DNA of 64,000 bases from a virus. The stretch covers positions 1-64,000 of IMG/VR virus record IMGVR_UViG_3300031576_000013; one strand, written 5' to 3'. The translations under genes were made by a program, and so were the position numbers. Of this stretch, positions 1 to 64,000 are shown piece by piece. The notes beneath the pieces were generated by a model, which saw only the letters and a list, made by a program, of their open reading frames with translations, ran no database searches and was not told the DNA's origin. Numbering within the stretch: the stretch's first letter is position 1; every line of letters starts with the position of its first letter.

Positions 1-59
1 TATGGTCATATATGGTCATATATGGTCATATATGGTCATATATGGTCATATATGGTCAC
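1..59. repeat. Tandem 10-bp repeat (TATGGTCATA) x about 6, truncated by the window edge
   Basis: Five perfect units plus TATGGTCAC; each unit is a quasi-palindrome TATG-GT-CATA. Confidence 0.97.
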
Positions 60-273
60 GTGCGTGGGGGCGCCATTCCAACGAATGCCGGAACCTGCCG
101 CAGTCCCGCCAGTCGCGCTGATCAATCCACTCGATCCCGAACGAATCACGTTCGCCCACGATCCTGCGAGTGGCCTTGCCTGTGCCACAAACGTCGCACG
201 TCTGATCTGGGGCCATCTTGGGCGGCATCGGATCCGTTCATCCGCGAAGGACCGGTTACGTCTGCCATCGTGT

Positions 274-310
274 CCGCCTTTCGTCTGCTGCCGCCTTTCG
301 TCTGCTGCCG
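274..310. repeat. 17-bp tandem duplication CCGCCTTTCGTCTGCTG x2
   Basis: Read directly from the sequence. Confidence 0.85.
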
Positions 311-428
311 GGAATTCCTCGGAGGACGCCGGCTGAAAAAGGATCCGGCTTGCTCCAAAAAATTTGGGCGAAAAATTTGCCGGCTGGCTGGCTGGGCCGG
401 CTCGGACCGCCGCACTGCATTAGCGCAT

Positions 429-477
429 TGCATCATAACGCGGTGCGCCACCCACGGCGCCCCCGCGTTATGACGCA
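429..477 (-). terminator. Long hairpin downstream of the leftward operon (terminator or processing stem)
   Basis: TGCATCATAACGCGG...CCGCGTTATGACGCA arms (1 mismatch) with an inner GCGCC/GGCGC stem, just past the stop of 491..1351; no clear U-tract. Confidence 0.55.
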
Positions 478-490
478 GGGCGCCGTAGTC

Positions 491-1351
491 CTAACGCATC
501 GCGGCAGCCAGCTTGCGCCGCGTCGTTTTGCCTAGTGCGGCAAAAACGCGAGTCACCGCGCCGGCGAACATGGCGCGCGGTATACACCGATGCAGGTCGC
601 GCAATGCGGCAACAAGACGCGGTACGTCATGGGATTTTGCATCGCGCGCCGCTTTAACTACGTCGTCGCGCAATTGCGCCGCGCGTGCCATCGTAGGTAC
701 TGCGCTACGCGCCGCGTTATCCGACAGGTCGCGCACGATAGCCGCTGCGATTACCTCGTGTGCCGTGCCGCACCTACATGCCGTGTCGACGTGCCGATGG
801 CACACGACGCGATGCGTCAACATTGCCGAAACGCGCTGTCCGAAGGCGCCATCGCGGAGGTTGACGGACGCTGTTGGCGCGCGTGTCGCGTCCCGTGGGG
901 CAGGTGCACCCCGAGTAGCGGTAGGTCGAGACGCCCAATTACGCGCGCCTAGCGTGGCGGCCGTCGCGCTAGCGCGTGTACTACGCGCGTCCTGCACTGT
1001 CGTCGCGGTAGCGTCTCGCGACGCTGCGTCAGCGTTGCCGTATCGCGTCACGCGCGACTGAAATAGGGTAGCGAGCGCCCGACCGGCCCTTTGCGCGTCG
1101 CGCAATTGCGCCGCGTCAACGGGAGGCGTGACTACCGGCGCACCACGACGGTACGCCGCGACCACCTGCACACGCTGCATCGCGTCAAGCACGGTTAACG
1201 GGCGCGCGATCGTCGCGTCGGCGCGCGCTAGGCGCGCTGACGCGCGGGCCGCTGCCGCGCCGGCAACCGGGTGTTCGCCACGTCGCGCGTGCTGGAGTGC
1301 GTCAATCGCAGCGTCCTGTACGGCGCGCCATTCCTTGCTGTTATGTGTCAT
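491..1351 (-). CDS. Hypothetical Ala/Arg-rich protein (putative early gene)
   Basis: 286-aa ORF with AAAGGGGTG RBS upstream of ATG; contains a CHRH...CRCG..H possible metal site. Confidence 0.65.
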   Translation of the reverse strand: MTHNSKEWRAVQDAAIDALQHARRGEHPVAGAAAARASARLARADATIARPLTVLDAMQRVQVVAAYRRGAPVVTPPVDAAQLRDAQRAGRALATLFQSRVTRYGNADAASRDATATTVQDARSTRASATAATLGARNWASRPTATRGAPAPRDATRAPTASVNLRDGAFGQRVSAMLTHRVVCHRHVDTACRCGTAHEVIAAAIVRDLSDNAARSAVPTMARAAQLRDDVVKAARDAKSHDVPRLVAALRDLHRCIPRAMFAGAVTRVFAALGKTTRRKLAAAMR

Positions 1352-1439
1352 TTAGTGTCACCCCTTTCTTTTGTGGGCCGGCGAGAGCGCGACTCCCGTG
1401 CCGCACCGCGTTACCGCGTGCGGGCCGGCCCGGCGCGCA

Positions 1440-1712
1440 CTAGGCGTGCGCGCTCACAATCACGGCACCTTCCGTGGCGCCATGCGTCTTGGGCGGGGCT
1501 TTCAGGATGGCCGCCGCTGCCGCGCGGTCGCGACCGACGGCGACCAAGCGCGCGACGGTGATACCGTCCGCGCGTTCCTGTGCGGTCACGATATCCGTGT
1601 CAGCGCGCCGCGCCAACATGACGCGCCGCGTTGCTTCGCGTACGCTGGGGTCCAGCGTCACGACGCTCTGTATCAGCTTGTCGGCTACCATTTCGTCGAT
1701 TGTTTTCGCCAT
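1440..1712 (-). CDS. Hypothetical protein (putative early gene)
   Basis: 90-aa ORF with AAAGGA RBS. Confidence 0.7.
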   Translation of the reverse strand: MAKTIDEMVADKLIQSVVTLDPSVREATRRVMLARRADTDIVTAQERADGITVARLVAVGRDRAAAAAILKAPPKTHGATEGAVIVSAHA

Positions 1713-1774
1713 TTTGCGTTTCCTTTCGTTTTGAATACCCGAGTCAACCTAGCGGAATTACTAGGTTTTTTCGA

Positions 1775-1807
1775 GCCCTACGCGCCGCAAGCTGCGGCGC
1801 GTAGGGC
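1775..1807. other. Perfect 15-bp inverted repeat
   Basis: GCCCTACGCGCCGCA-AGC-TGCGGCGCGTAGGGC; overlaps an alternative stem GGGCAGG/CCTGCCC (1804-1824). Confidence 0.9.
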
Positions 1808-1828
1808 AGGAAAAAACCCTGCCCGCGT

Positions 1829-1900
1829 CTACGCGTTGTACGCGCTCCAACCAGTCAAAATAACACACAGCGTTGTGAAAATGGTGGTTGCAATTTCCAT
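1829..1900 (-). CDS. 23-aa hydrophobic small peptide MEIATTIFTTLCVILTGWSAYNA
   Basis: Translated by hand; strong AAGGAAAGG RBS; first ORF after a sigma70-like promoter. Confidence 0.55.
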   Translation of the reverse strand: MEIATTIFTTLCVILTGWSAYNA

Positions 1901-1976
1901 GACGCACCTTTCCTTTTCTGCCTTTCGGCGTTGCAGTGCGCCCCGAGGGGCGTCACGTTTGTTTTTCGATGTCTTG

Positions 1977-2004
1977 ACTATAACACGGCATGAAAACGAG
2001 TCAA
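1977..2004 (-). promoter_or_regulatory. Sigma70-type promoter (leftward)
   Basis: TTGACT-16 nt-TATAGT with extended -10 TGn on the minus strand. Confidence 0.65.
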
Positions 2005-2230
2005 ACATATTTCGTGTAAATCTTTATTCCCGAACGATATCGCATAGTTACGGAGCAAAAGTTTACAATGCGTTGCTATGCGTCAACGGTAGACGTGTGG
2101 GAATATCTGTGAGGTAGATTACCAGATTTTTGCGTGTGACGCACTGCGGCATGAGGTCTGGCATCGCTTACTATACAAGAAATTTCCACCAATTTAACGC
2201 GTCGCATTACCCAAAACGACCGCTAACCAA

Positions 2231-3529
2231 ATGTATAGCGATGCGATAAAAAGCGTGTATATTCCTCGAATGGGTCTCGGGCGATACGAAATCCTCGCAG
2301 CCGACTTCGACCTCGCGAAAAAAGGCTTCCTGCGAGGTCCAGTTATCAAACACGTCGGAGCTTTATCCGCAGCCGTTCTCTCCGATTTCGTGCGCGATCG
2401 ACACGTACGCAATCACCTGTTTCGCGGTTGCCGATTTTACTCGTGGGACGATCTGATTCGTGAATCTGCATTCAAGATCCAGGTGCCCGAAACGGCGGAA
2501 GCCACGCTCAACTTATTTCAAATTCAAAAAGGTGCGTCTCCCCGCCCACCTGGTTATTCACGTTTACATCCACCCGACCATCTCCTGACAACCAACGCCC
2601 CACTTACCGATGCAAAACAAGTCTTCAAGACGAACCCGTGGAAGCTGTGGAAACATCGTCGCTTGCCGCCAGGTGTCTTCGCCACCGCCCTCAACAACCT
2701 CCTCCCAAAACAACCGAACGAAACCCCCGAGGAGGAGCGCGCACGCCTTCTCACGATCCTCTCGATCCCCGAGCCCTACGCACCCCCCGGCGGACTTCCG
2801 CCCCCCGACCCCCACCCTCCACTTCCGTGTCTGCGCTCGTACGTACCGGTCGAGATAACCAAGGCGGACTTCCTCGCGCTCCCGATCTTCGACCGGCGCA
2901 CCGACCGGCCGCTCCCGACCGTCGAGGTCGGCTACACGTGGAAGTTCCTGAACAATAACTATGCGCATCGGCGCCTCGAGAACCGCACCGAGTTCTGGCG
3001 GGCGCAGTACGCCGAACCCGTCCCGCGCAACATCGTGCTCATGCGCAACGCCTTCGTCATCCGCGACACGGACGGCAAGCCGCTCGATCACTACGAGCTG
3101 CTTCTCGAGATCCAGGAAGACGTGTTCAAGGCGACGGGCGTGAAGATCCTCCCCAACTCCGAGATCCAAAGAAAGGCAGAAACCCGCCTTGCCGCGCAAG
3201 AAACAAGAAGGAGCGCTTGGAATTCGGCCACGCCGTCCGCTCCATGTGATAGATGCGGCCACACAAAGGAAAAACACCTCTCCTCCGGCTGCCAGTTCGC
3301 CAAGGACACCATCGCGGAGTGCGACTGTTTTCACTTTTCGATTCGCAATTCGATTTCATCTTCGAATCAGGATCAGGATCCGGATCCTGATCCGGATCCT
3401 GATCCGCATTCCTTATCGTCATCGGGGAACCCAGAACAGGGAGCTTCACTCGACAAACTCGACGACGAACTCGAAGAATTCGAAGCGATGGCCACGCCTT
3501 TTGGAACGAGGGGTACGTCTGCGAGATAG
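2231..3529 (+). CDS. Hypothetical protein with C-terminal Cys/His cluster and DP repeat
   Basis: 432-aa ORF; CDRCGH...H...C...CDC; (DP)n tail; start uncertain. Confidence 0.75.
   Translation: MYSDAIKSVYIPRMGLGRYEILAADFDLAKKGFLRGPVIKHVGALSAAVLSDFVRDRHVRNHLFRGCRFYSWDDLIRESAFKIQVPETAEATLNLFQIQKGASPRPPGYSRLHPPDHLLTTNAPLTDAKQVFKTNPWKLWKHRRLPPGVFATALNNLLPKQPNETPEEERARLLTILSIPEPYAPPGGLPPPDPHPPLPCLRSYVPVEITKADFLALPIFDRRTDRPLPTVEVGYTWKFLNNNYAHRRLENRTEFWRAQYAEPVPRNIVLMRNAFVIRDTDGKPLDHYELLLEIQEDVFKATGVKILPNSEIQRKAETRLAAQETRRSAWNSATPSAPCDRCGHTKEKHLSSGCQFAKDTIAECDCFHFSIRNSISSSNQDQDPDPDPDPDPHSLSSSGNPEQGASLDKLDDELEEFEAMATPFGTRGTSAR
3365..3406 (+). repeat. Hexamer repeat GATC(AG/CG/CT) encoding DQDPDPDPDPDP
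   Basis: Read directly. Confidence 0.85.
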
Positions 3530-3554
3530 GCCATCTCAACATGAAAACAATCTC

Positions 3555-3584
3555 TTGACTTTGTATCTCATTCCGTAGTACACT
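3555..3584 (+). promoter_or_regulatory. Sigma70-type promoter for the histone-like gene
   Basis: TTGACT-18 nt-TACACT, followed by GGAGG RBS before 3619. Confidence 0.55.
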
Positions 3585-3618
3585 CGTTCCAGGTCGACAA
3601 CCCGGAGGAAATACGGCA

Positions 3619-4095
3619 ATGCGCACAGACAGCACCATCGACGGCGCCGCGAGGGATCTCGTCGCCAAGTTTCGTTCACTGATCGAAAGCGACGTCCGTC
3701 GCCGCGTCCTGGACGCGATCGCGAAGAATGGGCTCGGCGTCCAAAAGAGCGCTGTCCACGCTCCAAAAGCGAAAGAGAAGGAGAAGGCGCACGGCGGGCC
3801 AAGACGGAAGCGCGACAAGTCGAGCTACCGCTGCCCGGTCCCTCACTGTCCGAACGTGTCCGCCCCGATCTTCGGCATGGTGTGCGGCAAGCACAGGGAT
3901 GTTCCGAAGCCACTGATCAAGAAGTACCGCGCGGCGCGTGCCGAGTCTAAGAAGACCGGCGTCCCCGTCATGACGCTTCTGAACGCGAAGACAAAGACAA
4001 AGACGAAGACAAAGACAAAGACAAAGACAAAGAAGGCGCACTCGACCAAGTCGAAAGCGAAGCCGTCAGCCGCACTCCAGGCCGCACAAGCGTAA
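3619..4095 (+). CDS. Basic histone-H1-like DNA-binding protein with CCCH Zn finger
   Basis: C-PVPH-C...C-GK-H motif; Lys-rich tail with (KT)n; GGAGG RBS. Confidence 0.75.
   Translation: MRTDSTIDGAARDLVAKFRSLIESDVRRRVLDAIAKNGLGVQKSAVHAPKAKEKEKAHGGPRRKRDKSSYRCPVPHCPNVSAPIFGMVCGKHRDVPKPLIKKYRAARAESKKTGVPVMTLLNAKTKTKTKTKTKTKTKKAHSTKSKAKPSAALQAAQA
3988..4033 (+). repeat. (AAGACA/G)n microsatellite encoding KTKTKT
   Basis: Read directly. Confidence 0.9.
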
Positions 4096-4104
4096 AGGCT
4101 CCGC

Positions 4105-4305
4105 GTGAAGGATCATCGTCCGTCGAAGGCGGCGGTGTTCTTCGCCCTGGCATTCTTCGCCGCGAATATCTGCATTGCCGCGCCCACGTTCAGGATCTTT
4201 TCATGGATCCTGAACGGGCTCGGAATGTGTGGTGTCTTGCTCGGTCTATGGCTCGAAAGGCTCGAACGCAAGCGGCTCGGAGAGCCCCGCGCCCCGGCCA
4301 ACTGA
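4105..4305 (+). CDS. Small two-TM membrane protein
   Basis: Two hydrophobic segments and a basic C-terminus (holin-like topology). Confidence 0.6.
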   Translation: MKDHRPSKAAVFFALAFFAANICIAAPTFRIFSWILNGLGMCGVLLGLWLERLERKRLGEPRAPAN

Positions 4306-4323
4306 TTCCCTTATCGGACCAAA

Positions 4324-4577
4324 TTCCCCTGCTCTGGATCCCAGATGACGGCTATGGCACACGCGAATGTACACTCCGCCGCTTGAAATCGCACCGCCGT
4401 TCGCGGTGGCGGGTTCATTCGAAGTTCATCGTGCGCGGTCACTGGCGCAACCAAGCCTTCGGCAAGAAGCGCCTCGAACGCAAGAAAAGGTGGATCGCGG
4501 CTTTCTGGAAAGGCCCGAAAAGCGGCCCCAGTCTCGCGAGACTCTACGAAGTCTTGAAGCCGGACGAAAAAGATTGA
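4324..4577 (+). pseudogene. C-terminal fragment of a phage protein with VRGHWR...WI..FWKG motif, no clear start
   Basis: FIVRGHWRNQAFG...RWIAAFWKGP is a common phage C-terminal motif; flanked by two direct copies of the dispersed motif. Confidence 0.45.
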
Positions 4578-4623
4578 TCGAAACAAAATTCCATTTTCTG
4601 GGTTCCCCGATGACGGTAACGGT

Positions 4624-5190
4624 TTGAATGAAGGAAGATCGCAAATGACTTTTGGAACAGAAACAATCAAGCGTGTTTGCAGCCCCGACGAGCTCGAATC
4701 TTTGACACGTCAAGGTTGGCGCGTCGTCGACAAGGTTCAGCGTGCGCACGTAGTCGACGTCCCGCGTACGCACGTAGGTTTCGTCCCGCCTCAATATGAG
4801 CCACAACGCGGCGGCTATTTTGTAGAACCGCCTAATGGCAAGTGGCATGAATATGCGACCTCGGAACAGGTGGTCGTACCCGAGACGCACTTTCTCCTTG
4901 AGCTGAACGAGGCGAGCTCGTTGGCAAAATTGACCGGCGAATTGAACGTGGCGCACGCTGCGGCGGAAAAAGATCGCGCCAATACGAAAGAAGCCTGTGA
5001 TCAATTGATCAAAGCGCTCGAAAACCAGAAACAGCTGGAGACGCGTCTTGCCGAGGCGAATAAACTGTGTCAAGCCGCGCTTGCCGCTTACAATATGACT
5101 CGCAGTCAACTCGTAAAGCTCGAACGCGACTTTGCCATATTGAAGAACGCGATCGGTGACTTGCGGGCCAAGGAGATCCTTCAGTCATGA
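4624..5190 (+). CDS. Hypothetical coiled-coil protein (likely start 4645)
   Basis: 188-aa ORF, heptad-rich C-terminal half; ATGA overlap with next gene. Confidence 0.75.
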   Translation: MNEGRSQMTFGTETIKRVCSPDELESLTRQGWRVVDKVQRAHVVDVPRTHVGFVPPQYEPQRGGYFVEPPNGKWHEYATSEQVVVPETHFLLELNEASSLAKLTGELNVAHAAAEKDRANTKEACDQLIKALENQKQLETRLAEANKLCQAALAAYNMTRSQLVKLERDFAILKNAIGDLRAKEILQS

Positions 5191-5849
5191 TGTTCGCAAA
5201 ATATTGGTGCAATGACTGCAAGTTCATGCGCCGTCCCGGCGAGTGTGATCACTCGCGCTACAAGATCGGTCCTACCGAACCAGCGAAGTCGACCGCAGTC
5301 CAAACAGGTATGAAAGATGTAGTCGACCCATTTGATGCGGGCATTAAGCCTCTTGTATGGTATGAGGCGCGCTCTATTGCCACACCGAAATTCGTAAAGA
5401 CTTCGTACTCGCAGCCGTTGCCTATCGACGCGGCCGGTATACATTCATCGTGTGGCGCACCGTTTTGTTGTTCCGATGAAAAAACGCCCAGGCTCTACCG
5501 GTCTTTCGATGACACGCAGGCCGAAGAGATCTTCTGGAAACTTAGTTTGCCGGTCGAAATCCCGGAAGCTTCGTGGGTTTCGTTTCGGCTCATTCACCAA
5601 GCCTCGTCTGGAGTGAGTGGATCGGTTGCTCTCCGTCTTCGATTTGGTGAAACACCTACCGATTCTTTCGCGCCAAGCATTCCACCGCTCAAGGTCTTCG
5701 GGTCCGGGATCAATCACCATGTGATCTATTTTCCGAATAAGGGAATACCCCCGATACAAACGATCAGTTTGTCGCGCAGCCCCAAATCAAACGACACTTT
5801 GATCGCCGATTGGATGCTGTTGGATGCGGGATTGGTTTGGGGGTCTTGA
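5187..5849 (+). CDS. Hypothetical protein: N-terminal Cys cluster plus a domain resembling the fibre tip of 60725..62230
   Basis: RSFDDTQAE...DTLIADWMLL versus RRFDDTTEE...TELVGDWNLL. Confidence 0.7.
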   Translation: MMFAKYWCNDCKFMRRPGECDHSRYKIGPTEPAKSTAVQTGMKDVVDPFDAGIKPLVWYEARSIATPKFVKTSYSQPLPIDAAGIHSSCGAPFCCSDEKTPRLYRSFDDTQAEEIFWKLSLPVEIPEASWVSFRLIHQASSGVSGSVALRLRFGETPTDSFAPSIPPLKVFGSGINHHVIYFPNKGIPPIQTISLSRSPKSNDTLIADWMLLDAGLVWGS

Positions 5850-5874
5850 CTACTTCTGTGCAGATGGATGACAA

Positions 5875-5985
5875 GTGAAGTACCGTAAGCAGCCGGTGGT
5901 CGTTGAGGCGACCCAGTGGTTCAAGAATGGCGACCATCCCGCCCGTGGCGCCAGAAGCGAGGCCCTACGACGGGTTACCACATGA
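5875..5985 (+). pseudogene. Truncated KYRKKPV-type phage protein (36 aa)
   Basis: MKYRKQPVVVEATQWFKNGDHP followed by an early stop. Confidence 0.55.
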
Positions 5986-5989
5986 ATCA

Positions 5990-6115
5990 ATGCGTCCACT
6001 TTGGACGCGAGTAGGAGACGATTTCAATACTCTCACGTTAACACCGTCTATCTATCGGGTTGGTGGTTGTGGTTGGCATGGATTCATTACAAAAGGCGTT
6101 GTAACTAATGCATAG
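5990..6115 (+). pseudogene. C-terminal remnant of a DUF6527-like protein
   Basis: WTRVGDDFNTLTLTPSI...CGWHGFITKG. Confidence 0.5.
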
Positions 6116-6138
6116 ATCAACAATACGAAGTACGAACC

Positions 6139-6516
6139 ATGCCTGAACGCCGCCGCCTACCCAACACACGCAATTCAATCACCGCCCGCCTACTCATGCG
6201 ACATTCGGGCGGCGAATTGAAGATCTATGTGACTGTCGGACTTTACGACGATGGCAAGCCGGGTGAGATATTCCTCAAGGCCGACAAGCTCGGATCCACG
6301 GTCTCCGGCCTGCTCGACGCCCTCGCCATCTCCATGAGTATCGGTCTCCAGAATGGTGCTCCCATGGATCACTTCACGTCGAAGCTGATCAACATGCGCT
6401 TCGAGCCCGAAGGCATGGTCACGCTCAATGACAAAAGCGATTTCGCCTCTTCGATCGTGGACGCGGTTGGCAAATGGCTCGACAAAAAGTTTCCGAAGCC
6501 CGATCATCAAACGTGA
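6139..6516 (+). CDS. Stand-alone TSCPD domain (C-terminal domain of class II ribonucleotide reductase)
   Basis: RRRLP..R...KIYVTVGLYDDGKPGEIF...GST..GLLDALAI..SIGLQ.G...RFEP.G...SSIVD. Confidence 0.9.
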   Translation: MPERRRLPNTRNSITARLLMRHSGGELKIYVTVGLYDDGKPGEIFLKADKLGSTVSGLLDALAISMSIGLQNGAPMDHFTSKLINMRFEPEGMVTLNDKSDFASSIVDAVGKWLDKKFPKPDHQT

Positions 6517-6782
6517 CAAAAATCCCCTCCTCTGAATCTCGGATGCTAACAACCATCGACCAGCCATCGATCCCGCCGAAAAAACGCCGCAAAGTGCGCT
6601 CGCCGATCCAGATCCGCAAATGGTACGGCGGGGCGATGTTCTACGTCGTGATAAGATGCTCGGTGAAAGGTTGCGTCAGTAGGTGGAAGTCCTCGTTCTA
6701 CCAGAACGAGGCCGCCGCCGAGGCTTACAAGTTGGCGTTGCCGAAACGCCCCGTTTGTCTTCATCATGAACGGAAGTCATGA
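6513..6782 (+). CDS. Hypothetical basic protein, possible Zn-binding
   Basis: GTGA coupling to upstream stop; CSVKGC...CLHH. Confidence 0.6.
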   Translation: MTKIPSSESRMLTTIDQPSIPPKKRRKVRSPIQIRKWYGGAMFYVVIRCSVKGCVSRWKSSFYQNEAAAEAYKLALPKRPVCLHHERKS

Positions 6783-7000
6783 CCGTTGCTCCATTTTTAC
6801 AAAGGCATCTCGAGGGCATGATCACCGCGCTCGTGAAGGCGCTCGGCAGCCCAACCAGGCTTCACGCGATGCTCACCGCCGTGCGCACCAGCGCGCCGAT
6901 AGAGGAAGCCTCTTGGCAGGTGCGCACGATCGAGCTGCCCGGTATCGAGCACTTTGAGCTATTGATTTGTGTGCGTACGAAAACTGGAGAGAAACGATGA
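6779..7000 (+). CDS. Hypothetical protein
   Basis: ATGA-coupled on both sides. Confidence 0.6.
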   Translation: MTVAPFLQRHLEGMITALVKALGSPTRLHAMLTAVRTSAPIEEASWQVRTIELPGIEHFELLICVRTKTGEKR

Positions 7001-7251
7001 AGATCGCTGAACTGTGCGCGAACTACGATCGGTGTGCGACCGCCGAACTAGACAAGGAAGCCGCGCGTAAGAAGTTGTTCGACTATGTCAAAGAACTGCG
7101 ACGGCACGTTCTCGAACACCCTGAACAGGTCTTGCGCGGTTCAATTATCGAAGGGTGCAGAGATCCGGGGATGACCGGTATACTTACTGAGATATCGACA
7201 AGGCCGGACGATACGCTCGCTGAAACTTGTCTATTTCAATACGTGGGTTAA
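6997..7251 (+). CDS. Hypothetical protein
   Basis: ATGA-coupled, GGAGA RBS. Confidence 0.6.
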   Translation: MKIAELCANYDRCATAELDKEAARKKLFDYVKELRRHVLEHPEQVLRGSIIEGCRDPGMTGILTEISTRPDDTLAETCLFQYVG

Positions 7252-7282
7252 CTTGAACCATTCTCAAGGTTGGTGACGCAAA

Positions 7283-7462
7283 ATGCCCGATCAGGTATGG
7301 CGGAAAAAGCAGCCGCTCATGGCGACGGTCATCGAGCAAGAAGATAAACCCAATCGTAAGCAGCGCCGCGCTCAGCTAGCCTACGCAAAATCTGCGAAGG
7401 GCAAAGCCGAATTGAGGCGTAAAGCGGCGGAACGACTCGAAAAGGCGAAGGAGAACCAATGA
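7283..7462 (+). CDS. 59-aa basic protein with NRKQRRA arginine-rich motif
   Basis: Translated by hand (below the ORF-track cutoff); ATGA-coupled to the next ORF. Confidence 0.6.
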   Translation: MPDQVWRKKQPLMATVIEQEDKPNRKQRRAQLAYAKSAKGKAELRRKAAERLEKAKENQ

Positions 7463-7554
7463 CGGTCGGAGACATTTTATTTGCGTTTGGCGTGACGGTT
7501 GTTGCATTCTTGCTCGGATTCATTTTCGGTCGATCGACCGGTAAACGTCGATGA
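7459..7554 (+). CDS. 31-aa single-TM peptide MTVGDILFAFGVTVVAFLLGFIFGRSTGKRR
   Basis: AAGGAG RBS; ATGA overlaps on both ends. Confidence 0.7.
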   Translation: MTVGDILFAFGVTVVAFLLGFIFGRSTGKRR

Positions 7555-8174
7555 AGATCGCACGCCGATATCGCGTCCTGACGTTCGGGACGTTCGTCTT
7601 TTGTATATTTGTGCCGGTCGCTTACCTGGCGCTGTTTGCGCTTGCAGTTGTCAGAAACGACCACCTTCCGCTTCCTGCCTGGATCACATTCACGGCGACG
7701 GGACTTGGATTTGTCGGGATCGCGCTTCGTATCCTGCTCTTGCGCAAGGCTCACGCCGACGCGGTCTCCTTCACGACTTCTCAAGGCGTCGATGTGCTCA
7801 CGGGTTCGCAAGCGCCGGCTGCCGAAGCCGTGGCGCAAATTCTCGATAGCGAGTTCATGCGCGCCATCGCTTTTTGGGTGCAGCGTTATCCTTCTCATGG
7901 AGACGCCCTGCGGCGTGTCTTCGATGGGGCGTCCCTTGAGTTCTCGACCGAAGTGCTCGTCGCTCACGGCGCGCATGGCGAACGGCGTTTCGCCTTAGGG
8001 CTTGCTGCCGGCCGCGCGATGGCGGTGATGTGGAAAGTGGGCGAGCCGCTCGAACGCCTCCGGGCGCTCGTCCGCCACGAAGCGGGCCACGTCGCGCTGT
8101 GGGCCATTCATCCGAACATCGCCGAAGACGCCGCTCACACCTTGATGACGACCGAGAGGTACGAGCACGGTTGA
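7551..8174 (+). CDS. Membrane-anchored HExxH zinc-metallopeptidase-like protein
   Basis: Two N-terminal TM segments; LVRHEAGH...EDAAH. Confidence 0.7.
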   Translation: MKIARRYRVLTFGTFVFCIFVPVAYLALFALAVVRNDHLPLPAWITFTATGLGFVGIALRILLLRKAHADAVSFTTSQGVDVLTGSQAPAAEAVAQILDSEFMRAIAFWVQRYPSHGDALRRVFDGASLEFSTEVLVAHGAHGERRFALGLAAGRAMAVMWKVGEPLERLRALVRHEAGHVALWAIHPNIAEDAAHTLMTTERYEHG

Positions 8175-8190
8175 TCACGGTTGATCACTA

Positions 8191-8220
8191 TTGCTATTGT
8201 ATAGCGGTTTGTGCTACAAT
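8191..8220 (+). promoter_or_regulatory. Sigma70-type promoter, likely leaderless transcript
   Basis: TTGCTA-18 nt-TACAAT with extended -10 TG; ATG 6 nt downstream with no RBS. Confidence 0.55.
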
Positions 8221-8226
8221 ACGTTC

Positions 8227-8523
8227 ATGGTCAAATCGCCTGTTAATCTCTCCGAACAAGATCTCCCCTCTTCTGGATCCCCGACAAAAGTAACCAAGCG
8301 TGGCAATGTCGATAGGATCGTCAACCATCCGAAGTGGTCGAAATTCTTCATGATCGTCATCTTGGGTACCGCAGCCATCTTGATCAAAAAGATCGCGCCG
8401 ATCGTCGAAGTCTATGAAGCACACGCCACGGGCGGGCTGCATTACACCGAGCGCCAGAGTCGTGCTCTCGAAGCCATCGCAGCGGAGCTGAAACAACTTC
8501 GTCAAAACGCGTGTCCCAGGTAA
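8227..8523 (+). CDS. Single-TM membrane protein
   Basis: FFMIVILGTAAILI segment, C-terminal helix. Confidence 0.65.
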   Translation: MVKSPVNLSEQDLPSSGSPTKVTKRGNVDRIVNHPKWSKFFMIVILGTAAILIKKIAPIVEVYEAHATGGLHYTERQSRALEAIAAELKQLRQNACPR

Positions 8524-8583
8524 GTTGCCAATAACAGTCATCCGGGAACCCAGAGGAGGGGATTTTACCGAAGGTATTGACCG

Positions 8584-8826
8584 ATGCGCGACGACGTAGA
8601 GCTACAGGCACGCTGGGAAGTCGAGATCGGCAAATTTGCCCGTTCGTACGACGACGCGACGAAGGCATATGAGCAATCATACGCACGATTGATTCGTGCG
8701 TTGCGCTCTACTCGCCCCGGACGACGCGGTTTGACGATGCAGCGTCACCACCGTAGGATGGTTTTTCTGGGAAACTTGCGCATTGAGCTCGACAAGGTGG
8801 ATACGGCCAAGAGGAGCAAAAAATGA
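8584..8826 (+). CDS. Hypothetical protein
   Basis: 80-aa ORF, ATGA-coupled to the nuclease gene. Confidence 0.6.
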   Translation: MRDDVELQARWEVEIGKFARSYDDATKAYEQSYARLIRALRSTRPGRRGLTMQRHHRRMVFLGNLRIELDKVDTAKRSKK

Positions 8827-9212
8827 CGTTGGACGAACTACTCGGCCGGAAGAACGAGCTTCTGTATTGGTACAAGGGACGCGCGCTTCGAATCGTCGAT
8901 GGTGACACCGCCGACATCGAATTCGCGTTGGGCTTTCACCTGACTGCTGCCCTTCGCGTGCGCCTTCTTGGCGTCAATGCTTTCGAACTCAATTCGGACG
9001 ACGAACACTCTCGTGCCAAAGCAATCGAGGCGCGCGAGTTCTTGCGCCAAAGGTTGATCGCCGACCACGAGGAACCGTGGCCACTGCTCGTCCGGACCGA
9101 GAAGTCCGACAGCTTCGGCAGGTGGCTTGTGAGAATCGTCCTTCCTGGCGGCGACGATATTGCCGAGCAGTTGCTCAAACGAGAACTTGCTGTTCCCTAC
9201 AAACGGAGATAA
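8823..9212 (+). CDS. Thermonuclease (SNase-like) family nuclease
   Basis: RIVDGDT, VRLLGVNAFE, DSFGRWL motifs. Confidence 0.92.
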   Translation: MTLDELLGRKNELLYWYKGRALRIVDGDTADIEFALGFHLTAALRVRLLGVNAFELNSDDEHSRAKAIEAREFLRQRLIADHEEPWPLLVRTEKSDSFGRWLVRIVLPGGDDIAEQLLKRELAVPYKRR

Positions 9213-9214
9213 TC

Positions 9215-9520
9215 ATGGATCTGATCAAAACCAAGCCGGTGGAAGACAGGGCGAAAACGGTGGAACGTATCGAGCGTGTCGGCTATCAACTTGATGCTGT
9301 CTATAACACACTTCTAGGTTGCGAAGCCGAACTCGGCAAAATCGAAGAACAAGTCGCCAATTGGAAGAAAACCGAGGCCGAAACTCTCGGAGAAAACGAT
9401 ACGCTCACCGGACTTCTCGTCGATGGACTCGAAATTATGCGTACGGAGCTGCGCATGATCTTGGAGCACGTCGACCCCGTGGGACAGATGCGAAAGCTCA
9501 TCCGGGAACGCACGGTATGA
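9215..9520 (+). CDS. Hypothetical coiled-coil protein
   Basis: GGAG RBS before MDLIKTKP. Confidence 0.65.
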   Translation: MDLIKTKPVEDRAKTVERIERVGYQLDAVYNTLLGCEAELGKIEEQVANWKKTEAETLGENDTLTGLLVDGLEIMRTELRMILEHVDPVGQMRKLIRERTV

Positions 9521-9747
9521 CGCAACCTCGCTTCGTTTTGCTCGATCCGACGAACAACCGAGAAGACGGTGAGTGGATTCGTTCGCGTAAGCCTCTCTGG
9601 CGGTGCGCCGGTCCGTGCGCGGCGGTCTTGTTCGAGGGACAGCTGGAAGACCACGTTTGCGCGGACGTGACGTTTGCAAGCTTGGCGACTTTGGCTGTCT
9701 CTCGTAAACCCGTCCCGTATCACGGCTGGCAACGGGTTCGAAAGTGA
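9517..9747 (+). CDS. Hypothetical small Zn-finger protein
   Basis: ATGA/GTGA coupling; CAGPC...HVC. Confidence 0.6.
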   Translation: MTQPRFVLLDPTNNREDGEWIRSRKPLWRCAGPCAAVLFEGQLEDHVCADVTFASLATLAVSRKPVPYHGWQRVRK

Positions 9748-10196
9748 CGATCCCCGAGCTTGTTGCAAGCATGGTTCTGATGGCTGGGCCGCAGCACCCG
9801 AACGTACAGAAGTATGTCGAGTACAGGGCGCGCGTGTTGGCTCCGGTGATCCTGGCCGAACACGCGGAGTTCGACCCGATTATAATTGCCGCGCAAGCAT
9901 GGAAGGAATCGAGCTTCAGGCTCAACGTCGAAGGTTCGCACGGAGACGTGGGACCGTGGCAGGTCCGGCGTGAGGGTCTGGCCCGTTACCTGTGTCGCGA
10001 TCTTCTGCCGGATCTAAAGGACCGGACGATCAATTTGCGCTGTGCAGTCCGGCTTTTGCGCCGAGCTATTTCAGCTTGCGGCCCTGATCCCGCCCATTTC
10101 CTCGGCAAATACAATGGCAAAACCGAGTGTGGGCCTGGCAAGTATAGCAAGCGCGTTCTTGCGATCGCGGCGAGGGCGCGCCTCCAAAAGTCTTAG
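9744..10196 (+). CDS. Lytic transglycosylase (SLT domain), candidate endolysin
   Basis: AWKESSF catalytic Glu motif, GPWQV, NLRCAVRLL, KYNG. Confidence 0.88.
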   Translation: MTIPELVASMVLMAGPQHPNVQKYVEYRARVLAPVILAEHAEFDPIIIAAQAWKESSFRLNVEGSHGDVGPWQVRREGLARYLCRDLLPDLKDRTINLRCAVRLLRRAISACGPDPAHFLGKYNGKTECGPGKYSKRVLAIAARARLQKS

Positions 10197-10259
10197 CGAT
10201 TCGCCAATGCCCCCCTTTCTGGATTCCCGGACGTTAGCAACGTAACCTTCACGCAAAAC

Positions 10260-10517
10260 ATGCACACTCCTTGCGACTGCAAAACTTTACTCGGCGCGAT
10301 GATCAAGCATTCAGCGCAAGTAAAACTCGAGTTCGGCGAATCGGATGGCGAATGGCTCGTCCAGGTGACAACTTCGACGGGGTCGGTTTATATGACCCCA
10401 CATGCCGCTATACATAACGCCGACGAGCTCGACATTTTCGAGCCTGAGTTGGCTACTTTTGCTGGCAAAATCCGGCACATGGCGAATCGGGCTTTGCATA
10501 AGAACGTTGACGCGTGA
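10260..10517 (+). CDS. Hypothetical protein
   Basis: 85-aa ORF coupled to the next gene. Confidence 0.55.
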   Translation: MHTPCDCKTLLGAMIKHSAQVKLEFGESDGEWLVQVTTSTGSVYMTPHAAIHNADELDIFEPELATFAGKIRHMANRALHKNVDA

Positions 10518-10867
10518 ATCCCGTATTCGCAGACGTGTCAGTAGCCGAGATCGCTCACATTCGATCCAAGCTCGGTATATTCGCCGAACTCATGTCCGTG
10601 CGTCTTGGACGTGGAACACACGCCGATGGATTTCCAGAGCCGTTCATGTTGAACGTCTTGTTCACGTGTGTACGTGAGAGCGTGGAAGACTTGTATCGAT
10701 CCTCGCAGGCCGCATGGAAATTGAAGGATCGTCCTGCCGTCGGTGAATCGAAGATCGAGGTTGCGAATATCGCGGCCGATCTAGCCTTGTTTGCCATGCT
10801 CATCGCCGACCGCTTCGAATCCATCAACGATGCGATTCACGCGGGGCGTGATAAGGTCGGTCCGTGA
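10514..10867 (+). CDS. Degenerate MazG-like all-alpha protein
   Basis: FAELM..RL...RESVEDL...AADLALFAMLIAD resembles phage EAADVANFAMMIAD proteins. Confidence 0.5.
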   Translation: MNPVFADVSVAEIAHIRSKLGIFAELMSVRLGRGTHADGFPEPFMLNVLFTCVRESVEDLYRSSQAAWKLKDRPAVGESKIEVANIAADLALFAMLIADRFESINDAIHAGRDKVGP

Positions 10868-11199
10868 TTCACGCACTTACCCCCAGAACCAAGCAGATCG
10901 TGAAGCTTGTCGCCCTTGCGCTGCTGATCATCCTGGTCGGCGTTGGTTGGTTGTTACTCAGTTCGTGGCGTCGGAAGACGAAGACTTCGGGTGCGCCGTC
11001 TGATGCGATCAAGGAGACGATCACCAACCTTGCGCTCAACGTCGCGGCGACGAACAACCAAGCCGCGATCGAAGTCACGGCGGCGCGTACCAACGACACG
11101 GCGGTGAAGACCGAATTGAAATCGATCCTCGCCGACAAGGACGTTACCCGGCGCCTCGAACGGCTGGTCGACCTCCGCAAGCGCGTCGAGGTGGATTAA
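10864..11199 (+). CDS. i-spanin-like membrane protein
   Basis: N-terminal TM followed by a helical domain; directly upstream of a lipoprotein. Confidence 0.5.
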   Translation: MIHALTPRTKQIVKLVALALLIILVGVGWLLLSSWRRKTKTSGAPSDAIKETITNLALNVAATNNQAAIEVTAARTNDTAVKTELKSILADKDVTRRLERLVDLRKRVEVD

Positions 11200-11253
11200 T
11201 ATTTTTTAATTACGCACTAATATTTTTTATAAAACAAAGAGGCTCGAAATCGT

Positions 11254-11802
11254 GTGACAGCGCAACGGGTTGTTGAATCACTTGCATCACTAGTGATAGT
11301 GCTATCACTTGGGTGCGCTCACGCCGAAAAACCGATCGATCTGACCCCACTCAAGGTCACGATCCTCCCGCCGCAGCTCGATTTCGAGCGCGTTCTGCCA
11401 CCAGCCGCCCCGGAAAAGGTCGACGCGCCTCAAGACTCGGCTCGTTTTGAGGACATTCCGGTCCTCGGCGGGAAGCTCTGTGACAAGGCGAACAACTGCA
11501 AGGAGCTTCCCGCAGGCATCCTTCTCTCCGAAGAATCGTATGTGAAGATCATCGCCGACAAGGCGACACTCAAGCGGGTTAAAATTGAGCTTTCGGTCGT
11601 AAAGAATTTACGATCCGAGGAGCATAAATTGATCCGTTTGGCTGAAACGGCCTACCAAAACAACATCGTAGATCTGCAAAAAGAGAATGTCGAACTGCGA
11701 AGACCGAAGTTCTGGAACGAGTTCAAACCAATTCTTGGCTTCGTGCTTGGTGTGTCGATGTCGGCGGCGACCGTGTACGGGATCAACAAGGCGGCAAAAT
11801 AA
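11254..11802 (+). CDS. Lipoprotein with coiled coil and C-terminal TM (spanin-like)
   Basis: Lipobox LSLG-C; Pro-rich linker; C-terminal ILGFVLGVSMSAATVYGI. Confidence 0.6.
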   Translation: MTAQRVVESLASLVIVLSLGCAHAEKPIDLTPLKVTILPPQLDFERVLPPAAPEKVDAPQDSARFEDIPVLGGKLCDKANNCKELPAGILLSEESYVKIIADKATLKRVKIELSVVKNLRSEEHKLIRLAETAYQNNIVDLQKENVELRRPKFWNEFKPILGFVLGVSMSAATVYGINKAAK

Positions 11803-11804
11803 CC

Positions 11805-12323
11805 ATGAACAAGATCAAGTACGCGATCCTCTTTTTGATCTGCATCCCCCCAAACGTTCCGGGATGGATCTTCATCCTTCTGCTCCGCGTGTTCTTCGGG
11901 AAACGGCTTGCGTGGAAGATGGATGCTTTGTGGTGCGAACTCGCCGAGAAATCGTGGTTCAGGCATAAGTTGTATCCCGGCTACGACCCTACGACGGGCA
12001 AAGCGGGTTGGGGCGGTACGACTCTTGGTCCGCACTGCGGCTTCGTGAACTACGGCGAGCTCGATACTGATGTTCTCACCCACGAAACGGTCCACACTGA
12101 ACAATATGAAGTCGAGGCGATCCAGAACTTCGCGTTTGCCTGCTTGATTACCGGACTGGGGACGGCGTGGTGGATCGGCCTTGGTTGGTGGTCGCTGAGC
12201 GGGTTCGCTTCGATGCTCGCGGGCTTCGTCGTCGCGTGGCTACGCAACGAACCGCCTTATCGCGGAAGTATATTAGAAGAGAGCGCATATTCGTTAAGCG
12301 GCGGTTGTCGCGTTAAACGATAG
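11805..12323 (+). CDS. Membrane protein with HExxH motif
   Basis: LTHETVHTEQYE...LEESAY; hydrophobic segments at both ends. Confidence 0.7.
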   Translation: MNKIKYAILFLICIPPNVPGWIFILLLRVFFGKRLAWKMDALWCELAEKSWFRHKLYPGYDPTTGKAGWGGTTLGPHCGFVNYGELDTDVLTHETVHTEQYEVEAIQNFAFACLITGLGTAWWIGLGWWSLSGFASMLAGFVVAWLRNEPPYRGSILEESAYSLSGGCRVKR

Positions 12324-12334
12324 AGAATACTTAA

Positions 12335-12982
12335 GTGCCAAGACCATTAATTTTTCCGGCAATCGGTAGTACTTTCGGACGTTTAACTGTGCTTAGACCC
12401 ATAAAAGGCCCTAAGCGTACAATGGTCGAGTGTAGATGCATGTGCGGCACAGTTAAAACGTATCAGTTGCACGATATTTGTAATGGACATTCAACTTCAT
12501 GTGGTTGCTACTCCCGAGAGCTAATAAAGGTGAGAAGCCGGAACCCAAACTGGTTGCGGAATGCTCGACAAGCAATTACTAAACACGGACATGCGCGTCG
12601 TGCCACGCAAAGTCCCGAATATAAGTCATGGTGTTCGATGCTTGCACGTTGCAATAACCGTAACAATCCAAAATTCTCGACTTATGGCGGAAGAGGTATA
12701 AAGGTAAGTCCTGGATGGGTTGACTCATTCGCCATATTTCTTAGTGATATGGGGCTGAAGCCAACCACTAAACATTCGCTTGGGCGGATTGACAATAACA
12801 GGGGCTATGAACCCGATAATTGCCGATGGGAAACCCCACAACAACAGGCTACAAATAAAACTAACACTATTCGGATACCTTTTAGGGATAGTGTTCTTTG
12901 TCTAAAAGAGGTTGCTGAAATAACGGGCATAAACTATTATACTCTCTGGACGCGGTACAAGAAAGCAACGAATTTTGCATAA
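12335..12982 (+). CDS. HNH-type homing endonuclease
   Basis: FGRLTV..CRCMCG..SCGC; YGGRGIKV; SLGRIDNNRGYEPDNCRW; lower GC than flanks. Confidence 0.9.
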   Translation: MPRPLIFPAIGSTFGRLTVLRPIKGPKRTMVECRCMCGTVKTYQLHDICNGHSTSCGCYSRELIKVRSRNPNWLRNARQAITKHGHARRATQSPEYKSWCSMLARCNNRNNPKFSTYGGRGIKVSPGWVDSFAIFLSDMGLKPTTKHSLGRIDNNRGYEPDNCRWETPQQQATNKTNTIRIPFRDSVLCLKEVAEITGINYYTLWTRYKKATNFA

Positions 12983-13019
12983 ATAATCCTACGCTTAGTA
13001 GTTCGGCGGCGGCCCACAG

Positions 13020-13559
13020 TTATTTACCGGCTGCCGCCGCGACGTTCGCTGCTTGGCGCTGTTGCAGGACTTCGTCGTACAGCTTCGGGATCGGCTTGAG
13101 GGGCGCACTTGCTTTTAGCGACATGCCCTTTACGTCGGTAACCGCGATCCCGGTGCTCGCCGATCCTATAGATGTGCGCCCGCCACCACCGCGCCCGAAG
13201 CCTACGCCCGTCGCCGAGCCTCTACCGAAGCCGAGCGACCCAGACCCCGCACTTCGTGGACGGAAAGAACCGCCTGTTGAAGCCGGCGCGTCAGGCTTGG
13301 CTGCCGTGCGCTCCTTGAGGACTAGCGACCAGAGGCGCTTTTCGTTCTCCTGCAAGTTCTCGACAGCGATACGAATCTTATCCAGATTCCCCGCAAGCGA
13401 TTCGTAGCTGACGGTGGCTTGTGTTTTCGCCTCGGTCTTTGCTTCAGACTTCGCCGCGTGATACGTACCTAGTGCACTCCCGAGCGCTGACAGCAGCACT
13501 CCGGCGACCTTGAGAGCCGACAACCACTTCGATTTCGAGTCACTCAACGCGTGCCTCAA
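13020..13559 (-). CDS. Membrane-anchored protein with Gly-rich segment (start possibly 13547)
   Basis: N-terminal TM, coiled coil, GFGRG repeats. Confidence 0.65.
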   Translation of the reverse strand: MRHALSDSKSKWLSALKVAGVLLSALGSALGTYHAAKSEAKTEAKTQATVSYESLAGNLDKIRIAVENLQENEKRLWSLVLKERTAAKPDAPASTGGSFRPRSAGSGSLGFGRGSATGVGFGRGGGGRTSIGSASTGIAVTDVKGMSLKASAPLKPIPKLYDEVLQQRQAANVAAAAGK

Positions 13560-13831
13560 TGGAACTTACCGATTTTGCGACCCTTGACGAATTTGGTCAA
13601 GACGATCCGAGTACGTACGCCATACCTACCGTCGACGACCCACGTTGGCAGATGTGGTGTGCGCCGCTCCGCGCCTACCTACGAACCGCTCATACGTGGC
13701 CGGAGATCTTCCTTTGGGCCGAGTCACACGGTCGCAGGCGCGTGTTCGTGCGGCAAATGGTCGCGGCGCTATCGTTTCGCCGTCTAGTCGGCTGGCGTGA
13801 TGACCGGAAAGCTTGGCGCGCGATGCACTAG
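13559..13831 (+). CDS. Hypothetical protein (possible winged helix)
   Basis: Only protein-like ORF filling the gap; lies opposite to its neighbours. Confidence 0.45.
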   Translation: MELTDFATLDEFGQDDPSTYAIPTVDDPRWQMWCAPLRAYLRTAHTWPEIFLWAESHGRRRVFVRQMVAALSFRRLVGWRDDRKAWRAMH

Positions 13832-13842
13832 GCGGCTTAGGA

Positions 13843-14127
13843 CTACTTGGACTTCGTGGCCACGAGCGTGCGGACGCGCGTTCCGAAGTCTACGAACGCG
13901 TCGGCCGAGCAGTAATGATGGAAAGTTGGACGCCCGCCGTCAGGTCGCGCCCACACCCAAATATCGAACGGATTCGTGCCCTCCGGACATACTTGCGCTG
14001 GCGCAACGAAGGCGCGCATCAGTTTTCCATTGAAGGGAAACCAGATCGCCCAACCGCTACGCCGTTCGTACTTGAACGCTTTGTTCTTGGTGCATACGGC
14101 GTCCGTAGGAGGTCGATGCGAACTCAT
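13843..14127 (-). CDS. Hypothetical protein
   Basis: MSSHRPP... start overlaps the SspB stop (ATGA). Confidence 0.6.
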   Translation of the reverse strand: MSSHRPPTDAVCTKNKAFKYERRSGWAIWFPFNGKLMRAFVAPAQVCPEGTNPFDIWVWARPDGGRPTFHHYCSADAFVDFGTRVRTLVATKSK

Positions 14128-14657
14128 TCGACGCCGCCTTTCAAGACCCTGAAGGACGCCTTCAGCTTGGCGCGTTCTTGAATCTTCGCTTCTTGCGCCA
14201 TGCCTTTCGCGATCTCTTCGCGCACTTCCGTGGGTACGTCTTCGTCCCATACGATTCCTTCGCCCGCACGCCCTGCGATATTGAGCGTCGCGATCCCGAA
14301 TACTGTTTGCCATGGCACGCGCACATAGCAGGCCGTGCCCTGGAAGATCAACGTGGCTTCGACGAGCTCGTCGTCGTATTTGAGATCCGTAGTCGGTATC
14401 GGCAGTTCCGACCCGAATGCGAGCGCCACGGAGGCTCGCCCTTTGTACGCTGGCGGGACTTCGACGTTCGCGGGCCGTGGGTCGAGGTGCACGAGAACTT
14501 TTCCATCTCGCAGCATCGCCGCGAAGACCTCAGGCTTGGCCTTGGTATAGGTGGCGCTCGTCATACCTGGGCTCATTCGTATAGCATACCGCAATACGCC
14601 AGCGTCGTCAAGCTCATCACTCGGCTTCGCTTTCGATCCCGAGCGCCGCTTCGGCAC
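14124..14657 (-). CDS. sspB: ClpXP specificity-enhancing adaptor SspB (myxobacterial type)
   Basis: VLVHLDPR..VEVP...LPIP..DL..DD..VEATL.F....VRVPW..VFGI...VW.EDVP; C-terminal FRVLK ClpX-binding-like motif. Confidence 0.85.
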   Translation of the reverse strand: MPKRRSGSKAKPSDELDDAGVLRYAIRMSPGMTSATYTKAKPEVFAAMLRDGKVLVHLDPRPANVEVPPAYKGRASVALAFGSELPIPTTDLKYDDELVEATLIFQGTACYVRVPWQTVFGIATLNIAGRAGEGIVWDEDVPTEVREEIAKGMAQEAKIQERAKLKASFRVLKGGVE

Positions 14658-14970
14658 GCAACCTTCTAGGTAGATCCACCTGTGTGATGGCGATGGCCCT
14701 GAGCGCCGTCAACACTTCGGTTCTCTCGCCGATCACCGTCGTTGGATTCGTGACAAAGGCAAAGACCGCATCCCACGTTCGTTTGGGTAGGCGGTCGCTC
14801 CAGATTTCCAAGTCGCGCGCAAGCGGTGTGGGATCGCCGATCGCGATTCCACGAAGACTGAGTGGTTCGACCAAGGATCGCGGCGTCCCCACATAAAGCG
14901 TCTCGTCCAGCACCGTGTTTTGTAGAACCAGCGCGGCTTCGAACTCCAGCTTCGTTTGGAATAGCGACAT
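14617..14970 (-). CDS. Hypothetical protein
   Basis: GAGG RBS; lies between tmk and sspB. Confidence 0.6.
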   Translation of the reverse strand: MSLFQTKLEFEAALVLQNTVLDETLYVGTPRSLVEPLSLRGIAIGDPTPLARDLEIWSDRLPKRTWDAVFAFVTNPTTVIGERTEVLTALRAIAITQVDLPRRLRAEAALGIESEAE

Positions 14971-14979
14971 CGCGTCCTC

Positions 14980-15594
14980 TCATGGCAAAAATTCGACAAT
15001 GTTTGTCATTATAGCCTCGGTGACCTCGTCTTTCGCCCAACTACCCTCTACGGTGCACCAACGCGCGTCCCACAGTCCCAGCGTATGTGCGTTCTGCCAA
15101 GCGCGTTTGTAGTAGTCGCTTACCTTCTTCTGAAACGCTTGGTCGCTCTCGTAGACGTCGTCTTTTTGCGCGTTACGTTCGGCTAGTCGTCCTCCACGCG
15201 TTACAGGATCCGTCGAAATCAAGACTTGTAGATCGGCGCGGGGCAAGCAGCCGGCCATTTTGTACAACCAATCGATCGGCAAACCGTCCGCGCTTCCGTA
15301 CACGATCGAACTCATCACCCAGCGGCCGATCAGTATGATCGCTCCGCGCTCGTTCCAGTTCGTGATCTCATCGGCTGCTTCGAGCCGATCCGCGAGCAAC
15401 ATACACTGCAAGGCCAGGCGATCGTTCGGCAGGCAGTCTTTCAGCTTCTCCATGGCTGCGTTTCCGATCATCGTTCCCGTCCGAGGGAACTCGACCGCAC
15501 GAACCGAACAACCCAGCGACGTCAAACGCTCGCTCAAAAGCGCGATTTGCGTCGACTTACCCGCGCCGTCCGCGCCTTCGATCGCGACGATCAC
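14980..15594 (-). CDS. tmk: Thymidylate (dTMP) kinase
   Basis: IEGADGAGKST P-loop, EFPR, ADR, GRWVMSSIVYG, LPRADL. Confidence 0.93.
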   Translation of the reverse strand: MIVAIEGADGAGKSTQIALLSERLTSLGCSVRAVEFPRTGTMIGNAAMEKLKDCLPNDRLALQCMLLADRLEAADEITNWNERGAIILIGRWVMSSIVYGSADGLPIDWLYKMAGCLPRADLQVLISTDPVTRGGRLAERNAQKDDVYESDQAFQKKVSDYYKRAWQNAHTLGLWDARWCTVEGSWAKDEVTEAIMTNIVEFLP

Positions 15595-15788
15595 CGTGAT
15601 CCTTGACCCACGCTCGCCCGCACGAAACCGCCAGGAATCTTTTCCAGTTCTCCCAGTCTTCTCAGGGCTATACGTATGACCGCCGACTGTGACACACCGA
15701 GCTTCTCGCTCAGGGCGCGGATCAGCTCCATCGCCGTTTCGTCGAGTCTAAAGGCACGGAGCGTCAAGTGGCCTCGCGCGACAGGCAT
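15591..15788 (-). CDS. Ribbon-helix-helix (CopG-like) regulator
   Basis: AFRLD...LSEKLGVSQSAVIRIAL. Confidence 0.85.
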   Translation of the reverse strand: MPVARGHLTLRAFRLDETAMELIRALSEKLGVSQSAVIRIALRRLGELEKIPGGFVRASVGQGSR

Positions 15789-15798
15789 CGTGGTCTAC

Positions 15799-15828
15799 AA
15801 CGTAGCACGTTTCGCTCTACGCCGCCAA
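15799..15828 (-). promoter_or_regulatory. Putative promoter of the RHH-tmk-sspB operon
   Basis: TTGGCG-18 nt-TACGTT with extended -10 TG, about 10 nt before the ATG. Confidence 0.4.
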
Positions 15829-15916
15829 CGTCAACGAACACGAACACGAATGCTCCTCGACCCCCTCGCCCCCTTCTGGGTTCCCAGATGGATAACTGGC
15901 TGCCCTGAAAGCAGCG

Positions 15917-16228
15917 TCAGAGCGTCTGTGCGCCCTGTGGGGCTTTGTAGACCCATCCATGGAGGGGCGCAGGCTCTTCCGGACGGATGCCTGGAGGGTA
16001 CGCGTAGGCGACGAATTTACGGTCGGTCCCGAAGCCTAGCGACCGGATCAGGTAACCCTTCGATTCGAGCAGCGTGCGAACGCGTTTACGCATCGTGTCG
16101 TTGTCGCCGTCCGGGATCTCTAACGCGACTGGCACAAGGTGTGGGTTTAGACCTTTGCTGTCGACCGCGAACACTTTCAACTGCACTGGCATGACTAGAC
16201 AATCGCGTAGCCGGGGCAGTTTGTCCAT
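15917..16228 (-). CDS. Hypothetical protein (likely start at MPVQLK, ~16192)
   Basis: ORF in operon orientation. Confidence 0.6.
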   Translation of the reverse strand: MDKLPRLRDCLVMPVQLKVFAVDSKGLNPHLVPVALEIPDGDNDTMRKRVRTLLESKGYLIRSLGFGTDRKFVAYAYPPGIRPEEPAPLHGWVYKAPQGAQTL

Positions 16229-16506
16229 TCAGACTTTTCGGCGAACGGGCATTTGTACGGCGGGACGACTGAAAGCCCGCTCTCCGCGCCGTGCTTGTGC
16301 AGCCATCCTTCGCACTTTCCTTCGAAATCGATCCGCGTACACGGATTTGGTACGACGAAAAATTTGTGGAGTTTGTCGACATCGTGAGGGTTGGGGATCA
16401 CGCCGTTCTTGAGCAGGTGTTCGATCTTTTTTGCTAGGACGAGGGCGCCGCTCGATTTTGCCCCGTACGCCTGATCGATGAGATCTTGAATGGTCAGTTC
16501 AGACAT
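16195..16506 (-). CDS. Hypothetical Cys-rich protein
   Basis: 103 aa, 4 Cys in the C-terminal half; follows the fibre gene. Confidence 0.65.
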   Translation of the reverse strand: MSELTIQDLIDQAYGAKSSGALVLAKKIEHLLKNGVIPNPHDVDKLHKFFVVPNPCTRIDFEGKCEGWLHKHGAESGLSVVPPYKCPFAEKSEWTNCPGYAIV

Positions 16507-16511
16507 CGAGG

Positions 16512-18530
16512 TTACGCTGTGCGATAGACTAACAGGCGGGTCATGGAGAACGGGCCGGCGCCAACCGAGCTAATTCCCCAGATCACGCCCTCCGTATCGG
16601 GGGCTCCTAATGATTCGACAGCGTTTACTGACGCTCCGATTGGCGTACTCGATACGAGTATCGGTGGTGCACCAAACTTGTGGCGGAACGTTAGACCGTA
16701 GGCGAATACTTGGCCGGCTCCTGTTGCTACACCTGAAATAGAGGCTCTGAGCGTTGTCTCCGCGCCTTTGCCGTTGACGAGCAAGTCGCCGCCGGAAAGC
16801 AGTTCTGTTTCCGATAACTCGTCAGCCACACCGTCAAACGGCTGCTTGAGCGCTATTTGTCCTTCCCAGTCGGTTGTCGAATCGACCAAGACTCCATCAC
16901 CCCAAGTGCCGACTGATCCACCACGTTTGAACGCGGCTGAGAAAACATGGCCGTTCGAGCCGCCTCCATCGTGGAAACTAAATTTATGGGCTGACTCTCC
17001 CGCAATGTCTTTTGCCCACGCTGTGCCGATCCACGAGGCGTTGATGGTGATCGCGTACGATCCAGTCCCGTCCGTCCCTGATTTCTCTGCATATAGGCGG
17101 ATGTACTTACCGGCGTTACCCAACGCGAATTTGAGGAGCTGCTTCTTGTCGTCGATGCCGGGTTGGGCAACATCGACGATCATGGCCGCTTCGGCGTTGA
17201 GGCCGCCGCCATTGAAGAATTGTTCGTCGGGAGTGAATATGTTTGTTTGATTCAGCTTCGGGAGTAAAGCATCACGGGTATTCAGTTGGCCGACCAGATT
17301 CACCAAGACGGCTTGCAAGTCGTCCGCAGTCAGCGCGTAGACCGCGCCCGTGATCGCCGCCACGTCGATCGCATCGGCGATGTGGCGTACTCCCGTCCCG
17401 TTGATGTGATTGTTGAGGAAGGCAAGCAGATCGTTCAATGCTGCGCCAACCGTGCCGGGGCCTAACGTAAATGGCCCTGTCGTTATCGTTTCGGTGCCGA
17501 TCTTGCTGATACCGTCATTACCGCCGGTCGTGCTCGCGAGTCGCGAGATCATCGAGTCGATCTGTCCTTGCAGACCGTCTGTGATCAGCCCGCCGCCCGC
17601 TTTGGCGGGGTTCGTAGCGCCGTCTGCCCAGTTCGGGCCGGCTTCGTAATCGATGTTTTTTGCTTTGTGTTTTCCGGTCGGCGCGGTTGTCGAAATGTGC
17701 GTCGCAAACGCTGATGTCGTGACCGACAATCGCGCTCTCAGCTTCAAAAGCACATCGCGAAGACCACGCCGGATGATGTTCGCTTCGGTCGGATCGGTTG
17801 GGCTGGGTTCATCCAGTAGAACCGGGACTGGTTGCAGCGGATCGACGTTCGCCCTGAACAGATCGCCGCGTCTGTTGAATCGAGGACGTTTGTTCACGTC
17901 GCCGTCGGCTTCGGTGAAAATCCCCGTCGTATTGCGGAGGAAGTCGCCGATGATGACCGTGTTGGGATCCGGCGGCGGCCTGCGGTGTTCTGCGGGAAGG
18001 ACGTCTGGCCCCGCGTTCGCGAACGATGCGCCGATCTTGATCCTGAATTTGAAACTCTCGTCGCGTTTGAAAAAGACCTCTTGTGCGTTTCCGTCGATTC
18101 GTGGATCGGATAGGTTGCGATCGAACAGGATCATCAAGGTGAGCCAGCGGAATTCGCCAGCGCTCGGAACGGTGAGTGGACCACCGGTCGTAGATCCACC
18201 GACGCCTACCGGTGTGTCGCCCGCCGCTGTCGCGTCGATTTCGACGTCGATCGGGACGTTGATGCGGCGTCCCTGCGGGTCGTAGCACGTCCCTTTGCCG
18301 ACCGGGATCTTGAGAGTTGCCGGCGTGCCGGGCTTGAGGCCGTTGACGATGCCACCGAAGAGCGCGTTCTCGGAACTCGACGTGATCGGTGTGCCCGTCG
18401 CGTCTGCTTGCTGCGCGAGCTGATGATCGACCGCAACGTTCAGATCGGCGGTTTCGAGATCGCCCAGAGCTGAGTCGATCTCAGCTTCGGTCACGCGCTG
18501 CTTGAAGTGCCAATCCCGGATATTCGCCAT
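16512..18530 (-). CDS. Baseplate-anchored tail fibre protein
   Basis: N-terminal FKQRVTEAEID...ADLN...DPRIDGN..VFFKRDESF typical of myxobacterial phage-tail clusters; H.A..I repeats; follows the baseplate genes. Confidence 0.75.
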   Translation of the reverse strand: MANIRDWHFKQRVTEAEIDSALGDLETADLNVAVDHQLAQQADATGTPITSSSENALFGGIVNGLKPGTPATLKIPVGKGTCYDPQGRRINVPIDVEIDATAAGDTPVGVGGSTTGGPLTVPSAGEFRWLTLMILFDRNLSDPRIDGNAQEVFFKRDESFKFRIKIGASFANAGPDVLPAEHRRPPPDPNTVIIGDFLRNTTGIFTEADGDVNKRPRFNRRGDLFRANVDPLQPVPVLLDEPSPTDPTEANIIRRGLRDVLLKLRARLSVTTSAFATHISTTAPTGKHKAKNIDYEAGPNWADGATNPAKAGGGLITDGLQGQIDSMISRLASTTGGNDGISKIGTETITTGPFTLGPGTVGAALNDLLAFLNNHINGTGVRHIADAIDVAAITGAVYALTADDLQAVLVNLVGQLNTRDALLPKLNQTNIFTPDEQFFNGGGLNAEAAMIVDVAQPGIDDKKQLLKFALGNAGKYIRLYAEKSGTDGTGSYAITINASWIGTAWAKDIAGESAHKFSFHDGGGSNGHVFSAAFKRGGSVGTWGDGVLVDSTTDWEGQIALKQPFDGVADELSETELLSGGDLLVNGKGAETTLRASISGVATGAGQVFAYGLTFRHKFGAPPILVSSTPIGASVNAVESLGAPDTEGVIWGISSVGAGPFSMTRLLVYRTA

Positions 18531-18554
18531 GTCGAATCTCGCTTTCTTGATTCT

Positions 18555-18995
18555 CTACAGAACTGCCCGCAGATGCAAGTATGCCTTCGTGACCGCGATT
18601 TCGCCGACCCCGACCGCGTCGACGGCGATCGACAAGGTTATGGGTTCCACCACCTCACCCGGATTCAAGAATCCGCTCTTGTCCCGGAAGATGTTTTCAT
18701 TCGCCGTATTCCCCAAGTTCAACGGAATAGTGAAGAGTATGGCGCCGTGTTCGGCATCGCCGATGACGGGTTTTCTCGGGCGGCGCACTAGATCGGTCCC
18801 ACCTTTCCGAACCACGAGTCTTGGATGAGGCGGCGTAAATACGGTCGTGACGTGCGCCGAGATCGCGACGTCGACCTCGACTTGTCTGAAGCCGTAAAAC
18901 AACGTGAAGTCCGCAGGAACCGAGTAAATCATTTCTTCGAGGTGCAATTCCGCCGTCCGCACCTCAAGGTCGTTTGCGAGCGTGATCAAGCTCAT
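18555..18995 (-). CDS. Small beta-rich tail-associated protein
   Basis: Start MSLITL overlaps the upstream stop (ATGA). Confidence 0.65.
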   Translation of the reverse strand: MSLITLANDLEVRTAELHLEEMIYSVPADFTLFYGFRQVEVDVAISAHVTTVFTPPHPRLVVRKGGTDLVRRPRKPVIGDAEHGAILFTIPLNLGNTANENIFRDKSGFLNPGEVVEPITLSIAVDAVGVGEIAVTKAYLHLRAVL

Positions 18996-19396
18996 GGGAC
19001 GCCTCGTATGAATACGGTCGGGAACCAGATGAAAGCGCTGTCGCTCGCACTCAGTATCGTGCTTAATACGAACTTGACGTGATCGACGACGGCGACCGGT
19101 TTGGCGATCAGGAACGGTGGGATTGAGTAGAATGTTTCGACGAACGCGGTGGGAATCACCCCCCCGACCACGAAGCCGTCGGTCAGTGTTGGGCTGCCTC
19201 CTTGTTTGACTTCCAATTTCACCAGTATCGGGGCGTTGACGAGCTTTGCGGAGAACGATCCCCGAAATTCCAAGCGCGTAAAATCCGCGAACGCGGCCGG
19301 TTCGTAATCGAGGCGGCCGAGCAGCTCGGTAGCTGTCAGCGGCCCCGAACGGGCGACCTCGTCTTGCAGGGAGAAGGTCAGGATTGGCGACGCCAT
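18992..19396 (-). CDS. Small beta-rich tail-associated protein
   Basis: TAATG coupling; C-terminus resembles that of the upstream gene. Confidence 0.65.
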   Translation of the reverse strand: MASPILTFSLQDEVARSGPLTATELLGRLDYEPAAFADFTRLEFRGSFSAKLVNAPILVKLEVKQGGSPTLTDGFVVGGVIPTAFVETFYSIPPFLIAKPVAVVDHVKFVLSTILSASDSAFIWFPTVFIRGVP

Positions 19397-21417
19397 TACG
19401 GCACCCCCTCAAGGATCAGCGTGAGCGACGTTATCGTAAGAGCAAACCCGACTGCCCCGCCAGCAAACGTCACCGAAAACACCTGATTCCCCGAACCAGG
19501 AAGCGGGATTGTGACCACGTCGGTGTAAAACGTGGCGGCGGAGGGCGCAAGGATCGGCGAAAAATCTCTGATGACCGTGCCAGGGTCTACTCCTAACGTG
19601 TCGCCGGGGCTTTTCAGCGCGCCGCCAACGCGAATTTTCACGCTGCCGGTGACGACCGCCGAGGCGTTCGTTGCGACGAACCCGATTCGGACGCGTAAAT
19701 TCGCGAAGCCGAAGTATGGATTCAGGTTGGGAATGAACGCCGTAGCGTAACGCTCGCCGCCCGTCTCGTTCGACGCCGTGGTCATGTGCAAAGCGATGCG
19801 GCCGTTGTCGGTGAGCAGTTGTGGCCCTTCGATCGCTTCGATGTCCTTCTCTTCGACCAATCGTACGAAGTGCGTATGGGCTGGCCGGCAGAAGTTGGCG
19901 ATCTCCGTGATGATCGCCTGTTGCTCGGCGTTGAAAGGGACGAGCGTGACGATCTGGAAGCTGAAACGGAGAAACGACGTTCCAACCCCGAGGATTGTGC
20001 TGACGCCGAGGAGGCTGACGCCAAGGCTCCAAAAAATGTCCGGTACGTTGAACGCGAGCACGCGGACGGGAACGCCAGTGAACAGCAGCACGAGACGTTC
20101 GATACAGCGCGCGATCCCGGACCGCTTGTAGGTTTCAACGAGGATCGCAAGTGCCTTGCGCTTGAGCGCGTCGCTATTCAAGAAGGTAAATGGGTTTCCC
20201 AGGTGGAACAGCAAAACGTCGAGCGCGAAATCGGGCGCGACGTCGATGTCGTACAAGAACTCGAAACGATCCGTGTCGCAGAGCAAGAGCTTGGCGACTT
20301 CGTCGAAGCAGCGTATGAGTCGCGTCAAGTCGCCAGTGACGTCCTCACGGATGTTGAATTCTGGGATCATCAACAGCAAATCGAAATCGCGGTTCAGCGG
20401 CGCCGGGCACAGTTCAGCCGTGAACTGGATCGTAAGATCTGCTTCATCACAAATGTTTGGCGGGAAAGCCACGTCATTGATGTTGTAGACGACCAACTTG
20501 TAAGGGCGGCCTTGGCTCAAATCCTGTTCGGTCGTCAATTCGACTTCGTCGGGCGCGATCTCGACCGTCGAGACGATACTCGGCGTGAACGTGGGAGTTA
20601 ACAGGTCCGGTTCCATGACCGCTTCGAGCTTGTACGGCCCGGTGAAACCACGCACGTCAATCAGCGGTGCCTCGCTGACTATCGTGAACTCTTCGACCGA
20701 TACCGTTTCGCTGTTGATGACGTTGGCGATGCGATAATACGCATTGTTGAGCGCCTGTTCGGAGCCGCCGAAGGATAGGAAGTCCTTCTTATTGGTGCCG
20801 ACGAATCCGGCGCCGCCTGCCAAGACCGTCGACGGCGCGGTGAAAGTCAGACGCCCCGAAATCTCTCGCTGCCGCAAAGCTCCGTAGACGCCGGTCGTCA
20901 TATCGACGGGTTCGGAGAATTTCAATCGAATCTTGTTCAGGCCGAACGTCTTGGCGGACACGAGCGCGATACAAGTCGTGTCCGCGATCGTGAATTGGTA
21001 AGTCGTATCGAGGACTTTCGCGTCGGTCGTTTCCGCGTGGACCGTAACGGTGATGACTTCCTCGGAAGTCCAATTGTTGGCGAATCGCAGTTGTAGGAAC
21101 TGTTCGTCGATGACCGCCGAGCCGGGGCTCTTGCCGACGAAAAACAGCGAATTAGCTTCAAAGTTAGGGTGAAACCCTGCCGTCTGGTCGAAGACGACGA
21201 TCGTACCCAGCGTCGCGGAACTGAGCGTGACGGTTGTCGCTACGGCCGAGCCCGCCGCACCAGGATCGACGATCTGGATCTCGATCGGCGCCTTCGAATC
21301 GACATCGCGTTCTTCCGGCTCAGGATTTCGATTGATCAGAAGCGGGCGCAACAGGGACGCCGTTGCGGCTTCCTTGATTAGATCGGCGTAGACTGAAGGT
21401 AGTGCTAGACGAGGCAT
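19396..21417 (-). CDS. Baseplate wedge / phage tail protein I-like with Ig-like extensions
   Basis: YDIDVAPDFALDVLLFHLGNPF...YKRSG...PAHTHF. Confidence 0.8.
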   Translation of the reverse strand: MPRLALPSVYADLIKEAATASLLRPLLINRNPEPEERDVDSKAPIEIQIVDPGAAGSAVATTVTLSSATLGTIVVFDQTAGFHPNFEANSLFFVGKSPGSAVIDEQFLQLRFANNWTSEEVITVTVHAETTDAKVLDTTYQFTIADTTCIALVSAKTFGLNKIRLKFSEPVDMTTGVYGALRQREISGRLTFTAPSTVLAGGAGFVGTNKKDFLSFGGSEQALNNAYYRIANVINSETVSVEEFTIVSEAPLIDVRGFTGPYKLEAVMEPDLLTPTFTPSIVSTVEIAPDEVELTTEQDLSQGRPYKLVVYNINDVAFPPNICDEADLTIQFTAELCPAPLNRDFDLLLMIPEFNIREDVTGDLTRLIRCFDEVAKLLLCDTDRFEFLYDIDVAPDFALDVLLFHLGNPFTFLNSDALKRKALAILVETYKRSGIARCIERLVLLFTGVPVRVLAFNVPDIFWSLGVSLLGVSTILGVGTSFLRFSFQIVTLVPFNAEQQAIITEIANFCRPAHTHFVRLVEEKDIEAIEGPQLLTDNGRIALHMTTASNETGGERYATAFIPNLNPYFGFANLRVRIGFVATNASAVVTGSVKIRVGGALKSPGDTLGVDPGTVIRDFSPILAPSAATFYTDVVTIPLPGSGNQVFSVTFAGGAVGFALTITSLTLILEGVP

Positions 21418-21426
21418 TTGTCGGCC

Positions 21427-22740
21427 TTACGGAGTCACGGTCACGTTCCACGTAGCCGGTGTGATCGGCACGCCCGACGTATTTCGGATACCGACCGTGA
21501 CGTGTACGACGAGCGCCTGCCCGATCGTCAACGCCGCTGACGGTGTAAACTGAACCTTCGTGTTGCCTGCCAGAAACGTGAAGCCGCCGGTCGCGAGTGG
21601 AACGCCTCCCACCGTGATGAACATGGTCGACGTCGTCACGCTTGCAGGGTCGATCGCCGAGGAAAATGTCACCTCGAACGTCGGCGGGTTCGGTCCTGGT
21701 GCGACCGACCAGATGCTCGCTATCGGGTAACCTGGTGTCGCTTGATCCGGCGAATTGATCGTGATGTCTGAGATCGTCGGTCCTACTTCCAGTGCGCCGA
21801 AGTCGATTGGATATATGTCGTTCGGTTTATCCTCGATCAACGAAAGGCGTACGGCCAGATCGCGAAAACCACCAAGATCCGGAATGTGCATCTTCAGGTC
21901 GGTTCGATAAAACGGTTCTTGGGCCGGGTGCTGGACCACCCGTGATCGTGTGACGAGCCCCGCACCCGTATCGATCATCAATGAAACCTTCCACCGATAT
22001 CCCTTCAAGAACGCCGTGATTGCGCCGCCCGACTCCATCACCAAGGCGGCCCCCGGTCTCTTGACCAGCAGTTGTCGGGCGAGGCCGTTGGTCGGGTTGA
22101 GCCTACCGAGAATTCGGTACGTGCCATTGTTCACGCCGCCGCCAGCAACGCCGCCGGTCACCACGATTTCGCGGCCCACGTCAGCCTCGCTGAGACCAGG
22201 CGAGACTATGAGCCTCTCTCCAACACCGACCTTGCCGCCGCCGGCGTAGACGCCGTTGCCTGTCGATCCGTTCAGCGAGAATGCGGTCGGACTGATCACC
22301 GTGATTGTGAAACGCCCATTCGCCGCCGTGTTGCCGGTGACGAATGCGATCCCGACCTCCTGACCGGTCTCGAGCTCATGTGGCTCGGCCGTCGTGATGA
22401 CGATGGGATCGGGATGCGGCGGATTCGTTGCGCCTGTTATGGTTCCCGAGGAAGCGCTGACGATTTTAAAGCCTGCCGAGATGTCCCCACCGCTTACCAC
22501 GCTTTGCGGCTGGCGGAATCGAAGCTGGCTTCCGATCAGTCCCGTCCCCGTCGTGTCAAATGTCACCAGCGGTTTGATCTGTATGTAATCGCCGTACGCC
22601 AGGTCGTCGATTCGATCGATCGGAACGTCCCAACCGAGGCTCCAGACATAGGCCGCGTCCCCCGCTTTCGACTGCTGGGGTAGGAGCCTGCCCTGTGTCA
22701 GCCCAAGGTAGGCTGTCAACGGTGTGTTACCAGCGGCCAA
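21427..22740 (-). CDS. Virion protein with FCCH-like beta module and C-terminal Ig-like (Big_5) domain
   Basis: ITGATN..PIVITTA.PH.L..G..V.I..V.GNTAANG.FTITV; VTFSSAIDPASVT...FTP.AAL. Confidence 0.7.
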   Translation of the reverse strand: MAAGNTPLTAYLGLTQGRLLPQQSKAGDAAYVWSLGWDVPIDRIDDLAYGDYIQIKPLVTFDTTGTGLIGSQLRFRQPQSVVSGGDISAGFKIVSASSGTITGATNPPHPDPIVITTAEPHELETGQEVGIAFVTGNTAANGRFTITVISPTAFSLNGSTGNGVYAGGGKVGVGERLIVSPGLSEADVGREIVVTGGVAGGGVNNGTYRILGRLNPTNGLARQLLVKRPGAALVMESGGAITAFLKGYRWKVSLMIDTGAGLVTRSRVVQHPAQEPFYRTDLKMHIPDLGGFRDLAVRLSLIEDKPNDIYPIDFGALEVGPTISDITINSPDQATPGYPIASIWSVAPGPNPPTFEVTFSSAIDPASVTTSTMFITVGGVPLATGGFTFLAGNTKVQFTPSAALTIGQALVVHVTVGIRNTSGVPITPATWNVTVTP

Positions 22741-22785
22741 TGTCCCCTCTTCTGGGTTCCCGGATGACGACTACTGGCAACTTGG

Positions 22786-23493
22786 TTACTTCTGTCTCAG
22801 CGTTTCGATTTGATCGAACGATCCACGTTTTTGAAGATCCTTCGAGAAGAAGGCGAAGCCGACGAAGCCACCAGAAAGAGGAATCGAACCGGAGTTGACG
22901 CCGAGGACATCGTCCACGACGTCGTCCATCCCGGGGACGGTTTGCCACGACGGATTCGTGACCGAATTCACGGTCAAGTCGTTGCGGAACACCTTGAGAA
23001 TGACGTCACCGTTCGAGTTGAAGATCGAATCGAGCCGAAGGTGCAGCCACGTATTCGGCTGAAATGACTCATCTGAAATGCGCAATGCGTTGGTTTGGGA
23101 CATCCCGCCGATCGGCGAACCTTTTCGCAGAACGATTCTGTGGGGATCGCTGTCCTCGAGGCCGAGCAGATAGCCGGTCTCGTTGGTCGCATTTCCCTGG
23201 AGGTTGATGAAGAACATGGGTGCGAAGTTGATTTGAGGCGTACCGCCAGACGTCCGCCGCTTGATAGCGCCGCGAATCGACCCGCCGGTGGGCGCAAGTG
23301 CATCGTTTTTGAGCGGGTTGAACTTGTCCTTGTTGACGTACAAGCCCGCAGCGCCTTCATCGATCGCGAGGCTGTTGAAGCCGAAAACGAAGTTGCCCCC
23401 ACCGTTCGGCTTGTCGTCACCGGTCGTGGCGCCCCGAACGATGACTGCCTGTGCCAAGCTGCCTGATAGCTCTGTCCAATCCGTCTCGGCCAT
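22786..23493 (-). CDS. Conserved baseplate-associated lectin-like protein
   Basis: MAETDW...RGAT....PNGGG.FVFGFNSL...WLHLRLD...NGDV.L as in myxobacterial tail clusters. Confidence 0.7.
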   Translation of the reverse strand: MAETDWTELSGSLAQAVIVRGATTGDDKPNGGGNFVFGFNSLAIDEGAAGLYVNKDKFNPLKNDALAPTGGSIRGAIKRRTSGGTPQINFAPMFFINLQGNATNETGYLLGLEDSDPHRIVLRKGSPIGGMSQTNALRISDESFQPNTWLHLRLDSIFNSNGDVILKVFRNDLTVNSVTNPSWQTVPGMDDVVDDVLGVNSGSIPLSGGFVGFAFFSKDLQKRGSFDQIETLRQK

Positions 23494-23511
23494 GATGATT
23501 TTCTCCTTGTG

Positions 23512-23997
23512 TTACAGAGGAAACGGTGGCGGCGGCCACCCTTCTTCGAAATCTTCGAACAGCTGTTTACCACCAAAGAAAGTGATTGATCCAGCCGCAG
23601 GCGGGGGCGTTGCTCCCACACCAGTCACCGCGACGCCGCCCGTGTCGCCGGCAGGGAAGAAATAAAATTCTTCACGGCCCTCTGCGGCTTTGGCTTCGAA
23701 TACGACAGGTGGCGGTATGCTCGGCGCACCGTCTTGGTCGTTGTACGTGAGCCCTACGAAAGTCGGTGTCAACGAATCGAGGCCGGGCGCCCCCACAACC
23801 GCGACCAGGGTGATCGCCTTGTCCGGCGGTGTCAGCACATCCTGTTGATTGAGGATGTTCCAATCGGGCGCGATCACGTTTCCGAATTCGACACGGTCGA
23901 AATCGGCTTTGTACAGATCCGTCGAGTCGACGAACCCGAGGATGTAGTTCTGGTTGTTCCGCCAACCAGCTTCGAATAATTCGGCCCCGAATGACAT
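23512..23997 (-). CDS. Acidic tail-associated protein with E.FE.GW repeats
   Basis: ELFEAGW, EDFEEGW. Confidence 0.7.
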   Translation of the reverse strand: MSFGAELFEAGWRNNQNYILGFVDSTDLYKADFDRVEFGNVIAPDWNILNQQDVLTPPDKAITLVAVVGAPGLDSLTPTFVGLTYNDQDGAPSIPPPVVFEAKAAEGREEFYFFPAGDTGGVAVTGVGATPPPAAGSITFFGGKQLFEDFEEGWPPPPFPL

Positions 23998-24851
23998 TAC
24001 GAGAAAATCGCCCTTTCTAGCTCGAGTCCAGGTTCGCCTTCGAGTTGAATCTTGCCAGTCCCTACGATCTTGACAACGGCGGTTACGTCCCGAATTCCGG
24101 TGTTACCCAGGATGGTTGATGTCACGACCGTCACGACCGAGCCGACAGGCTTACCGCGAACGTCGGTGGAAGCCGCGACAACGAACGGCGTACCGTCGGC
24201 CAGAGTCAAAGAAATGTTGAATGCGGCGTCGTCAGATGTGGGTGTGTCGATGACCTTGCCGATCAATCTGTAGTTTGCGTACTGACCAGCTACATGCGCG
24301 TCGTCGTCGACGAAGGTATTTGGGCCGACATCGAAAACGCCGAATACGATGTTCTCGTACACGGAATTTCCCGTAAAGGTTAGCGGCACGGTTCCAGGCC
24401 AACCGCCTTCGAAGTTCTCGAACAGCCGCGATCCGGCGAACACGGCAGTTTCGGTTGCGAGTGCGTCGAAGTTTTCGAGCAACCCGACTTCATTTCCTTT
24501 CCACCCGTTCTCGAAAGTCTCGCTAGGTATTCCGAAGAAGAATGCGGCGCGCAGTAAACTTCCGGAGATCGCGAATAGAAAGTCTTCGTTCGACTTCCAT
24601 CCCTGCGCGAAGTCTTCGAAGGCGGTTCCGAAGCCCGCTTCGCTCTGAAGGATGATGGTCCCATCGGGTTGCGCGATCGGATGAACCCCGAGTGGTACGC
24701 CGATCGGGATGAATGAGACCAGGATGTTCAGCCCTGGTTTGAAAAAGGTGGCGTACTCGACGAACGAAGAAACGACTTCGTGGAGCCAATCCTGGGCCGC
24801 ACCGGGTTCGGATCCCGGTTCTTCGAACGACGGATTTATGATCTCTGCCAT
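23997..24851 (-). CDS. Acidic tail-associated protein with E.FE.GW repeats
   Basis: NPSFE start; EDFAQGW, ETFENGW, ENFEGGW. Confidence 0.7.
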   Translation of the reverse strand: MAEIINPSFEEPGSEPGAAQDWLHEVVSSFVEYATFFKPGLNILVSFIPIGVPLGVHPIAQPDGTIILQSEAGFGTAFEDFAQGWKSNEDFLFAISGSLLRAAFFFGIPSETFENGWKGNEVGLLENFDALATETAVFAGSRLFENFEGGWPGTVPLTFTGNSVYENIVFGVFDVGPNTFVDDDAHVAGQYANYRLIGKVIDTPTSDDAAFNISLTLADGTPFVVAASTDVRGKPVGSVVTVVTSTILGNTGIRDVTAVVKIVGTGKIQLEGEPGLELERAIFS

Positions 24852-24860
24852 GTTATTCGA

Positions 24861-26414
24861 TCATGCGAGCGGCAGGCTCGTTTCCGCATTGATCAACGTG
24901 ACCGTTCCTAGACTTGGGAACTGACGCAGCCCGATCGTCACGCTGGTCCGGCTGCCGTTGAGTAGCAGGCCGTTCGCGCCCTCATCGACTTTTCGGAGCC
25001 CGGGCACGTCCCGGATCGCGTTCAATACGTCGCTCCACGCGATTTCGGCAATCGACGTACCCTGCGAGTTCTTCAAGTTGACACCAAAATCGATGTCGGG
25101 ATTCGGGCTTTGATCTTCGAGCGTCGCCGCGAAGAAATCATCCAACGCCGCGCGGATATCGGCATCGACGTCCACTGCAACTGCGCCTGGTTTCAAGTGG
25201 ACCTTGGCGGACACGTCGATGGTCTTGAAGGTGACTGCTATTACGTTGACCTGGAACGTGATCGTGGCGGGCTTCTCGACCGTCACCTTGTCGAGTACTT
25301 CGGCCAGTAACTGGGAGTCGGGAATTGCCGGTTCGAAACGACCTGAAGGAAGTTGCGGACCGAGCGCAACGATGACGAGAAAACCCTGGTTTTCGAGCAC
25401 GGCCGGATCCTCGTTCGAGGTGACCATCAATGCGCGAGCCACGCCGCCAACTTCCAGGGCGTGGGTTTCGAAGTCGGTACGTGAGACCGTGCGAGTCAGC
25501 GCCCGCAACGAGGCCGGCGCCAGGGCACGTGCCTGAGCAACCGTCATACGGTCGGAACCGCCCGAGAACTTTTCGAGGTTCGATACCGTGACACCGGCCA
25601 CCGGATCCGTGTCTTCGTCGAGAATCGTGTCCACGATCGTTCCCAACCTGCCGGGCTCGATGTTTCCGACCGCACCTTCGGATACTTTGTAACTGACATT
25701 GATGACGCCCTCGGGAATCTTCCCCTCCGTCCCGTTGCCGAACCTGATTCGGGCACGGTCGTTCTGGTCGACCAGCACGACGAAACGGCGCCGATCGGCC
25801 GGTGTCACCTCGGTGAAGGTTTCGATCTCCGTGTACGATCCGTCGTTCGCGACGATACTCGTGCTCCCATCGAGATACGGTGTTCGTCCAAGAATGAACT
25901 CCTGGTTGGGCAGCCCGGTCGATTCGAACAGCTCTCCTTCGATGAGCTCGGTCTGTTCCGCTGCGACGTCCACAAACGTGTTACCGACCGAGATTTCCGC
26001 GTTCACCTGATTCGTCGTTCGATACGATACCGGCGTGAGCGGATCGATCGACCTCATCCGCGTCCCCGGAGGGATGATGACCTTCTTCAAGAGCGGGGCA
26101 GGAATCGAAAACCTTGCGACACCGGTCGCTTTAGTCACGCCGGTCAGCGTGAAGTTGATCAATCGCCCCAGCCGTATCGCTGAAATCCGGCGTGTCAAAG
26201 TCGGCCAGAAAGCCTCCCGCGCCTGCGCGTCCTGGTAAAAGCTGATGTTGTCTCCCACGTAGGCGAGCAATTCGACGACCAGGTTTCCAAAATTTGCGGA
26301 ATTGAAGTCGGTCCAGGTAGGAAACACCGAACGTGCGAGTCCTTGCAGCCGCAACCGCAGGCTCGCGAAATCGCGGTCCGTGTAATCAAGAATCGGTGTC
26401 GGAATCAGCGCCAT
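24861..26414 (-). CDS. Baseplate J/gp47-like wedge protein
   Basis: DYTDRDF..LR...WTDFN...ELLAYVGD; FGNG..GKIP; RTVSRTDFE; start at MALIP after an RBS inside a motif copy. Confidence 0.93.
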   Translation of the reverse strand: MALIPTPILDYTDRDFASLRLRLQGLARSVFPTWTDFNSANFGNLVVELLAYVGDNISFYQDAQAREAFWPTLTRRISAIRLGRLINFTLTGVTKATGVARFSIPAPLLKKVIIPPGTRMRSIDPLTPVSYRTTNQVNAEISVGNTFVDVAAEQTELIEGELFESTGLPNQEFILGRTPYLDGSTSIVANDGSYTEIETFTEVTPADRRRFVVLVDQNDRARIRFGNGTEGKIPEGVINVSYKVSEGAVGNIEPGRLGTIVDTILDEDTDPVAGVTVSNLEKFSGGSDRMTVAQARALAPASLRALTRTVSRTDFETHALEVGGVARALMVTSNEDPAVLENQGFLVIVALGPQLPSGRFEPAIPDSQLLAEVLDKVTVEKPATITFQVNVIAVTFKTIDVSAKVHLKPGAVAVDVDADIRAALDDFFAATLEDQSPNPDIDFGVNLKNSQGTSIAEIAWSDVLNAIRDVPGLRKVDEGANGLLLNGSRTSVTIGLRQFPSLGTVTLINAETSLPLA

Positions 26415-26460
26415 GACTGTCCCCCTCTTCTGGGTTCCCGGATGACTGTTACCAGTCACC

Positions 26461-26868
26461 TTAGATTTTGACCTCGAACGTATCAGGTCCAAGTAATACA
26501 CGGTTTCCAGCGACGTTGCGATCGATTATCGACCAATTGATCCGCGCGATCACGGTCGTATCGAAGCGGGTGACCTTCACGTCGATCACCCTGACGCGCG
26601 GCTCGAACTGTCTAATTGCGGCTTGAAGCTCCTCGGCTACCATCGCTGCAAACGATTCGGTACTCAGTTTGTGGCGCTGGCGGTCCATCGCCGCGCCGAA
26701 TGCGGGATTCCACCGGATCTCGCCTTTACGAGTTCCAATGATCTGGCGGATCGTCGAGCGGATGAGCGGCACACCGGAGCCGAAGACGAAGTCGTTCCCA
26801 CCACGCCGTTCGAGCGGGATGATCGGCCCTGCCCCGAGGAAATCTTGGGCCTGTCTGTCGGTAACCAT
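26461..26868 (-). CDS. GPW/gp25 family sheath initiator
   Basis: IRQIIGTRKGE....P.FG...FEPRV. Confidence 0.93.
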   Translation of the reverse strand: MVTDRQAQDFLGAGPIIPLERRGGNDFVFGSGVPLIRSTIRQIIGTRKGEIRWNPAFGAAMDRQRHKLSTESFAAMVAEELQAAIRQFEPRVRVIDVKVTRFDTTVIARINWSIIDRNVAGNRVLLGPDTFEVKI

Positions 26869-26878
26869 TTTGCGAATC

Positions 26879-27676
26879 CTAGATGAATTTTGCCACTTTA
26901 GCGACTGTTGAATCCATCAAATCCGCCGTCTGTGTGAGGGTCGTCGAAAAGGCAGCCATTTTTTGGACTGCGTCGTTCAGGGCGGTTTGACTGGTTGTCT
27001 GTGTCGGTACGAACGGAAGGTTGGTCACCAATCCCTCGATCGTTTTTGCGAGCTGTGCCAGCTCCGGAATACGCAATCGGATGACGTTCTCGATGATCCT
27101 GATCAGCAACGCCACAAGCTTGAGGATCTGGCCCACGTCTTGGAGCGATGCCTGAGTAGCCTTTTGAACTTCGAACAGCTCGTCCTGGGCACATTGCGCC
27201 GAAACGGAGAGTTCCGGATCGTTGAGCAGCTCAGCTGTGCGTAACGCCTGAACGATCTGTTCGGTTTCGAGTATCCACCTCGCAACAACATCGGCGGTCG
27301 AGCGGATAATTGCGGACAGCAAATCCAGGATGTCTTTTACAAGGACGATATATGCAACGCCTGGTGCAATTGTCGTCAAGAAGCTGATTGCCTGTTGTAA
27401 CGTCCGGATAAGCTTTTTTATCGCCGTGATCAAATCCAGCGGCGAATCCAGACTCTTCAACATGTTGTAGATCGCGACTAAAACCTCGACGATCTTGACG
27501 ATTGTGATGATCGGGTTGAGCGCTGGCGTTGCCTGTGCCAATAAGACCATCGCGATCCCCGACGGGGTCGGAGCCGCATCTATGTCCTGCTTGATCGCAC
27601 GGAGCTGGCCGAGCCCTGGGATCGTGACGGTTCGATCCTTGAACTCGGACGGCTTTACGCAGATGACGACGGCCAT
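26879..27676 (-). CDS. Hydrophobic all-helical baseplate-region protein
   Basis: Long amphipathic Ile/Leu helices; between gpV and gp25. Confidence 0.7.
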   Translation of the reverse strand: MAVVICVKPSEFKDRTVTIPGLGQLRAIKQDIDAAPTPSGIAMVLLAQATPALNPIITIVKIVEVLVAIYNMLKSLDSPLDLITAIKKLIRTLQQAISFLTTIAPGVAYIVLVKDILDLLSAIIRSTADVVARWILETEQIVQALRTAELLNDPELSVSAQCAQDELFEVQKATQASLQDVGQILKLVALLIRIIENVIRLRIPELAQLAKTIEGLVTNLPFVPTQTTSQTALNDAVQKMAAFSTTLTQTADLMDSTVAKVAKFI

Positions 27677-27683
27677 GATCGTC

Positions 27684-28307
27684 TCACAACGGTTTCGGCG
27701 ATTTCAGAACGTTGCGTCCCTTGATGATGACTCGCGGTGCATCGATCTCGATCGCGCCCTTCGATTTGATCGAGATGGCGGTTGGCGCGCTGATCAGAAC
27801 CGCGTGTGCCTTGCCGTCGCCAGCCTCGGTACTGATCTCGATGAATGATTCCACCAACGAACGTTCAGCTTCGGAAACGTTCGGAAGGAGATCTTTCGAC
27901 CGCGTCTCGAAACGAAGCTTCTTCGTCCCGCCTTCTTCACGCAGCAGGATCCGGAAGGAGTCGCTCTCGAGGATGATGTTTTCGGGCTCGTAGTCGTCGC
28001 CGCGCCCCGAAGTCGGCGTCGGTCCAGGCCAGTAGACGGGCGAATCGACGTCACCGTGGATGAACCCGACGAGTACGGTCGCGCCAAGCTTAGGAACCGC
28101 CCAGGTTCCATGACGGCCGCCGCCGCTTCCGACTCCACCCGCCGATTCTGCCCACGTGCTCGCGGTCTCGTTCAAACCGGGTATGCGAACACGTACGCGT
28201 CCCCTTTTTTCAGGGTCGGCTGTACTGGTTACGACCCCCCACCAGAGGCCGTGTTCGTCGTTCCGTTCACGAGCCTCCTCTTCGTCCGGCCAGGTACCGC
28301 GCGCCAT
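27684..28307 (-). CDS. Baseplate spike gpV/gp5 OB-fold protein
   Basis: GVVT...DPEKRGRVRVRIP...VPKLGATVLVGFIHGD...PVY. Confidence 0.92.
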   Translation of the reverse strand: MARGTWPDEEEARERNDEHGLWWGVVTSTADPEKRGRVRVRIPGLNETASTWAESAGGVGSGGGRHGTWAVPKLGATVLVGFIHGDVDSPVYWPGPTPTSGRGDDYEPENIILESDSFRILLREEGGTKKLRFETRSKDLLPNVSEAERSLVESFIEISTEAGDGKAHAVLISAPTAISIKSKGAIEIDAPRVIIKGRNVLKSPKPL

Positions 28308-29894
28308 TTATTCGCCCCTGCGCCCGTAGCGGTTGTCGGCGTAATTGCCAGACGTGTCGTGCGACTTTCGGCCCTTGGTCTTGCGCCCGCGCTTATGGGT
28401 GGCACCACCTGCCTTGAGCAAAGCAGCAGCCTCGACGACCTTGGTGCCGGGCAGCACGAGCGCTTCTTGCTCCTTCGTGGTGGCGAATTTGCGGCTTCGA
28501 ACCTCGATGATCGGGCCGCCTGTGAACGCCTTCGTGATGGAGCCCTCGCGCTTCAGCTGAAGCTCGGTCACGTACCCGTTCGAGTCGATGGTGTGCTTCG
28601 CTTCGGTGATCAACCAGGTATCGTCGAGGATTGGCGTTTCGAAGTTCTTGAGCAGCACGGTCTGTCGTGCGAGCAAACGTGGATCTCCGACAAGCCGCAG
28701 GCGCAGCGACCACTTGCGTTTCTTCCGTTCGCGGAACAATCGATTGGCGGTCGATTCGACCTTGTCGAAGGCAGCCGGCCGAAAATCCTCGAGGACAGTG
28801 TTTGTGAGGTTTATTTGACCTTGCTTGCCGAGAGGTTTTTTACCATACAGTGCGGTGCCTTCCACGGTCTTCCTGCCTTTGGCGTTGGCTGTCGCTACGT
28901 CATTCGGAGTCGGCTCGACTTCGGTTTGATCTTGAGGCGCCGAACCGGCCGTGGCCTGTTCCTCGCTGTTTGCGAGATTGCCGGGAGCGCCGCCTTTATT
29001 TTTGGAAGTTTCGAACTTTCGGCTGCGCGCATCCTTTTGCGTACTTGGGTCGTATCCTGCTACTTCGATCCCAGCAGGTATTCCCAACGTCAGGTCCGCG
29101 TCGAAGTCGAACCCAAGAATGCTGGAGTCGTCTAGATCGATTACGACGTTCGGCGTCGCGGTATCGTCGCGCGCCGCGAACAATAAACCATCGCGCCCTA
29201 CGGCGTAAATAAGTCCATGATGATCCGCAAGCTTCTTCAAGAACTGGCCGTAGCTCATCTCGGCTGTGCGAATAATGCTTTTGTGGACGACGTCAAGCTC
29301 CTTCGGAATTTCAACGCGAGCACGCTTGGCGCCCTTTGCTGCCTCGCTGAACCCCATGCGCTTCGCGGTTTGCAGCACGATCTCGGAGAGCGGCTTGCCC
29401 TCGAACAGATCGTTTCCCGTCGGGGGCCTGGTCGTGTAGAGAATGCCCGGCGCGAGCGCCTCGATCGTCACGATGTAGCCTCGACGGCGCTTCGCCCATT
29501 TACGCCCTTGGACGAGTCCTATTTTCAGTCGGCGAACGATCAGGCGTCGTTTCTGCGACATCTTGCCGGGATAGCCCCACGAAGCGTCTATGACCGCGCC
29601 ATGTGCTAACCTGTTCGGATCGACGAACTGACCTTCGTCGTCGATGAATGACAGCTCGCAGATGTCGAGCTTCTTGTCGTTGTCGGTAAGCACAAAGCTT
29701 TGCAAACGATCGATTGACCTGACTTCGAATTCTTTCGCAAACACGTCGCTCTGGACGTTGATCGAATCAGGGAACCCAGAAACAGGCGTGATGCGCACGA
29801 CCGGGAGAAAGCGGTCATACCCCCGGTCGGAGGGATCGCCTTGACCGGCTTCCTCGGGCCGCGAAAGCGCCGGAATCGAGCTCAGGAAGGGCAT
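28308..29894 (-). CDS. Baseplate hub / late control D family protein
   Basis: WGYPG; FLKKLA..HG; LVGDPRLLA...V.L....W.ITEAKH.I...GY.T. Confidence 0.9.
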   Translation of the reverse strand: MPFLSSIPALSRPEEAGQGDPSDRGYDRFLPVVRITPVSGFPDSINVQSDVFAKEFEVRSIDRLQSFVLTDNDKKLDICELSFIDDEGQFVDPNRLAHGAVIDASWGYPGKMSQKRRLIVRRLKIGLVQGRKWAKRRRGYIVTIEALAPGILYTTRPPTGNDLFEGKPLSEIVLQTAKRMGFSEAAKGAKRARVEIPKELDVVHKSIIRTAEMSYGQFLKKLADHHGLIYAVGRDGLLFAARDDTATPNVVIDLDDSSILGFDFDADLTLGIPAGIEVAGYDPSTQKDARSRKFETSKNKGGAPGNLANSEEQATAGSAPQDQTEVEPTPNDVATANAKGRKTVEGTALYGKKPLGKQGQINLTNTVLEDFRPAAFDKVESTANRLFRERKKRKWSLRLRLVGDPRLLARQTVLLKNFETPILDDTWLITEAKHTIDSNGYVTELQLKREGSITKAFTGGPIIEVRSRKFATTKEQEALVLPGTKVVEAAALLKAGGATHKRGRKTKGRKSHDTSGNYADNRYGRRGE

Positions 29895-30242
29895 TTAAAC
29901 GGCGTCCTCGTCCCTACGAGATTCCGCCCACAGTTCCGACAGCACGAACTCCGGCGCCGGGATGTAGATGATGGTTCCGGGAACCGGCGGAATCGTCGGG
30001 TCAAGTACCGGTTCGGGTTGGAAGTCTGTCAGCACCCACCAGAGCTGTTCCGCGTTCGATACCGGGTTCAGATGTTCGAACGCGAGGCTCTGCCAAGTGT
30101 CGCCCCCTTTCGCGACTATCCTGCGCGTATCCGGTCTTGGCACGAACCGAAAAGGCTCTCGATCCAGCAGAAATCGCTGCCCGTCCGTCACACGCGTCAA
30201 GCCTGTCACCAGCAGGTGCCTTGAAAACTGACCCGGCGGCAT
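29895..30242 (-). CDS. gpX/LysM-like baseplate protein
   Basis: GDTWQSLA...LWWVL.DF......P...G..IYIP. Confidence 0.85.
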   Translation of the reverse strand: MPPGQFSRHLLVTGLTRVTDGQRFLLDREPFRFVPRPDTRRIVAKGGDTWQSLAFEHLNPVSNAEQLWWVLTDFQPEPVLDPTIPPVPGTIIYIPAPEFVLSELWAESRRDEDAV

Positions 30243-30279
30243 CTAGATCTCCCCTGTTCTGGGTTCCCAATGTCTGTAA

Positions 30280-30951
30280 CTAAATCCCGAACACCAGGTT
30301 GCTGCCTGTCGTTGGGCGGTCGGATTCGTCGCCACGAAGGCCCTCGCTGCGTACATCCTCGGAGTAGCGGCGAGTCACGCGGACTTCGAGCCACGCCACC
30401 TCGACCGAGTAGGCGATCGGAGCGAGATCGATGTCGAACCGGCGGTAATCGAATGTGACGTTCGTTGCGACCGCGAGGAACGTGATGATCCTCGGCCAGA
30501 TCACCTGTACGGTCGGAGGCCGTCCGCCCGTTCGGGTCGGAAAGCAAAGCGACCGAAAGAAGTTGGCGAAATCCATCGACTTCTTCAGTACGCGGGCGCT
30601 TGCCAGGGTCGGATCGTTGTGGGTGAACGCCGCAGAAGCATCGCTCGTTGCGGGGCGCCGCCCGGCTTCGAACGCGGAAAAGTAGAAGGTCATGGGGATT
30701 TCGAGCGATCGTGTGCGGCTGTAGTGTGGGATTTCGTGGTCGAGCCCGACGACCGGCAAACGGGTCCATTCGACGTTGAGCGCTTCGCGGAGCTCCGTGG
30801 GGTTCAGGAGGACTTCGATGGCTTCCTGCCCGTTTTCTTCGCCCAACCCTGGATTTCGTATCAAGACGACACGCGCTGGAGGAATGGCGACGAGATCGCC
30901 CCGGCTGCTCGCGATTACGACCTCGCCGAGAGGGTATGTTCGAGCAGGCAT
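30280..30951 (-). CDS. CIS tube-initiator-like protein
   Basis: NPTEL.E...V.W.RL.V.GL...PPTV..IWP; follows the tape measure. Confidence 0.75.
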   Translation of the reverse strand: MPARTYPLGEVVIASSRGDLVAIPPARVVLIRNPGLGEENGQEAIEVLLNPTELREALNVEWTRLPVVGLDHEIPHYSRTRSLEIPMTFYFSAFEAGRRPATSDASAAFTHNDPTLASARVLKKSMDFANFFRSLCFPTRTGGRPPTVQVIWPRIITFLAVATNVTFDYRRFDIDLAPIAYSVEVAWLEVRVTRRYSEDVRSEGLRGDESDRPTTGSNLVFGI

Positions 30952-33294
30952 TTATTTTGCTCCGACTTGGTCGATCACATTGCCTCGTTGACGTGTAGTG
31001 TCGATGACGGCGCCAATATCGCGGTCGCCGACACGCAGAATGATTCCACTGCTGAAATTTACGTTTGTAACCTCCATATTTGTCGCACGAAGTTTTGCTA
31101 TCTGTTGAGGGGTCTGTACTACATCGGCTTTGAACCGCTCGGCTGCGGCTGCGCGAACGCGAGCTTCGGTTTCACGTCGTCCCACAGCTGGCGTTTCCTT
31201 GGTGCCGAGTCGCGCGACGGTAGCCGCAGGGCCTTTTTTCAGCTCATCCAGATCTTTTGTAAGAAGGATGTTTTGTTCGCTGAATTTGATCCTGAATTGG
31301 TCAAGCGTGTCGGTTGCTTCTTTCAAGGCTTGTTTAGCGCCAGGAACGCCTAGTTCTACCATTTTTGCCTGGATGCCGGCGGTAATTTGCAGCGCGCGAA
31401 TAGTCTCCTGAGTTTCGGATTCGGTCAACGTCATGCCTTTGCGCCATGTATCAAACGCGTTGGTGACTGTGTCGGATAAGATCGCTATGGAATCGAGCGG
31501 CAACGATTTATCGACTTTGGCAGCGGCTTCGAGAGCTGTCTGCATTTTGCGCGGCGTTTCCGGGTCGAACGCCGGATACTTCGTCACTGCGGCGCCCGTG
31601 AACTCATCGACAATTTTTCCGAAATTCGTGACAAGTTCAGCTTGTTTATTGAGTCCTTTTGCCAACGACTCGGTCGCTTGCAGACGAAGGTTTTCTGTCT
31701 GCTTGACCGTATCGGCCGCGCCTGACGCAGTACCGATATCGACCCCGAAGAATTTGAGCAACGCCGGGACGACAAGATCGGCGAGCAGCATCAAAATGCC
31801 GAATGGGATCGCTAGCTTTAGCAGTCGGAATGCTTGAGTAAGCATACGAACGCCAAGACTGGCCTCCATTGCGAGGATCGGGATGCCACTTAAGACGATT
31901 TCCATATTGGTTAGTCCGCCGGTAGTTGTGTAGGCCATCGTCCCGAGGCTGCGTACCGCATTAGTAAGAAATTTGAAGGCAAACATTGCCAGCTGTCCGA
32001 AACTGACCAAGGTCAGTAGTCCGAAACTGACCAATCCGACAGCTCCCAAAAGTAGGCCGAATCCGGCGGTCACTAGCGGAATGAACGTGAATTGACGCGC
32101 CAAACTTTCAGCGTATCCTACCGCCTTGCTGAACCAGCCTACGAGTGTCGTTAAAATCGAACTCATCGGACCAAATACCGCTGCGATTAAGCGGCCTCCC
32201 GCTTCAATCAATATTTTTAGCTGGCTGCTCAATGTTGCGGTAGCGACTGCAAATGACGGTGTGATTTCGTCGCCGCCCTGTTTGACCAAATTGTTGAAAT
32301 AAGCAACTGCGTCAGCGCCTTTGACAATTTCCCCGTTCGCCCCTTGTATGCCGCCCTTCAATGCGACGATTGACGCGTGGAACGCACGTCCTGTTTTTTC
32401 GCCGAATATGGCATTTAGCTTGGCAACGGATGCTGCGCCATCTCCCGTAACGTTGGCCAAGTCGAGCATGATGTCGGTCAACGGGCGTAATGAATTGGTT
32501 TGTTCGTCGATAGTTTTGATCTGAAACTGATCTTGCAATGCAAGCATTTTTTTCGGTGTAAGGAGTTCGGTCAGCATCTGTCGCAAAGCTGTGCCTTCGA
32601 CTTTTGCCGAGCCGAAAGAACGGCGCATCAGACCTGCGGCGACCATCAAATCATCGATGCCCACGCCGGCTGTTCTGGCGTTGGCGCCAGCGGCGATGAT
32701 GATGTCGGTAAACTCTTTCATGTTGAGTGAAGTTGCGCGTGCTAACCGTTGCATCTTGCTTAGACGTTCCGGAACCATAGCGAGCGGTTCGCCCATCAAA
32801 ACTATCTTCTGGGTCAGTTCACGGATCTGATCCGACGTCAAACCGAATGCAGTTGCAGCCAACGTCAAAGGCTTGATGACTGGCTCGATCTGCGTGGGCG
32901 TGAAACCTTCGGCCAGCAGATTCGCGGTCGCCTGTGCGACATCGTTCAACGCGGCGCCTGTTGTTTTGGCTGCGTCGATCATTGCAACTTTAAGTTGAGT
33001 CAGGTTCTCCGTTCCTCCAAGCGTGACGACGTTGACCTTTGCCATCGCCTCGGCGGTCGAGTCGGCCGCTAACGCCAGCTGTCCAGTTGCACTCGCGACT
33101 CCGCGCGCGACGTAAAGCGCTGTGAACGCGCCTGCGACCTGGACGAAATCTTTTCTAGCGACCTTTGCGTGTTCGGCGGCCAGTTTCGTGCTTCCCGAGA
33201 CGTCTTGCATGGCTTTTGCCGTCGCCGCCGCTTCCTGTTTGACTCCAGGCGCGAGAAACCTGAAGAGGAACTCGATCGTATTGAGGAGCGCCAT
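30952..33294 (-). CDS. Tape measure protein
   Basis: 780 aa, Ala-rich helical; GTALRQML core; hydrophobic middle segment; follows tube and chaperone genes. Confidence 0.92.
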   Translation of the reverse strand: MALLNTIEFLFRFLAPGVKQEAAATAKAMQDVSGSTKLAAEHAKVARKDFVQVAGAFTALYVARGVASATGQLALAADSTAEAMAKVNVVTLGGTENLTQLKVAMIDAAKTTGAALNDVAQATANLLAEGFTPTQIEPVIKPLTLAATAFGLTSDQIRELTQKIVLMGEPLAMVPERLSKMQRLARATSLNMKEFTDIIIAAGANARTAGVGIDDLMVAAGLMRRSFGSAKVEGTALRQMLTELLTPKKMLALQDQFQIKTIDEQTNSLRPLTDIMLDLANVTGDGAASVAKLNAIFGEKTGRAFHASIVALKGGIQGANGEIVKGADAVAYFNNLVKQGGDEITPSFAVATATLSSQLKILIEAGGRLIAAVFGPMSSILTTLVGWFSKAVGYAESLARQFTFIPLVTAGFGLLLGAVGLVSFGLLTLVSFGQLAMFAFKFLTNAVRSLGTMAYTTTGGLTNMEIVLSGIPILAMEASLGVRMLTQAFRLLKLAIPFGILMLLADLVVPALLKFFGVDIGTASGAADTVKQTENLRLQATESLAKGLNKQAELVTNFGKIVDEFTGAAVTKYPAFDPETPRKMQTALEAAAKVDKSLPLDSIAILSDTVTNAFDTWRKGMTLTESETQETIRALQITAGIQAKMVELGVPGAKQALKEATDTLDQFRIKFSEQNILLTKDLDELKKGPAATVARLGTKETPAVGRRETEARVRAAAAERFKADVVQTPQQIAKLRATNMEVTNVNFSSGIILRVGDRDIGAVIDTTRQRGNVIDQVGAK

Positions 33295-33305
33295 ACCTAT
33301 CCTCG

Positions 33306-33548
33306 TTATCCCCGGCGTGCACGCTTGTACGCCGCGATTTCTTCGTTACGGCGTTTCACGATCTTTTCTTGGATCCGCAAGAACAAAGTGATGTCCATTT
33401 CCATCACTTCGGTGAACGAGAGGTTGTAGCTGCTCAGTTCGGACGGGGCCATGATCGTGCTCAGGACGGCGTCTAGCCACTCGTCTGCTTCTCGTTCGAT
33501 TGCTTCCCCGTCTTCTTCAGATGCGGGAAGAAAGCCTGTACTAAAGGG
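33306..33548 (-). CDS. -1 frameshift extension of the tail assembly chaperone (GT-like product)
   Basis: Slippery C CCT TTA at 33548-33542; the -1 frame is open for 80 codons to TAA at 33306, 11 nt before the TMP start. Confidence 0.85.
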   Translation of the reverse strand, partial: PFSTGFLPASEEDGEAIEREADEWLDAVLSTIMAPSELSSYNLSFTEVMEMDITLFLRIQEKIVKRRNEEIAAYKRARRG

Positions 33549-34246
33549 AGGATGGCCCGCTGAACATTTTCACACCGGTTGCACTTGATTTCGATGATCG
33601 TATCGACGCCGCAGTCGATCGCTTCAAGTTCCTGTTGGAACTTGATTCCCTCGCTGTATGCGAGATCTTCGATCCACGTTTTCAGCGCTTCGAGATCGCT
33701 GGCGTCGATCCCTTCTACGGCGACGATCCGACTCATATAAGTCGCCATGATTGCCGGCATTCCCATGTCGCGATTGAGTTCTAGCAACCGCGCGTCGTCG
33801 CTGCCGATGAGGAATCGATACTTAACCTTACGCCCGCCGATAGTCGTCTCGAACGCTTTGCCCGTGCGTACGTTCTCGACGTACTTCGGATCCAGCTTCA
33901 CGACTGGCAGTTTGTCCAGTTCGACTTCCCAAATGAAGTGGTTTTTGCAGAACTCTTCGCTGCATACGATATCCCATGAGAACTTCGGGCCGAAGGATGC
34001 GACTCGAACTTCCTTGAAGGCGAAGATCTTATCCGCCTGGAGGATCTGTTCCCACGGGAGCACGGTCGGCGGATTGCTGCCCCAAGGATAAGGGCCGGGG
34101 TCGAGCGTCCGGACCCAGCAGTTACGTACGACTTCCGTCATGAAGCGCCCGGTACGTACGAGCTTGGGATCGGTGAGGATCATCTGCTCCTTCACCTTCA
34201 TCTCCCGGATAACGCCTTTAAGCCCAGAGGGGCACGTGATTTCCAT
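33473..34246 (-). CDS. Tail assembly chaperone (T4 gp26-like, Zn-binding)
   Basis: CPSG; CSEEFC and CNRC pairs; between tube and TMP. Confidence 0.8.
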   Translation of the reverse strand: MEITCPSGLKGVIREMKVKEQMILTDPKLVRTGRFMTEVVRNCWVRTLDPGPYPWGSNPPTVLPWEQILQADKIFAFKEVRVASFGPKFSWDIVCSEEFCKNHFIWEVELDKLPVVKLDPKYVENVRTGKAFETTIGGRKVKYRFLIGSDDARLLELNRDMGMPAIMATYMSRIVAVEGIDASDLEALKTWIEDLAYSEGIKFQQELEAIDCGVDTIIEIKCNRCENVQRAILPLVQAFFPHLKKTGKQSNEKQTSG

Positions 34247-34276
34247 GACCTAGACCTCCTGTTTGTTGTTCTTGAC

Positions 34277-34804
34277 CTAGAATTCCGTTTCGGCGGCAAG
34301 CGCCCTTACAAGCCCTCCTTTGACGGTTTCGACGCCTGGTTTGATGATGAAGTAGTCGTAGGCGAGCGTCAATTTCTCGATGATGACGTCGTCACGGCTG
34401 TTATCCCAATCGCCGGCTTCGAAATCGATCGGGAAGGCGCCGATGATGTGGTACAGGCGGGCCGCGTCCTTTTGCCTGTTGTGCTGACGCAAGACCAGGT
34501 TGCGCCGGTAGGTCGGTTGGACAGGCACGCCCAAGCCCGCGCCGCTCGAGTGGAGGATCGATTCGAGCGCCCAATCGTACATTCGGCGGCTGCGCGAGAG
34601 CCCCCGTGAAAGGGTTAGCGGGGCAAACGACGCTGGACCGGGATCCTTGATCGGGATTGTAGATCCCGCTTCCCGGTACTCGATGACGTCGATCGACGCC
34701 GTTAGCGGACCGGCTGCGGAGAAGAAGGCATCGAGACGTGCGCCTTGAGGAGACGTGACCTCTAGGCTGAAGTTGAATACCTCGAATAGATCCCGAATCG
34801 GCAC
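34277..34804 (-). CDS. Tail tube protein 2 (T4 gp19-like)
   Basis: FNF.LEV; IEYREAG...K.PG...LTLSRG; GDWDN...V.IE.LTLAYD. Confidence 0.9.
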   Translation of the reverse strand: MPIRDLFEVFNFSLEVTSPQGARLDAFFSAAGPLTASIDVIEYREAGSTIPIKDPGPASFAPLTLSRGLSRSRRMYDWALESILHSSGAGLGVPVQPTYRRNLVLRQHNRQKDAARLYHIIGAFPIDFEAGDWDNSRDDVIIEKLTLAYDYFIIKPGVETVKGGLVRALAAETEF

Positions 34805-34818
34805 ATCATTTTCTTCGT

Positions 34819-35334
34819 TTACGGGCCGACGGCCACGTTGAACCGGCCCGCGCTGAGCGCACTGGCCAATTCAAATCGATCGATAGCGAGCGTCAGCATC
34901 TCGATCACGACCTCGTCCACCGTGTTATCCCACTCACCTGCGACGTACTTCTTCGGCCACGCTCCAAAGAGTTTCCAGCGACGGATGATCTGTGTCTTGG
35001 TACGGTCGTTCTGGAGGATCGAGATGTTGCGCGAGTAGAGCGCGGGAGGCAGCCCGGCGCCGATGCCGCCCGCCTTGGCCGGGTCGGCAACCTGGAACAT
35101 CCAGTTGTGGAGATCGACGTCCACGCCGACGCCGCGATCGAGCGTGACATCCGAGATCGTCACGCGGCCCGGCCACTTGATCGGTATGAGCGCACCGCCT
35201 TCGTAGTAATCGATCTGCGCGACTTCCTGAGAAAGCTCGCTGGCTTTCTGGAAAAACAGCTTGTCGATTCCGTCGATTTGCACACGAAAATTGAATTTTT
35301 CGTGCAAGGTTCGCGCAGCAGCGAGAGATGGCAT
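34819..35334 (-). CDS. Tail tube protein 1 (T4 gp19-like)
   Basis: FNFRVQIDG; YYEGG...KWPG...VTLDRG; WKLFGAWPKKY.AGEWDN. Confidence 0.93.
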   Translation of the reverse strand: MPSLAAARTLHEKFNFRVQIDGIDKLFFQKASELSQEVAQIDYYEGGALIPIKWPGRVTISDVTLDRGVGVDVDLHNWMFQVADPAKAGGIGAGLPPALYSRNISILQNDRTKTQIIRRWKLFGAWPKKYVAGEWDNTVDEVVIEMLTLAIDRFELASALSAGRFNVAVGP

Positions 35335-36276
35335 TCAATTTCTCCTTTCGTCTGAATCTTGAGGTAACTGGGCGAATTCTGGATGTGCCACTTCAGAGAG
35401 GGATTTAGCGTTGTGACAGGTCATACATAGCGCTTGGCCATTTTCGACGTTTGACCTGCCACCATCGACGTAACGAACGCCGTGGTCGAACTCTAGCTTT
35501 TCAAGATCGTTTTCACCACAGCGAACGCATTTGAACTCGCAACGCATTAGAATCCTAACTTTGTCGACGAACGAGAACCCTCTCGGCGTTAAAATTTGTT
35601 CGCGTCGGCGGCTATGGCGTTTACGGCGTTTGTGCCCCGGAAGATATTGAGGCGGTCCGGCGTAATGATGGCGCGGCTTAAGTTGAATAACGCTTTTGCA
35701 TCCGCAACTACAAAAATACTTTCCTTGATGATCTGCGAGCCATTTGCTGATTACAGCTCGCCGATGATGGCCTTGTAAGAATCTAGACTTGTACCAGGTA
35801 TGAAATCGTTTCAATTCAATGACCCCATCACAACCGCAAGCACACAATCGCGGCTTACTAGCTAGTTCTGCCAACTTGGCTGCGGTGACGGCCTTGCGAT
35901 TATGACCGTAAATGTACAAGCGCGTCGCGGAAGGGCTGACGATGAACGTCTTTTTGCATCCGCAATTGCAGAGGCGGGTTTCACGCTTCGGGAGTATCGC
36001 GGCAAAATGATTGCGTACGGCTGCAATCCTTCGCGTTGCGACTTCAGGCACCATCGCGTTGTGTCCGTGAACATAAATTGAGTTCGTCTTGCCGAGATTT
36101 TTCGCCGTCCGATTTACTGGGCTGCCGCAACCACAACTACAAACCAGGGCAGGCCCTTCAACGATCCATCGCTCGGCTGCTGCCTTGCGGTGCCCGAAAA
36201 TCCACGAGCTGTTTTGCGGCGCAGGTTTTTCGCAGCCGCAAGCGCAAGCGCGTTTTTTGGATGCAGCATCAATCAT
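35335..36276 (-). CDS. HNH endonuclease with five tandem CxCGC...GH Zn-finger repeats
   Basis: CACGC, CSCGC, CNCGC, CACGC, CSCGC; C-terminal CVRC...FDH....GG.....N.QALC..CH; lower GC. Confidence 0.9.
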   Translation of the reverse strand: MIDAASKKRACACGCEKPAPQNSSWIFGHRKAAAERWIVEGPALVCSCGCGSPVNRTAKNLGKTNSIYVHGHNAMVPEVATRRIAAVRNHFAAILPKRETRLCNCGCKKTFIVSPSATRLYIYGHNRKAVTAAKLAELASKPRLCACGCDGVIELKRFHTWYKSRFLQGHHRRAVISKWLADHQGKYFCSCGCKSVIQLKPRHHYAGPPQYLPGHKRRKRHSRRREQILTPRGFSFVDKVRILMRCEFKCVRCGENDLEKLEFDHGVRYVDGGRSNVENGQALCMTCHNAKSLSEVAHPEFAQLPQDSDERRN

Positions 36277-36282
36277 CGCTGT

Positions 36283-38478
36283 TTACAGAGCTGCGCTCAG
36301 GAGCTCTTCCTGCAAGGCTCTCGTGTCCTGGGTGACGAGAAGAATAATGAACTCGGCCGGCTTCGCCGTGGCAAGCCCGATCCGCGCGAGCAACTTGCCG
36401 GCCGTAATCACGCTCGGCGTGTTCAGCTGATCCGAAACATCGACGAAGAATGCCTTGCTTGGATCTTTCGACGCGAGCGCGCCAGCCTTCACGAAAGGCA
36501 TGATGACGGAGATCAAAACGCGCTCTACGCGATCACGTAGCTCCGGCGTGTTGATCTTGTTCTTTGCGAACTGAAGTGCGCGCTTTGCCGTCTGTTCGAC
36601 CGCCGAAACGCCTCGGCGCTCGCCGATCGAGGGGAAGTTCGACGTTCCAAGGCCGGTCCGTGCGCCGTCCGCGAAGAAACCCTGACCTCGCATGAAGACG
36701 ACGGGATTCACCCGCTTCGGGAAGATCAGATCCCGCTTCTCTTCCCTCTGGACCTCCGTCGTTTCCAGATCGACGACGCCGAAAAGCCGTCCGTCTTCGG
36801 TGTTCGCCGGGTTGGCGAACGGGCCGACTTGCAGGTTTGCGTCGTTGCGCGAAATCACGCCGGTGATATGACCCGAGATCGGTCCCACGATTGTATCGAT
36901 GTCGGTTCCGAAGATCCTCGGTGACGGGTTCGGGATCTTCACGCGCGGCCAGTAGAGCGCCCACTGTTCCGAGGCCGTGAGCGATTCGGCATGAGCTGCG
37001 ATGTCCTGTGCGGTGAGGCCGGCGGGCGGATCGAGAATCGCCATAATTCGGCGATTGGTTGTGATCTCCGCATAGGTGGTCATCGCGTTCTGGGTCGCGA
37101 TCGTCGAACCGTCCGGAATGACGAGGAGCGTGACGTCTTCGATCTCGTCAAGCGCGCGAATCCCGGTCGGGGACGGTACGGTGTCGCCAATCAATTCGAC
37201 ATCGGAGATGGTCGGCTCGGTGCCGCCCGCGAGGAACGCGCCGTTGCTGTTGTTGGCGGGACGGGCGGTTCCAAGGACGCTGGCGGTCACGTTTAGCGAC
37301 CCAACTTTCGAGTCGTTGATGACTGTCGATGCGTAACGGGGCGAAGTCGAGTCGAACACGTTCAGGTTTGCGAAGCGTTCGACGATGAAACCATCGACCT
37401 CGACATCCAGATTGAATTCGCTCGCAATCCCCGACGTGGCGTTCTTGATGAAGATCTTGACGGCGTTGCCCCACGTTCCGACTGAGGTGGCGGTGAGCGT
37501 GAGGACGTTCGCGCCGGCGGCGGTTCCTGAGTGGATGGAATTGTCGAAGCCGATCTCGTCATCGGCGGTCGACGTACTGTCCACTTGAACGGTGGAGGTC
37601 GCACCAGTCGTGTTCGACGTAATGCGAACCTTGCTGCCCTCGACGGAAGCGACACCGCCGGCGATGGCTGTGTTGATCGCGAGAACGACCTCGTTGGCGG
37701 TGACCGCGTCGATGTTGGCGACGTTGCCCGTCCCGAGGACGGCCACAGTCGAAAAATTCAGCTTGCCAGCCGCGTTCGCGGTGCCGCCGGTGACCTGGAT
37801 CGCCGACGACGAGCCACGTTTGTTGGACGTGATCGTGACCTTGGTGCCTGCGCTCGTGACCGTAGCGGTCGCGCCCGAAAGCTGGGCGTTGATGACCGCC
37901 GCGACCTCTACGGCTGTCGCTGCGGCAATGCTGGCGAAGTCGGCGGCGTTGAACGTGACCGTCTGAACTGCTCCGGCGTCGACCTTCACCGTCAGGACGT
38001 CGGCATCAGCCAGTGCGAACGGCGCGGCGTTGCCGCTTTCGACGAGGCCCGCCGTCGCCGTGAATGTGACAGTCGGCTGCGGCACGCCGTCGATCTTGAT
38101 GATCAACGTTTCGTCGGTGCTTGGTTCGAGATCGTAAGGTGCGGCAACCGAGGAGAGGATCGATCCGGAACTGGCGAGGCCGCTTATCAAGGTCTTGAGC
38201 GCGGCCACGCCCCCCGAGCCAGCACGCACGATCCAACCCGTTCTGCCACCTTGTAGAAAGAAGTCGCGAATCGCGATCGGCAGATCGAACCCGAGGCGGA
38301 AGGTGCCGAAGGTTCGCGCGTATTCCTCGAATGACGTTACGAGCGTAGCGACGTTCAGCGGGCCTTTTACAGCCTTGCCGACCGCGCCAAGTACGGCCGT
38401 CTGGATTGTCGGAAGCGCAGGAATCTGCGGCTCTTCCTCTTGAACAACGATTTTCGATGACAGAAGTTCGCCGGCCAT
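36283..38478 (-). CDS. Contractile tail sheath protein
   Basis: KGP...ATLVTSFEEY..TFG; AILDPP; ALYWP; P.SGH.TG...R.D; RVNP; AKPAEFI. Confidence 0.96.
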   Translation of the reverse strand: MAGELLSSKIVVQEEEPQIPALPTIQTAVLGAVGKAVKGPLNVATLVTSFEEYARTFGTFRLGFDLPIAIRDFFLQGGRTGWIVRAGSGGVAALKTLISGLASSGSILSSVAAPYDLEPSTDETLIIKIDGVPQPTVTFTATAGLVESGNAAPFALADADVLTVKVDAGAVQTVTFNAADFASIAAATAVEVAAVINAQLSGATATVTSAGTKVTITSNKRGSSSAIQVTGGTANAAGKLNFSTVAVLGTGNVANIDAVTANEVVLAINTAIAGGVASVEGSKVRITSNTTGATSTVQVDSTSTADDEIGFDNSIHSGTAAGANVLTLTATSVGTWGNAVKIFIKNATSGIASEFNLDVEVDGFIVERFANLNVFDSTSPRYASTVINDSKVGSLNVTASVLGTARPANNSNGAFLAGGTEPTISDVELIGDTVPSPTGIRALDEIEDVTLLVIPDGSTIATQNAMTTYAEITTNRRIMAILDPPAGLTAQDIAAHAESLTASEQWALYWPRVKIPNPSPRIFGTDIDTIVGPISGHITGVISRNDANLQVGPFANPANTEDGRLFGVVDLETTEVQREEKRDLIFPKRVNPVVFMRGQGFFADGARTGLGTSNFPSIGERRGVSAVEQTAKRALQFAKNKINTPELRDRVERVLISVIMPFVKAGALASKDPSKAFFVDVSDQLNTPSVITAGKLLARIGLATAKPAEFIILLVTQDTRALQEELLSAAL

Positions 38479-38496
38479 TTACATGCCCTCCGGGAT

Positions 38497-38844
38497 CTAG
38501 GTCGTTCGCAGGCGTTTCGGCGACGCCACGCTGGGCGTCGCGTCGAGTTTTTCTTCGATCACCTTGACCTCGATTTGACCGGTTTTTTCGGCCCTTGAGA
38601 TCTGCGGTAGACGCCGTACGGCGCTATCCAATGTGACAGGCGGATCGCCCCAACTCAGGTGGATTCCCCTGGCGCTTTTGATCTTGCTGCGTTGAAGTCC
38701 GGAGCTGCCGTTCGATTTCGATACCGGACGGACCGATTCCGAAATTGTGCATTCGCAGAGCCCACTCGGTTCGCAGTAAAGCTCGTGATAGAGGGTGAAC
38801 GCCATCGATCCCTCTTTTGTGAGTCGAATCGCCACTTTCGGCAT
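38497..38844 (-). CDS. Conserved small protein upstream of sheath
   Basis: L.HELYC...G.C.C motif. Confidence 0.65.
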   Translation of the reverse strand: MPKVAIRLTKEGSMAFTLYHELYCEPSGLCECTISESVRPVSKSNGSSGLQRSKIKSARGIHLSWGDPPVTLDSAVRRLPQISRAEKTGQIEVKVIEEKLDATPSVASPKRLRTT

Positions 38845-38915
38845 CGTCAACCTTTCCGAAACACCCTACGCGAATCCGGATTCAAGGTCAAGCAGCCTTG
38901 CATACGATTTCTCCT

Positions 38916-39902
38916 TTAAGTTTGCACGGTTTCGCCGCTGTCGCCGTCGATCTGGGTATATTGAACCTCGCCTTCCGGGGCAAGCGGCGCAACGGCGAAC
39001 GGCTCCTCGACGGAAACTTCGACCCCCCGCACTTCGCAGGACGCCGTGAACGTCCGGATGTTGTGATCCGACGCCACGGAGGTGATCTGGGGGGGCGTAA
39101 CGAGATGCAAAACCAGATCGGCGTGTCCTTGGCTGGGGTCGTCGATGTTGAAAGGGACATGGAGGAAACGGCCTCTTTCGAAGAATTCTATCGTCGAGCC
39201 GATCATGTTGATCATCTCGATTTCCGAGTTCGTCGCCCCGATGAGCGTGTACGAAAGACGTGCGACGAAAGGAGGCATGATGCGATTGAAAGTTCCGTCG
39301 CCGTTGTCGATTTCCTTGGTCTCGTTGTGCCAGTACTCGAGATCGCGGGTGACCGTCGGCCCCTGGATGATCAAGACGGGGATCTTCGAGACGGCGATGA
39401 CGCCCGTGTCGGGGTCCGAAAAGTCGATATGAGTCGTGTGGACGACGTTGAGGAAGACGTGTTGACGCAGCGCGGCTATCAGAGCGCCAGACACCATCGT
39501 GAATGGACTGACACGCGCGGTAGGAGCGTCGGTCGTCTCGTGGACGATTGGCCGTTTGTACGTATAGACCGTCGTCAGCGTCGTCACGAACTCGCCTGCG
39601 ATCGGCAAGCCGGCGTCGTCCAGATTACGAATCGTCAACTTGACGGCAGCTAAGGGATCGTCGGTCGGCGCCGTGCGGAACGGCGGCGCTGTCACTTGCA
39701 GCTTCGTCGAGGAGATGACGTCGACGTTCGGCGCTGGCTCGCTGTCGAACTCGACGGCCACGCTGGGGTTGCGTGGTTCCGAAGGGCCGACCAACGGTTG
39801 AGGTAACGGCAGTCGAAAATTGGTGCCAGTGACGGTGACGATGTTTCCGCCACCCGTTGGCCCCTTCGTCGGAGCAACCGCTGTGAACGTCGGTATCGCC
39901 AT
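38916..39902 (-). CDS. IPT/TIG-domain tail terminator-like protein
   Basis: PTKGPTGGGNIVTVTGTNF...V.SSTKL....PP; position before sheath. Confidence 0.75.
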   Translation of the reverse strand: MAIPTFTAVAPTKGPTGGGNIVTVTGTNFRLPLPQPLVGPSEPRNPSVAVEFDSEPAPNVDVISSTKLQVTAPPFRTAPTDDPLAAVKLTIRNLDDAGLPIAGEFVTTLTTVYTYKRPIVHETTDAPTARVSPFTMVSGALIAALRQHVFLNVVHTTHIDFSDPDTGVIAVSKIPVLIIQGPTVTRDLEYWHNETKEIDNGDGTFNRIMPPFVARLSYTLIGATNSEIEMINMIGSTIEFFERGRFLHVPFNIDDPSQGHADLVLHLVTPPQITSVASDHNIRTFTASCEVRGVEVSVEEPFAVAPLAPEGEVQYTQIDGDSGETVQT

Positions 39903-40594
39903 TATCCGCGCGTCCGAATTCGCAAGCCAATCTGAGGACCAACTACGGTCTTAACAAAGTTCCGAAGGACCATCTTCAATTGCGGCGCCACGCGGTCGAA
40001 TCCCCGCGACCAAGCATTTCGCGCGGGTACTGTGACTTGAAACGTCCGCGCTTTCCAGTTTCGCTTCGTCGAGCGCACTCTCGCTCTCTTGGTCTTTCCG
40101 CCGCCTTTACCGCCTTTTCCTTCTCCGTAAACGATCTTCAGGTAATGGGCCATACGCGGGGTCAGCTTCACACGCCTTGTGAAACCCTTCGTATGGATCG
40201 CGGCCAGCTCGGCCATCGGAAGCTTTGAGTAATTGTGCGTTAAACCGAAGTAGCCGAGCTTGGTTTGGCGATCTCCAGGAATCAGACGGTACGAATTCAA
40301 GAGCTGCCCCGTCTGCCACAAGGGCGCGTCGTGGGTGACCGGCTTTCGTATCGGGAACACGCCCGGCTTTCCCAGTCGGCGAGTTGCCAGCGTTGCGTTG
40401 CTGAGCGGCGCCAAACCAAGGTTGTTCGTCTTCGTTCCTTCGACGATCGCGTTCCTTACTAGCGTTCCGATGCGTGTACCTGCTTCCCGAAACAAGCCCC
40501 GTTCGAATAAACGGGGGATCCCGCGCAACTTTCCAGCGATGTTCGGCGGATCCTCGCGAAGTTCCCCTCCGGCGTTCTTGAATATCGTCGCCAC
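39902..40594 (-). CDS. Virion morphogenesis / tail completion protein
   Basis: APLS.AT...R; PL..TGQL.NS; AAIH..G; VPAR. Confidence 0.8.
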   Translation of the reverse strand: MATIFKNAGGELREDPPNIAGKLRGIPRLFERGLFREAGTRIGTLVRNAIVEGTKTNNLGLAPLSNATLATRRLGKPGVFPIRKPVTHDAPLWQTGQLLNSYRLIPGDRQTKLGYFGLTHNYSKLPMAELAAIHTKGFTRRVKLTPRMAHYLKIVYGEGKGGKGGGKTKRARVRSTKRNWKARTFQVTVPARNAWSRGFDRVAPQLKMVLRNFVKTVVGPQIGLRIRTRG

Positions 40595-41131
40595 TTAGAT
40601 CGTTCCCTCGTCGCGCTGACTCAAGAACGCTATGTGTAGATCGTAGCCATCTGGACCGAAACCCCATGATGCAGGCAACACCTGGTTGACGAACAACCCT
40701 TCCTTGCTTGGCAGTCGCAGCGCGATGACTCCGGGGACGTTGTGTTTTTCGAGCTTCTCGATCCTATCGCCCTTCTTGATCGTCACGTTCCCACTCGTCG
40801 GGTCGATGAGTCCTAGCGGCAAAAGATCCTTGCGATGGAACACGAGCGCCATCTCGCTACGCGGCAAGTCGCCCGCGAACGACTGTCGGAGCTCGTCGAA
40901 CTGCCCTGTCTCTACTTGGCAAGGGACTCGGACGGCCGCCATCTCTGTCCGCGTTGACTTTCGACCCTCGATCGACGCGCCTGCCTCCTCGTCATAAACG
41001 ATCGGCTCGCGAAACACGTCGCTGTAGCCCTTCGCCGAGGTCGGCGGCGCAGTCGCCCGTGTTCCCTCTGTGTCCAGCCTCAAGATCACCGCATCCACGA
41101 TGTTCAAGAGCAGCGGTACCCGAAAGATCAT
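40595..41131 (-). CDS. Head closure / head-tail joining protein
   Basis: Neck-region position; GY.D.FREP...PCQVE...IKKGDRI. Confidence 0.65.
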   Translation of the reverse strand: MIFRVPLLLNIVDAVILRLDTEGTRATAPPTSAKGYSDVFREPIVYDEEAGASIEGRKSTRTEMAAVRVPCQVETGQFDELRQSFAGDLPRSEMALVFHRKDLLPLGLIDPTSGNVTIKKGDRIEKLEKHNVPGVIALRLPSKEGLFVNQVLPASWGFGPDGYDLHIAFLSQRDEGTI

Positions 41132-41163
41132 GCCCCCTCTTCTGGGTTCCCCGATGGATTACT

Positions 41164-42240
41164 TTAAACCGCTCCGTAGTGCGGCGGGCGTACATAAGGG
41201 ATAAGCAGCTGGTCAATGAAGTCGTCGCCGGTCAAACCGCCGAACGACCCGCGCCCTCCGATTCCACCACCGCCCGTACGTCCGAACGAGATCGCTTGAT
41301 CGCGCGTCTTCGCGCTGCGTACGCTGCTAGGCGCGGTGATGAATGGATCTTGTCCGAAGGGATCTTGTAGGTTGCGGGTTGCGAAGGCGCCCACGGCGGT
41401 CGTGATGTCGGTCGGAGTTTTGCCCAGCGGACCGCCGTCGGGATCGGTGTATCCCCATACTCCGGTGACGAAGATTCCCTGCGAAGACAGCGGGAAGAAT
41501 TCGGTCGACTGGAACAGAATGCCTTCAAAGCGTTCGATCTCGATACGGGGATCGTCACGATCGTCGGGATCGAGGAGCCCTCCGAGGTGGCGGTTGTAGA
41601 CGCGCAAGCCGTCCAGCGACACTTCGGTCAAAGACGCTTCGATGCCAGTCACGCCGGTTTCGATTTCTACTTTGTTGATCCCGACGATCGGGTGCTGGGG
41701 CATGAGGCGCCGATTTCCGCGCCCGTCGAGCTTGAACAGGCGATATCGCGGCTCGAAGAAACGGCCGGTCAGGAGCTCGACTTTTCTTGAAGCGCGATCG
41801 ACGAATTCTTGAATCGCCCCGACGGACTGTTCCGTGAACAGCGCGTTGGTCTTCAAGGTAACCGAGTCGAGATACCCAACATACGCAGCCCCTCGAGAGA
41901 ACTTGTTCTTGTCGACGACCTCGAAGCGTTGCCGGAACTCGAATTCCGTTGAGGTGCTGGTTTCTTTGTACTTCCAGCGGATCTCGTGGGTGCCCGCCCT
42001 GAAGCCGGTCGCGGCGAAGTTTGCATGGTACACGCCAAGGGCGATACGCACTCCGACGGGGTCGGGTGAGAGATCAAGCGTCGCTTCCGGGATCTTCTCG
42101 ATCGCCGCGCCGGCCGGAGGGATCTCAAAAACGCTCCGTTTCAGCGAGAATATGTCGATCAGCTTGCCGTCACGCTGAAACGCAAAGAACAGCGTTGGAT
42201 TTGCGCAGTTTATCGTCTCGTCCTGTGCGACGGCAGGCAT
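41164..42240 (-). CDS. Head-tail connector (adaptor) with N-terminal BppU/Ig-like domain
   Basis: ASRKVELLTGRFF.P; V.G.WGYT; D.LL.PY. Confidence 0.75.
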   Translation of the reverse strand: MPAVAQDETINCANPTLFFAFQRDGKLIDIFSLKRSVFEIPPAGAAIEKIPEATLDLSPDPVGVRIALGVYHANFAATGFRAGTHEIRWKYKETSTSTEFEFRQRFEVVDKNKFSRGAAYVGYLDSVTLKTNALFTEQSVGAIQEFVDRASRKVELLTGRFFEPRYRLFKLDGRGNRRLMPQHPIVGINKVEIETGVTGIEASLTEVSLDGLRVYNRHLGGLLDPDDRDDPRIEIERFEGILFQSTEFFPLSSQGIFVTGVWGYTDPDGGPLGKTPTDITTAVGAFATRNLQDPFGQDPFITAPSSVRSAKTRDQAISFGRTGGGGIGGRGSFGGLTGDDFIDQLLIPYVRPPHYGAV

Positions 42241-42250
42241 GTGTGCAACT

Positions 42251-42577
42251 TTACCATTTGCGGGGTTGGCTCAACGTGATCTTCTTGATCCTGCGCACCG
42301 CCGACGCGAACTTCGCGGATTCCGAGTTCACGAAATCGATTGCGAGCTGTTCAACACGGTTGTCTGGATCCAAGAACCGGAACATGAATTCCCGCTCATC
42401 GCGATAGGATTCGGCAAGCGGCAAATCCCTCATTGAGAGGTAGGACGCGAGGTCGAGATCGTAGACTTCGACTTTGTTGTTGCCGATGACACTCCAACCC
42501 CGGGAACGATCGACGCGGGTGCCCGCCCGAAAGGGCGGAGATTCACTCCCGTTTGGCTGACGCGGTGCGTTCACCAC
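42251..42577 (-). CDS. DUF5659-like small protein
   Basis: DLDLASYL...F.F.D pattern; start uncertain. Confidence 0.55.
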   Translation of the reverse strand: MVNAPRQPNGSESPPFRAGTRVDRSRGWSVIGNNKVEVYDLDLASYLSMRDLPLAESYRDEREFMFRFLDPDNRVEQLAIDFVNSESAKFASAVRRIKKITLSQPRKW

Positions 42578-42585
42578 GCACCGCT

Positions 42586-43026
42586 TTAGCGCAGGTCTGC
42601 GGTCGACAAGTCGCTGGACTCATCTACGTCCAGCCGGCTTGGAATCGCCGCCTCACGCGCAATTGGCGCAGCGACAGCGGGCTCGGGCTTCACAGTCAGG
42701 TCCACTGCCGTGCGTTCGCCGGGCTTGGCGACCGTCTCCGACATGACGCCAAGCGCCACAAGGCGGCGTTCCTCTTCCTTGACGTCAATCACTTTCTTCT
42801 CGTCCGCATCGACGATGTCGAACGCTGCTGCACCGGCATCCTGTTTGATCTGCTTCAGTTTTGCGGCCATCTCCGGGGTGACCTTGTACCAAGTGGGGCG
42901 ATCCCCGCCTTGGTAAAGATTTCCGCCGAAGTGCAGCCGTCGGAGCCGCAAGCCGAGTCGCGGTGCGTAGGGCTTAAGTCGCGCGAACAGTTCGATGTTT
43001 GCCATTTCCTTGACCTCCTGCACCAA
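42586..43026 (-). CDS. Hypothetical head-region protein
   Basis: AGGAGG RBS before MANIEL (~43005). Confidence 0.7.
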   Translation of the reverse strand: MVQEVKEMANIELFARLKPYAPRLGLRLRRLHFGGNLYQGGDRPTWYKVTPEMAAKLKQIKQDAGAAAFDIVDADEKKVIDVKEEERRLVALGVMSETVAKPGERTAVDLTVKPEPAVAAPIAREAAIPSRLDVDESSDLSTADLR

Positions 43027-43036
43027 ACACTAAAAT

Positions 43037-43072
43037 AAAAAGGCTCGCCGGTCAACGACCAGCGAGCCTTTT
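43037..43072. terminator. Intrinsic (bidirectional) terminator after the capsid genes
   Basis: AAAAAGGCTCGCCGGTC-AAC-GACCAGCGAGCCTTTT. Confidence 0.85.
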
Positions 43073-43090
43073 CTCAACCGCGATGGGCGG

Positions 43091-43315
43091 TTAGCCCTTG
43101 ATCGTGGTCAGGGCTGCGGGAGTCAGCGTCGAGGCGTAGTTGGTGTCCATCACACCGGCGTCCGCGTCGAGCTTTGCGAGCAAGGAAATGAGCTTCGAAC
43201 GAAGCTCGGTCAAGTCGTCGGCGACATCGCGGAACGAATCCGCGAGTTCCGGCGTTCCGTAACCGGGCTGCTGTCCGACGCCGCCGCTGAAGGAGTCGGT
43301 CTTGATGGTTGCCAT
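43091..43315 (-). CDS. Small head fibre/decoration protein
   Basis: ELRSKL..LLAKLDADAGV.DTNYAS motif. Confidence 0.7.
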   Translation of the reverse strand: MATIKTDSFSGGVGQQPGYGTPELADSFRDVADDLTELRSKLISLLAKLDADAGVMDTNYASTLTPAALTTIKG

Positions 43316-43324
43316 GTGCGCTCC

Positions 43325-43654
43325 TTACGAAGCGTTGACGACAACCTCGACCGTGATGGTCGAGAGATCGGTCGTCGCCGCTACTTCGCCGGTGCCGTCG
43401 GCCTTGTTTGCCATCAGCTTGTCGCTCACGCGGTTGTACCCGTAGTGCCGCGTGTCGAGCGCCCCGCCCGTCGTGACCTTGCCGACGGCAAGCACCGGTC
43501 CGATCGTCTTCCCCGCACCCACCTGAGCCTGCAAGCCGAGTGCGTATCCACCAGTTGGATAGGATGCGTCGAGGACGACGTTGAATCGCTTCGTGAAGGA
43601 CGGCGCGGAAGGAATCCCGCCGAACGAATCTGGGGTCGTGACTGCGATTGCCAT
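43325..43654 (-). CDS. Capsid decoration protein
   Basis: DASYPTGGY...EVAATTDLS; directly after the MCP. Confidence 0.75.
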   Translation of the reverse strand: MAIAVTTPDSFGGIPSAPSFTKRFNVVLDASYPTGGYALGLQAQVGAGKTIGPVLAVGKVTTGGALDTRHYGYNRVSDKLMANKADGTGEVAATTDLSTITVEVVVNAS

Positions 43655-43680
43655 GTTCGCTTTCTCCGTTTCCTGTGCGG

Positions 43681-44610
43681 TTAGACGCCGAAGACGCCAG
43701 TTGCCTTGACCACTGCGGGCTCGTGCATGTACTTCACGTCAAGCCGCAGCGAGACGACCGTGATCACCTGACCCGCCGAGATGTCCTCGCCCATGCGGAC
43801 GCGAACCTGACGATGGAACCCGAGGACGAAGTTCTTCGGGTCCGCAAGCAAGACGACGGTTTCGTTCGTACCGGCGCCGAGCGCGTCTGGAAACTCCGGG
43901 ACGCCGACGACGTCGTAGTCCTGGTACTTCGCGTCGGCTTGCGTTGCCAGCTGGATGTCGCCAAGGCTCGTCGCGCGGTTCGCGAGAGAGTCCTTGTAGT
44001 CGACTTTTGCCTGACGGTTCGTGAAGTAGGTGAGCGGCCCGGTCGAGAACTCGTCGGGCAGCGTCTTCAGCATGTCGCGGAGCACGTTCTTGGAGAGCGT
44101 GACACCGCCAGCCACAACGACGTTCGTGACTGCGTGCTTGATGAAACCGTCGAGTACCGCGAGGAGCGCGTCCGCCGACAGGGTGTCACCTTGCGCGATC
44201 AGGAAGTCCACGTCGCGAGCCACGGCTTCCGCCAGGGTCTCTGTGATCGTGTCCTTGTACGAACCGCGCTCGATCTGATCCTCGAGCACCTCGTCCGAGA
44301 TCCGAACCTCGGCCTTCACGAGCTTTGCGTCGAGCTCGATGAAGCTGAGATCGGGCCTTGAACGCTGCGCCACCGCGAGGGCCTCGTTCTCCACGCCCGG
44401 CTTGAGCACGCGCGAGCCGAAACGATGCTTGTCGCGTCGCTCCTTCGGACTCGCCATCGGTGTGACCATGATCCGCTTCATCAGTTCTGCGGATTTGATC
44501 ATCACTCGGAAGAAGCGATCCGCCTGCCTCGGAACGAGCAAGCCACCGGCGGCAAGGCCGGCTGTGTCGAGATCTGCCTTTTGCAGCAAGACCCTGTTGT
44601 CGGTTGGCAT
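43681..44610 (-). CDS. Major capsid protein (HK97 fold)
   Basis: GGLL.P.QADRF; ISDEVLEDQIE; D.L..QGD; DGFIK; PKNFV.G; AVVK. Confidence 0.93.
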   Translation of the reverse strand: MPTDNRVLLQKADLDTAGLAAGGLLVPRQADRFFRVMIKSAELMKRIMVTPMASPKERRDKHRFGSRVLKPGVENEALAVAQRSRPDLSFIELDAKLVKAEVRISDEVLEDQIERGSYKDTITETLAEAVARDVDFLIAQGDTLSADALLAVLDGFIKHAVTNVVVAGGVTLSKNVLRDMLKTLPDEFSTGPLTYFTNRQAKVDYKDSLANRATSLGDIQLATQADAKYQDYDVVGVPEFPDALGAGTNETVVLLADPKNFVLGFHRQVRVRMGEDISAGQVITVVSLRLDVKYMHEPAVVKATGVFGV

Positions 44611-44684
44611 CTTTTTGCGCTCCTCTAGGACGGTTGATTTACCGTGAAAACTGCTGACCTCGACCTGTTCGTAATTTCACGCAA

Positions 44685-45941
44685 TTACGCGTTGTAGTCA
44701 AGAGGGAAAAGTCGGGATTCCGAAGACCCGTTCATTTCGGGCGAAGTGACACGATCGCCGGGTCGTGCTTCGGCCTTGGTAAGCGCCTGGCGAAGATCGC
44801 CGTTCGACTTTTTGAGCGTGGCAAGTTCGGAATTGAGCGGTTCGACTGCCTTCGCCACGGCTTCGTTGATCATGCGTTCGGCTTCGCTGGCACTGATGCC
44901 CGGCTCTTTCTTTGCAGTTGCGGAGGGGTATTTCGAAGCGAGTCCCATGAGCAGCGTGTGGATCGCTTTCAGCTCACGCATTTCCTTTGCCGACGGCGCA
45001 TCCATGCTCTTCACGCGGTTGGCAAGAGACAGCGCGCGTTCTGCGGCTTCGGTCAAAATACGCGACATACGACCCGCGCGCTTTTCGACGACCGAGTCAT
45101 CGAGGGCGCCCAGAATTGCGCCGATCAGTTGCTGGAGCGAATCCATGTCGGTCGCGTCGATCATCACGCCCCCACGAGGGAACACGCCGTCGAGCTTCTT
45201 CGCGAGTTCGGTGATTGCTTCCTGCGTTGGCGCATCGGCGCTCGTGCTGGCCGACGCAAGCGCCTTCGCCACTTCCTCGATGTCGGCGCCGAGAGTCGCG
45301 CCGCTTTGTGTCGAATCCGGTTCTGGCTTTACCGGCGGTGGAGTCACCGTTTCGGTGCTCGTCGAAGCCGCATCCGATTCAGTCTTCGACATCGCTGCCG
45401 GCGCAGGGTACTTCTCTTTCACACCGGCGATCAACTTCCCGATCGCGGCGATCTCGGCGAGCAGCTTCCCGAAGTCACCTTCAGGCATTTTCTCGCCGCC
45501 GGCCTCTTTCAGCTTGTTGATCACCGAGGTCAAGCGCTCGAGCCCTTCGGTGAGCGTCGTCAACGCGACGGCGTCTTCCATCTTCGCCGAGTCCATCGCG
45601 TGAGTTGCGTCGTGTTCGTTTTTCGCGATGACGGCTGGATACGCATCTTCGATCTTACTCAGGCTGATCGAAACCTCGTGTGCTTCGTCGACGAGCGCTT
45701 TCTGTGTTGCCTCGTTTGCGTCCTTCAACTTGGTCACGATCGAGGTCAGACGCTCCAGGTTCTCAGCCAGCGTGGTAACGGTCTGAGAAACTGCTTTTTC
45801 AGTTAGCATGGAATTTTCTCCTTCGCGCTTTCTCAAAAGGAAACGTCGTTTGTTCGCGGCTCGATCAACCAAGGAAACCTCCTCGATCTCGAAATCACGT
45901 AGACGTGAGACTGACGGTTTCGTTTTGGATGTCAAGTTCAT
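44685..45941 (-). CDS. Capsid scaffold protein
   Basis: EIEEVSLVDRAANKRRFL N-terminus; repeated helical units (LERLTS..KLK.A); directly upstream of the MCP. Confidence 0.8.
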   Translation of the reverse strand: MNLTSKTKPSVSRLRDFEIEEVSLVDRAANKRRFLLRKREGENSMLTEKAVSQTVTTLAENLERLTSIVTKLKDANEATQKALVDEAHEVSISLSKIEDAYPAVIAKNEHDATHAMDSAKMEDAVALTTLTEGLERLTSVINKLKEAGGEKMPEGDFGKLLAEIAAIGKLIAGVKEKYPAPAAMSKTESDAASTSTETVTPPPVKPEPDSTQSGATLGADIEEVAKALASASTSADAPTQEAITELAKKLDGVFPRGGVMIDATDMDSLQQLIGAILGALDDSVVEKRAGRMSRILTEAAERALSLANRVKSMDAPSAKEMRELKAIHTLLMGLASKYPSATAKKEPGISASEAERMINEAVAKAVEPLNSELATLKKSNGDLRQALTKAEARPGDRVTSPEMNGSSESRLFPLDYNA

Positions 45942-45988
45942 TGATCTCGACGACTTCCTGTTAGCTTACCGCGCCTTGATGCGCGGTT

Positions 45989-48900
45989 TCAAGTAACAAA
46001 TGGCGCGGCCAAAATCGAGTAGACCGGATCCGCCTCCTTGATCGCGGTTCCACCTATCGACCATCCGGTAAATTCCCCCCGTTTTACGGCTTCCCACAGC
46101 TCGTCGTCGACGATTCGTGCCGCAAGCAACCAAGTACCTTTTTTTACTGGCTGCTCTGCAACCGTGAAGTCTAGCGGTGCGAGATACGATTCGAGGATCT
46201 TTACGCGACCATCAATCAATTTTCGGTGCATCAAACCGATATGGCCGTAGCGCTCCATGAACCCATGCGCTGCTTTGCGAATCTCGTCGGAGGAATAAAC
46301 GTCGTTCTGCGCGTCGACGGTCTCGGGTTCGAGAACGATTCCCAAGACGTAACGCTCCTCCTTCGCGGTTTCTTCGGCCTTGAACAGCTTGACCGCGTGT
46401 GTCCAGGGGCGAAGCTCCAGTTTTGAAACCGGCGTCGACGAGGATGTCGCTTCTTTCTCGACGATCTTTTCGTAGTCGCGTCGAAGCGCGTCGCAGATTC
46501 GATGGGCGGCTTCTTCGTCGTGGCCTCGCGTCTTTTGATCGGCTACGCAAGCCTCGAAATTAGCGAAGCCGGCGAAGGGTTTTTCGATCTCGACAGAAAC
46601 CTTCGCTTGCAATTGACATCCGAGATCCCAGAGCGGGGGAGGCGGTTCGGAAGCGCGCTTCTTGATTTCGTCGGGGTTGAGCATCGCGACGACTTCGTTG
46701 ACCGTCATCGGTGCCTCGTCGGTGACATCGATCACCGTTGGGGTGAATCCCGTGATCTTCCACTTGCCGGCTGTCATGCGGTTGAAGAGCACCTCCGTCA
46801 CTTCGATGCGTAGAACATCGCCCGATTCGGCCTTCACCTTGCTGTTGAAGGATTTGCCCGCCGGAGCATATTTTTTCCCGGCGAGCTCGATCAAGTTGGG
46901 CCAGTTGCCTTGTTCCTTCTCGGGAATTGGTCCGAAGGCGTAGAAATAGTTGAAGACGCCCGGCGAATCCTTGACCGGGTGCTTGTCGTAGACGATTCCG
47001 CGCACCTCGCGAATCAGCTTGATCTTCGCCCAACCGTCGCTTTCGCCTCCAAGAGAGTAGGTCGCATTCGCGGATTTGAGCATCGCGCCTTCGGAGCCTG
47101 GCGAGGCGGCTGCCTTCGCGATCAACGAGTCCAGGCTCTCATGCGTTCTCGCTGTGCCCAGCGCCGGTACGAGTTTGATGCGGCTGCTTTGACGCTTGTT
47201 GAGGAACGCTTCCAGCAAACGGCGGCGTTCGGCTTGATCTTTTTGCGTGATGTTTCCCTCGTCGGGCAAATACAGCGCGTCGAAAATTTGTAGTTGGACG
47301 TTTGCGTCGTCGACTACTCCGGTCCCTCGGAACCTGGCCAAGTCCCTGCGGGGCGTGGCGGCGCCGTCGACGAACTCCATGAATTCTGCATCGAGCACGA
47401 ATGGCCCAGGGAGTTTTGCCAGCTCGGCCGTGACGCCGGGCCAGTTCTTCATGTAGTTGCGCTGCTCGGTTTTCCGCGAAAAGAACTCTTCGGTGATAAT
47501 GAAAACGCGGTCGCCATCTTTCTGAAGGGCGACGCGAAAACCGTTCAGTTTCGGTTCGACGAGGATTCCGCTGTCGAGCAACGCGCCGGTTGCGAAGTCT
47601 TCGTGCAGCCGATCGAGCTCACCACCACGAAACTCGTTCGTCTTTCGGGCTGCGACCTTCATAGGCTTGAAGACCGCGAGCGGCTTCAGCTCCTTCCGAT
47701 CCCCACCTTTGTCGTCGGCGTCCTTGATCTTTCGCGGATCCCAAATCTGGACGTCCTCGATCACCGTCCCGTCTTGTAGAGAGACGTCGCGCACCTCGTG
47801 CGCCTTTGTGATCTTCTCACCGGGGACAGCGCGTGAAGGTTGTTTTCCGCGCTCCCATTGCCACAAATCACCGGCTTCCTCTTCGGCAACCAGCACAAAT
47901 ACCCCGTCATCGGAGACATCCGCTAGATCGCCTCCGCGTACACGGATCTTCTTGAACTGGCGTTGGTCATCTAGAAATTCGATCTTGCCCCTTGACAGAA
48001 TTCGCATCTGCGACGGCGTATTCTTCGAGGGATTGAATTCAACGCCGTGGACCTTTTCGCCGGGCGGCGCATCCCCTTCATAGGCAAGCAGCTTGTCGGC
48101 CTCCACGTTCGTGAGCGCACGGCGAATCACTGCGATCTTGTCGTTCTCGAAGGGGTCGCCTTCGAGTTGAAAATCCTCGATCTCATTCTCGCCGCGCTTG
48201 ATGAACAGGTGAAACACCTGCGAGGAAGGCGCGGCACGGATCACGACCTGGCCCTTGAACCGTTGCCACGTCAGCGTGTAGGGCGCTGCCTTCAATTGCT
48301 TGAGCAGTCGCGTAGCGTTTTCCGTAGCTATGGTTGCCGCGATCCGGTCCATAGCTTCTTCCACGGTCCGCGCCTCGACGATCTCCGGCGCGATGTCGGC
48401 TGAAGGCCAAAACTTCTTGGTCTTCAAGGTCAGTCGGAAATCGCGGTTGATCTGTACGGTCTCAGCCGTCACGAGATGAGCTTCGATCAATGCGTTGCGG
48501 GTCGCTTCGACCTCTGATGGCTTATCCTTTTCCCAGTAACGAAATTCAGGCGGAATCGCGTTCTTGATTCCGAGCGGAAGCGCGGATCGGCCCTTCGGAG
48601 GGAGTGTCTTCGTTGCAATCGCGCGGCGCCGCAGAACGCTGGGCGTCAGATCCTTGTTGAACATCGCAACCCAGAAAGCTTCGCCCTCCCGGGTGCGCCG
48701 GCCCGTCTCGACTTCTTCTTCGGACGCGTCCCCTCGGCCCACGAGTAATCTAAAAGTCAGCAGCCCATGAAATTTTTGATCGCCTTCGACGGCGTACTCG
48801 GCAAAGAACGGCTTGAGAATCAGGTGTGTGACTTGCGGGCGTGCGATTCGAACGATCACGCCTTCCTCCTCGGCGGTTGCGCCCACTTCGCCCGCCTCGA

Positions 48901-50533
48901 ACTTGCGCCCTTCGATTTCGAGCCAAATCGGCGGCTGTAGGGACTTCACGGCGGCGAACACGCGATTCGGCGCGTTCATTGGTTTATTCCAGTACGAGCC
49001 CTCCATGTTGAAGGTGACTGCGAGTCGTTTGCCTTCAGGTACGGTGTCTACATCAGGCACTTTTCCTGCGCGCTGGATCGCAAGCGTGAAACCCGTGAGG
49101 AAATCCTCGCCGGTCTTGACACGGAAATCTCCGTGAACCGACCGACCTCTGAAATGACTCTGGAATACGGCCGCGCGGGGTTCTTCCTTTTCGGGATAGA
49201 TCAGGATTGGGTTCTGCTGCTTCTCGGCGTCTTCGTCGCGCATATCGACGACGCGTTTTTCGGCGACGGGATGGACGACGAGATCGTAGAGATCTACGTA
49301 GCTCGTGTATGGACCGCAGCCACCGGTATCTGGATCGGAGTCGTCATGGAATTGAACTCGCTGCGAAATCTCCGGCGGTAGCATCCGACCGAGCCTGAAC
49401 TTCAAAACTTGCAGTGTCTTCTCATCAAGTGGTCCGTCGATGAGCACGTCGACGTCGTTCTTCGTTTCGCCGTTGTTCACGATCGAACCGACTAATCGAA
49501 CGACCGGTGCGCGAATCAGGAAGGGCTTCTCGAAGTGTTTGAGAACTTCTTCGAGTTTGAGTGGCGGGTATTCGCCCGTCGATCCCGGATGGATCGGAGC
49601 ATATCGATCGGTCTTGCCCGCCTTCGAAATATCATCGGTTTCTTTGGTACGTGCCACGCCTGAAGGTCCAATCACGAGGGGCTTCCTGCGGCGAAGCCGA
49701 CGCAGTTCGGCTTCGATTCCGAGTGGGTCTTCCACCTTGTCGACCAGCGCGCGAGCTTCGCGCGTCAGCTCGTCGTCAAAGGGGTGTTTCAAATCGCGCC
49801 GTGTGAATTCTTCGATCATGAACGCTTCAGCGTTCACCAGATCTTCGCGGCCAACGCCTTCCGCCGACAGCTTGTCGTTACCAGCGAAAAGGCTTGCGAA
49901 CGCGGCGTGCAATTCCCTGTCGAGCCGCTTGAGTTTTGCGTCATCGAAAGCCTTCAGGTTGCGAGGCGTGATCTCCGTCAGGTCGAACGTTGCGTGTTGA
50001 CCCGGAACCGTGTCCAGATCTGCCGTGGTCAGATCGCCCTCACCTTTTGCGACCGCCTCTTCTTCGAGATCGATCTCGGGGCCGTATCGCCGCCCGGGCG
50101 GTGTCTTCTTCAGCTCGATCGGAGGATCGAAAGCCCGAACCAGCTCCATCGGGATGTAGAACACCGGCTTGACCGGTTCGAACTCGGCCAGCGAGAACTT
50201 GTCGATCCCCTCACGCAGCTCCTTCGGGACGTCGTCGAGCGACGCGAACTCCTGCGGCTCTCGTAGAACCACGATCGCCCAGGCGAAGGTCGCCTTGGCC
50301 TCTGTCGGCTCGATCTCGTTTAGCAAGATCTGCGCTTCTCCGCTGCGTCCCTCTTGCTTGCGTCGAGACAGGACGCCTGCGCTCTTGTCCTCTTGAAGCC
50401 GTGCGACGAGCATTGGCGGGTCCGGCATCTTCAATACCGGCAGTGGGCCTGCCGGCATTTCGAACTTGCGCTGCTCTTCTGGGTTCCCCGGCAAGGGAAC
50501 GACCGCCTCAACGTGGGCGTTCGGGGTCGACAT
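45989..50533 (-). CDS. Polyprotein: nucleotidyltransferase + two LigD-like 3'-phosphoesterase domains + ATP-dependent DNA ligase + XkdF prohead serine protease
   Basis: LVGS..9..DVDVL (~aa 345); QSHFRGRSVHGDFR (~aa 460); ligase motifs EPKLNGFR (K995), LDAE, FDALY, EGAMLK, WAKIK; XkdF VLEPE.VDAQ.D...IGLMH...GWSIGG (~aa 1390-1500). Confidence 0.9.
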   Translation of the reverse strand: MSTPNAHVEAVVPLPGNPEEQRKFEMPAGPLPVLKMPDPPMLVARLQEDKSAGVLSRRKQEGRSGEAQILLNEIEPTEAKATFAWAIVVLREPQEFASLDDVPKELREGIDKFSLAEFEPVKPVFYIPMELVRAFDPPIELKKTPPGRRYGPEIDLEEEAVAKGEGDLTTADLDTVPGQHATFDLTEITPRNLKAFDDAKLKRLDRELHAAFASLFAGNDKLSAEGVGREDLVNAEAFMIEEFTRRDLKHPFDDELTREARALVDKVEDPLGIEAELRRLRRRKPLVIGPSGVARTKETDDISKAGKTDRYAPIHPGSTGEYPPLKLEEVLKHFEKPFLIRAPVVRLVGSIVNNGETKNDVDVLIDGPLDEKTLQVLKFRLGRMLPPEISQRVQFHDDSDPDTGGCGPYTSYVDLYDLVVHPVAEKRVVDMRDEDAEKQQNPILIYPEKEEPRAAVFQSHFRGRSVHGDFRVKTGEDFLTGFTLAIQRAGKVPDVDTVPEGKRLAVTFNMEGSYWNKPMNAPNRVFAAVKSLQPPIWLEIEGRKFEAGEVGATAEEEGVIVRIARPQVTHLILKPFFAEYAVEGDQKFHGLLTFRLLVGRGDASEEEVETGRRTREGEAFWVAMFNKDLTPSVLRRRAIATKTLPPKGRSALPLGIKNAIPPEFRYWEKDKPSEVEATRNALIEAHLVTAETVQINRDFRLTLKTKKFWPSADIAPEIVEARTVEEAMDRIAATIATENATRLLKQLKAAPYTLTWQRFKGQVVIRAAPSSQVFHLFIKRGENEIEDFQLEGDPFENDKIAVIRRALTNVEADKLLAYEGDAPPGEKVHGVEFNPSKNTPSQMRILSRGKIEFLDDQRQFKKIRVRGGDLADVSDDGVFVLVAEEEAGDLWQWERGKQPSRAVPGEKITKAHEVRDVSLQDGTVIEDVQIWDPRKIKDADDKGGDRKELKPLAVFKPMKVAARKTNEFRGGELDRLHEDFATGALLDSGILVEPKLNGFRVALQKDGDRVFIITEEFFSRKTEQRNYMKNWPGVTAELAKLPGPFVLDAEFMEFVDGAATPRRDLARFRGTGVVDDANVQLQIFDALYLPDEGNITQKDQAERRRLLEAFLNKRQSSRIKLVPALGTARTHESLDSLIAKAAASPGSEGAMLKSANATYSLGGESDGWAKIKLIREVRGIVYDKHPVKDSPGVFNYFYAFGPIPEKEQGNWPNLIELAGKKYAPAGKSFNSKVKAESGDVLRIEVTEVLFNRMTAGKWKITGFTPTVIDVTDEAPMTVNEVVAMLNPDEIKKRASEPPPPLWDLGCQLQAKVSVEIEKPFAGFANFEACVADQKTRGHDEEAAHRICDALRRDYEKIVEKEATSSSTPVSKLELRPWTHAVKLFKAEETAKEERYVLGIVLEPETVDAQNDVYSSDEIRKAAHGFMERYGHIGLMHRKLIDGRVKILESYLAPLDFTVAEQPVKKGTWLLAARIVDDELWEAVKRGEFTGWSIGGTAIKEADPVYSILAAPFVT

Positions 50534-50894
50534 GTAGCATCTCCGGCGCCCACGCGCTTACGTGCTTCGGCGGTTCCCACAACCTCCCGTCGAGCTCATT
50601 CCGCAAAGCGACTGGCAAAAAATCCACGGCCTTGTCGAGCGACCAGTGCAGATCGCCCTTCAAGATGCGAAACCACTTGATACAGATATCGCTGCGGCGC
50701 TTCACTTCGAGCTTCGATGGATTAGTCGCTGAGACTCGCGCTGCCGCACTCTCATTTCGTTCGAGGTCGTGTTTGAAGGACAGCGTGATCGCTTTGCGCA
50801 TCCCATTCAGCACGCGATCAAGCCCATTCGGCTCGTTGATCAGCGAGGCGAAGGGCGCGGGATCCGTCTGGCTGTCGTCCATAGCGGCGATCAT
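50508..50894 (-). CDS. Hypothetical protein
   Basis: 128-aa ORF between portal and protease. Confidence 0.65.
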   Translation of the reverse strand: MIAAMDDSQTDPAPFASLINEPNGLDRVLNGMRKAITLSFKHDLERNESAAARVSATNPSKLEVKRRSDICIKWFRILKGDLHWSLDKAVDFLPVALRNELDGRLWEPPKHVSAWAPEMLHVDPERPR

Positions 50895-50915
50895 ACGGAT
50901 CCGTCGAAAAGATGT

Positions 50916-51170
50916 CTACGTCAGCGTGATCAAACCGGTTTTCAGCTTCAATGCCACGCGGATGCCTTCGCCGTCTCTGGAGATTATCGCGTCAACTTTT
51001 CCCAGGCACTCTGGGCATACAACCATCGCGACCCCACCGCCGTATCTGACGGTCACTTGTGTCTCCAGCACGCTCACCCGTTTGCACGCACGACACGCAC
51101 CGACTCCCAGCGCTGCTGCCTTTTGCGCAGCTACAAAATCCGCGTACCCGGCCGGCCGATCCCCCGTCAT
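50916..51170 (-). CDS. Small Zn-ribbon protein
   Basis: CRAC...CPEC; ATGA-coupled to the portal. Confidence 0.65.
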   Translation of the reverse strand: MTGDRPAGYADFVAAQKAAALGVGACRACKRVSVLETQVTVRYGGGVAMVVCPECLGKVDAIISRDGEGIRVALKLKTGLITLT

Positions 51171-52954
51171 TTTTCAGGTATCTCCTCGCCGCCAGTTCCT
51201 ATTCCGGCTAACCGTTTATCATCGCCAGCTTCCCTGCGCCCCTGTGCGTGCCCGTTTGGCTCCTGGCGATGTTCGGCCCGGCCTTCCGAGGCGATTTGAC
51301 TTGTCAAAGCTCGAATCCTTCCAGCCACGCGCTCCCCCTCTTCTTCTGGATTCCTTGATGGGGAACCTTTTCGAGCTTCCTGAAGGGTCAACTTGAAGGG
51401 CTGTTGTGTCCACGGATCTGTCAAAACTGGCAGTTCGCGGTTGAACACGTCGGTCGCTAGCGCGCGGCCCTCAGCTGGTGTGAGAACGCCTGCGTCGGAG
51501 AGCGTAGCTACGATCTCGGCCAGCACTTCGGGATCTTTTGTCGTCGGAGAGTTGGACTCGAATTTCCAGAAGGAGATGTGAAGTTCAGGCAGTAACTTTC
51601 TATTTATCACTTCGTCGAACTGGTTTCGCAGCGGGGTGAAGACTTGATCTTCAGCTAGACGCAATGCGGCAAAAGCCGTGGCGCGATTGATCGCCCGGTC
51701 GCGCCCCACCAAAATTCGTGGCAATCGGAAGCTCGACCCGATTTTTTCCCAGTTGCCCTCGTCGTAGTTTTGAAACAATGCATCTTGCTGCTGCGCTTCG
51801 CGTAGCGGGACGAACTTCATCGACGGGACGATTCCAGACGTACCTCCGGTCGATTTTTGGCCTTCGGCTTCGAGGACAAGAATCTTGTGGAAGTTTTTTC
51901 GTCCTTTGATGTTGCTCTCGATGAACTCCTCGATGCGCGGCACAACCCCTTTAGCAAGCCGTCCGCCAGCGACGAGCAGCGCAAGCGGAGGGACGGTCTT
52001 GCTCTGGAAATAACTGAGGTTCACCTCGTCCAGTTCCCGGGAACCCAGAACAGCGGGTAGATTGCCGATCCATTGAGGGACTCCGTAAGTGGAACCAGGC
52101 GTCGGGATTGCGAAGTGCAAAATTTCGTTGGCGGGTGCGTCCAGTGGCGGCTTGTCGGGATCGGCTTCGAGTGCTGCCGGCGACGCATAAATCTTGCCTG
52201 TTGCTCGCGAGACGGTGCGTGGGTCGCCGAATTCTTTGAAATACGCCTTGATCTTGCCCTGAATCGGATCGATCTCGGCGAACTTGCGAAAGAATCGGCG
52301 TTGAACGACTTCCGTCGTCGAGATGCGTGTGGTTGGAATGCGTTCTTTTGTCTCAACAGGGATCGGATCGAGGGGCAGCAAACGCATCGTCACCGACGGT
52401 GCGAGCACCAACCGCGCCGGCATTATTCTGTTGTCGCGTAGGATTTCCCAATATGCGTTTCCAGTCGTCAGCAAGTCTCGACGTGTTCGAGAGCGCAGCT
52501 CGACGAAGGAGTAATCGGGGCAACAGACGGCAAAGAAGGTACGCAGGCGATTGATTTCGATGCGCGCAACTCTGCGTAATTCTTCGAGTTTTGCACGAAC
52601 GGCTTCGGAATCCGGCTCGACGAACGGCTCGCGGCGTTCCTCGCTTAGAACCAACCGTTCGACGATCATCTCGTCCCGGATATCGGCTTCGGCACCAGGC
52701 CGTGTGAGGTCAATTCCGGCAGTGTATTTGTGGCCGAACGCGTCGACGTTCGTGACGATCGCCTCAATATGCTGAGACAGCGACGACGAAAGCTCGTAGA
52801 GCTGAAGCAGCGTTTCGGGCGCGTACTTCGGTTCGAGGACGCCGGTTACGGCCTTTCCTTTTTGAGTGAGCGCTGTGAGCCACTCCACGGTCGAGACGGG
52901 GGCGTCCCTAAAGGTCGCCTTTCCAACGACGTTTTTCTCTTTCTTTTTCGGCAC
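51167..52954 (-). CDS. Portal protein (PBSX/HK97-like)
   Basis: DL..TGNAY.EI.RD; YFKEFGD; NEILHF; YGVP.W; FRLP.IL.G; NRATA; GVLTP.E.R. Confidence 0.93.
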   Translation of the reverse strand: MPKKKEKNVVGKATFRDAPVSTVEWLTALTQKGKAVTGVLEPKYAPETLLQLYELSSSLSQHIEAIVTNVDAFGHKYTAGIDLTRPGAEADIRDEMIVERLVLSEERREPFVEPDSEAVRAKLEELRRVARIEINRLRTFFAVCCPDYSFVELRSRTRRDLLTTGNAYWEILRDNRIMPARLVLAPSVTMRLLPLDPIPVETKERIPTTRISTTEVVQRRFFRKFAEIDPIQGKIKAYFKEFGDPRTVSRATGKIYASPAALEADPDKPPLDAPANEILHFAIPTPGSTYGVPQWIGNLPAVLGSRELDEVNLSYFQSKTVPPLALLVAGGRLAKGVVPRIEEFIESNIKGRKNFHKILVLEAEGQKSTGGTSGIVPSMKFVPLREAQQQDALFQNYDEGNWEKIGSSFRLPRILVGRDRAINRATAFAALRLAEDQVFTPLRNQFDEVINRKLLPELHISFWKFESNSPTTKDPEVLAEIVATLSDAGVLTPAEGRALATDVFNRELPVLTDPWTQQPFKLTLQEARKGSPSRNPEEEGERVAGRIRALTSQIASEGRAEHRQEPNGHAQGRREAGDDKRLAGIGTGGEEIPEK

Positions 52955-53341
52955 TTACAGTGGCCGAGCGCGCAGCGCTTGTGAGACGCGGATCTTTACA
53001 GCCGTCGCCGTAGTTGCGGTCGCGTCGATTCGGATGAAGGCCACGGCGGCTTCGCCCAACTCGAAGATTTCCGCGAGATCTTTTTTGACCGTGAGCTTCG
53101 GACGCCGAATCCACACGTTGTTGATGCCGTCGCGAATGAGCGGTTCGAGATCCAAGGTGTCGGTCAGAGCACCGCCGGTACCCGTCCAGTACACGAAGAT
53201 CTTTTCCGCCCCTTTCGAACTGAACGCGACGGCCAATGGAAAGTTCGCGTCGCTCAGCGTCGTAGAGTCGGCCGCAGCTGCACCTGACAGAGAGCGGTGC
53301 TGTAGGAAATAACCTGGACGATCGAGTGGCTGTTCTGGCAC
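52955..53341 (-). CDS. Hypothetical beta-rich protein, first gene of the morphogenesis operon
   Basis: AAGGAG RBS; abuts the portal start. Confidence 0.7.
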   Translation of the reverse strand: MPEQPLDRPGYFLQHRSLSGAAAADSTTLSDANFPLAVAFSSKGAEKIFVYWTGTGGALTDTLDLEPLIRDGINNVWIRRPKLTVKKDLAEIFELGEAAVAFIRIDATATTATAVKIRVSQALRARPL

Positions 53342-53421
53342 GAGAGACTCCTTATCTGAAATCTACAGCACTTACATAGGTCTTTGCAACGGCCCGACTT
53401 TTCGATAAGGTATGATCGCGA

Positions 53422-55527
53422 ATGTCCGACCAGTTCTTTCTCGGCTCGGTTTTTGTGAATTCCGACGCCGGAACTTTGACGCAGGGCGACGTAGTCGTTT
53501 TCGACTCGGCGACCAACGGAGGAGTTAAACGAACCAGTATCGCAGGCGCGTCCAACACCGCTGGTATCGTCGTAGACGGCGGTCCGACGGCGACTCAAGT
53601 TTCGATCGCGACGATTGGTGGCCAGCGAACTCGCATAAAGGTCGCTCTCGGTGATGCTATCGCGCGGCTGGACAAACTGGTTACAAGCATCACGCCGGGG
53701 GTAGCAAAAGTTGACAACACCGCTGGGCTGGGCGCGGTCTTCGCTGTAGCGATTGAGGAGAAAGCGTCTGGCGACGGAACGGAAGTCGACGCGATTCTGC
53801 TTCCTTTCGGGATTGGGGCTCCGACAGGTGGACCGGTCACGGGCAGCGGCGTTGGAACCCGTGTCGCTTTTTGGACGCCTGTCGGGGCGACGACGGATCT
53901 AGGCAGCGATCCGAGTCTTTACTGGGACAACACAGCCAAGCGCCTTGGTATCGGTACAACCACGCCGACAACCGATCTGGAAATCAAGAACGTCACAGCC
54001 GGCCCGAAGATCACGCTGCGCGCTGCTGGAGATATGATTGCAACGCTCTCGGTCGAGAGCGACGCGACGGCCAGTTTTGCCGTTTTCGATCCGGCGGGAG
54101 GTAGCACTGATCTGCTACTCAACGCAGACAACAACATCGTCGGAAACACTCCAGCCTACCAATTTTCTCCCAACGGCCCGACGGTAGATGCGAGCTTCGC
54201 TTCACAGATTACGACGCTGATCAATTTCGCAACTTATGATAGCGCGATCGCCCGGACAATAACCAACGCCGCTACGGTCGGCATCGCAGGTCCGCCTGTT
54301 GCCAGCGGCAGCGTCACCATAACGAATTCGTATTCTTTGTGGTCGCAATCCGGAAATGTGCTGATCGAGGAACCCGCCGACACGGCCATACTTACGGTCA
54401 GAGCGTCAGGTTCCAGCAATTCGCGTGTAGTCGTTCATTCCGTCGCCGACATTGCCGAATTGATACTTCAGGGTCCGGCTGGCAATGCGGCGATGTTTTT
54501 GGACGGAAATATTCTTCAAACCACCCTCAATACGGGCGGTAGTGTGCCTGACATCCAGGTGCACAGTGGTGGAACTTCCGTTGCTACGTACCACTATGCA
54601 ACGATCAGCAATACACCCCTTGCTGCGGGAACAGTAGCTGAACGCCATCAGTTCCTCATCGATCCCACTAATTATAGTGGGACTGGCACGATCACCATCG
54701 CAGCCACCTTGACGGTTTATGGCCCGCCTACGGTATCTGGAGGCGGCACCATCACGAACCCCTTTGCATCATGGGTTCGCGACGGCAGCGTCAGATTCGA
54801 CAGCGTTACGGGCGCGGCCAAAGTTTTCGCAATCGATCAGAAATCTGGCGCCGGAAGTTGGACTGTTGCATTCCAAGATAGTGCCGTAACTCAAGCGGTA
54901 ATCTTCTGGAGCACGTCTGAAGTAACCTTTCAGACCGTACCTGAAAATGTAGATCTCGTCCTCGGCGCGTCCGGCGACGCGACGTTGACGATCGAAGGTC
55001 CGAACAACCACTCGCTCGTAATGGTGGGCACTCAGCTTTCGCCCAATGCGCCGACCGGGTATTTCTATCTGCGGACGATGGCGGGAAAACCTGTCAGTTT
55101 TCCAACCAGCGAAGGCGACAGCGCAGTTCCACTCGTCGTCGATACCGTCAACAATCGATTCTGTTTCTATTCGAGCGCTGCGTGGCATTGCATAGGTGGC
55201 ACGGCGGTTGAGAACTTCGACATCATCAACACCGATTCGACGCTGCTAACCGCCGATCACGACACGATCGTTCGCACGACCAGCGGTACCATAACTGTCT
55301 TTTTGCCGCTGGTAAGTTCAGTTCCTAAAGGTAAGATGATCCGAGTTCGCACACGAATTGGCGCCGGTGACGTGATAATGACCCGTAGCGGCACCGACGT
55401 AATATCGGGTTCTACGGGTAATTCTCAAACATCGGAGACTTGTTCCGGGGCGAGCAACGTCTTGCAATTTATCTCCAACGGTCCTGCAACCGGCCGTTGG
55501 GATCTAATTCAGCGCGACGGAGTTTAA
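53422..55527 (+). CDS. Fibre/decoration protein with N-terminal capsid-cement-like domain
   Basis: GDVVV...GIVV...I...D.LVTS..PG.A; LYWDN..KRLGIGTTTP; Thr/Gly-rich. Confidence 0.7.
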   Translation: MSDQFFLGSVFVNSDAGTLTQGDVVVFDSATNGGVKRTSIAGASNTAGIVVDGGPTATQVSIATIGGQRTRIKVALGDAIARLDKLVTSITPGVAKVDNTAGLGAVFAVAIEEKASGDGTEVDAILLPFGIGAPTGGPVTGSGVGTRVAFWTPVGATTDLGSDPSLYWDNTAKRLGIGTTTPTTDLEIKNVTAGPKITLRAAGDMIATLSVESDATASFAVFDPAGGSTDLLLNADNNIVGNTPAYQFSPNGPTVDASFASQITTLINFATYDSAIARTITNAATVGIAGPPVASGSVTITNSYSLWSQSGNVLIEEPADTAILTVRASGSSNSRVVVHSVADIAELILQGPAGNAAMFLDGNILQTTLNTGGSVPDIQVHSGGTSVATYHYATISNTPLAAGTVAERHQFLIDPTNYSGTGTITIAATLTVYGPPTVSGGGTITNPFASWVRDGSVRFDSVTGAAKVFAIDQKSGAGSWTVAFQDSAVTQAVIFWSTSEVTFQTVPENVDLVLGASGDATLTIEGPNNHSLVMVGTQLSPNAPTGYFYLRTMAGKPVSFPTSEGDSAVPLVVDTVNNRFCFYSSAAWHCIGGTAVENFDIINTDSTLLTADHDTIVRTTSGTITVFLPLVSSVPKGKMIRVRTRIGAGDVIMTRSGTDVISGSTGNSQTSETCSGASNVLQFISNGPATGRWDLIQRDGV

Positions 55528-55531
55528 CGAC

Positions 55532-56227
55532 ATGGGCGCTTTCAGCCATACCAATTGGATTTGCGGCGAAATTTATTCGCGCGCTGTTCAATTCGTAGGC
55601 GCTGCACAAAGCGTGGGCCTTTACTTCGACGACTACATCGAGACCGAATCGCAACATCCGTTTGGCTGGGCGGCACAACTCGCGGCGGCTGGTGCGCTTG
55701 TTTTGCCCGCAGCAAGGTTGTCCGGCGTGATCCAGATGTCGTCCGGTGCGACGGCCTCGGGTGCCGCCGGAATTGCATCCGCCTCGCCGCTGGCCCGTTC
55801 GATCGGAACGTCGAAGTGGTACTGGGCCTCGCGGCTGCGATTCACGACAGCGATCGACGCACAGACTTTCATGGGTGTTGGGTTGGCGGACGCCGTTTTG
55901 AGCCCGACCGACATTTTTACGATCGGGATCCACGGGGACATCTCGACGGTCAACTTTACCGCGCGGCAGGTTGGTGCAGGAACCGCGTCGATAGATCTCG
56001 GCGTCGCGATCGACACGAATACTTGGCATCTGTTCGAGCTTTACTGCAAAAGCGATTCGACAATTTATGCACGTGTCGATCGTGGCACAGAACAGTCGGT
56101 CGCGATGGGTACGTTGCCGTCCGCCGAGGATACGTTCGGCTTTCTCACGGCGAGGAACGGCTCGACGGCAGCCGATCGCGTCATGCAGGTCGATTACAGC
56201 GCTTGTCTATATCCGCGTGATTCATAA
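55532..56227 (+). CDS. ConA/lectin-like virion protein
   Basis: YFDDY...DT.TWH.FEL...M.VDY beta-sandwich pattern. Confidence 0.6.
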   Translation: MGAFSHTNWICGEIYSRAVQFVGAAQSVGLYFDDYIETESQHPFGWAAQLAAAGALVLPAARLSGVIQMSSGATASGAAGIASASPLARSIGTSKWYWASRLRFTTAIDAQTFMGVGLADAVLSPTDIFTIGIHGDISTVNFTARQVGAGTASIDLGVAIDTNTWHLFELYCKSDSTIYARVDRGTEQSVAMGTLPSAEDTFGFLTARNGSTAADRVMQVDYSACLYPRDS

Positions 56228-56250
56228 ACCAATAAGGTCAAGGTGATCAA

Positions 56251-56673
56251 ATGAGCGAGCACAAGATCAAAGAAGAGAATCGAACGAAGATGTTCAAGAT
56301 CGGCTTTTCGTTTCGCGAGCGTGTGGTGCTCGCGTTACATCTCCTTCAGAACATCAAGCCCGCTAACCGAAGCGACCGCAAGCGCTTCGATACGCTATTC
56401 AATGATTTAGGGCTGGATGACATCGCTGAACGCCTCGATGGCGGCGGTGGTATCTCTCCGAAGGAGACCCAGCGGCAAGATGTCACCGTTTTCGACGTCA
56501 CCGGTGAAGTGATTGATTACCTGTATGAGAAGCTGGACGGCCCTTCGAATGGTCCAGCTACGTTGACGATCGCCGACATCGAGCGTCGAATCGAAGACGT
56601 CAAGGCTGACCGCTATACGCCTCCTTTGGCCGAGAACCTTCCATCCGAAGAAGCGGCGCCAGCGCCGTCGTAA
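56251..56673 (+). CDS. Hypothetical protein (possible fibre chaperone)
   Basis: Charged helical protein within the fibre cluster. Confidence 0.65.
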   Translation: MSEHKIKEENRTKMFKIGFSFRERVVLALHLLQNIKPANRSDRKRFDTLFNDLGLDDIAERLDGGGGISPKETQRQDVTVFDVTGEVIDYLYEKLDGPSNGPATLTIADIERRIEDVKADRYTPPLAENLPSEEAAPAPS

Positions 56674-56700
56674 CCGTCCTTCAAAAGAAAAAAAGGTGGT

Positions 56701-57468
56701 ATGGCGCGCAGCCTGATCCGCAACCTCACTCAGCTGCGAAGCGACTTCAAGGAGTCGTGCAGGGTTGCCACGACTGCCGCGTTGCCATCGTATGTGGCGT
56801 CGGGCGCCGGCGCCACCAAGACTCTTACGGCTTCTTCGACCGGCGCGCTCGTCATCGACGGCATGACGTTGGCTGTGAATGACCGCGTTCTCGTCAAAAA
56901 CGAAGGCGGCGGCATCCATGTCGACAACGGCATCTACTACGTTTTTGCTACCGGCAGTGTGATCACTCCGTGGGAACTGAAGCGTACGATCGACGCTTTC
57001 GATGGCGCGAATTTCTCCGGGGGCGTCTTCACGGTCGTCGAAGAGGGCGTACTCAACGCGGAGACGGCCTGGATTCTTCGAACGAACGGTGTGATCGTCG
57101 TCGACACGACTGCGCTCGAGTTCGTCGGGATGTCGGGGCAAACGCTCGAATTCGATCAGGGGCTTCTCAAAACCGTTTCGACGGTTAAGATCGAACTCGA
57201 TGCGACGGCGGATCTGGAAGGAGTAGGCGCGGGGGGCGGTAGTTCGGGCCTTGAATTCGACGTAAACACCGCTGTCGGTAAACTTCGACTCGCTGTGGAC
57301 CCGACCGGCGGTGTTCAACGAAACGCGTCCGGAGCAGCCGCCAAGCGCGACGGGAATTCGATCACGAGCAGCATGTTAGGACTACGTGTCAATTTCGACG
57401 ATATCGTGCTAGAAACCGACGGCAAGATCGTGATCGATACCGGCGGAAATGTAGTAACCTTGACGTAG
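56701..57468 (+). CDS. Fibre/head-decoration protein (CRVAT...IDG...DRVLVK...NGIY domain)
   Basis: Domain shared with 57476 and 60725. Confidence 0.75.
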   Translation: MARSLIRNLTQLRSDFKESCRVATTAALPSYVASGAGATKTLTASSTGALVIDGMTLAVNDRVLVKNEGGGIHVDNGIYYVFATGSVITPWELKRTIDAFDGANFSGGVFTVVEEGVLNAETAWILRTNGVIVVDTTALEFVGMSGQTLEFDQGLLKTVSTVKIELDATADLEGVGAGGGSSGLEFDVNTAVGKLRLAVDPTGGVQRNASGAAAKRDGNSITSSMLGLRVNFDDIVLETDGKIVIDTGGNVVTLT

Positions 57469-57475
57469 CGCAAAA

Positions 57476-60400
57476 ATGTCGATCCACAAAGCTCTAGCAG
57501 CTACCGAAATCCACATTTTGTACGCGTTCTCGTTCGCGAGCGCCGCCGCTCGTGAAGGCGCGACTGGCTTGGTTGCAGCCGATGTCGGGAAGGTTGCATG
57601 GCAGACCGACGATAATTCCTTCTGGGTTCTTACCGACGAGAGCCCGGTCACGTGGGTTTCGCTCGGCGGAAGCGGCGGTTTCGCTTCGTCGATCGCGATC
57701 AAAAATCAGTGCCGGGTGGCGAGCACCGCGAACATCGCATCTCTGTCGACGCTGTTGACGCTTGATGGCGTGACAGTCGCTGCCGGAGATCGCGTTCTCG
57801 TCAAGGATCAAACAACGCTTAGTGAGAACGGCATCTACGTCGCCGCTGTCGGCGCCTGGACGCGAGCGAGCGACTTTGATTCCACCGCTGAGGTCAAAGG
57901 CGGCGTCCTTGTCGTTGTCTCGGAAGGCACGACGCAGTTTGATTCGATTTGGACGCTTGCGACCAACGATCCGATTACAGTCGGCGTCACCGGCCTGGTC
58001 TTCACTACCGGTACGGTTACGCTCACAACGGCGGCGCCAGCCGATGTCACCAAAGCCGCAGCCGTCGTCGGCGTAGCGATTACCGCTGCCAGGGCCGATC
58101 ACAAGCACGACATCTCAACGGCTGCCGCCGCTGAATCTATCGATATTGGCGATACGGCCGCCGAAGGTTCTGCTTCTTCGCTTGCCCGCTCCGATCATCG
58201 TCACGCCTTCCCTGCTCCCTCTTCTGGGTACCCCGTCAATGTCGAGAATTCGGAATCTGATGGGACCGCGACGACGTCCGCCAGATCGGATCACCAACAT
58301 AAGCTCGGCATTGGAACCACCAAGGGCGACGTTCTCGCGCATGATGGTACGACGTTTCAGCGGCTTCCGGTCGGGGTCGACAGTTTCGTCTTAACGGCCG
58401 ACACCGCCGAAGCAAGCGGCGTCAAGTGGAACGCACCGAGTGCCGCCGACTGGCCGATTGGAACTGTTCGGTTCTTCATGCTTTCGCCCACCGGGTTGGA
58501 CACGAACGTCGGTTTTGCCGATGGCGCTCCCGATGCTGCGAAAGCCGTCAAGACAATCGCTAAGTTGAAAACGCTGATCCCCCGTTTCGGCAACGGGCGT
58601 TCGGTCGTAATCGTGATCGAGGCTGGCGATTACTCTACCGAGGATCTCGAGTTCACCGATTACCATGCGTATCGGTTGTTTCTGGTACGTGGAACTGTGA
58701 CCGATCCGACAGGCGCATCTGTAGCGTTTGCCAATGACCTTGCAGACAAGATCGTCGATGGTTATGTCCGCGCACCAAGTACTGAAACGCTTGGTTACAG
58801 AGTCGATGGCGCTCCAACGGTCACATTATTTTCCTGCGTAAAAAACGTCGATGGTACTCCTCCCGGATTACCCGTCGAACCAGCCCTGCTCGGAATGCGT
58901 GTTCGCTTTGACGCCCTGACGCCGACCGTCGCATTGCGGAACGTGACGACGACTATCTGGAAAAACACTACAACTGCAATCACAGATTCAAATGATTTTC
59001 CAGCCGTACCTGTAGCTGGCGGTCCTGGCGTCGGCGACGTTTTCTATATCGAGCGGCCTGGTGTCGACGTCGATCAGTTAGTGGTCGATGGTATGATAAC
59101 GCGTACGAGGCTGGGAACATCGCCTACACCCATAGCGATCCCACCAATATTTTCAGGGATCAATGCTAAGGCTGTGACTACGCCGATCATAATACAGGGA
59201 AATGTTCGTATCGACCTGGTCGGTGTTCATGCTGCCGGAGCGACCGCACTTCCATTCACCGCGCAATACGTGCCAAATCTGCGAATGGTCGGCACGTACA
59301 CCGATGAAGCTGGCGTCACGATAAGTGTCGGTAATGGCGGGCGGATTGTTGCGACAGCTAGCACAATCACCGCTTCGTTGACCAACGTTGGTGGGCTTTT
59401 TCAACGTACCGCTTTTGTAGGCGGTTCAGGTGTTTTTGCAGCCGGCGGCGCGGGTCGAGCGTTCAACCTTTCCACCGGCAACGTCATCGTTGGCGGGCGT
59501 TTGGCGGCGTCAGGCGCCGGGAATCTGTTCAGCATCGGCAACGCCGGTGGCACCACCGCACGTCGACTTCGCTTCACGGCAAACACCGCCGGCGTCGATT
59601 TGGATTTGACCGACGCCAACCATTTCAAGGTTTTTGGCGTCGAGAACGACACGTTACCCGCAGGGATTGGACCGATCCGCTTGAATGGAAACTTTCCTTC
59701 CGTCGACCTTGATGACGTCGTCATGAGTGCTGCTGGGTCAGGGTTCGGCTTGAATATGAATTGTCGTCATGCCCGCGTGAACATGGGCACGACGACGGCG
59801 ATCACGATTACAACTCCGACGGGACAGGAGATCATCTCGGGAACCGGCGGCGGCGGCCCGGTGTTCAGGTTTGCAGACGTTCAGGATCGTCATATTACCG
59901 TTAGGGACGATCTCGGCAACGTCTTCACGAGACATCAAACTACCGATATCAACACAGCTCCCGAAATCGGGTTGACGCTCTCTGCGACTGCTTACCCATT
60001 ATATGCGCAATTCAGAGTCGTACGGCGGGTAACCGGCGCGGCCGATGGAGAGTTCGGCGTCGCCAAGGCTGATGCGGCGAGCACGTCGGATCGCATTCTC
60101 GGTGTCCTGATGACAGATACGTTAGTCTCGCCGCGTGGGCGCATCGCAACACACGGTCCCGCAGTCTTGGAATTCGACGCGGACCCGGGAACTGCTCCCG
60201 CGCTCGTTTATTTATCGCACCTGGACGACGGCAGTATCGCAGGTTTGGGGCGAATCACGCCGCCACCCAGCAACGGTTTGAACCAAAAACTTCGTCTTGG
60301 ACATTTGCTTCGCCGTTTAACGACGATCGCGCCGTTTCTCGGCGTCGTCGATCTGCATCCCGAGTTGATCCCGATAACATCGGACGGAGCAACGCCATAA
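57476..60400 (+). CDS. Large fibre/spike protein with three ARxDHxH repeats and a beta-helix-like body
   Basis: DRVLVKDQ...ENGIY domain; ARADHKH, ARSDHRH, ARSDHQH; TTKGD..RLPVG..VLTAD motif. Confidence 0.8.
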   Translation: MSIHKALAATEIHILYAFSFASAAAREGATGLVAADVGKVAWQTDDNSFWVLTDESPVTWVSLGGSGGFASSIAIKNQCRVASTANIASLSTLLTLDGVTVAAGDRVLVKDQTTLSENGIYVAAVGAWTRASDFDSTAEVKGGVLVVVSEGTTQFDSIWTLATNDPITVGVTGLVFTTGTVTLTTAAPADVTKAAAVVGVAITAARADHKHDISTAAAAESIDIGDTAAEGSASSLARSDHRHAFPAPSSGYPVNVENSESDGTATTSARSDHQHKLGIGTTKGDVLAHDGTTFQRLPVGVDSFVLTADTAEASGVKWNAPSAADWPIGTVRFFMLSPTGLDTNVGFADGAPDAAKAVKTIAKLKTLIPRFGNGRSVVIVIEAGDYSTEDLEFTDYHAYRLFLVRGTVTDPTGASVAFANDLADKIVDGYVRAPSTETLGYRVDGAPTVTLFSCVKNVDGTPPGLPVEPALLGMRVRFDALTPTVALRNVTTTIWKNTTTAITDSNDFPAVPVAGGPGVGDVFYIERPGVDVDQLVVDGMITRTRLGTSPTPIAIPPIFSGINAKAVTTPIIIQGNVRIDLVGVHAAGATALPFTAQYVPNLRMVGTYTDEAGVTISVGNGGRIVATASTITASLTNVGGLFQRTAFVGGSGVFAAGGAGRAFNLSTGNVIVGGRLAASGAGNLFSIGNAGGTTARRLRFTANTAGVDLDLTDANHFKVFGVENDTLPAGIGPIRLNGNFPSVDLDDVVMSAAGSGFGLNMNCRHARVNMGTTTAITITTPTGQEIISGTGGGGPVFRFADVQDRHITVRDDLGNVFTRHQTTDINTAPEIGLTLSATAYPLYAQFRVVRRVTGAADGEFGVAKADAASTSDRILGVLMTDTLVSPRGRIATHGPAVLEFDADPGTAPALVYLSHLDDGSIAGLGRITPPPSNGLNQKLRLGHLLRRLTTIAPFLGVVDLHPELIPITSDGATP

Positions 60401-60723
60401 TGTACCAGGTTACCGTCGACGTCTCGCTGGCTTGCACCGATGGTCCCCGAGCGCCTGGGAAGTGCGTTGTACGTGTTTACACGTACTTGACGGTCGACGA
60501 ACTGCAAATCACGGAACATGCTATCATTTTGCAAGACGGTACATCTCAAGGCGTGAGGACCAAAGCGATCGATCCAGCGCATCCGTACGAGCAAACTGAA
60601 ACTTTTTCGCTGAGTACACCTACCGGATGCGCTGATTTCAATGCCGCGTTTCCTGGGGTCGGTTCACCAACAGCGGTAGAAAGTTATCTTCGTATTAAAG
60701 GGCTGCTTCCTCCGGTAATTTGA
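60400..60723 (+). CDS. Hypothetical protein
   Basis: TAATG-coupled. Confidence 0.65.
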   Translation: MYQVTVDVSLACTDGPRAPGKCVVRVYTYLTVDELQITEHAIILQDGTSQGVRTKAIDPAHPYEQTETFSLSTPTGCADFNAAFPGVGSPTAVESYLRIKGLLPPVI

Positions 60724-60724
60724 A

Positions 60725-62230
60725 ATGTCAGAGCTAACCACATCACAAGCCGCAATAATTGCCGCCGCACTCGCGCCCGGTTCTCGGACGCCTGTTCGTC
60801 TAGCAACGATCGTCTCAATCACGCTCTCTACGAATCAATCGATTGACGGTGTCGTTACTGCTACTGGCGATCGTATTCTTGTAAAGAATCAAGCGACCGC
60901 GAGCGAAAACGGGATCTATCTGGCCGCCGTTGGGGCATGGACCCGCGCTGCCGATTTCGATGAAGACGCGGAGGTCAAGGGCGGCGAGTTGATCCCGGTC
61001 TCGGAAGGTTCCACGCAAGCCGACACGGTTTGGCAACTGACGACCAACGATCCGGTCGTTGTAGGCGTCACGTCGCTCGTCTACGATTTGTATGGTCGAT
61101 TGACATCGACTGCGCCTGCGGACGTAATAAAAGCTGCCGCTGTAGTCGGTACTGCTGTTACAGCCGCACGTGCCGATCACAAGCACGATGTTACAACTGC
61201 CGCACCAGGCACGATTGCAGTAGGTGATGCAGCAACCGAAGGTACGGCGACCTCCCTTGCGAGATCCGACCATCTTCATGCGCTTACCGCTCCTGCGGCT
61301 CCTGCCGATGTCACTAAGGCCGCTGCGAGTGCAGGAACGGCAACTACTGTTGCTCGTGCAGATCACAAACATGATATTTCGACAGCTTCGCCAAGCGCCG
61401 CTCTTGACATTGGGGACAGCGCAGCTGAAGGCACAGCGACCAGCCTCGCACGAAGCGACCATCAGCATTCTTTTCCAGCACCGACAGCTGGCTATCCAGT
61501 AGATGTAGCGGGGACCGAAGCTGACGGTACCGCTACGACGCCTGCTCGTTCAGACCACCAGCATAAGCTCGGCATTCTAACGACGACGGGCGACATCATT
61601 ACGTACTCGACGCTGCCTGTGAGGCGCGCGGTAGGCACTAATGGCCAGGTTCTCACGGCGGACTCGGCCGAAGCAGACGGCGTGAAGTGGGCTGCGGCAG
61701 GTGGTGGTAGTAGCTTTCCCAAGTTTCACCTGTACGGTGACCAGCTCGCCAGCCCGAACTCGGCGAACTGGATCGTCAACGCGATGGCTCCTGCGGCGGC
61801 CGACTCGCTCAACGCCGCGCTCACCGTGCGGCGGTTCGACGACACGACCGAGGAGGGCGTCGGCTTCATACTTCGCATCCCCGCGTCGGCCACGAACATC
61901 ATCATCGGCATGGTGACCCGGGCGCAGACGGCCCCTGGCGCCGCCCGCACCGTCGGCGTCAAGCTCTACTTCCGGCAGATCCCGGACAACGCGGCCGTGT
62001 CCACGACGTGGGCCGGCGCCAACGACGGCAGCCACGTCCTAGCCGACATCGCCATCCCGGCGAATACAAACTTCCAGTACGCCACGCAGACGCTCGCGCT
62101 CACGGCGACCACGCCTGACCTCGTGGCCGACAAGCTCTACCAGGTGGAAGTGACGCGCATCAACCCGACGGCCGGCACGGAACTCGTCGGCGACTGGAAT
62201 CTGCTCGAACTGACGGCGGCCTTCTCATGA
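60725..62230 (+). CDS. Fibre protein with five ARxDHxH repeats and a C-terminal tip domain
   Basis: Paralogous to the N-terminal third of 57476. Confidence 0.8.
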   Translation: MSELTTSQAAIIAAALAPGSRTPVRLATIVSITLSTNQSIDGVVTATGDRILVKNQATASENGIYLAAVGAWTRAADFDEDAEVKGGELIPVSEGSTQADTVWQLTTNDPVVVGVTSLVYDLYGRLTSTAPADVIKAAAVVGTAVTAARADHKHDVTTAAPGTIAVGDAATEGTATSLARSDHLHALTAPAAPADVTKAAASAGTATTVARADHKHDISTASPSAALDIGDSAAEGTATSLARSDHQHSFPAPTAGYPVDVAGTEADGTATTPARSDHQHKLGILTTTGDIITYSTLPVRRAVGTNGQVLTADSAEADGVKWAAAGGGSSFPKFHLYGDQLASPNSANWIVNAMAPAAADSLNAALTVRRFDDTTEEGVGFILRIPASATNIIIGMVTRAQTAPGAARTVGVKLYFRQIPDNAAVSTTWAGANDGSHVLADIAIPANTNFQYATQTLALTATTPDLVADKLYQVEVTRINPTAGTELVGDWNLLELTAAFS

Positions 62231-62919
62231 GCGTGAAGGTAACATCGGCATCGAACAACAACTTGCAGCGTCCGTCGGACGACGCGGCGCTCGCACCGGC
62301 GCAACTGACCATCGCGTGCTGGATCAAGATGCATGTCGTGTCCGGGACGCAGGATCTCATCAGCAAAAGCGGCGTTTCGAGCGATCTGTCTTATGGATGG
62401 CGGCTCACATCTGCTGGCATTTTGGAACTGGGCACGAGCACAGACGGTACTTCGTTCAACACGACAAGTAGCGTCTCGACCATCGTAGTGGACACCTGCT
62501 ATCACCTCTGCATGACCCACTCCACGACGGCAAAAACCCTCTACATCAACGGCGTGCAGGATGCGACTGGCGCAGGTCCCGGCGCCCTGTTCAACAGCAC
62601 CGTCGCTCTGCACATCGGAGACCGCACCGACGGTGCAAATAACTCGAACTTCTTCATGGAAGACCTGCGGTTCTACAACCGGGCGCTGTCGCAGGCCGAG
62701 GTAGAGACGATTTTTGCGTGCCAAGGCACGGATGGCATCATGCAGGGTGGCATCGCGCGGTATCAGATGGACGAGGGGGCGCCGGGCGTTATTATTGGCG
62801 AGACTGCGCATGTCAAGGACGTGTGGAACAACGCGCTCCACCTCAGCGCCCTTGGCACCACGCGGCCATCATGGGAAGAAGGCTTGATTGTGCACGCAAG
62901 ACGGAGACGCGCAGCGTAA
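62227..62919 (+). CDS. LamG/ConA-like lectin domain protein
   Basis: TIACWIK; YHL..T; LYING; IG; EDLRFYNRALS..EV. Confidence 0.88.
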   Translation: MSVKVTSASNNNLQRPSDDAALAPAQLTIACWIKMHVVSGTQDLISKSGVSSDLSYGWRLTSAGILELGTSTDGTSFNTTSSVSTIVVDTCYHLCMTHSTTAKTLYINGVQDATGAGPGALFNSTVALHIGDRTDGANNSNFFMEDLRFYNRALSQAEVETIFACQGTDGIMQGGIARYQMDEGAPGVIIGETAHVKDVWNNALHLSALGTTRPSWEEGLIVHARRRRAA

Positions 62920-62931
62920 AAGGAATCGTCA

Positions 62932-63471
62932 ATGGCTCTTTTGATTCACAGAACGACGTTCGAGACCAAATATGATGATCCGAACGATCATCCATTAGCG
63001 GATTACATCCAGCGTGGCCGAGGCGCCGATAACTCGGATCTCGACGCGCTCGTGAACATCCCGAAGAAATACTGGAAAGTCGTTGACGATGATCGCCTCG
63101 CAGCTATGGACACGGGTGAACGCGCTGTGGTCGATGCAGCTGCGGTTCCAAGCCTAAAAGGAGCTGCGCTCAGTGCTCTCGGTTTGCAGGTCACTGAGTA
63201 CATCGGTGCCAAATACAGCGAACCACTTCAACGTACACTGTTGGCACTCGAACAAAAGGCCCGCGCCGACGGAAAAATCAACAAGGCCAACTACATCAAA
63301 CAGCTTTTTGATTGGGCGGAAAACGTTCTCGGATATTACGTTACGAAAGCGGGTGAATTGAGTGCCGCTGCCGACGTAGCAGCGTTGACAGCAATTTCGA
63401 TCGATCTCACACAATTCGACGCAAGTGATCCCCAGATCAAACTTCCAAACGTCCTTGCAATTACCGATTGA
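62932..63471 (+). CDS. Fibre-assembly-like protein (DUF4376-like)
   Basis: P.KYWKV; helical C-terminus; follows the fibre genes. Confidence 0.55.
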   Translation: MALLIHRTTFETKYDDPNDHPLADYIQRGRGADNSDLDALVNIPKKYWKVVDDDRLAAMDTGERAVVDAAAVPSLKGAALSALGLQVTEYIGAKYSEPLQRTLLALEQKARADGKINKANYIKQLFDWAENVLGYYVTKAGELSAAADVAALTAISIDLTQFDASDPQIKLPNVLAITD

Positions 63472-63842
63472 TTATGCGCCGGAAGTTGACAACTATCCTG
63501 CTTGTGACGGGGATCGCAATCTACGTCGTTTGGGATATTTACGTCGCGTTCGTAGAGCATTCGTTGATCTCAGGGACCGGTGGAACGATCTCCGAAGTCA
63601 CATTGAGCTACGCCGAACAGCATCCACAATTGCCCTACGCTGTCGGAGGCGTTTGCGGGCATCTGTTTACTCGTGTAGCTAAAGCGTCACAACGTTTGCT
63701 TCGAATCGGAATTCTTAGTTCGATAGCGATCAACTTGACAGTTGCGGACGTGTTCGTCAATTTTGCGGTACCGCCGCTTGCGATGTTGCTGATCGGCCTT
63801 CCTCTAGGCATCGTCTTGTGGCCACAAGTCAGGAGTGAATAA
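63468..63842 (+). CDS. Multi-TM membrane protein (holin candidate)
   Basis: 3-4 hydrophobic segments; TISE...GHLF...WP. Confidence 0.6.
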   Translation: MIMRRKLTTILLVTGIAIYVVWDIYVAFVEHSLISGTGGTISEVTLSYAEQHPQLPYAVGGVCGHLFTRVAKASQRLLRIGILSSIAINLTVADVFVNFAVPPLAMLLIGLPLGIVLWPQVRSE

Positions 63843-63844
63843 AC

Positions 63845-64000
63845 GTGGGCGATACGCTATTACAGTACGGCGCTATCGGCGCGATTTTGATGGCAACGCT
63901 CACCGTATTCTTGTGGGCATTCAAGCGGTTGTTCGATCATTTCTTGAATCAGCAAGACAAGAAAGAAGAACGCATTGGCACATTCATGGATGAATCAGTC
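63845..64000 (+). CDS. BhlA-like holin candidate, truncated by the window end
   Basis: AGGAG RBS; MGDTLLQYGAIGAILMATLTVFLWAFKRLF then a charged helix. Confidence 0.55.
   Translation, partial: MGDTLLQYGAIGAILMATLTVFLWAFKRLFDHFLNQQDKKEERIGTFMDESV

Follow-up and report, generated by a model that had tools for sequence, protein, structure and literature searches.

The 64,000-nt stretch of DNA from an uncultured virus analysed here (the window) carries many dispersed copies of a single asymmetric word, some 25 bp long and with about 30 bits of information, CATCS-GGGAACCCAGA-AGRGGGG, which concentrate at gene starts. Judging from the DNA sequence, we tentatively read them, with a probability of roughly 0.4, as DNA sites for a single, probably phage-encoded, factor acting at gene 5' ends. 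The original prediction had proposed an array of sites for one protein; a DNA-level array remains the best reading, while binding itself is what we infer from it.

Copies and form of the word

With at most one mismatch, 14 matches to TCTGGGTTCCC lie in the window, where dinucleotide-preserving shuffles lead one to expect 0.72 (shuffle maximum 5). An iterated 45-column matrix retrieved 22 sites of at least 24.7 bits from the 94,808-bp contig, 16 of them inside the window and none in the 15-24 bit range, and a metagenome contig abutting the window start (L057) provided three further copies, bringing the total to 25. These counts, far above chance, confirm the genome-wide motif initially described, and its six example coordinates are all correct. 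The proposed number of at least 18 copies is nonetheless reduced to 16 strong ones in the window, the rest (e.g. 14035 and 57621) being core-only look-alikes. The copies in the window, together with the RHH gene considered below, are the following:

3419..3443, plus strand, 44.1 bits: sense, near the C-terminus of gene 2231-3529 (SGNPEQG)
4589..4613, minus strand, 37.9 bits: intergenic, antisense to flanking plus-strand genes, ~30 nt ahead of ATG 4645; G-run degenerate; the adjacent minus-strand ORF 4311-4586 lacks coding potential
8264..8288, minus strand, 26.1 bits: core GGGGATCCAGA, antisense in gene 8191-8523 (LPSSGSP)
8538..8562, plus strand, 39.9 bits: sense junction, upstream stop 20 nt before the core, ATG 8584 29 nt after it
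10210..10234, minus strand, 33.7 bits: intergenic, antisense to plus-strand genes; G-run kept and TTG at +10, yet the following frame has just 4 codons
15591..15788, minus strand: gene for an RHH (CopG-like) protein of 65 aa; RHH_1 E 1.9e-6, weak CopG match
15867..15891, minus strand, 30.4 bits: sense copy and the sole perfect dyad of 14 bp (TCTGGGAACCCAGA), with the ATG of the RHH gene 87 bp downstream
22743..22767, minus strand, 45.8 bits: takes up the 45 nt separating tail-region genes; 10 nt past the core comes the TTG that starts the 437-aa gene, with GAGG placed as its Shine-Dalgarno
26421..26445, minus strand, 41.7 bits: sense junction, 21 nt from the upstream stop to the core and 14 nt from the core to the ATG of the 517-aa gene
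29764..29788, plus strand, 24.7 bits: antisense in gene 28308-29894, at about residue 36 (VSGFPD)
30250..30274, minus strand, 35.2 bits: sense junction, 11 nt from the upstream stop to the core and 15 nt from the core to the ATG of the 115-aa gene, GGGGAG placed as Shine-Dalgarno
41133..41157, minus strand, 40.7 bits: constitutes the entire 31-nt spacer between the 358-aa and 178-aa genes
46616..46640, plus strand, 25.9 bits: variant core GAGATCCCAGA, antisense in the 1514-aa polyprotein, at the ligase-protease linker
50470..50494, minus strand, 27.6 bits: sense, 5' end of the polyprotein gene; codons 13-19 (PGNPEEQ) if ATG 50533 is used, otherwise 19 nt before an in-frame ATG
51337..51361, minus strand, 26.9 bits: sense copy with core AGGAATCCAGA, falling in the portal's variable C-terminal tail (SRNPEEEG)
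52033..52057, plus strand, 27.9 bits: core-only copy, antisense in the portal gene, over AVLGSRE
58215..58239, minus strand, 34.7 bits: core GGGTACCCAGA, antisense in the 974-aa tail-fibre-like gene (PSSGYP)

Conservation of the right arm and G-run is far above that of the left arm. The dyad symmetry previously attributed to the core is weak overall in this asymmetric word, the perfect form TCTGGG-TT-CCCAGA being present in one copy only (15875). Changes in the core variants GGGATCCC, GGGTACCC, GGGAATCC and GAGATCCC are not compensatory, and RNAalifold on 13 sense copies yielded only a 3-bp CCC/GGG pairing (-2.8 kcal/mol), with no conserved RNA fold.

Regarding orientation, 16 of the 25 copies are sense and nine antisense to transcription, a bias that is not significant; orientation is unfixed, as first described, unlike that of the strictly co-oriented stoperators. 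Antisense copies retain the word, and five of the nine also the G-run, where a ribosome-binding role is impossible; their motif scores are lower than those of sense copies (P 0.027), an observation that would also fit a function read on mRNA. Spacing is highly irregular (36 bp to 14 kb), the last 8 kb of the contig are devoid of copies, and one pair lies inverted back to back (contig 67021/67057). Some copies share flanking letters, AAGTTGCCA at 22739 and 8522 and CATTGGC at 22739 and 10206, without reaching significance (run of 9 versus a shuffle maximum of 10). The viral record is estimated to be only 64% complete.

Placement at gene starts and within genes

A start codon lies within ~60 nt of 14 of the 25 copies (P 1.5e-6), and a full-length gene starts 9-19 nt past the core in 7 of 22 (P 5e-9). 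At junction copies the upstream gene stops 4-31 nt ahead of the core, and at six to eight junctions the G-run is positioned to serve the following gene as Shine-Dalgarno. Start-proximal copies are sense in 12 of about 15 cases, and three intergenic antisense copies directly precede starts having their own Shine-Dalgarno. About one third of the copies are far from any start, and none was found in divergent promoter gaps. Both the clustering at gene starts and the use of the purine run as Shine-Dalgarno had been missed in the original prediction.

Sense copies within coding sequence are all (8/8) read in a single frame, G-N-P-E-(E/G/Q)-G, with identical synonymous positions for G-N-P-E, and the different strands and frames formerly noted apply to antisense copies only. 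The sense coding copies are located in variable loops, linkers or termini, and coding copies replace sequence with nearly unchanged length (helicase +2 aa, TerL 0, portal 0). The antisense copy in the portal gene overlies the invariant peptide AVLGSRE, encoded with three synonymous choices shared by none of eight relatives. Codon-preserving shuffles, set beforehand as the test to refute conservation at the DNA level, gave 0.54 in-gene matches of at least 24 bits against 15 observed with crude gene calls, in agreement with that claim.

No repeat of the word was found in IMG/VR or in 185,579 prokaryote genomes, and ~85 related contigs lack it, a lineage restriction expected for a site co-evolving with its reader. 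Several relatives display their own, different dispersed words, and a distant one (L116) has an asymmetric 14-mer 12 nt before the starts of small genes. Conserved core genes flank or contain the copies, which fall apart from synteny breaks with relatives. At junction 41129, stop and start overlap as TAATG in the relatives L081 and L083, where this phage carries a 31-nt insert that is the motif itself and substitutes its own Shine-Dalgarno and ATG for TAATG translational coupling. Such an exact insertion also fits a copy-and-paste element without regulatory role.

Possible readers and competing explanations

Considering that the whole word is kept on both strands, that no RNA fold is conserved, and that an invariant protein is synonymously recoded, the array of DNA sites holds as the preferred reading, and the clustering at gene starts together with the frequent supply of a ribosome-binding site makes a regulator docking site most likely. 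Within long operons, such a factor would occupy the translation-initiation region or the DNA immediately ahead of it and might tune transcription into the following gene, or that gene's expression, in the manner of stoperators and operator arrays. The genome being compact, the purine-rich arm may double as Shine-Dalgarno at sense junction sites, which would account for the prevalence of the sense orientation among start-proximal copies. Some copies would represent a whole ~31-nt unit inserted into stop/start overlaps, others being presumably written in place over tolerant coding sequence, with the sense-strand frame always G-N-P-E. Counting against the regulator are the non-significant 16:9 orientation and the start-distant third of the copies.

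The RHH protein is the sole candidate reader, as the only recognisable sequence-specific DNA binder in the contig. Its Pfam match supports the earlier proposal, as does the position of the only perfect dyad upstream of its gene, at a measured distance close to the ~80 bp first given. RHH proteins usually recognise short symmetric or tandem half-sites, versus the 25-bp asymmetric word here. The precedent for a single reader of an asymmetric word is the repressor of Cluster A phages, a monomeric two-domain protein that reads asymmetric 13-mers (PMC9283540). The other binder suggested, the supposedly histone-like product of 42251-42577, lacks an HU/IHF signature and is thus unsupported: it showed only a weak DUF5659 match without PDB relative, Bac_DNA_binding had no matches anywhere in the contig, and its gene sits among head genes conserved in motif-less relatives. 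No recognisable domain was found in the products of 3619 and 13559. HTH_3, sigma factor, integrase and HU genes were not found in the 94.8 kb, so that a classical immunity-repressor system is not visible.

Among the alternatives, the least improbable, although still unlikely, is an action at the mRNA level, with the word serving as operator or enhancer of translation initiation in the way of the Cluster K SAS, its precedent (PMC3203893), or of the T4 RegA regulon. Sense copies would then be initiation regions combining a strong G-rich Shine-Dalgarno with an upstream site for a ribosome-associated or phage RNA-binding factor, and antisense copies by-products of cassette spread. In at least six genes the G-run lies 4-9 nt ahead of the start codon and greatly exceeds in strength the weak GGAG/AGGA sites usual in this phage, which favours such a role, as do the mostly sense orientation of start-proximal copies, the better conservation of sense copies and the replacement of TAATG coupling at junction 41129. 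However, nine antisense copies of 25-38 bits, beyond chance, would have to be functionless even though five of them keep the G-run, three of the nine directly precede starts with their own Shine-Dalgarno, eight copies lie deep within genes, and no conserved structure was found by RNAalifold among 13 sense copies.

A promoter function, for a phage-specific transcription system (a phage RNA polymerase or a redirected host polymerase) encoded in genome regions absent from the record, seems quite doubtful to us; sense copies would then give short-leader mRNAs and the others antisense RNAs. Promoters of single-subunit RNA polymerases are comparable in size and information content to this asymmetric word, genes immediately preceded by a copy occur in all modules, several of them along the late operon, and both the ~64% completeness of the record and the 14-mer of L116 add to the case. 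On the contrary, Pfam and PHROG scans of large proteins detected no RNA polymerase or sigma factor (six-frame searches gave no match either, nor did the positive control of one of them), 9 of the 25 copies run antisense, with the Shine-Dalgarno directly adjoining the core there is scarcely room for a start site and leader, an AT-rich melting segment is absent, and divergent intergenic regions, the expected home of main promoters, are free of copies.

Just as doubtful appears a self-propagating or neutral mini-repeat of ~31 nt, spread by short-patch recombination without dedicated regulatory role and surviving only where harmless. This would account for the exact insert at the junction that is TAATG in relatives, the burst limited to one lineage, both orientations and the inverted pair, the restriction of coding copies to loops, linkers and termini in one tolerated frame, and the sequence common to some copies beyond the core; an AAA_24 ATPase and a PD-(D/E)XK nuclease encoded by the phage could support short-homology annealing. 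Nonetheless, near-constant length at coding copies is not simple insertion, the similarity of flanks stays within the range of shuffles, transposase-like genes were not seen, REP/RAYT-type mobilisation would need a stronger hairpin, copies do not match synteny breaks, and the start enrichment exceeds that predicted from tolerance alone.

Very unlikely, finally, are primase or replication-restart signals, site-specific nicks, and partition, condensation or packaging sites: such dispersed arrays have precedents (T5 and phiKMV nicks, N15 centromeres), a PrimPol-like protein and a DnaB-like helicase are among the phage's products, and copies occur on both strands, in genic and intergenic DNA of all modules, but irregular spacing, the copy-free last 8 kb and the lack of a detectable ParB-like or HU-like gene speak against them, and start-codon clustering with a built-in Shine-Dalgarno is left unexplained. 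The recombination, partition and packaging roles originally listed find no support, since copies mark no synteny breaks and cluster at starts instead of being evenly spread.

Relation to known phage repeats

Among the closest known systems are the SAS of Cluster K mycobacteriophages, GGGATAGGAGCCC, of 13 bp (Pope et al. 2011, PMC3203893; PMC12699233). Like SAS/ESAS, the word is a phage-specific asymmetric repeat (10-20 copies) a few bases before start codons, contains a Shine-Dalgarno core sometimes overlapped by the upstream stop codon, and is rare in host and other phages, proposed functions being unproven in both; ESAS also shares the upstream imperfect inverted repeat, with variants that argue against RNA pairing. 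On the contrary, the SAS sequence is unrelated, nearly always in one orientation (9/25 antisense here), almost never genic (~10 coding copies here) and confined to the non-structural arm (all modules here), and the conserved part lies here 5' of the Shine-Dalgarno.

Cluster A stoperators (L5 gp71 type) are 13-bp sites strictly co-oriented with transcription; a single phage protein, monomeric and with two DNA-binding domains, recognises them in double-stranded form and co-evolves with them (PMC9283540, PMC6550527), much as is proposed for the word here and its reader. More than 20 asymmetric sites genome-wide, in short intergenic gaps within operons, are common to both systems. However, stoperator phages are temperate with an immunity repressor, whereas integrase and HTH repressor were not found here, and the present word is twice as long, carries a Shine-Dalgarno and is oriented 16:9.

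The 17-bp Cluster O repeat, a perfect 7-3-7 palindrome with invariant arms, is dispersed in more than 30 copies (Cresawn et al. 2015, PMC4351075). Its copies are similarly split among intergenic gaps, first codons and gene interiors, with a central asymmetry oriented independently of transcription, but it lacks a ribosome-binding part, while the word here is asymmetric with one perfect dyad only. In T4-type phages, regulatory PeSL (promoter-early stem-loop) cassettes border the novel genes of hyperplastic regions and are signs of gene gain and loss. Both are short cassettes repeated at gene junctions and possibly spread by recombination, although copies here lie between or inside conserved core genes, apart from synteny breaks. 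A dispersed array of regulator sites would thus be a known kind of feature, its form in this phage being new.

Extent and anatomy of the repeat

The record is linear, with 94,808 bp and a G+C content of 57%, and is estimated to be ~64% complete, the window being its first 64 kb. Genes were called with a crude codon-usage model of our own, and ~70 proteins were scanned singly with Pfam. Pfam and PHROG scans displayed a siphovirus-like layout, and the phage is an uncultured soil-type siphovirus unrelated to actinobacteriophages.

Gene layout of the record
2-13 kb, + strand: small genes with no assigned function
53 kb down to 16 kb, - strand: long structural operon (Pfam/PHROG)
51167-52954, - strand: portal, in the structural operon
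45989-50533, - strand: 1514-aa ligase/protease polyprotein, in the structural operon
30952-33294, - strand: tape-measure-like protein, in the structural operon
53-66 kb, + strand: tail-fibre-like genes
Beyond the window: PolA, UDG, helicases with inteins and a PrimPol-like protein
Contig 86.6-88.3 kb, beyond the window: TerL

The core of the repeat, TCTGGGTTCCC, appears 14 times in the window with at most one mismatch, versus 0.72 expected, and 15 exact copies are found in the whole record, versus 0 for the reversed control. An iterated matrix of 45 columns (~30 bits) detected 22 sites in the record, 16 of them in the window, all scoring 24.7-45.8 bits; no site scored 15-24 bits, and the family is thus sharply bounded. 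The original prediction of a genome-wide motif holds in this respect, since codon-preserving shuffles produced 0.54 in-gene matches of at least 24 bits versus 15 observed, indicating that the word is non-random. Three additional full copies, bringing the total to 25, are present on a 7.2 kb contig, L057, the single related hit among 52 single matches to the 18-mer in a metagenome scan. This contig closes (L057:7140-7211) with the same 10-bp tandem repeat, TATGGTCATA in at least five units, that opens the window (1-57), and is therefore very probably an adjoining piece of the same phage, the assembly having probably broken at the tandem repeat. It adds 7.1 kb of - strand small genes (RadC-like JAB, DUF4326, DUF4120), as well as a tRNA-Leu(TAA) at L057:2685-2769, directly upstream of a motif copy.

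On the strand GGGAACCCAGA, where it is best read, the word has the consensus (GTWAC-N2-3)-TCATC-S-GGGAACCCAGA-A-S-R-GGGG, or CATCS-GGGAACCCAGA-AGRGGGG in its short form; CCCAGAA and GGGAA carry the most information, the 3' purine arm (G-run) a moderate amount and the left outer arm little. The dyad symmetry (TCTGGG/CCCAGA) initially attributed to the motif proved largely nominal, being perfect only in copy 15875, with a left arm far poorer than the right arm and G-run. The weakly conserved GTWAC corresponds in part to stop codons of upstream genes, and flanking sequence beyond the core is not significantly alike between copies. Two side features were noted: a GATC-rich low-complexity stretch at 3330-3400 (Asp-Gln/Asp-Pro repeats) in the 432-aa protein at 2231-3529, directly before its motif copy, and an intergenic (CA)n microsatellite of ~14 units at contig 93628-93655 (L010:13628-13655), close to where the record ends on the right.

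Placement at gene starts and within genes

Many of the copies occupy very short gaps within runs of genes on one strand, with the stop of the preceding gene 4-31 nt before the core and, at these junctions, the start codon 9-19 nt after it. Such intra-operon placement applies to ~12 copies, and nine copies are located in the structural module. A full-length gene start follows the core at 9-19 nt in 7/22 copies (P 5e-9), and a start is found within ~60 nt in 14/25 (P 1.5e-6). At 6-8 junction copies, but not at the other ~17, the GAGG/GGAG of the G-run is positioned 4-9 nt before ATG, GTG or TTG, as a Shine-Dalgarno would be; the ordinary ribosome-binding sites of the phage are weak GGAG/AGGA types, the G-run not being its usual Shine-Dalgarno. 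TerL, PolA and the polyprotein have three further sense copies within their first 20 codons, and the rest of the copies are intragenic. None occupies a divergent gap, the expected site of the main promoters. Sixteen copies are co-oriented with transcription and nine are antisense, a bias that is not significant (P 0.23), and sense copies score higher than antisense ones (P 0.027). For annotation, the word helps to fix several start codons. An ORF at 4311-4586 on the - strand, downstream of copy 4585, was discarded as a gene because it lacks coding potential.

Representative copies
22739, 26417, 30246, 41129, contig 65500 and L057:6168: junction copies with the G-run as Shine-Dalgarno
4585, 10206 and L057:2354: antisense intergenic copies just before starts, of genes with their own Shine-Dalgarno further on
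Helicase: loop between helicase motifs, +2 aa
PrimPol-like protein: inter-domain linker, two copies back to back
Portal: sense copy in the variable C-terminal tail
TerL: codons 5-11, with N7-P8 common to a relative

The ~10 copies inside coding sequence occupy tolerant places with little change in length, as judged from alignments with homologues. Their reading on different strands and in different frames, as originally described, stands for the antisense coding copies, which use all three frames, but not for the sense ones, since 8/8 share a single frame, (S/P/T)-G-N-P-E-(E/G/Q)-G, and agree at the synonymous positions (P ~5e-4). An antisense copy in the portal gene covers the invariant peptide AVLGSRE through three synonymous choices shared by 0/8 relatives. 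The TerL junction was also considered as a 33-nt insertion, which the N-terminal alignment rules out, N7-P8 being shared with the TerL relative L012. In the linker of the 417-aa PrimPol-like protein, a single gene because full-length homologues exist, the two copies are inverted and overlap by 9 nt (contig 67021-67101; L009:3021-3101), and as RNA or single-stranded DNA they could form a 12-bp stem.

Probable recognition of the word and a candidate reader

Whereas structured RNA elements show compensatory pairing, RNAalifold on 13 sense copies retrieved a 3-bp CCC/GGG pairing alone, at -2.8 kcal/mol, and core variants break the arms without compensation. In addition, the G-run is kept in 5/9 antisense copies, where it is useless for translation. 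Together, these observations favour recognition as double-stranded DNA. In the best-supported reading, with a probability of about 0.4, the copies are putative DNA sites at which one phage-specific factor would dock and act at the 5' ends of genes, and the purine arm of the site would have been exapted as a Shine-Dalgarno. A translation operator working at the mRNA level, to which the G-run placement before start codons and the higher scores of sense copies would be suited, appears unlikely when the same missing fold and the antisense G-runs are considered, although it is the best placed of the alternatives.

Regarding the protein that would read these DNA sites, one of the binders originally put forward is a real RHH domain protein (65 aa, 15591-15788, E 1.9e-6) and the sole recognisable sequence-specific binder in the scans; its gene is preceded, at 87 bp, by the one copy with a perfect dyad. 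Sequence searches of the PDB with the four products first proposed as binders gave a weak CopG match for the RHH protein and nothing else. The other favoured one, the "histone-like" product at 42251-42577, is unsupported, lacking any HU match and sitting among head genes conserved in motif-free relatives. Six-frame and Pfam searches of the 94.8-kb record (~64% complete) detected no Phage_integrase, sigma region 2, HTH_3 or HU, and atlas look-ups of the small proteins that directly follow two of the copies provided nothing usable. The interval that separates the RHH gene from the motif, 15789-15866 on the - strand, contains a GAGGAG-GTG frame of ~20 codons, whose end apparently overlaps the RHH ATG and which may encode a leader peptide, with no sigma-70-like promoter scored over the interval.

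Relatives, known systems and meaning

TerL relatives L012 and L013 (~60% identity) are syntenic over 73-88 kb, and portal relatives L081-L083 (54-59% identity) over 36-53 kb. The matrix found the word neither in TerL relatives L012-L018 nor in 80 portal relatives. The 18-mer had no match in an IMG/VR scan and ten unrelated singletons in 185,579 prokaryote species genomes, so the word is not a host repeat. Neither megablast of 24 kb against GenBank phages nor a search for related loci with the 437-aa protein alone returned any match. A longer contig of the phage, 116,820 bp, carries identical TerL and portal proteins. For the polyprotein, the syntenic counterparts (L081:3730-4086, L083:2664-3020) comprise the C-terminal protease part only (residues ~1392-1510), the large N-terminal enzymatic region, with its ATP-dependent ligase domain, being specific to the phage or closer kin; L085 matches residues 19-717. 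Source labels of portal relatives at ~50% identity (Myxococcales, Polyangiaceae, Kofleriaceae, Sandaracinaceae, Acidobacteriota and Phycisphaerae MAGs) are a weak indication of the phage group's host range.

Where the 358-aa gene meets the 178-aa gene, relatives have a GTG-TAATG stop/start overlap, while the phage has TAA, next a 31-nt insert consisting exactly of the motif, and after it ATG. Considering this insert together with the coding copies that hardly change protein length, the unit has entered the genome both as a complete insertion and by overwriting existing sequence. A self-writing regulatory cassette is conceivable, though doubtful: a 31-nt unit made of factor-binding site, Shine-Dalgarno and sometimes start codon would make copies of itself, through short-patch annealing recombination, in stop/start overlaps and tolerant loops, always in the G-N-P-E frame, bringing the whole genome of one lineage under a single regulator, with the words of related phages as parallel takeovers. 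Also improbable is a self-propagating or neutral junction cassette, for which the exact insertion would speak; copies do not coincide with synteny breaks with relatives, and they recur at gene starts more strongly than tolerance alone would lead one to expect.

Since several more distant portal relatives have dispersed words of their own, lineage-specific words seem to be a habit of the phage group.

Dispersed words in portal or TerL relatives from IMG/VR
L157: TGCAGGNACCTGCA, 12 copies, several of which seem to code in a single frame (VQEPAT)
L116: CCGGATGCGGGACA, 14 copies, all 12 nt upstream of small genes that lack a Shine-Dalgarno at their start
L115: TGTTCACCCGGGTGAACA, 18-bp palindrome, 5 copies, just after stop codons
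L097: TGGAAACCCGGGTTTCCA, 18-bp palindrome, 4 copies
L148: CGCTTCAACCG, 11-mer, 19 copies
L018: GGGGACACGA, 8 copies

The L116 word looks like a promoter for leaderless mRNAs. That the word studied here is itself a promoter, for an unseen transcription system, is just as improbable as the neutral cassette: it precedes many gene starts, but T7-like promoters come with a phage polymerase and all copies co-oriented, whereas here 9/25 are antisense and Pfam/PHROG scans gave no RNA_pol match, nor did a six-frame search, which is weak because its control was silent. Canonical promoters (sigma-70, sigma-54, ECF, sigma-32) and LexA, CtrA and IHF boxes were rejected on comparing the consensus by eye.

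The closest known systems are SAS/ESAS (PMC3203893), stoperators (PMC9283540) and Cluster O 17-bp repeats (PMC4351075). SAS of Cluster K mycobacteriophages have a 13-bp consensus, GGGATAGGAGCCC, which includes the Shine-Dalgarno core and precedes start codons by 3-7 bp (PMC3203893). The short form of the word does not match this consensus; comparable placement, with GAGG/GGAG 4-9 nt before the start, applies to 6-8 junction copies and not to the other ~17. In addition, SAS/ESAS keep one orientation, essentially never lie in genes and are confined to the non-structural arm, unlike a word with 9/25 copies antisense, ~10 coding and 9 in the structural module. Cluster A stoperators are asymmetric sites in short intra-operon gaps, co-oriented with transcription; here ~12 copies have such a placement, and the orientation is 16 sense to 9 antisense (P 0.23). 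Stoperators belong to temperate phages with a cognate immunity repressor (HTH and stoperator domain), while no integrase or HTH_3 was found in this ~64%-complete record. Cluster O repeats are perfect inverted repeats with invariant arms, a symmetry reached here by copy 15875 only. Finally, REP/REPIN elements are abundant in the host genome, form stable hairpins and are intergenic only, in contrast to ten singletons among 185,579 genomes, a weak hairpin and 10 coding copies. The word shares the logic of SAS/ESAS, stoperators and Cluster O repeats, but fails defining features of all three and is therefore a member of none. Other DNA-level functions, which would leave the preference for gene starts unexplained, are the least probable.

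Nearly all known dispersed phage-specific words, SAS, stoperators and Cluster O repeats among them, come from actinobacteriophages, and few have a proven function; the same kind of feature is now found in an unrelated uncultured soil-type siphovirus. Its evolutionary snapshots are unusually clear: exact insertion into a TAATG overlap, protein loops overwritten in place in one frame, an invariant portal peptide recoded synonymously, complete absence of the word in relatives at 55-60% protein identity, and different words in other relatives. If the reader protein postulated for these putative DNA sites were found, the phage would offer a compact model for the de novo acquisition of a genome-wide phage regulon.

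Follow-up and report, generated by a model that had tools for sequence, protein, structure and literature searches.

The stretch analysed here (the window; IMGVR_UViG_3300031576_000013:1-64000) covers 64,000 nucleotides of the 94.8-kb record of an uncultured phage sampled in a cave metagenome. A block of head genes on one strand of the window contains an ORF whose predicted product, P0001, is a fusion of 1,514 residues. From the N-terminus it combines an ASCH/PUA-like domain, a minimal nucleotidyltransferase (NTase) of the Pol-beta superfamily, two domains related to the 3'-phosphoesterase (PE) of bacterial LigD (PE1 and PE2), an ATP-dependent DNA ligase and an XkdF-type prohead protease (Table 1). 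A first-pass annotation had placed a single ORF of this length between the portal and scaffold/major capsid protein genes, and both the intact frame and the gene order in the window agree with it. The motifs it had quoted (NTase, PE1 motif, second PE-like domain, K995 and XkdF) were located where it had put them.

Table 1. Positions in the window of the P0001 ORF, its domains and its neighbours, in order of transcription
Feature	Position	Strand	Residues	Remarks
Portal protein, upstream neighbour	51167..52954	-		phrog_12, E 3e-38; position kept in related loci
Small conserved gene in the portal/polyprotein interval	50508..50894	-	128 aa	26-nt overlap with the start of the polyprotein ORF
Polyprotein ORF P0001	45989..50533	-	1514 aa	one uninterrupted ATG-started frame
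ASCH/PUA-like beta-barrel domain, N-terminal	50048..50452	-	28-162	missed by the first-pass annotation
Conserved helical region	49679..49996	-	180-285	helices in the predicted structure
Minimal (MNT-type) Pol-beta-superfamily NTase	49244..49561	-	325-430
PE1, expanded LigD-phosphoesterase-like domain	48599..49201	-	445-645	site His460/His467/Asp469/Arg471
Conserved helical tail, always after PE1	48419..48598	-	646-705	present in 162/165 representatives
PE2, canonical LigD 3'-phosphoesterase fold without metal triad	47840..48289	-	749-898
ATP-dependent DNA ligase adenylation domain	46994..47716	-	940-1180	PF01068; covalent nucleotidyltransferase superfamily
Conserved region C-terminal of the ligase core	46634..46993	-	1181-1300	kept in 123/165 representatives
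Cargo/protease linker, candidate processing region	46382..46633	-	1301-1384	between mapped domains
XkdF-type prohead protease	46019..46381	-	1385-1505	Peptidase_S78_2, PF14550; last domain of the polyprotein
Scaffold-like helical protein, downstream	44685..45941	-	418 aa	N-terminus matches the start of PHROG 3017; position kept in related loci
Major capsid protein, HK97-type, downstream	43681..44610	-		phrog_1623, E 1.5e-76; phrog_10 major head protein

It is scarcely credible that the long ORF is an artefact of assembly or gene calling that fuses separate genes. No positive evidence for this was found, though the module is divided over two or three adjacent genes in a few relatives (L048, L057, L074). 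The frame is uninterrupted, and in an independent Logan assembly of the probable source run the whole stretch lies inside one 57.9-kb contig at a depth of about 110x, with no differences, variants or joints. The same fused architecture was also seen in dozens of independent IMG/VR contigs and metagenomes. Mis-assembly, which would have undone the original reading of the locus, is therefore practically excluded.

Wherever neighbours were recognisable among the 80 IMG/VR loci examined, the order was portal, small gene, polyprotein, scaffold and capsid. Some 20 related loci have a homologue of the small gene at the corresponding place, and the gene itself had no family match in the family profile search. 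Nine of the ten other large ORFs of the window had no Pfam matches.

The C-terminal domain carries the connection to the head. Pfam Peptidase_S78_2 matches it at aa 1388-1499 with 103.3 bits (E 1.2e-29; 108.5 bits in a six-frame search) against a gathering cut-off of 24 bits, confirming the XkdF protease claimed in the first-pass annotation. The domain also matches PHROG head-maturation-protease families, and H1436 and S1492 are invariant in an alignment of 21 homologues. It is encoded between the portal and the scaffold/major capsid protein both here and in related IMG/VR loci, and as the 94.8-kb record gave no second XkdF, S78 or ClpP match, it is the sole detectable prohead protease. Prohead proteases are, by family role, co-assembled inside the procapsid. 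Because of the gene order and the lack of a second detectable prohead protease, loading of the fused domains into the procapsid, as had been suggested earlier, is well supported, and we regard it as a strong inference. The linker that precedes the protease may have a role in cleavage; its residues 1301-1381 showed no similarity to the scaffold protein. A protease-only product was sought; inside the ORF, no in-frame start codon upstream of the XkdF domain had a convincing ribosome-binding site.

The ligase is the other domain of P0001 recognised by Pfam (DNA_ligase_A_M, 67.3 bits, E 2e-18; cut-off 26.2 bits), in line with the earlier assignment from K995 and motifs III, IV and V. The motif I lysine, K995, lies in EPKLNG, and motifs III, IV and V read DAEF, EGAMLK and WAKIK. 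Motif I thus has the form K-x-N-G, with Asn replacing the usual Asp of K-x-D-G. In PDB the best E values, 1e-14 to 1e-11, were those of archaeal ligases and Lig1, the ligase domain of LigD (1vs0) giving 1e-8, and the ligase core matched the ligase domain of Comamonas LigD at 73.6 bits. No other ligase was detected in the 94.8-kb record. The following region had been taken for an OB-like tail; in sequence comparison, aa 1181-1300 matched neither a PDB entry nor the OB domain of LigD.

The NTase had been recognised from its signature, hG[GS]...DxD at aa 348-362, and conservation, VIA and Atlas point to a minimal, MNT-type member of the Pol-beta superfamily. Across 21-24 homologues V348-G349-S350, D360 and D362 do not vary, and D417 hardly does. 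VIA gave Z 6.0 with the MNT antitoxin 8xeo and Z 5.9 with HI0073 (1no5; 23% identity, 77/100 residues), both modest values for a small domain in a 445-residue model. Atlas feature scores against NTP_transf_2/Polbeta clusters were 0.93-0.95. The Pfam NTP_transf_2 match (E 0.14) was below threshold, and no NTase was among the PDB matches of the family profile up to E 10.

Of the two PE-type domains, PE2 has the clearer fold. The six top Foldseek matches of its model are all LigD PE structures (probability 1.00), and VIA placed model residues 315-464 on 3p43, 3p4h and 3n9d (the last being the PE of Pseudomonas aeruginosa LigD) with Z 14.7, 14.4 and 13.1. With 120/124 residues superposed on 3p43 at an rmsd of 2.4 A, PE2 is predicted to adopt the eight-stranded beta-barrel PE fold. 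Sequence profiles agree: the family profile over PE2 matches 3p43 at E 1.6e-4, and a deep PE2 profile matches LigD PE at 18.6 bits, the best decoy reaching 8.3. PE2 is without the His/His/Asp metal site and its accompanying Arg, and has a conserved motif of its own, N834-x-T-K837-x-T839-P840. The first-pass annotation had called this domain a degenerate second copy; its relation to LigD PE stands, but the fold is that of a textbook PE, even though the metal site is absent.

PE1 is the copy that carries such a site. Its motif, H-x-R-G-x3-H-x-D-x-R at aa 460-471, places H460, H467, D469 and R471 in register with the QKH...LHYDFR metal site of Comamonas LigD, and each of the four is kept in 158-161 of about 161 cluster representatives. 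In the P. aeruginosa enzyme, studied by the Shuman laboratory, the corresponding site is the Mn-binding His42/His48/Asp50 with the phosphate-binding Arg52. A deep PE1 profile matched bona fide LigD PE at 14.7 bits, the best of 2000 shuffles reaching 4.3; a single LigD PE query matches PE1 regions collinearly in many members, and Atlas feature scores against LigD_N clusters were 0.83-0.84. In a VIA comparison of a 496-residue model with 48,161 PDB representatives PE1 had no match above Z about 3.5, the LigD PE targets, each aligned once, having been taken by PE2; this result has no bearing on the fold of PE1. The LigD-type phosphoesterase-like domain claimed earlier is upheld with a correction, namely that PE1 lacks the LigD residues His84 and Tyr88 (E-D-H-P-x-x-Y). 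It reads K530-x-x-Q533-P534-x-x-W537 in a part of the alignment that is weak (2.4 bits), with Gln and Trp where LigD has His84 and Tyr88; K530, P534 and W537 are nearly invariant. PE1 is also enlarged by an insertion relative to LigD PE, and for both reasons its chemistry may differ from that of LigD PE. Pfam LigD_N (PF13298, cut-off 31.1 bits) had no match in P0001 or its segments, and weak matches in 3/21 and 5/47 relatives (best E 2e-4). Judged by sequence, PE1 is a LigD-PE homologue; given the missing His84/Tyr88 equivalents and the lack of a LigD_N match, 3'-phosphoesterase activity cannot be assumed. The two domains are paralogues, as the PE2 profile matches inside PE1 of the related ANMV-1 protein (E 3e-13); hhalign of PE1 with PE2 from a shallow 21-sequence alignment gave nothing, and the relation appeared with deeper profiles. 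P645, P646, G648, S650, W667 and R679 are invariant in the region of the helical tail that follows PE1.

The N-terminal ASCH/PUA-like domain had no Pfam match. In the AlphaFold model (m9b44b9edcc6a) its pLDDT is >90, and VIA gave Z 9.1 with the Zymomonas ASCH protein 5y6b (123 residues aligned, rmsd 3.6) and Z 8.8 with EOLA1/CXorf40A; TRIP4 ASCH, EVE and YTH ranked lower, and every top match belongs to the ASCH/EVE/YTH group. The ZmASCH and EOLA1 matches (Z 9.1-8.6) cover 114-124 residues, which points to a PUA-like fold in the predicted structure. The helical region that follows (aa 180-285) gave generic helical-hairpin matches only (Z about 6) and was found by HMM in 80 of 165 representatives.

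The module of MNT, ligase, PE1 and PE2 is widespread. Its core matches 902 protein clusters (50% identity), almost only in metagenomic viruses, with or without XkdF and in two domain orders, 58 of the 165 representatives being permuted. The four domains are nevertheless kept together in about 120 of the 165, through permutation and loss of XkdF. This co-retention, which mirrors the POL-PE-LIG arrangement of LigD, argues that they serve one pathway. It stands against the view that the domains are independent effectors on one carrier, in which, for example, the MNT would AMPylate a host HEPN RNase and the PE-like domains would degrade signalling nucleotides. That view is improbable in our estimation. 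In its favour, the closest solved folds to the NTase are those of MNT antitoxins. MNT-type NTases often modify proteins instead of nucleic acids, the Pol-beta NTases of the polyvalent proteins discussed below, which come from firmicute conjugative elements, were assigned to protein modification, and such proteins typically combine unrelated effectors (PMC5512222).

The protease is likewise found with other cargo. A survey of what is fused to XkdF, proposed at the first reading, revealed exchange. In 9/9 sampled close XkdF relatives, from Myxococcus, Corallococcus and other genomes, a D12 (Dam-type) adenine methylase replaces the module, and elsewhere in the family one finds a C5 methylase, a Thoeris inhibitor (Tad3) domain, a 2H phosphoesterase or an AdoMet decarboxylase. 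The cargo fused to XkdF is swappable and DNA-directed.

On balance we favour the view that the gene encodes a capsid-targeted polyvalent polyprotein, in which a prohead protease carries a four-part, LigD-like nucleic-acid end-repair cargo that is delivered with the DNA. Everything N-terminal of XkdF would be cargo, entering the procapsid through its covalent attachment, and the protease would then cut it free inside the head. The freed cargo may stay with the packaged DNA and be ejected into the next host. There the MNT NTase would stand in for the AEP polymerase of LigD, extending 3' ends by one or a few nucleotides; PE1 might remove 3'-phosphates or trim 3' ribonucleotides; PE2, its metal site lost, might hold nucleic-acid ends; the ligase would seal the break; and the ASCH/PUA-like domain probably contributes nucleic-acid binding. 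The incoming genome could in this way be resealed or circularised before any phage gene is expressed. That the cargo is ejected and then mends or circularises DNA in the recipient cell is purely conjectural.

Prohead proteases and scaffolds normally leave the head or are degraded on maturation, and by analogy the cargo could be lost with them. This established behaviour of the family is one argument for a different course, in which the enzymes, whether loaded into the procapsid or just co-expressed late, act in the producing cell, for instance by healing and sealing nicks or ends in DNA being packaged, and are then degraded or expelled, so that nothing is delivered. Such a course would suit the sole ligase of the record. 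It would also suit the absence of XkdF from 65 of the 165 representatives, including the ANMV-1 protein, some of which still adjoin capsid genes (L069, L071, L076); as so many lack it, the enzyme module must be useful without the protease fusion. A replication or packaging ligase has, however, no obvious need of a protease tether, the sister cargoes (Dam and C5 methylases, Thoeris inhibitor) better suit protection of DNA on entry, and virion-delivered enzymes are an established theme, as in T4 Alt, the N4 virion RNA polymerase and P1 DdrB (PMC5512222). We therefore regard action confined to the producing cell as unlikely, though it is the alternative that deserves most attention.

The module might instead mend RNA, such as tRNA cut by anticodon nucleases, with the NTase restoring 3' nucleotides, PE1 removing 2',3'-cyclic or 3'-phosphates and the ligase sealing. 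ASCH domains are often RNA-associated, and in part of the family 2H/LigT, RNA_ligase (PF09414) or metallo-beta-lactamase 'cyclic phosphodiesterase' domains occur as additions. Anticodon-nuclease products carry 5'-OH ends, which an ATP-dependent ligase cannot join, so that their repair needs a 5'-kinase; no 5'-kinase domain was found in the module. The matches of the ligase are to DNA ligase families and to the ligase domain of LigD, the co-fused methylases act on DNA, and the ASCH domain of TRIP4 binds dsDNA according to PDB titles. A precedent for the RNA reading is RlaP, a Pol-beta NTase that cooperates with ligases in tRNA repair (PMC12776372). With sister fusions carrying Dam-type and C5 DNA methylases and a module without 5'-kinase, DNA is the more likely substrate, and repair of RNA seems to us quite unlikely.

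If the cargo is delivered, capsid-borne mending enzymes would be a third phage route past DNA-cutting defences, besides DNA modification and nuclease inhibition. A wider proposal, which we put forward tentatively and think rather doubtful, is that tailed viruses of bacteria and archaea carry an unrecognised, Ku-independent analogue of LigD, made up of a minimal Pol-beta NTase, one active and one inactive PE-fold domain and an ATP-dependent ligase, here loaded by the protease and ejected, possibly pre-adenylated, to reseal restriction or CRISPR breaks or circularise the chromosome before phage gene expression, as a repair-based, virion-borne counter-defence. For DNA-repair enzymology the interest lies in a LigD-like trio whose AEP polymerase is swapped for a Pol-beta NTase of about 100 residues, and whose phosphoesterase appears from its sequence to be present twice, as a catalytic copy and a duplicate without catalysis. 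Fusion to the protease may be a simple way, offered by nature, to bring arbitrary enzymes into capsids, for which the methylase-XkdF fusions of the cultivable Myxococcus and Corallococcus offer a tractable system. With some 900 clusters the module is abundant, yet it is absent from cultured phage collections except for one archaeal virus record labelled 'DNA ligase'.

That record, AJP62006.1 ('ATP-dependent DNA ligase', KP703175.1) of the ANMV-1 virus, was the sole match to the module when 50,697 deposited records of phages and viruses were searched. The protein has the module in permuted form (MNT-ligase-PE1-tail-PE2), and differs in being 866 aa long, in having neither XkdF nor ASCH, in belonging to an archaeal virus and in being annotated as a ligase only.

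Like bacterial LigD (POL, PE and LIG, working with Ku), P0001 unites a nucleotide-adding domain, a 3'-phosphoesterase fold and an ATP-dependent ligase in one polypeptide. PE2 superposes on PE structures (Z 13-15), and in PE1 the Mn-binding His/His/Asp and the Arg are retained. The differences are substantial. The NTase is a predicted minimal Pol-beta enzyme where LigD POL is an AEP primase-polymerase; the PE-type domain occurs twice, once without the metal site and once with an insertion and without His84/Tyr88; and P0001 is viral, encoded in a head module and terminated by a protease. No AEP-type POL was detected in P0001, which has no Pfam match beyond XkdF and the ligase, and Ku (PF02735) had no match in the 94.8-kb record, which CheckV estimates at about 64% complete; a host Ku is possible. 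For this record, then, the contrast with LigD drawn in the first-pass annotation (Pol-beta not AEP, and no Ku) holds. The likeness to RlaP is one of function, a Pol-beta NTase tied to a ligase: RlaP works with ligases, extending damaged 3' ends by one or two nucleotides ahead of repair (PMC12776372), and it differs in its NTase family (PF10127) and in being cellular, stand-alone and RNA-acting.

The general design of P0001, in which a polyvalent protein has an assembly peptidase at its C-terminus, has been known since 2017 (Iyer, Burroughs, Anand, de Souza, Aravind 2017, PMC5512222). Polyvalent proteins are likewise large, multidomain and encoded among virion genes; they were predicted to be packaged and delivered with DNA, and their assemblin-like peptidase, where there is one, is always C-terminal and probably processes the protein during assembly (PMC5512222). 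P0001 has the same hallmarks, with several unrelated enzyme domains, a place among virion genes and a C-terminal assembly peptidase. Its cargo is not described there. The polyvalent cargo includes DNA methylases, 2H phosphoesterases and Pol-beta NTases, ligases are mentioned only as never seen with 2H domains, and the text contains neither 'XkdF' nor 'LigD' (PMC5512222); the MNT-ligase-PE-PE module, with about 900 clusters and two orders, is absent from that description. Literature searches turned up no description of a ligase or LigD-like module packaged in a capsid, and no proteomic data bearing on packaging.

Close functional parallels are P1 Dar, T4 Alt and the T4 internal proteins, and N4 vRNAP, which are built into the head, injected and act before phage gene expression, some of them after processing by the head protease. 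T4 internal proteins are encoded by genes of their own and reach the head through targeting peptides or partner proteins, whereas the cargo of P0001 is covalently fused to the protease itself. The virion enzymes of P1, T4 and N4 are a methylase-helicase, an ADP-ribosyltransferase and an RNA polymerase; the cargo of P0001 is a predicted repair module.

The polyprotein gene (P0001, the 1514-aa product studied here) is a single ATG-started frame of 1514 codons. An independent Logan assembly of what is probably the source run contains the whole stretch in one 57.9-kb contig (depth ~110) that differs from it nowhere and shows neither joints nor indels, and the fused architecture is present again in many unrelated metagenomes. 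The ORF is therefore real, and the first-pass annotation was right to describe one fused frame between the portal and scaffold/major capsid genes; the mis-assembly that it had considered was not seen. The IMG/VR virus record behind the window is 94.8 kb long, ~64% complete (CheckV), and is placed in a cave metagenome by public sequencing runs.

Features of the window and domains of the polyprotein
Feature	Position	Strand	Remarks
Lectin-like protein	62227-62919		Laminin_G_3 / concanavalin-like
ORF, 501 aa	60725-62230	+	no Pfam match
ORF, 974 aa	57476-60400	+	no Pfam match
ORF, 701 aa	53422-55527	+	no Pfam or PHROG match
ORF, 432 aa	2231-3529	+	no Pfam match
Portal	51167-52954	-	upstream of polyprotein
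Small gene, 128 codons	50508-50894	-	portal/polyprotein interval; overlaps polyprotein start by 26 nt; no family match
Polyprotein (P0001)	45989-50533	-	
ASCH/PUA-like barrel	aa 28-162		
Minimal nucleotidyltransferase (MNT)	aa 339-419		
Phosphoesterase domain 1 (PE1)	aa 445-645		
Phosphoesterase domain 2 (PE2)	aa 749-898		
DNA_ligase_A_M	aa 988-1172		Pfam, E 2e-18
Conserved region after ligase core	aa 1181-1300		candidate OB fold
Linker	aa 1301-1384 (46382-46633)	-	before XkdF
XkdF (Peptidase_S78_2)	aa 1388-1499		Pfam, E 1e-29
Scaffold-like helical gene	44685-45941	-	downstream of polyprotein
Major capsid gene, HK97-type	43681-44610	-	downstream of polyprotein

A head-tail adaptor gene is also found downstream. 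At 80 IMG/VR loci the order portal, small gene, polyprotein, scaffold and capsid is kept wherever the neighbours are recognisable, and the capsid gene still follows several forms without a protease. A homologue of the small gene occupies the same position at ~20 related viral loci. Residues 13-52 of the scaffold-like protein (motif EVSLVDRAANKRRF) match the first 40 positions of PHROG 3017 ('head maturation protease'), and XkdF-type proteases and their scaffolds may, judging from this sequence, share a short module.

The XkdF domain is the sole match to XkdF, S78 or ClpP proteases in the 94.8-kb record, and the polyprotein ligase is its sole PF01068 ligase. The ligase motif I lysine is K995, as first annotated, and motifs III, IV and V are present. 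Against the ligase domain of an authentic Comamonas LigD the ligase core reaches 73.6 bits, and it also matches archaeal and Lig1-type ligases in the PDB. The conserved region behind the core, the candidate OB fold, gave no sequence match in the PDB or to the LigD OB domain. Within the linker is a short helical segment bracketed by Cys (F-x-x-F-E-A-C ... H-R-I-C-D-A-L).

The N-terminal region was modelled with AlphaFold (aa 1-445, family alignment as input, pLDDT 81). The nucleotidyltransferase (NTase) segment resembles minimal nucleotidyltransferases, namely the MNT antitoxin 8xeo (Z 6.0) and HI0073 (Z 5.9, 23% identity); residues G349-S350, D360 and D362 are invariant, and its Atlas neighbours are NTP_transf_2/Polbeta clusters (0.93-0.95). 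The barrel near the N terminus superposes best on a Zymomonas ASCH domain (Z 9.1), with the TRIP4 ASCH, EVE and YTH domains lower in the ranking. This ASCH-like domain is an addition to the first map of the protein, where it had gone unseen.

A second model (aa 435-930, family alignment as input, pLDDT 88) resolved the more C-terminal phosphoesterase domain. The top six Foldseek matches to the PE2 region are all LigD phosphoesterase structures (probability 1.00), and these fall on model residues 315-464, corresponding to aa 749-898 (VIA-align). The fit to 3p43 has a Z of 14.7 and an rmsd of 2.4 A over 120 of its 124 residues, and that to the Pseudomonas aeruginosa LigD PE a Z of 13.1. Because LigD structures superpose on it in this way, PE2 is, on the model, a structurally canonical PE domain. 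It had been called a second, degenerate copy; the assignment to PE holds and the His/His/Asp triad is indeed absent, but the fold is canonical rather than degenerate. PE2 has a conserved motif of its own, N-x-T-K-x-T-P.

PE1 was judged by sequence, each PDB target being aligned once per model. Pfam LigD_N gave no match to P0001. A PE1 profile built from 174 segments scores 14.7 bits against a real LigD PE, compared with 4.3 bits for the best of 2000 shuffles, and its Q-x-H-f-R-G-x-s-v-H-x-D-x-R motif aligns exactly with Q-K-H...L-H-Y-D-F-R of LigD. A single LigD PE matches the PE1 regions of many family members as two collinear pieces with an insertion between them, and the PE2 profile matches inside PE1 of one relative (E 3e-13). 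The nearest neighbours of PE1 by protein language model are viral LigD_N clusters (scores 0.83-0.84), which is a lead only. H460, H467, D469 and R471 are kept in 158-161 of ~161 representatives, and the counterpart of the LigD E-D-H-P-x-x-Y segment reads K-x-x-Q-P-x-x-W. PE1 is thus predicted to retain the metal site, without the second phosphate-binding histidine and without the tyrosine.

When aa 320-930 were run as a full HMMER scan against clusters at 50% identity, 902 clusters matched at E <=1e-3 and 178 at E <=1e-30. Our own domain profiles were mapped onto 165 representatives: PE1 and its tail occur in nearly all, MNT in 138, PE2 in 130, the ligase in ~121, XkdF in 100 and ASCH in 39. 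Two orders dominate: that of the window, (ASCH-helical-)MNT-PE1-tail-PE2-ligase-XkdF, and a permuted MNT-ligase-PE1-tail-PE2, with or without XkdF, in 58 of the 165. MNT, ligase, PE1 and PE2 remain joined when the order is permuted and when the protease is lost. They behave like components of one pathway, and we consider it very improbable that they are independent effectors. Of 50,697 deposited phage genomes one alone matches, that of the archaeal virus ANMV-1 (L002, KP703175.1, 3200-5800), whose 866-aa protein is labelled 'ATP-dependent DNA ligase' and actually comprises MNT-ligase-PE1-tail-PE2 without a protease. It is preceded by a 'MutT-like hydrolase' and followed by an unannotated 1166-aa protein.

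Some members carry extra cargo (D12 and C5 DNA methylases, Tad3, 2H/LigT, an additional RNA_ligase domain, AdoMet decarboxylase, metallo-beta-lactamase, inteins). Tad3, a type I Thoeris inhibitor (PF25185), occurs in the homologue P0005 (1419 aa) and in one member of homologue alignment A2 (E 8.5e-8 and 1.8e-7); the XkdF-anchored carrier family therefore also includes proteins with a domain of established anti-defence function. In homologues P0022 and P0023 and in members of alignments A1 and A2, Hint/intein and LAGLIDADG homing-endonuclease domains have been inserted into the polyprotein or appended to it, and P0023 additionally has a radical-SAM domain. At eight loci in viral contigs (L048, L057, L059, L065, L070, L074, L078, L080) two or three neighbouring genes share the module between them, as where HEL-MNT stands apart from ligase-PE1-PE2-XkdF; the division is either real or the result of frameshifts.

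Identity between the XkdF domain and its counterparts in Myxococcus, Corallococcus, Archangium and Polyangiaceae genomes is 55-67%, a hint at a myxobacterial host. There, too, XkdF ends a longer protein at its C terminus, and in 9/9 scanned close relatives from Myxococcus, Corallococcus and other genomes (L089, L094, L109, L112, L121, L122, L130, L158, L093) a D12 N6-adenine DNA methylase lies ahead of it. The ASCH profile also matches within or beside the methylase region in L109 and L158. These strains with methylase-XkdF fusions are cultivable and could serve for capsid-loading tests.

The only detectable prohead protease of the phage thus forms the C terminus of the polyprotein. Its other domains are an ASCH-like binder, a Pol-beta NTase of the minimal type, two PE domains (a homologue whose metal site is intact and a PE fold that lacks this site) and an ATP-dependent ligase that looks intact; their arrangement is conserved and falls within the head-assembly block. 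The cargo is expected to enter with the protease, because proteases of this kind are co-assembled within procapsids. It might act in the producing cell only, which we think unlikely. In the delivery reading that we prefer, the protease would free the cargo domains, which would remain with the DNA and be ejected into the next host. The NTase would then add nucleotides, PE1 would trim, PE2 and ASCH would hold the ends, and the ligase would seal breaks in the incoming genome or circularise it. RlaP, a Pol-beta NTase, cooperates with a ligase by extending damaged 3' ends by one or two nucleotides (PMC12776372). Repair of RNA by the module is distinctly improbable; three points favour a DNA substrate, namely that DNA methylases are what this anchor carries as alternative cargo, that the ligase belongs to the DNA-ligase/LigD type and that the module has no 5'-kinase. 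Of the virion-delivered repair first proposed, the domain identities and the head-block position stand, and ejection and repair are what we infer. The enzymology and the proposed delivery are attractive and testable.

The polyprotein would work like LigD, yet is not a LigD: it has no AEP POL, its PE1 misses two PE active-site features, and no Ku was found in the 94.8-kb record at its ~64% completeness. Virion-borne polyvalent proteins were defined by Iyer et al. in 2017 (PMC5512222), who noted that an assemblin-like peptidase, where there is one, invariably lies at the C terminus and is likely to process the protein in the course of assembly; the carrier concept is therefore already known. XkdF, LigD-type phosphoesterases and a module with a ligase go unmentioned in that paper, whose Pol-beta NTases belong to firmicute conjugative elements and were assigned to protein modification. 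No paper describing the MNT-ligase-PE module came up in further literature searches. What is new is a polyvalent capsid-cargo protein with an undescribed, widespread LigD-like module as its cargo.
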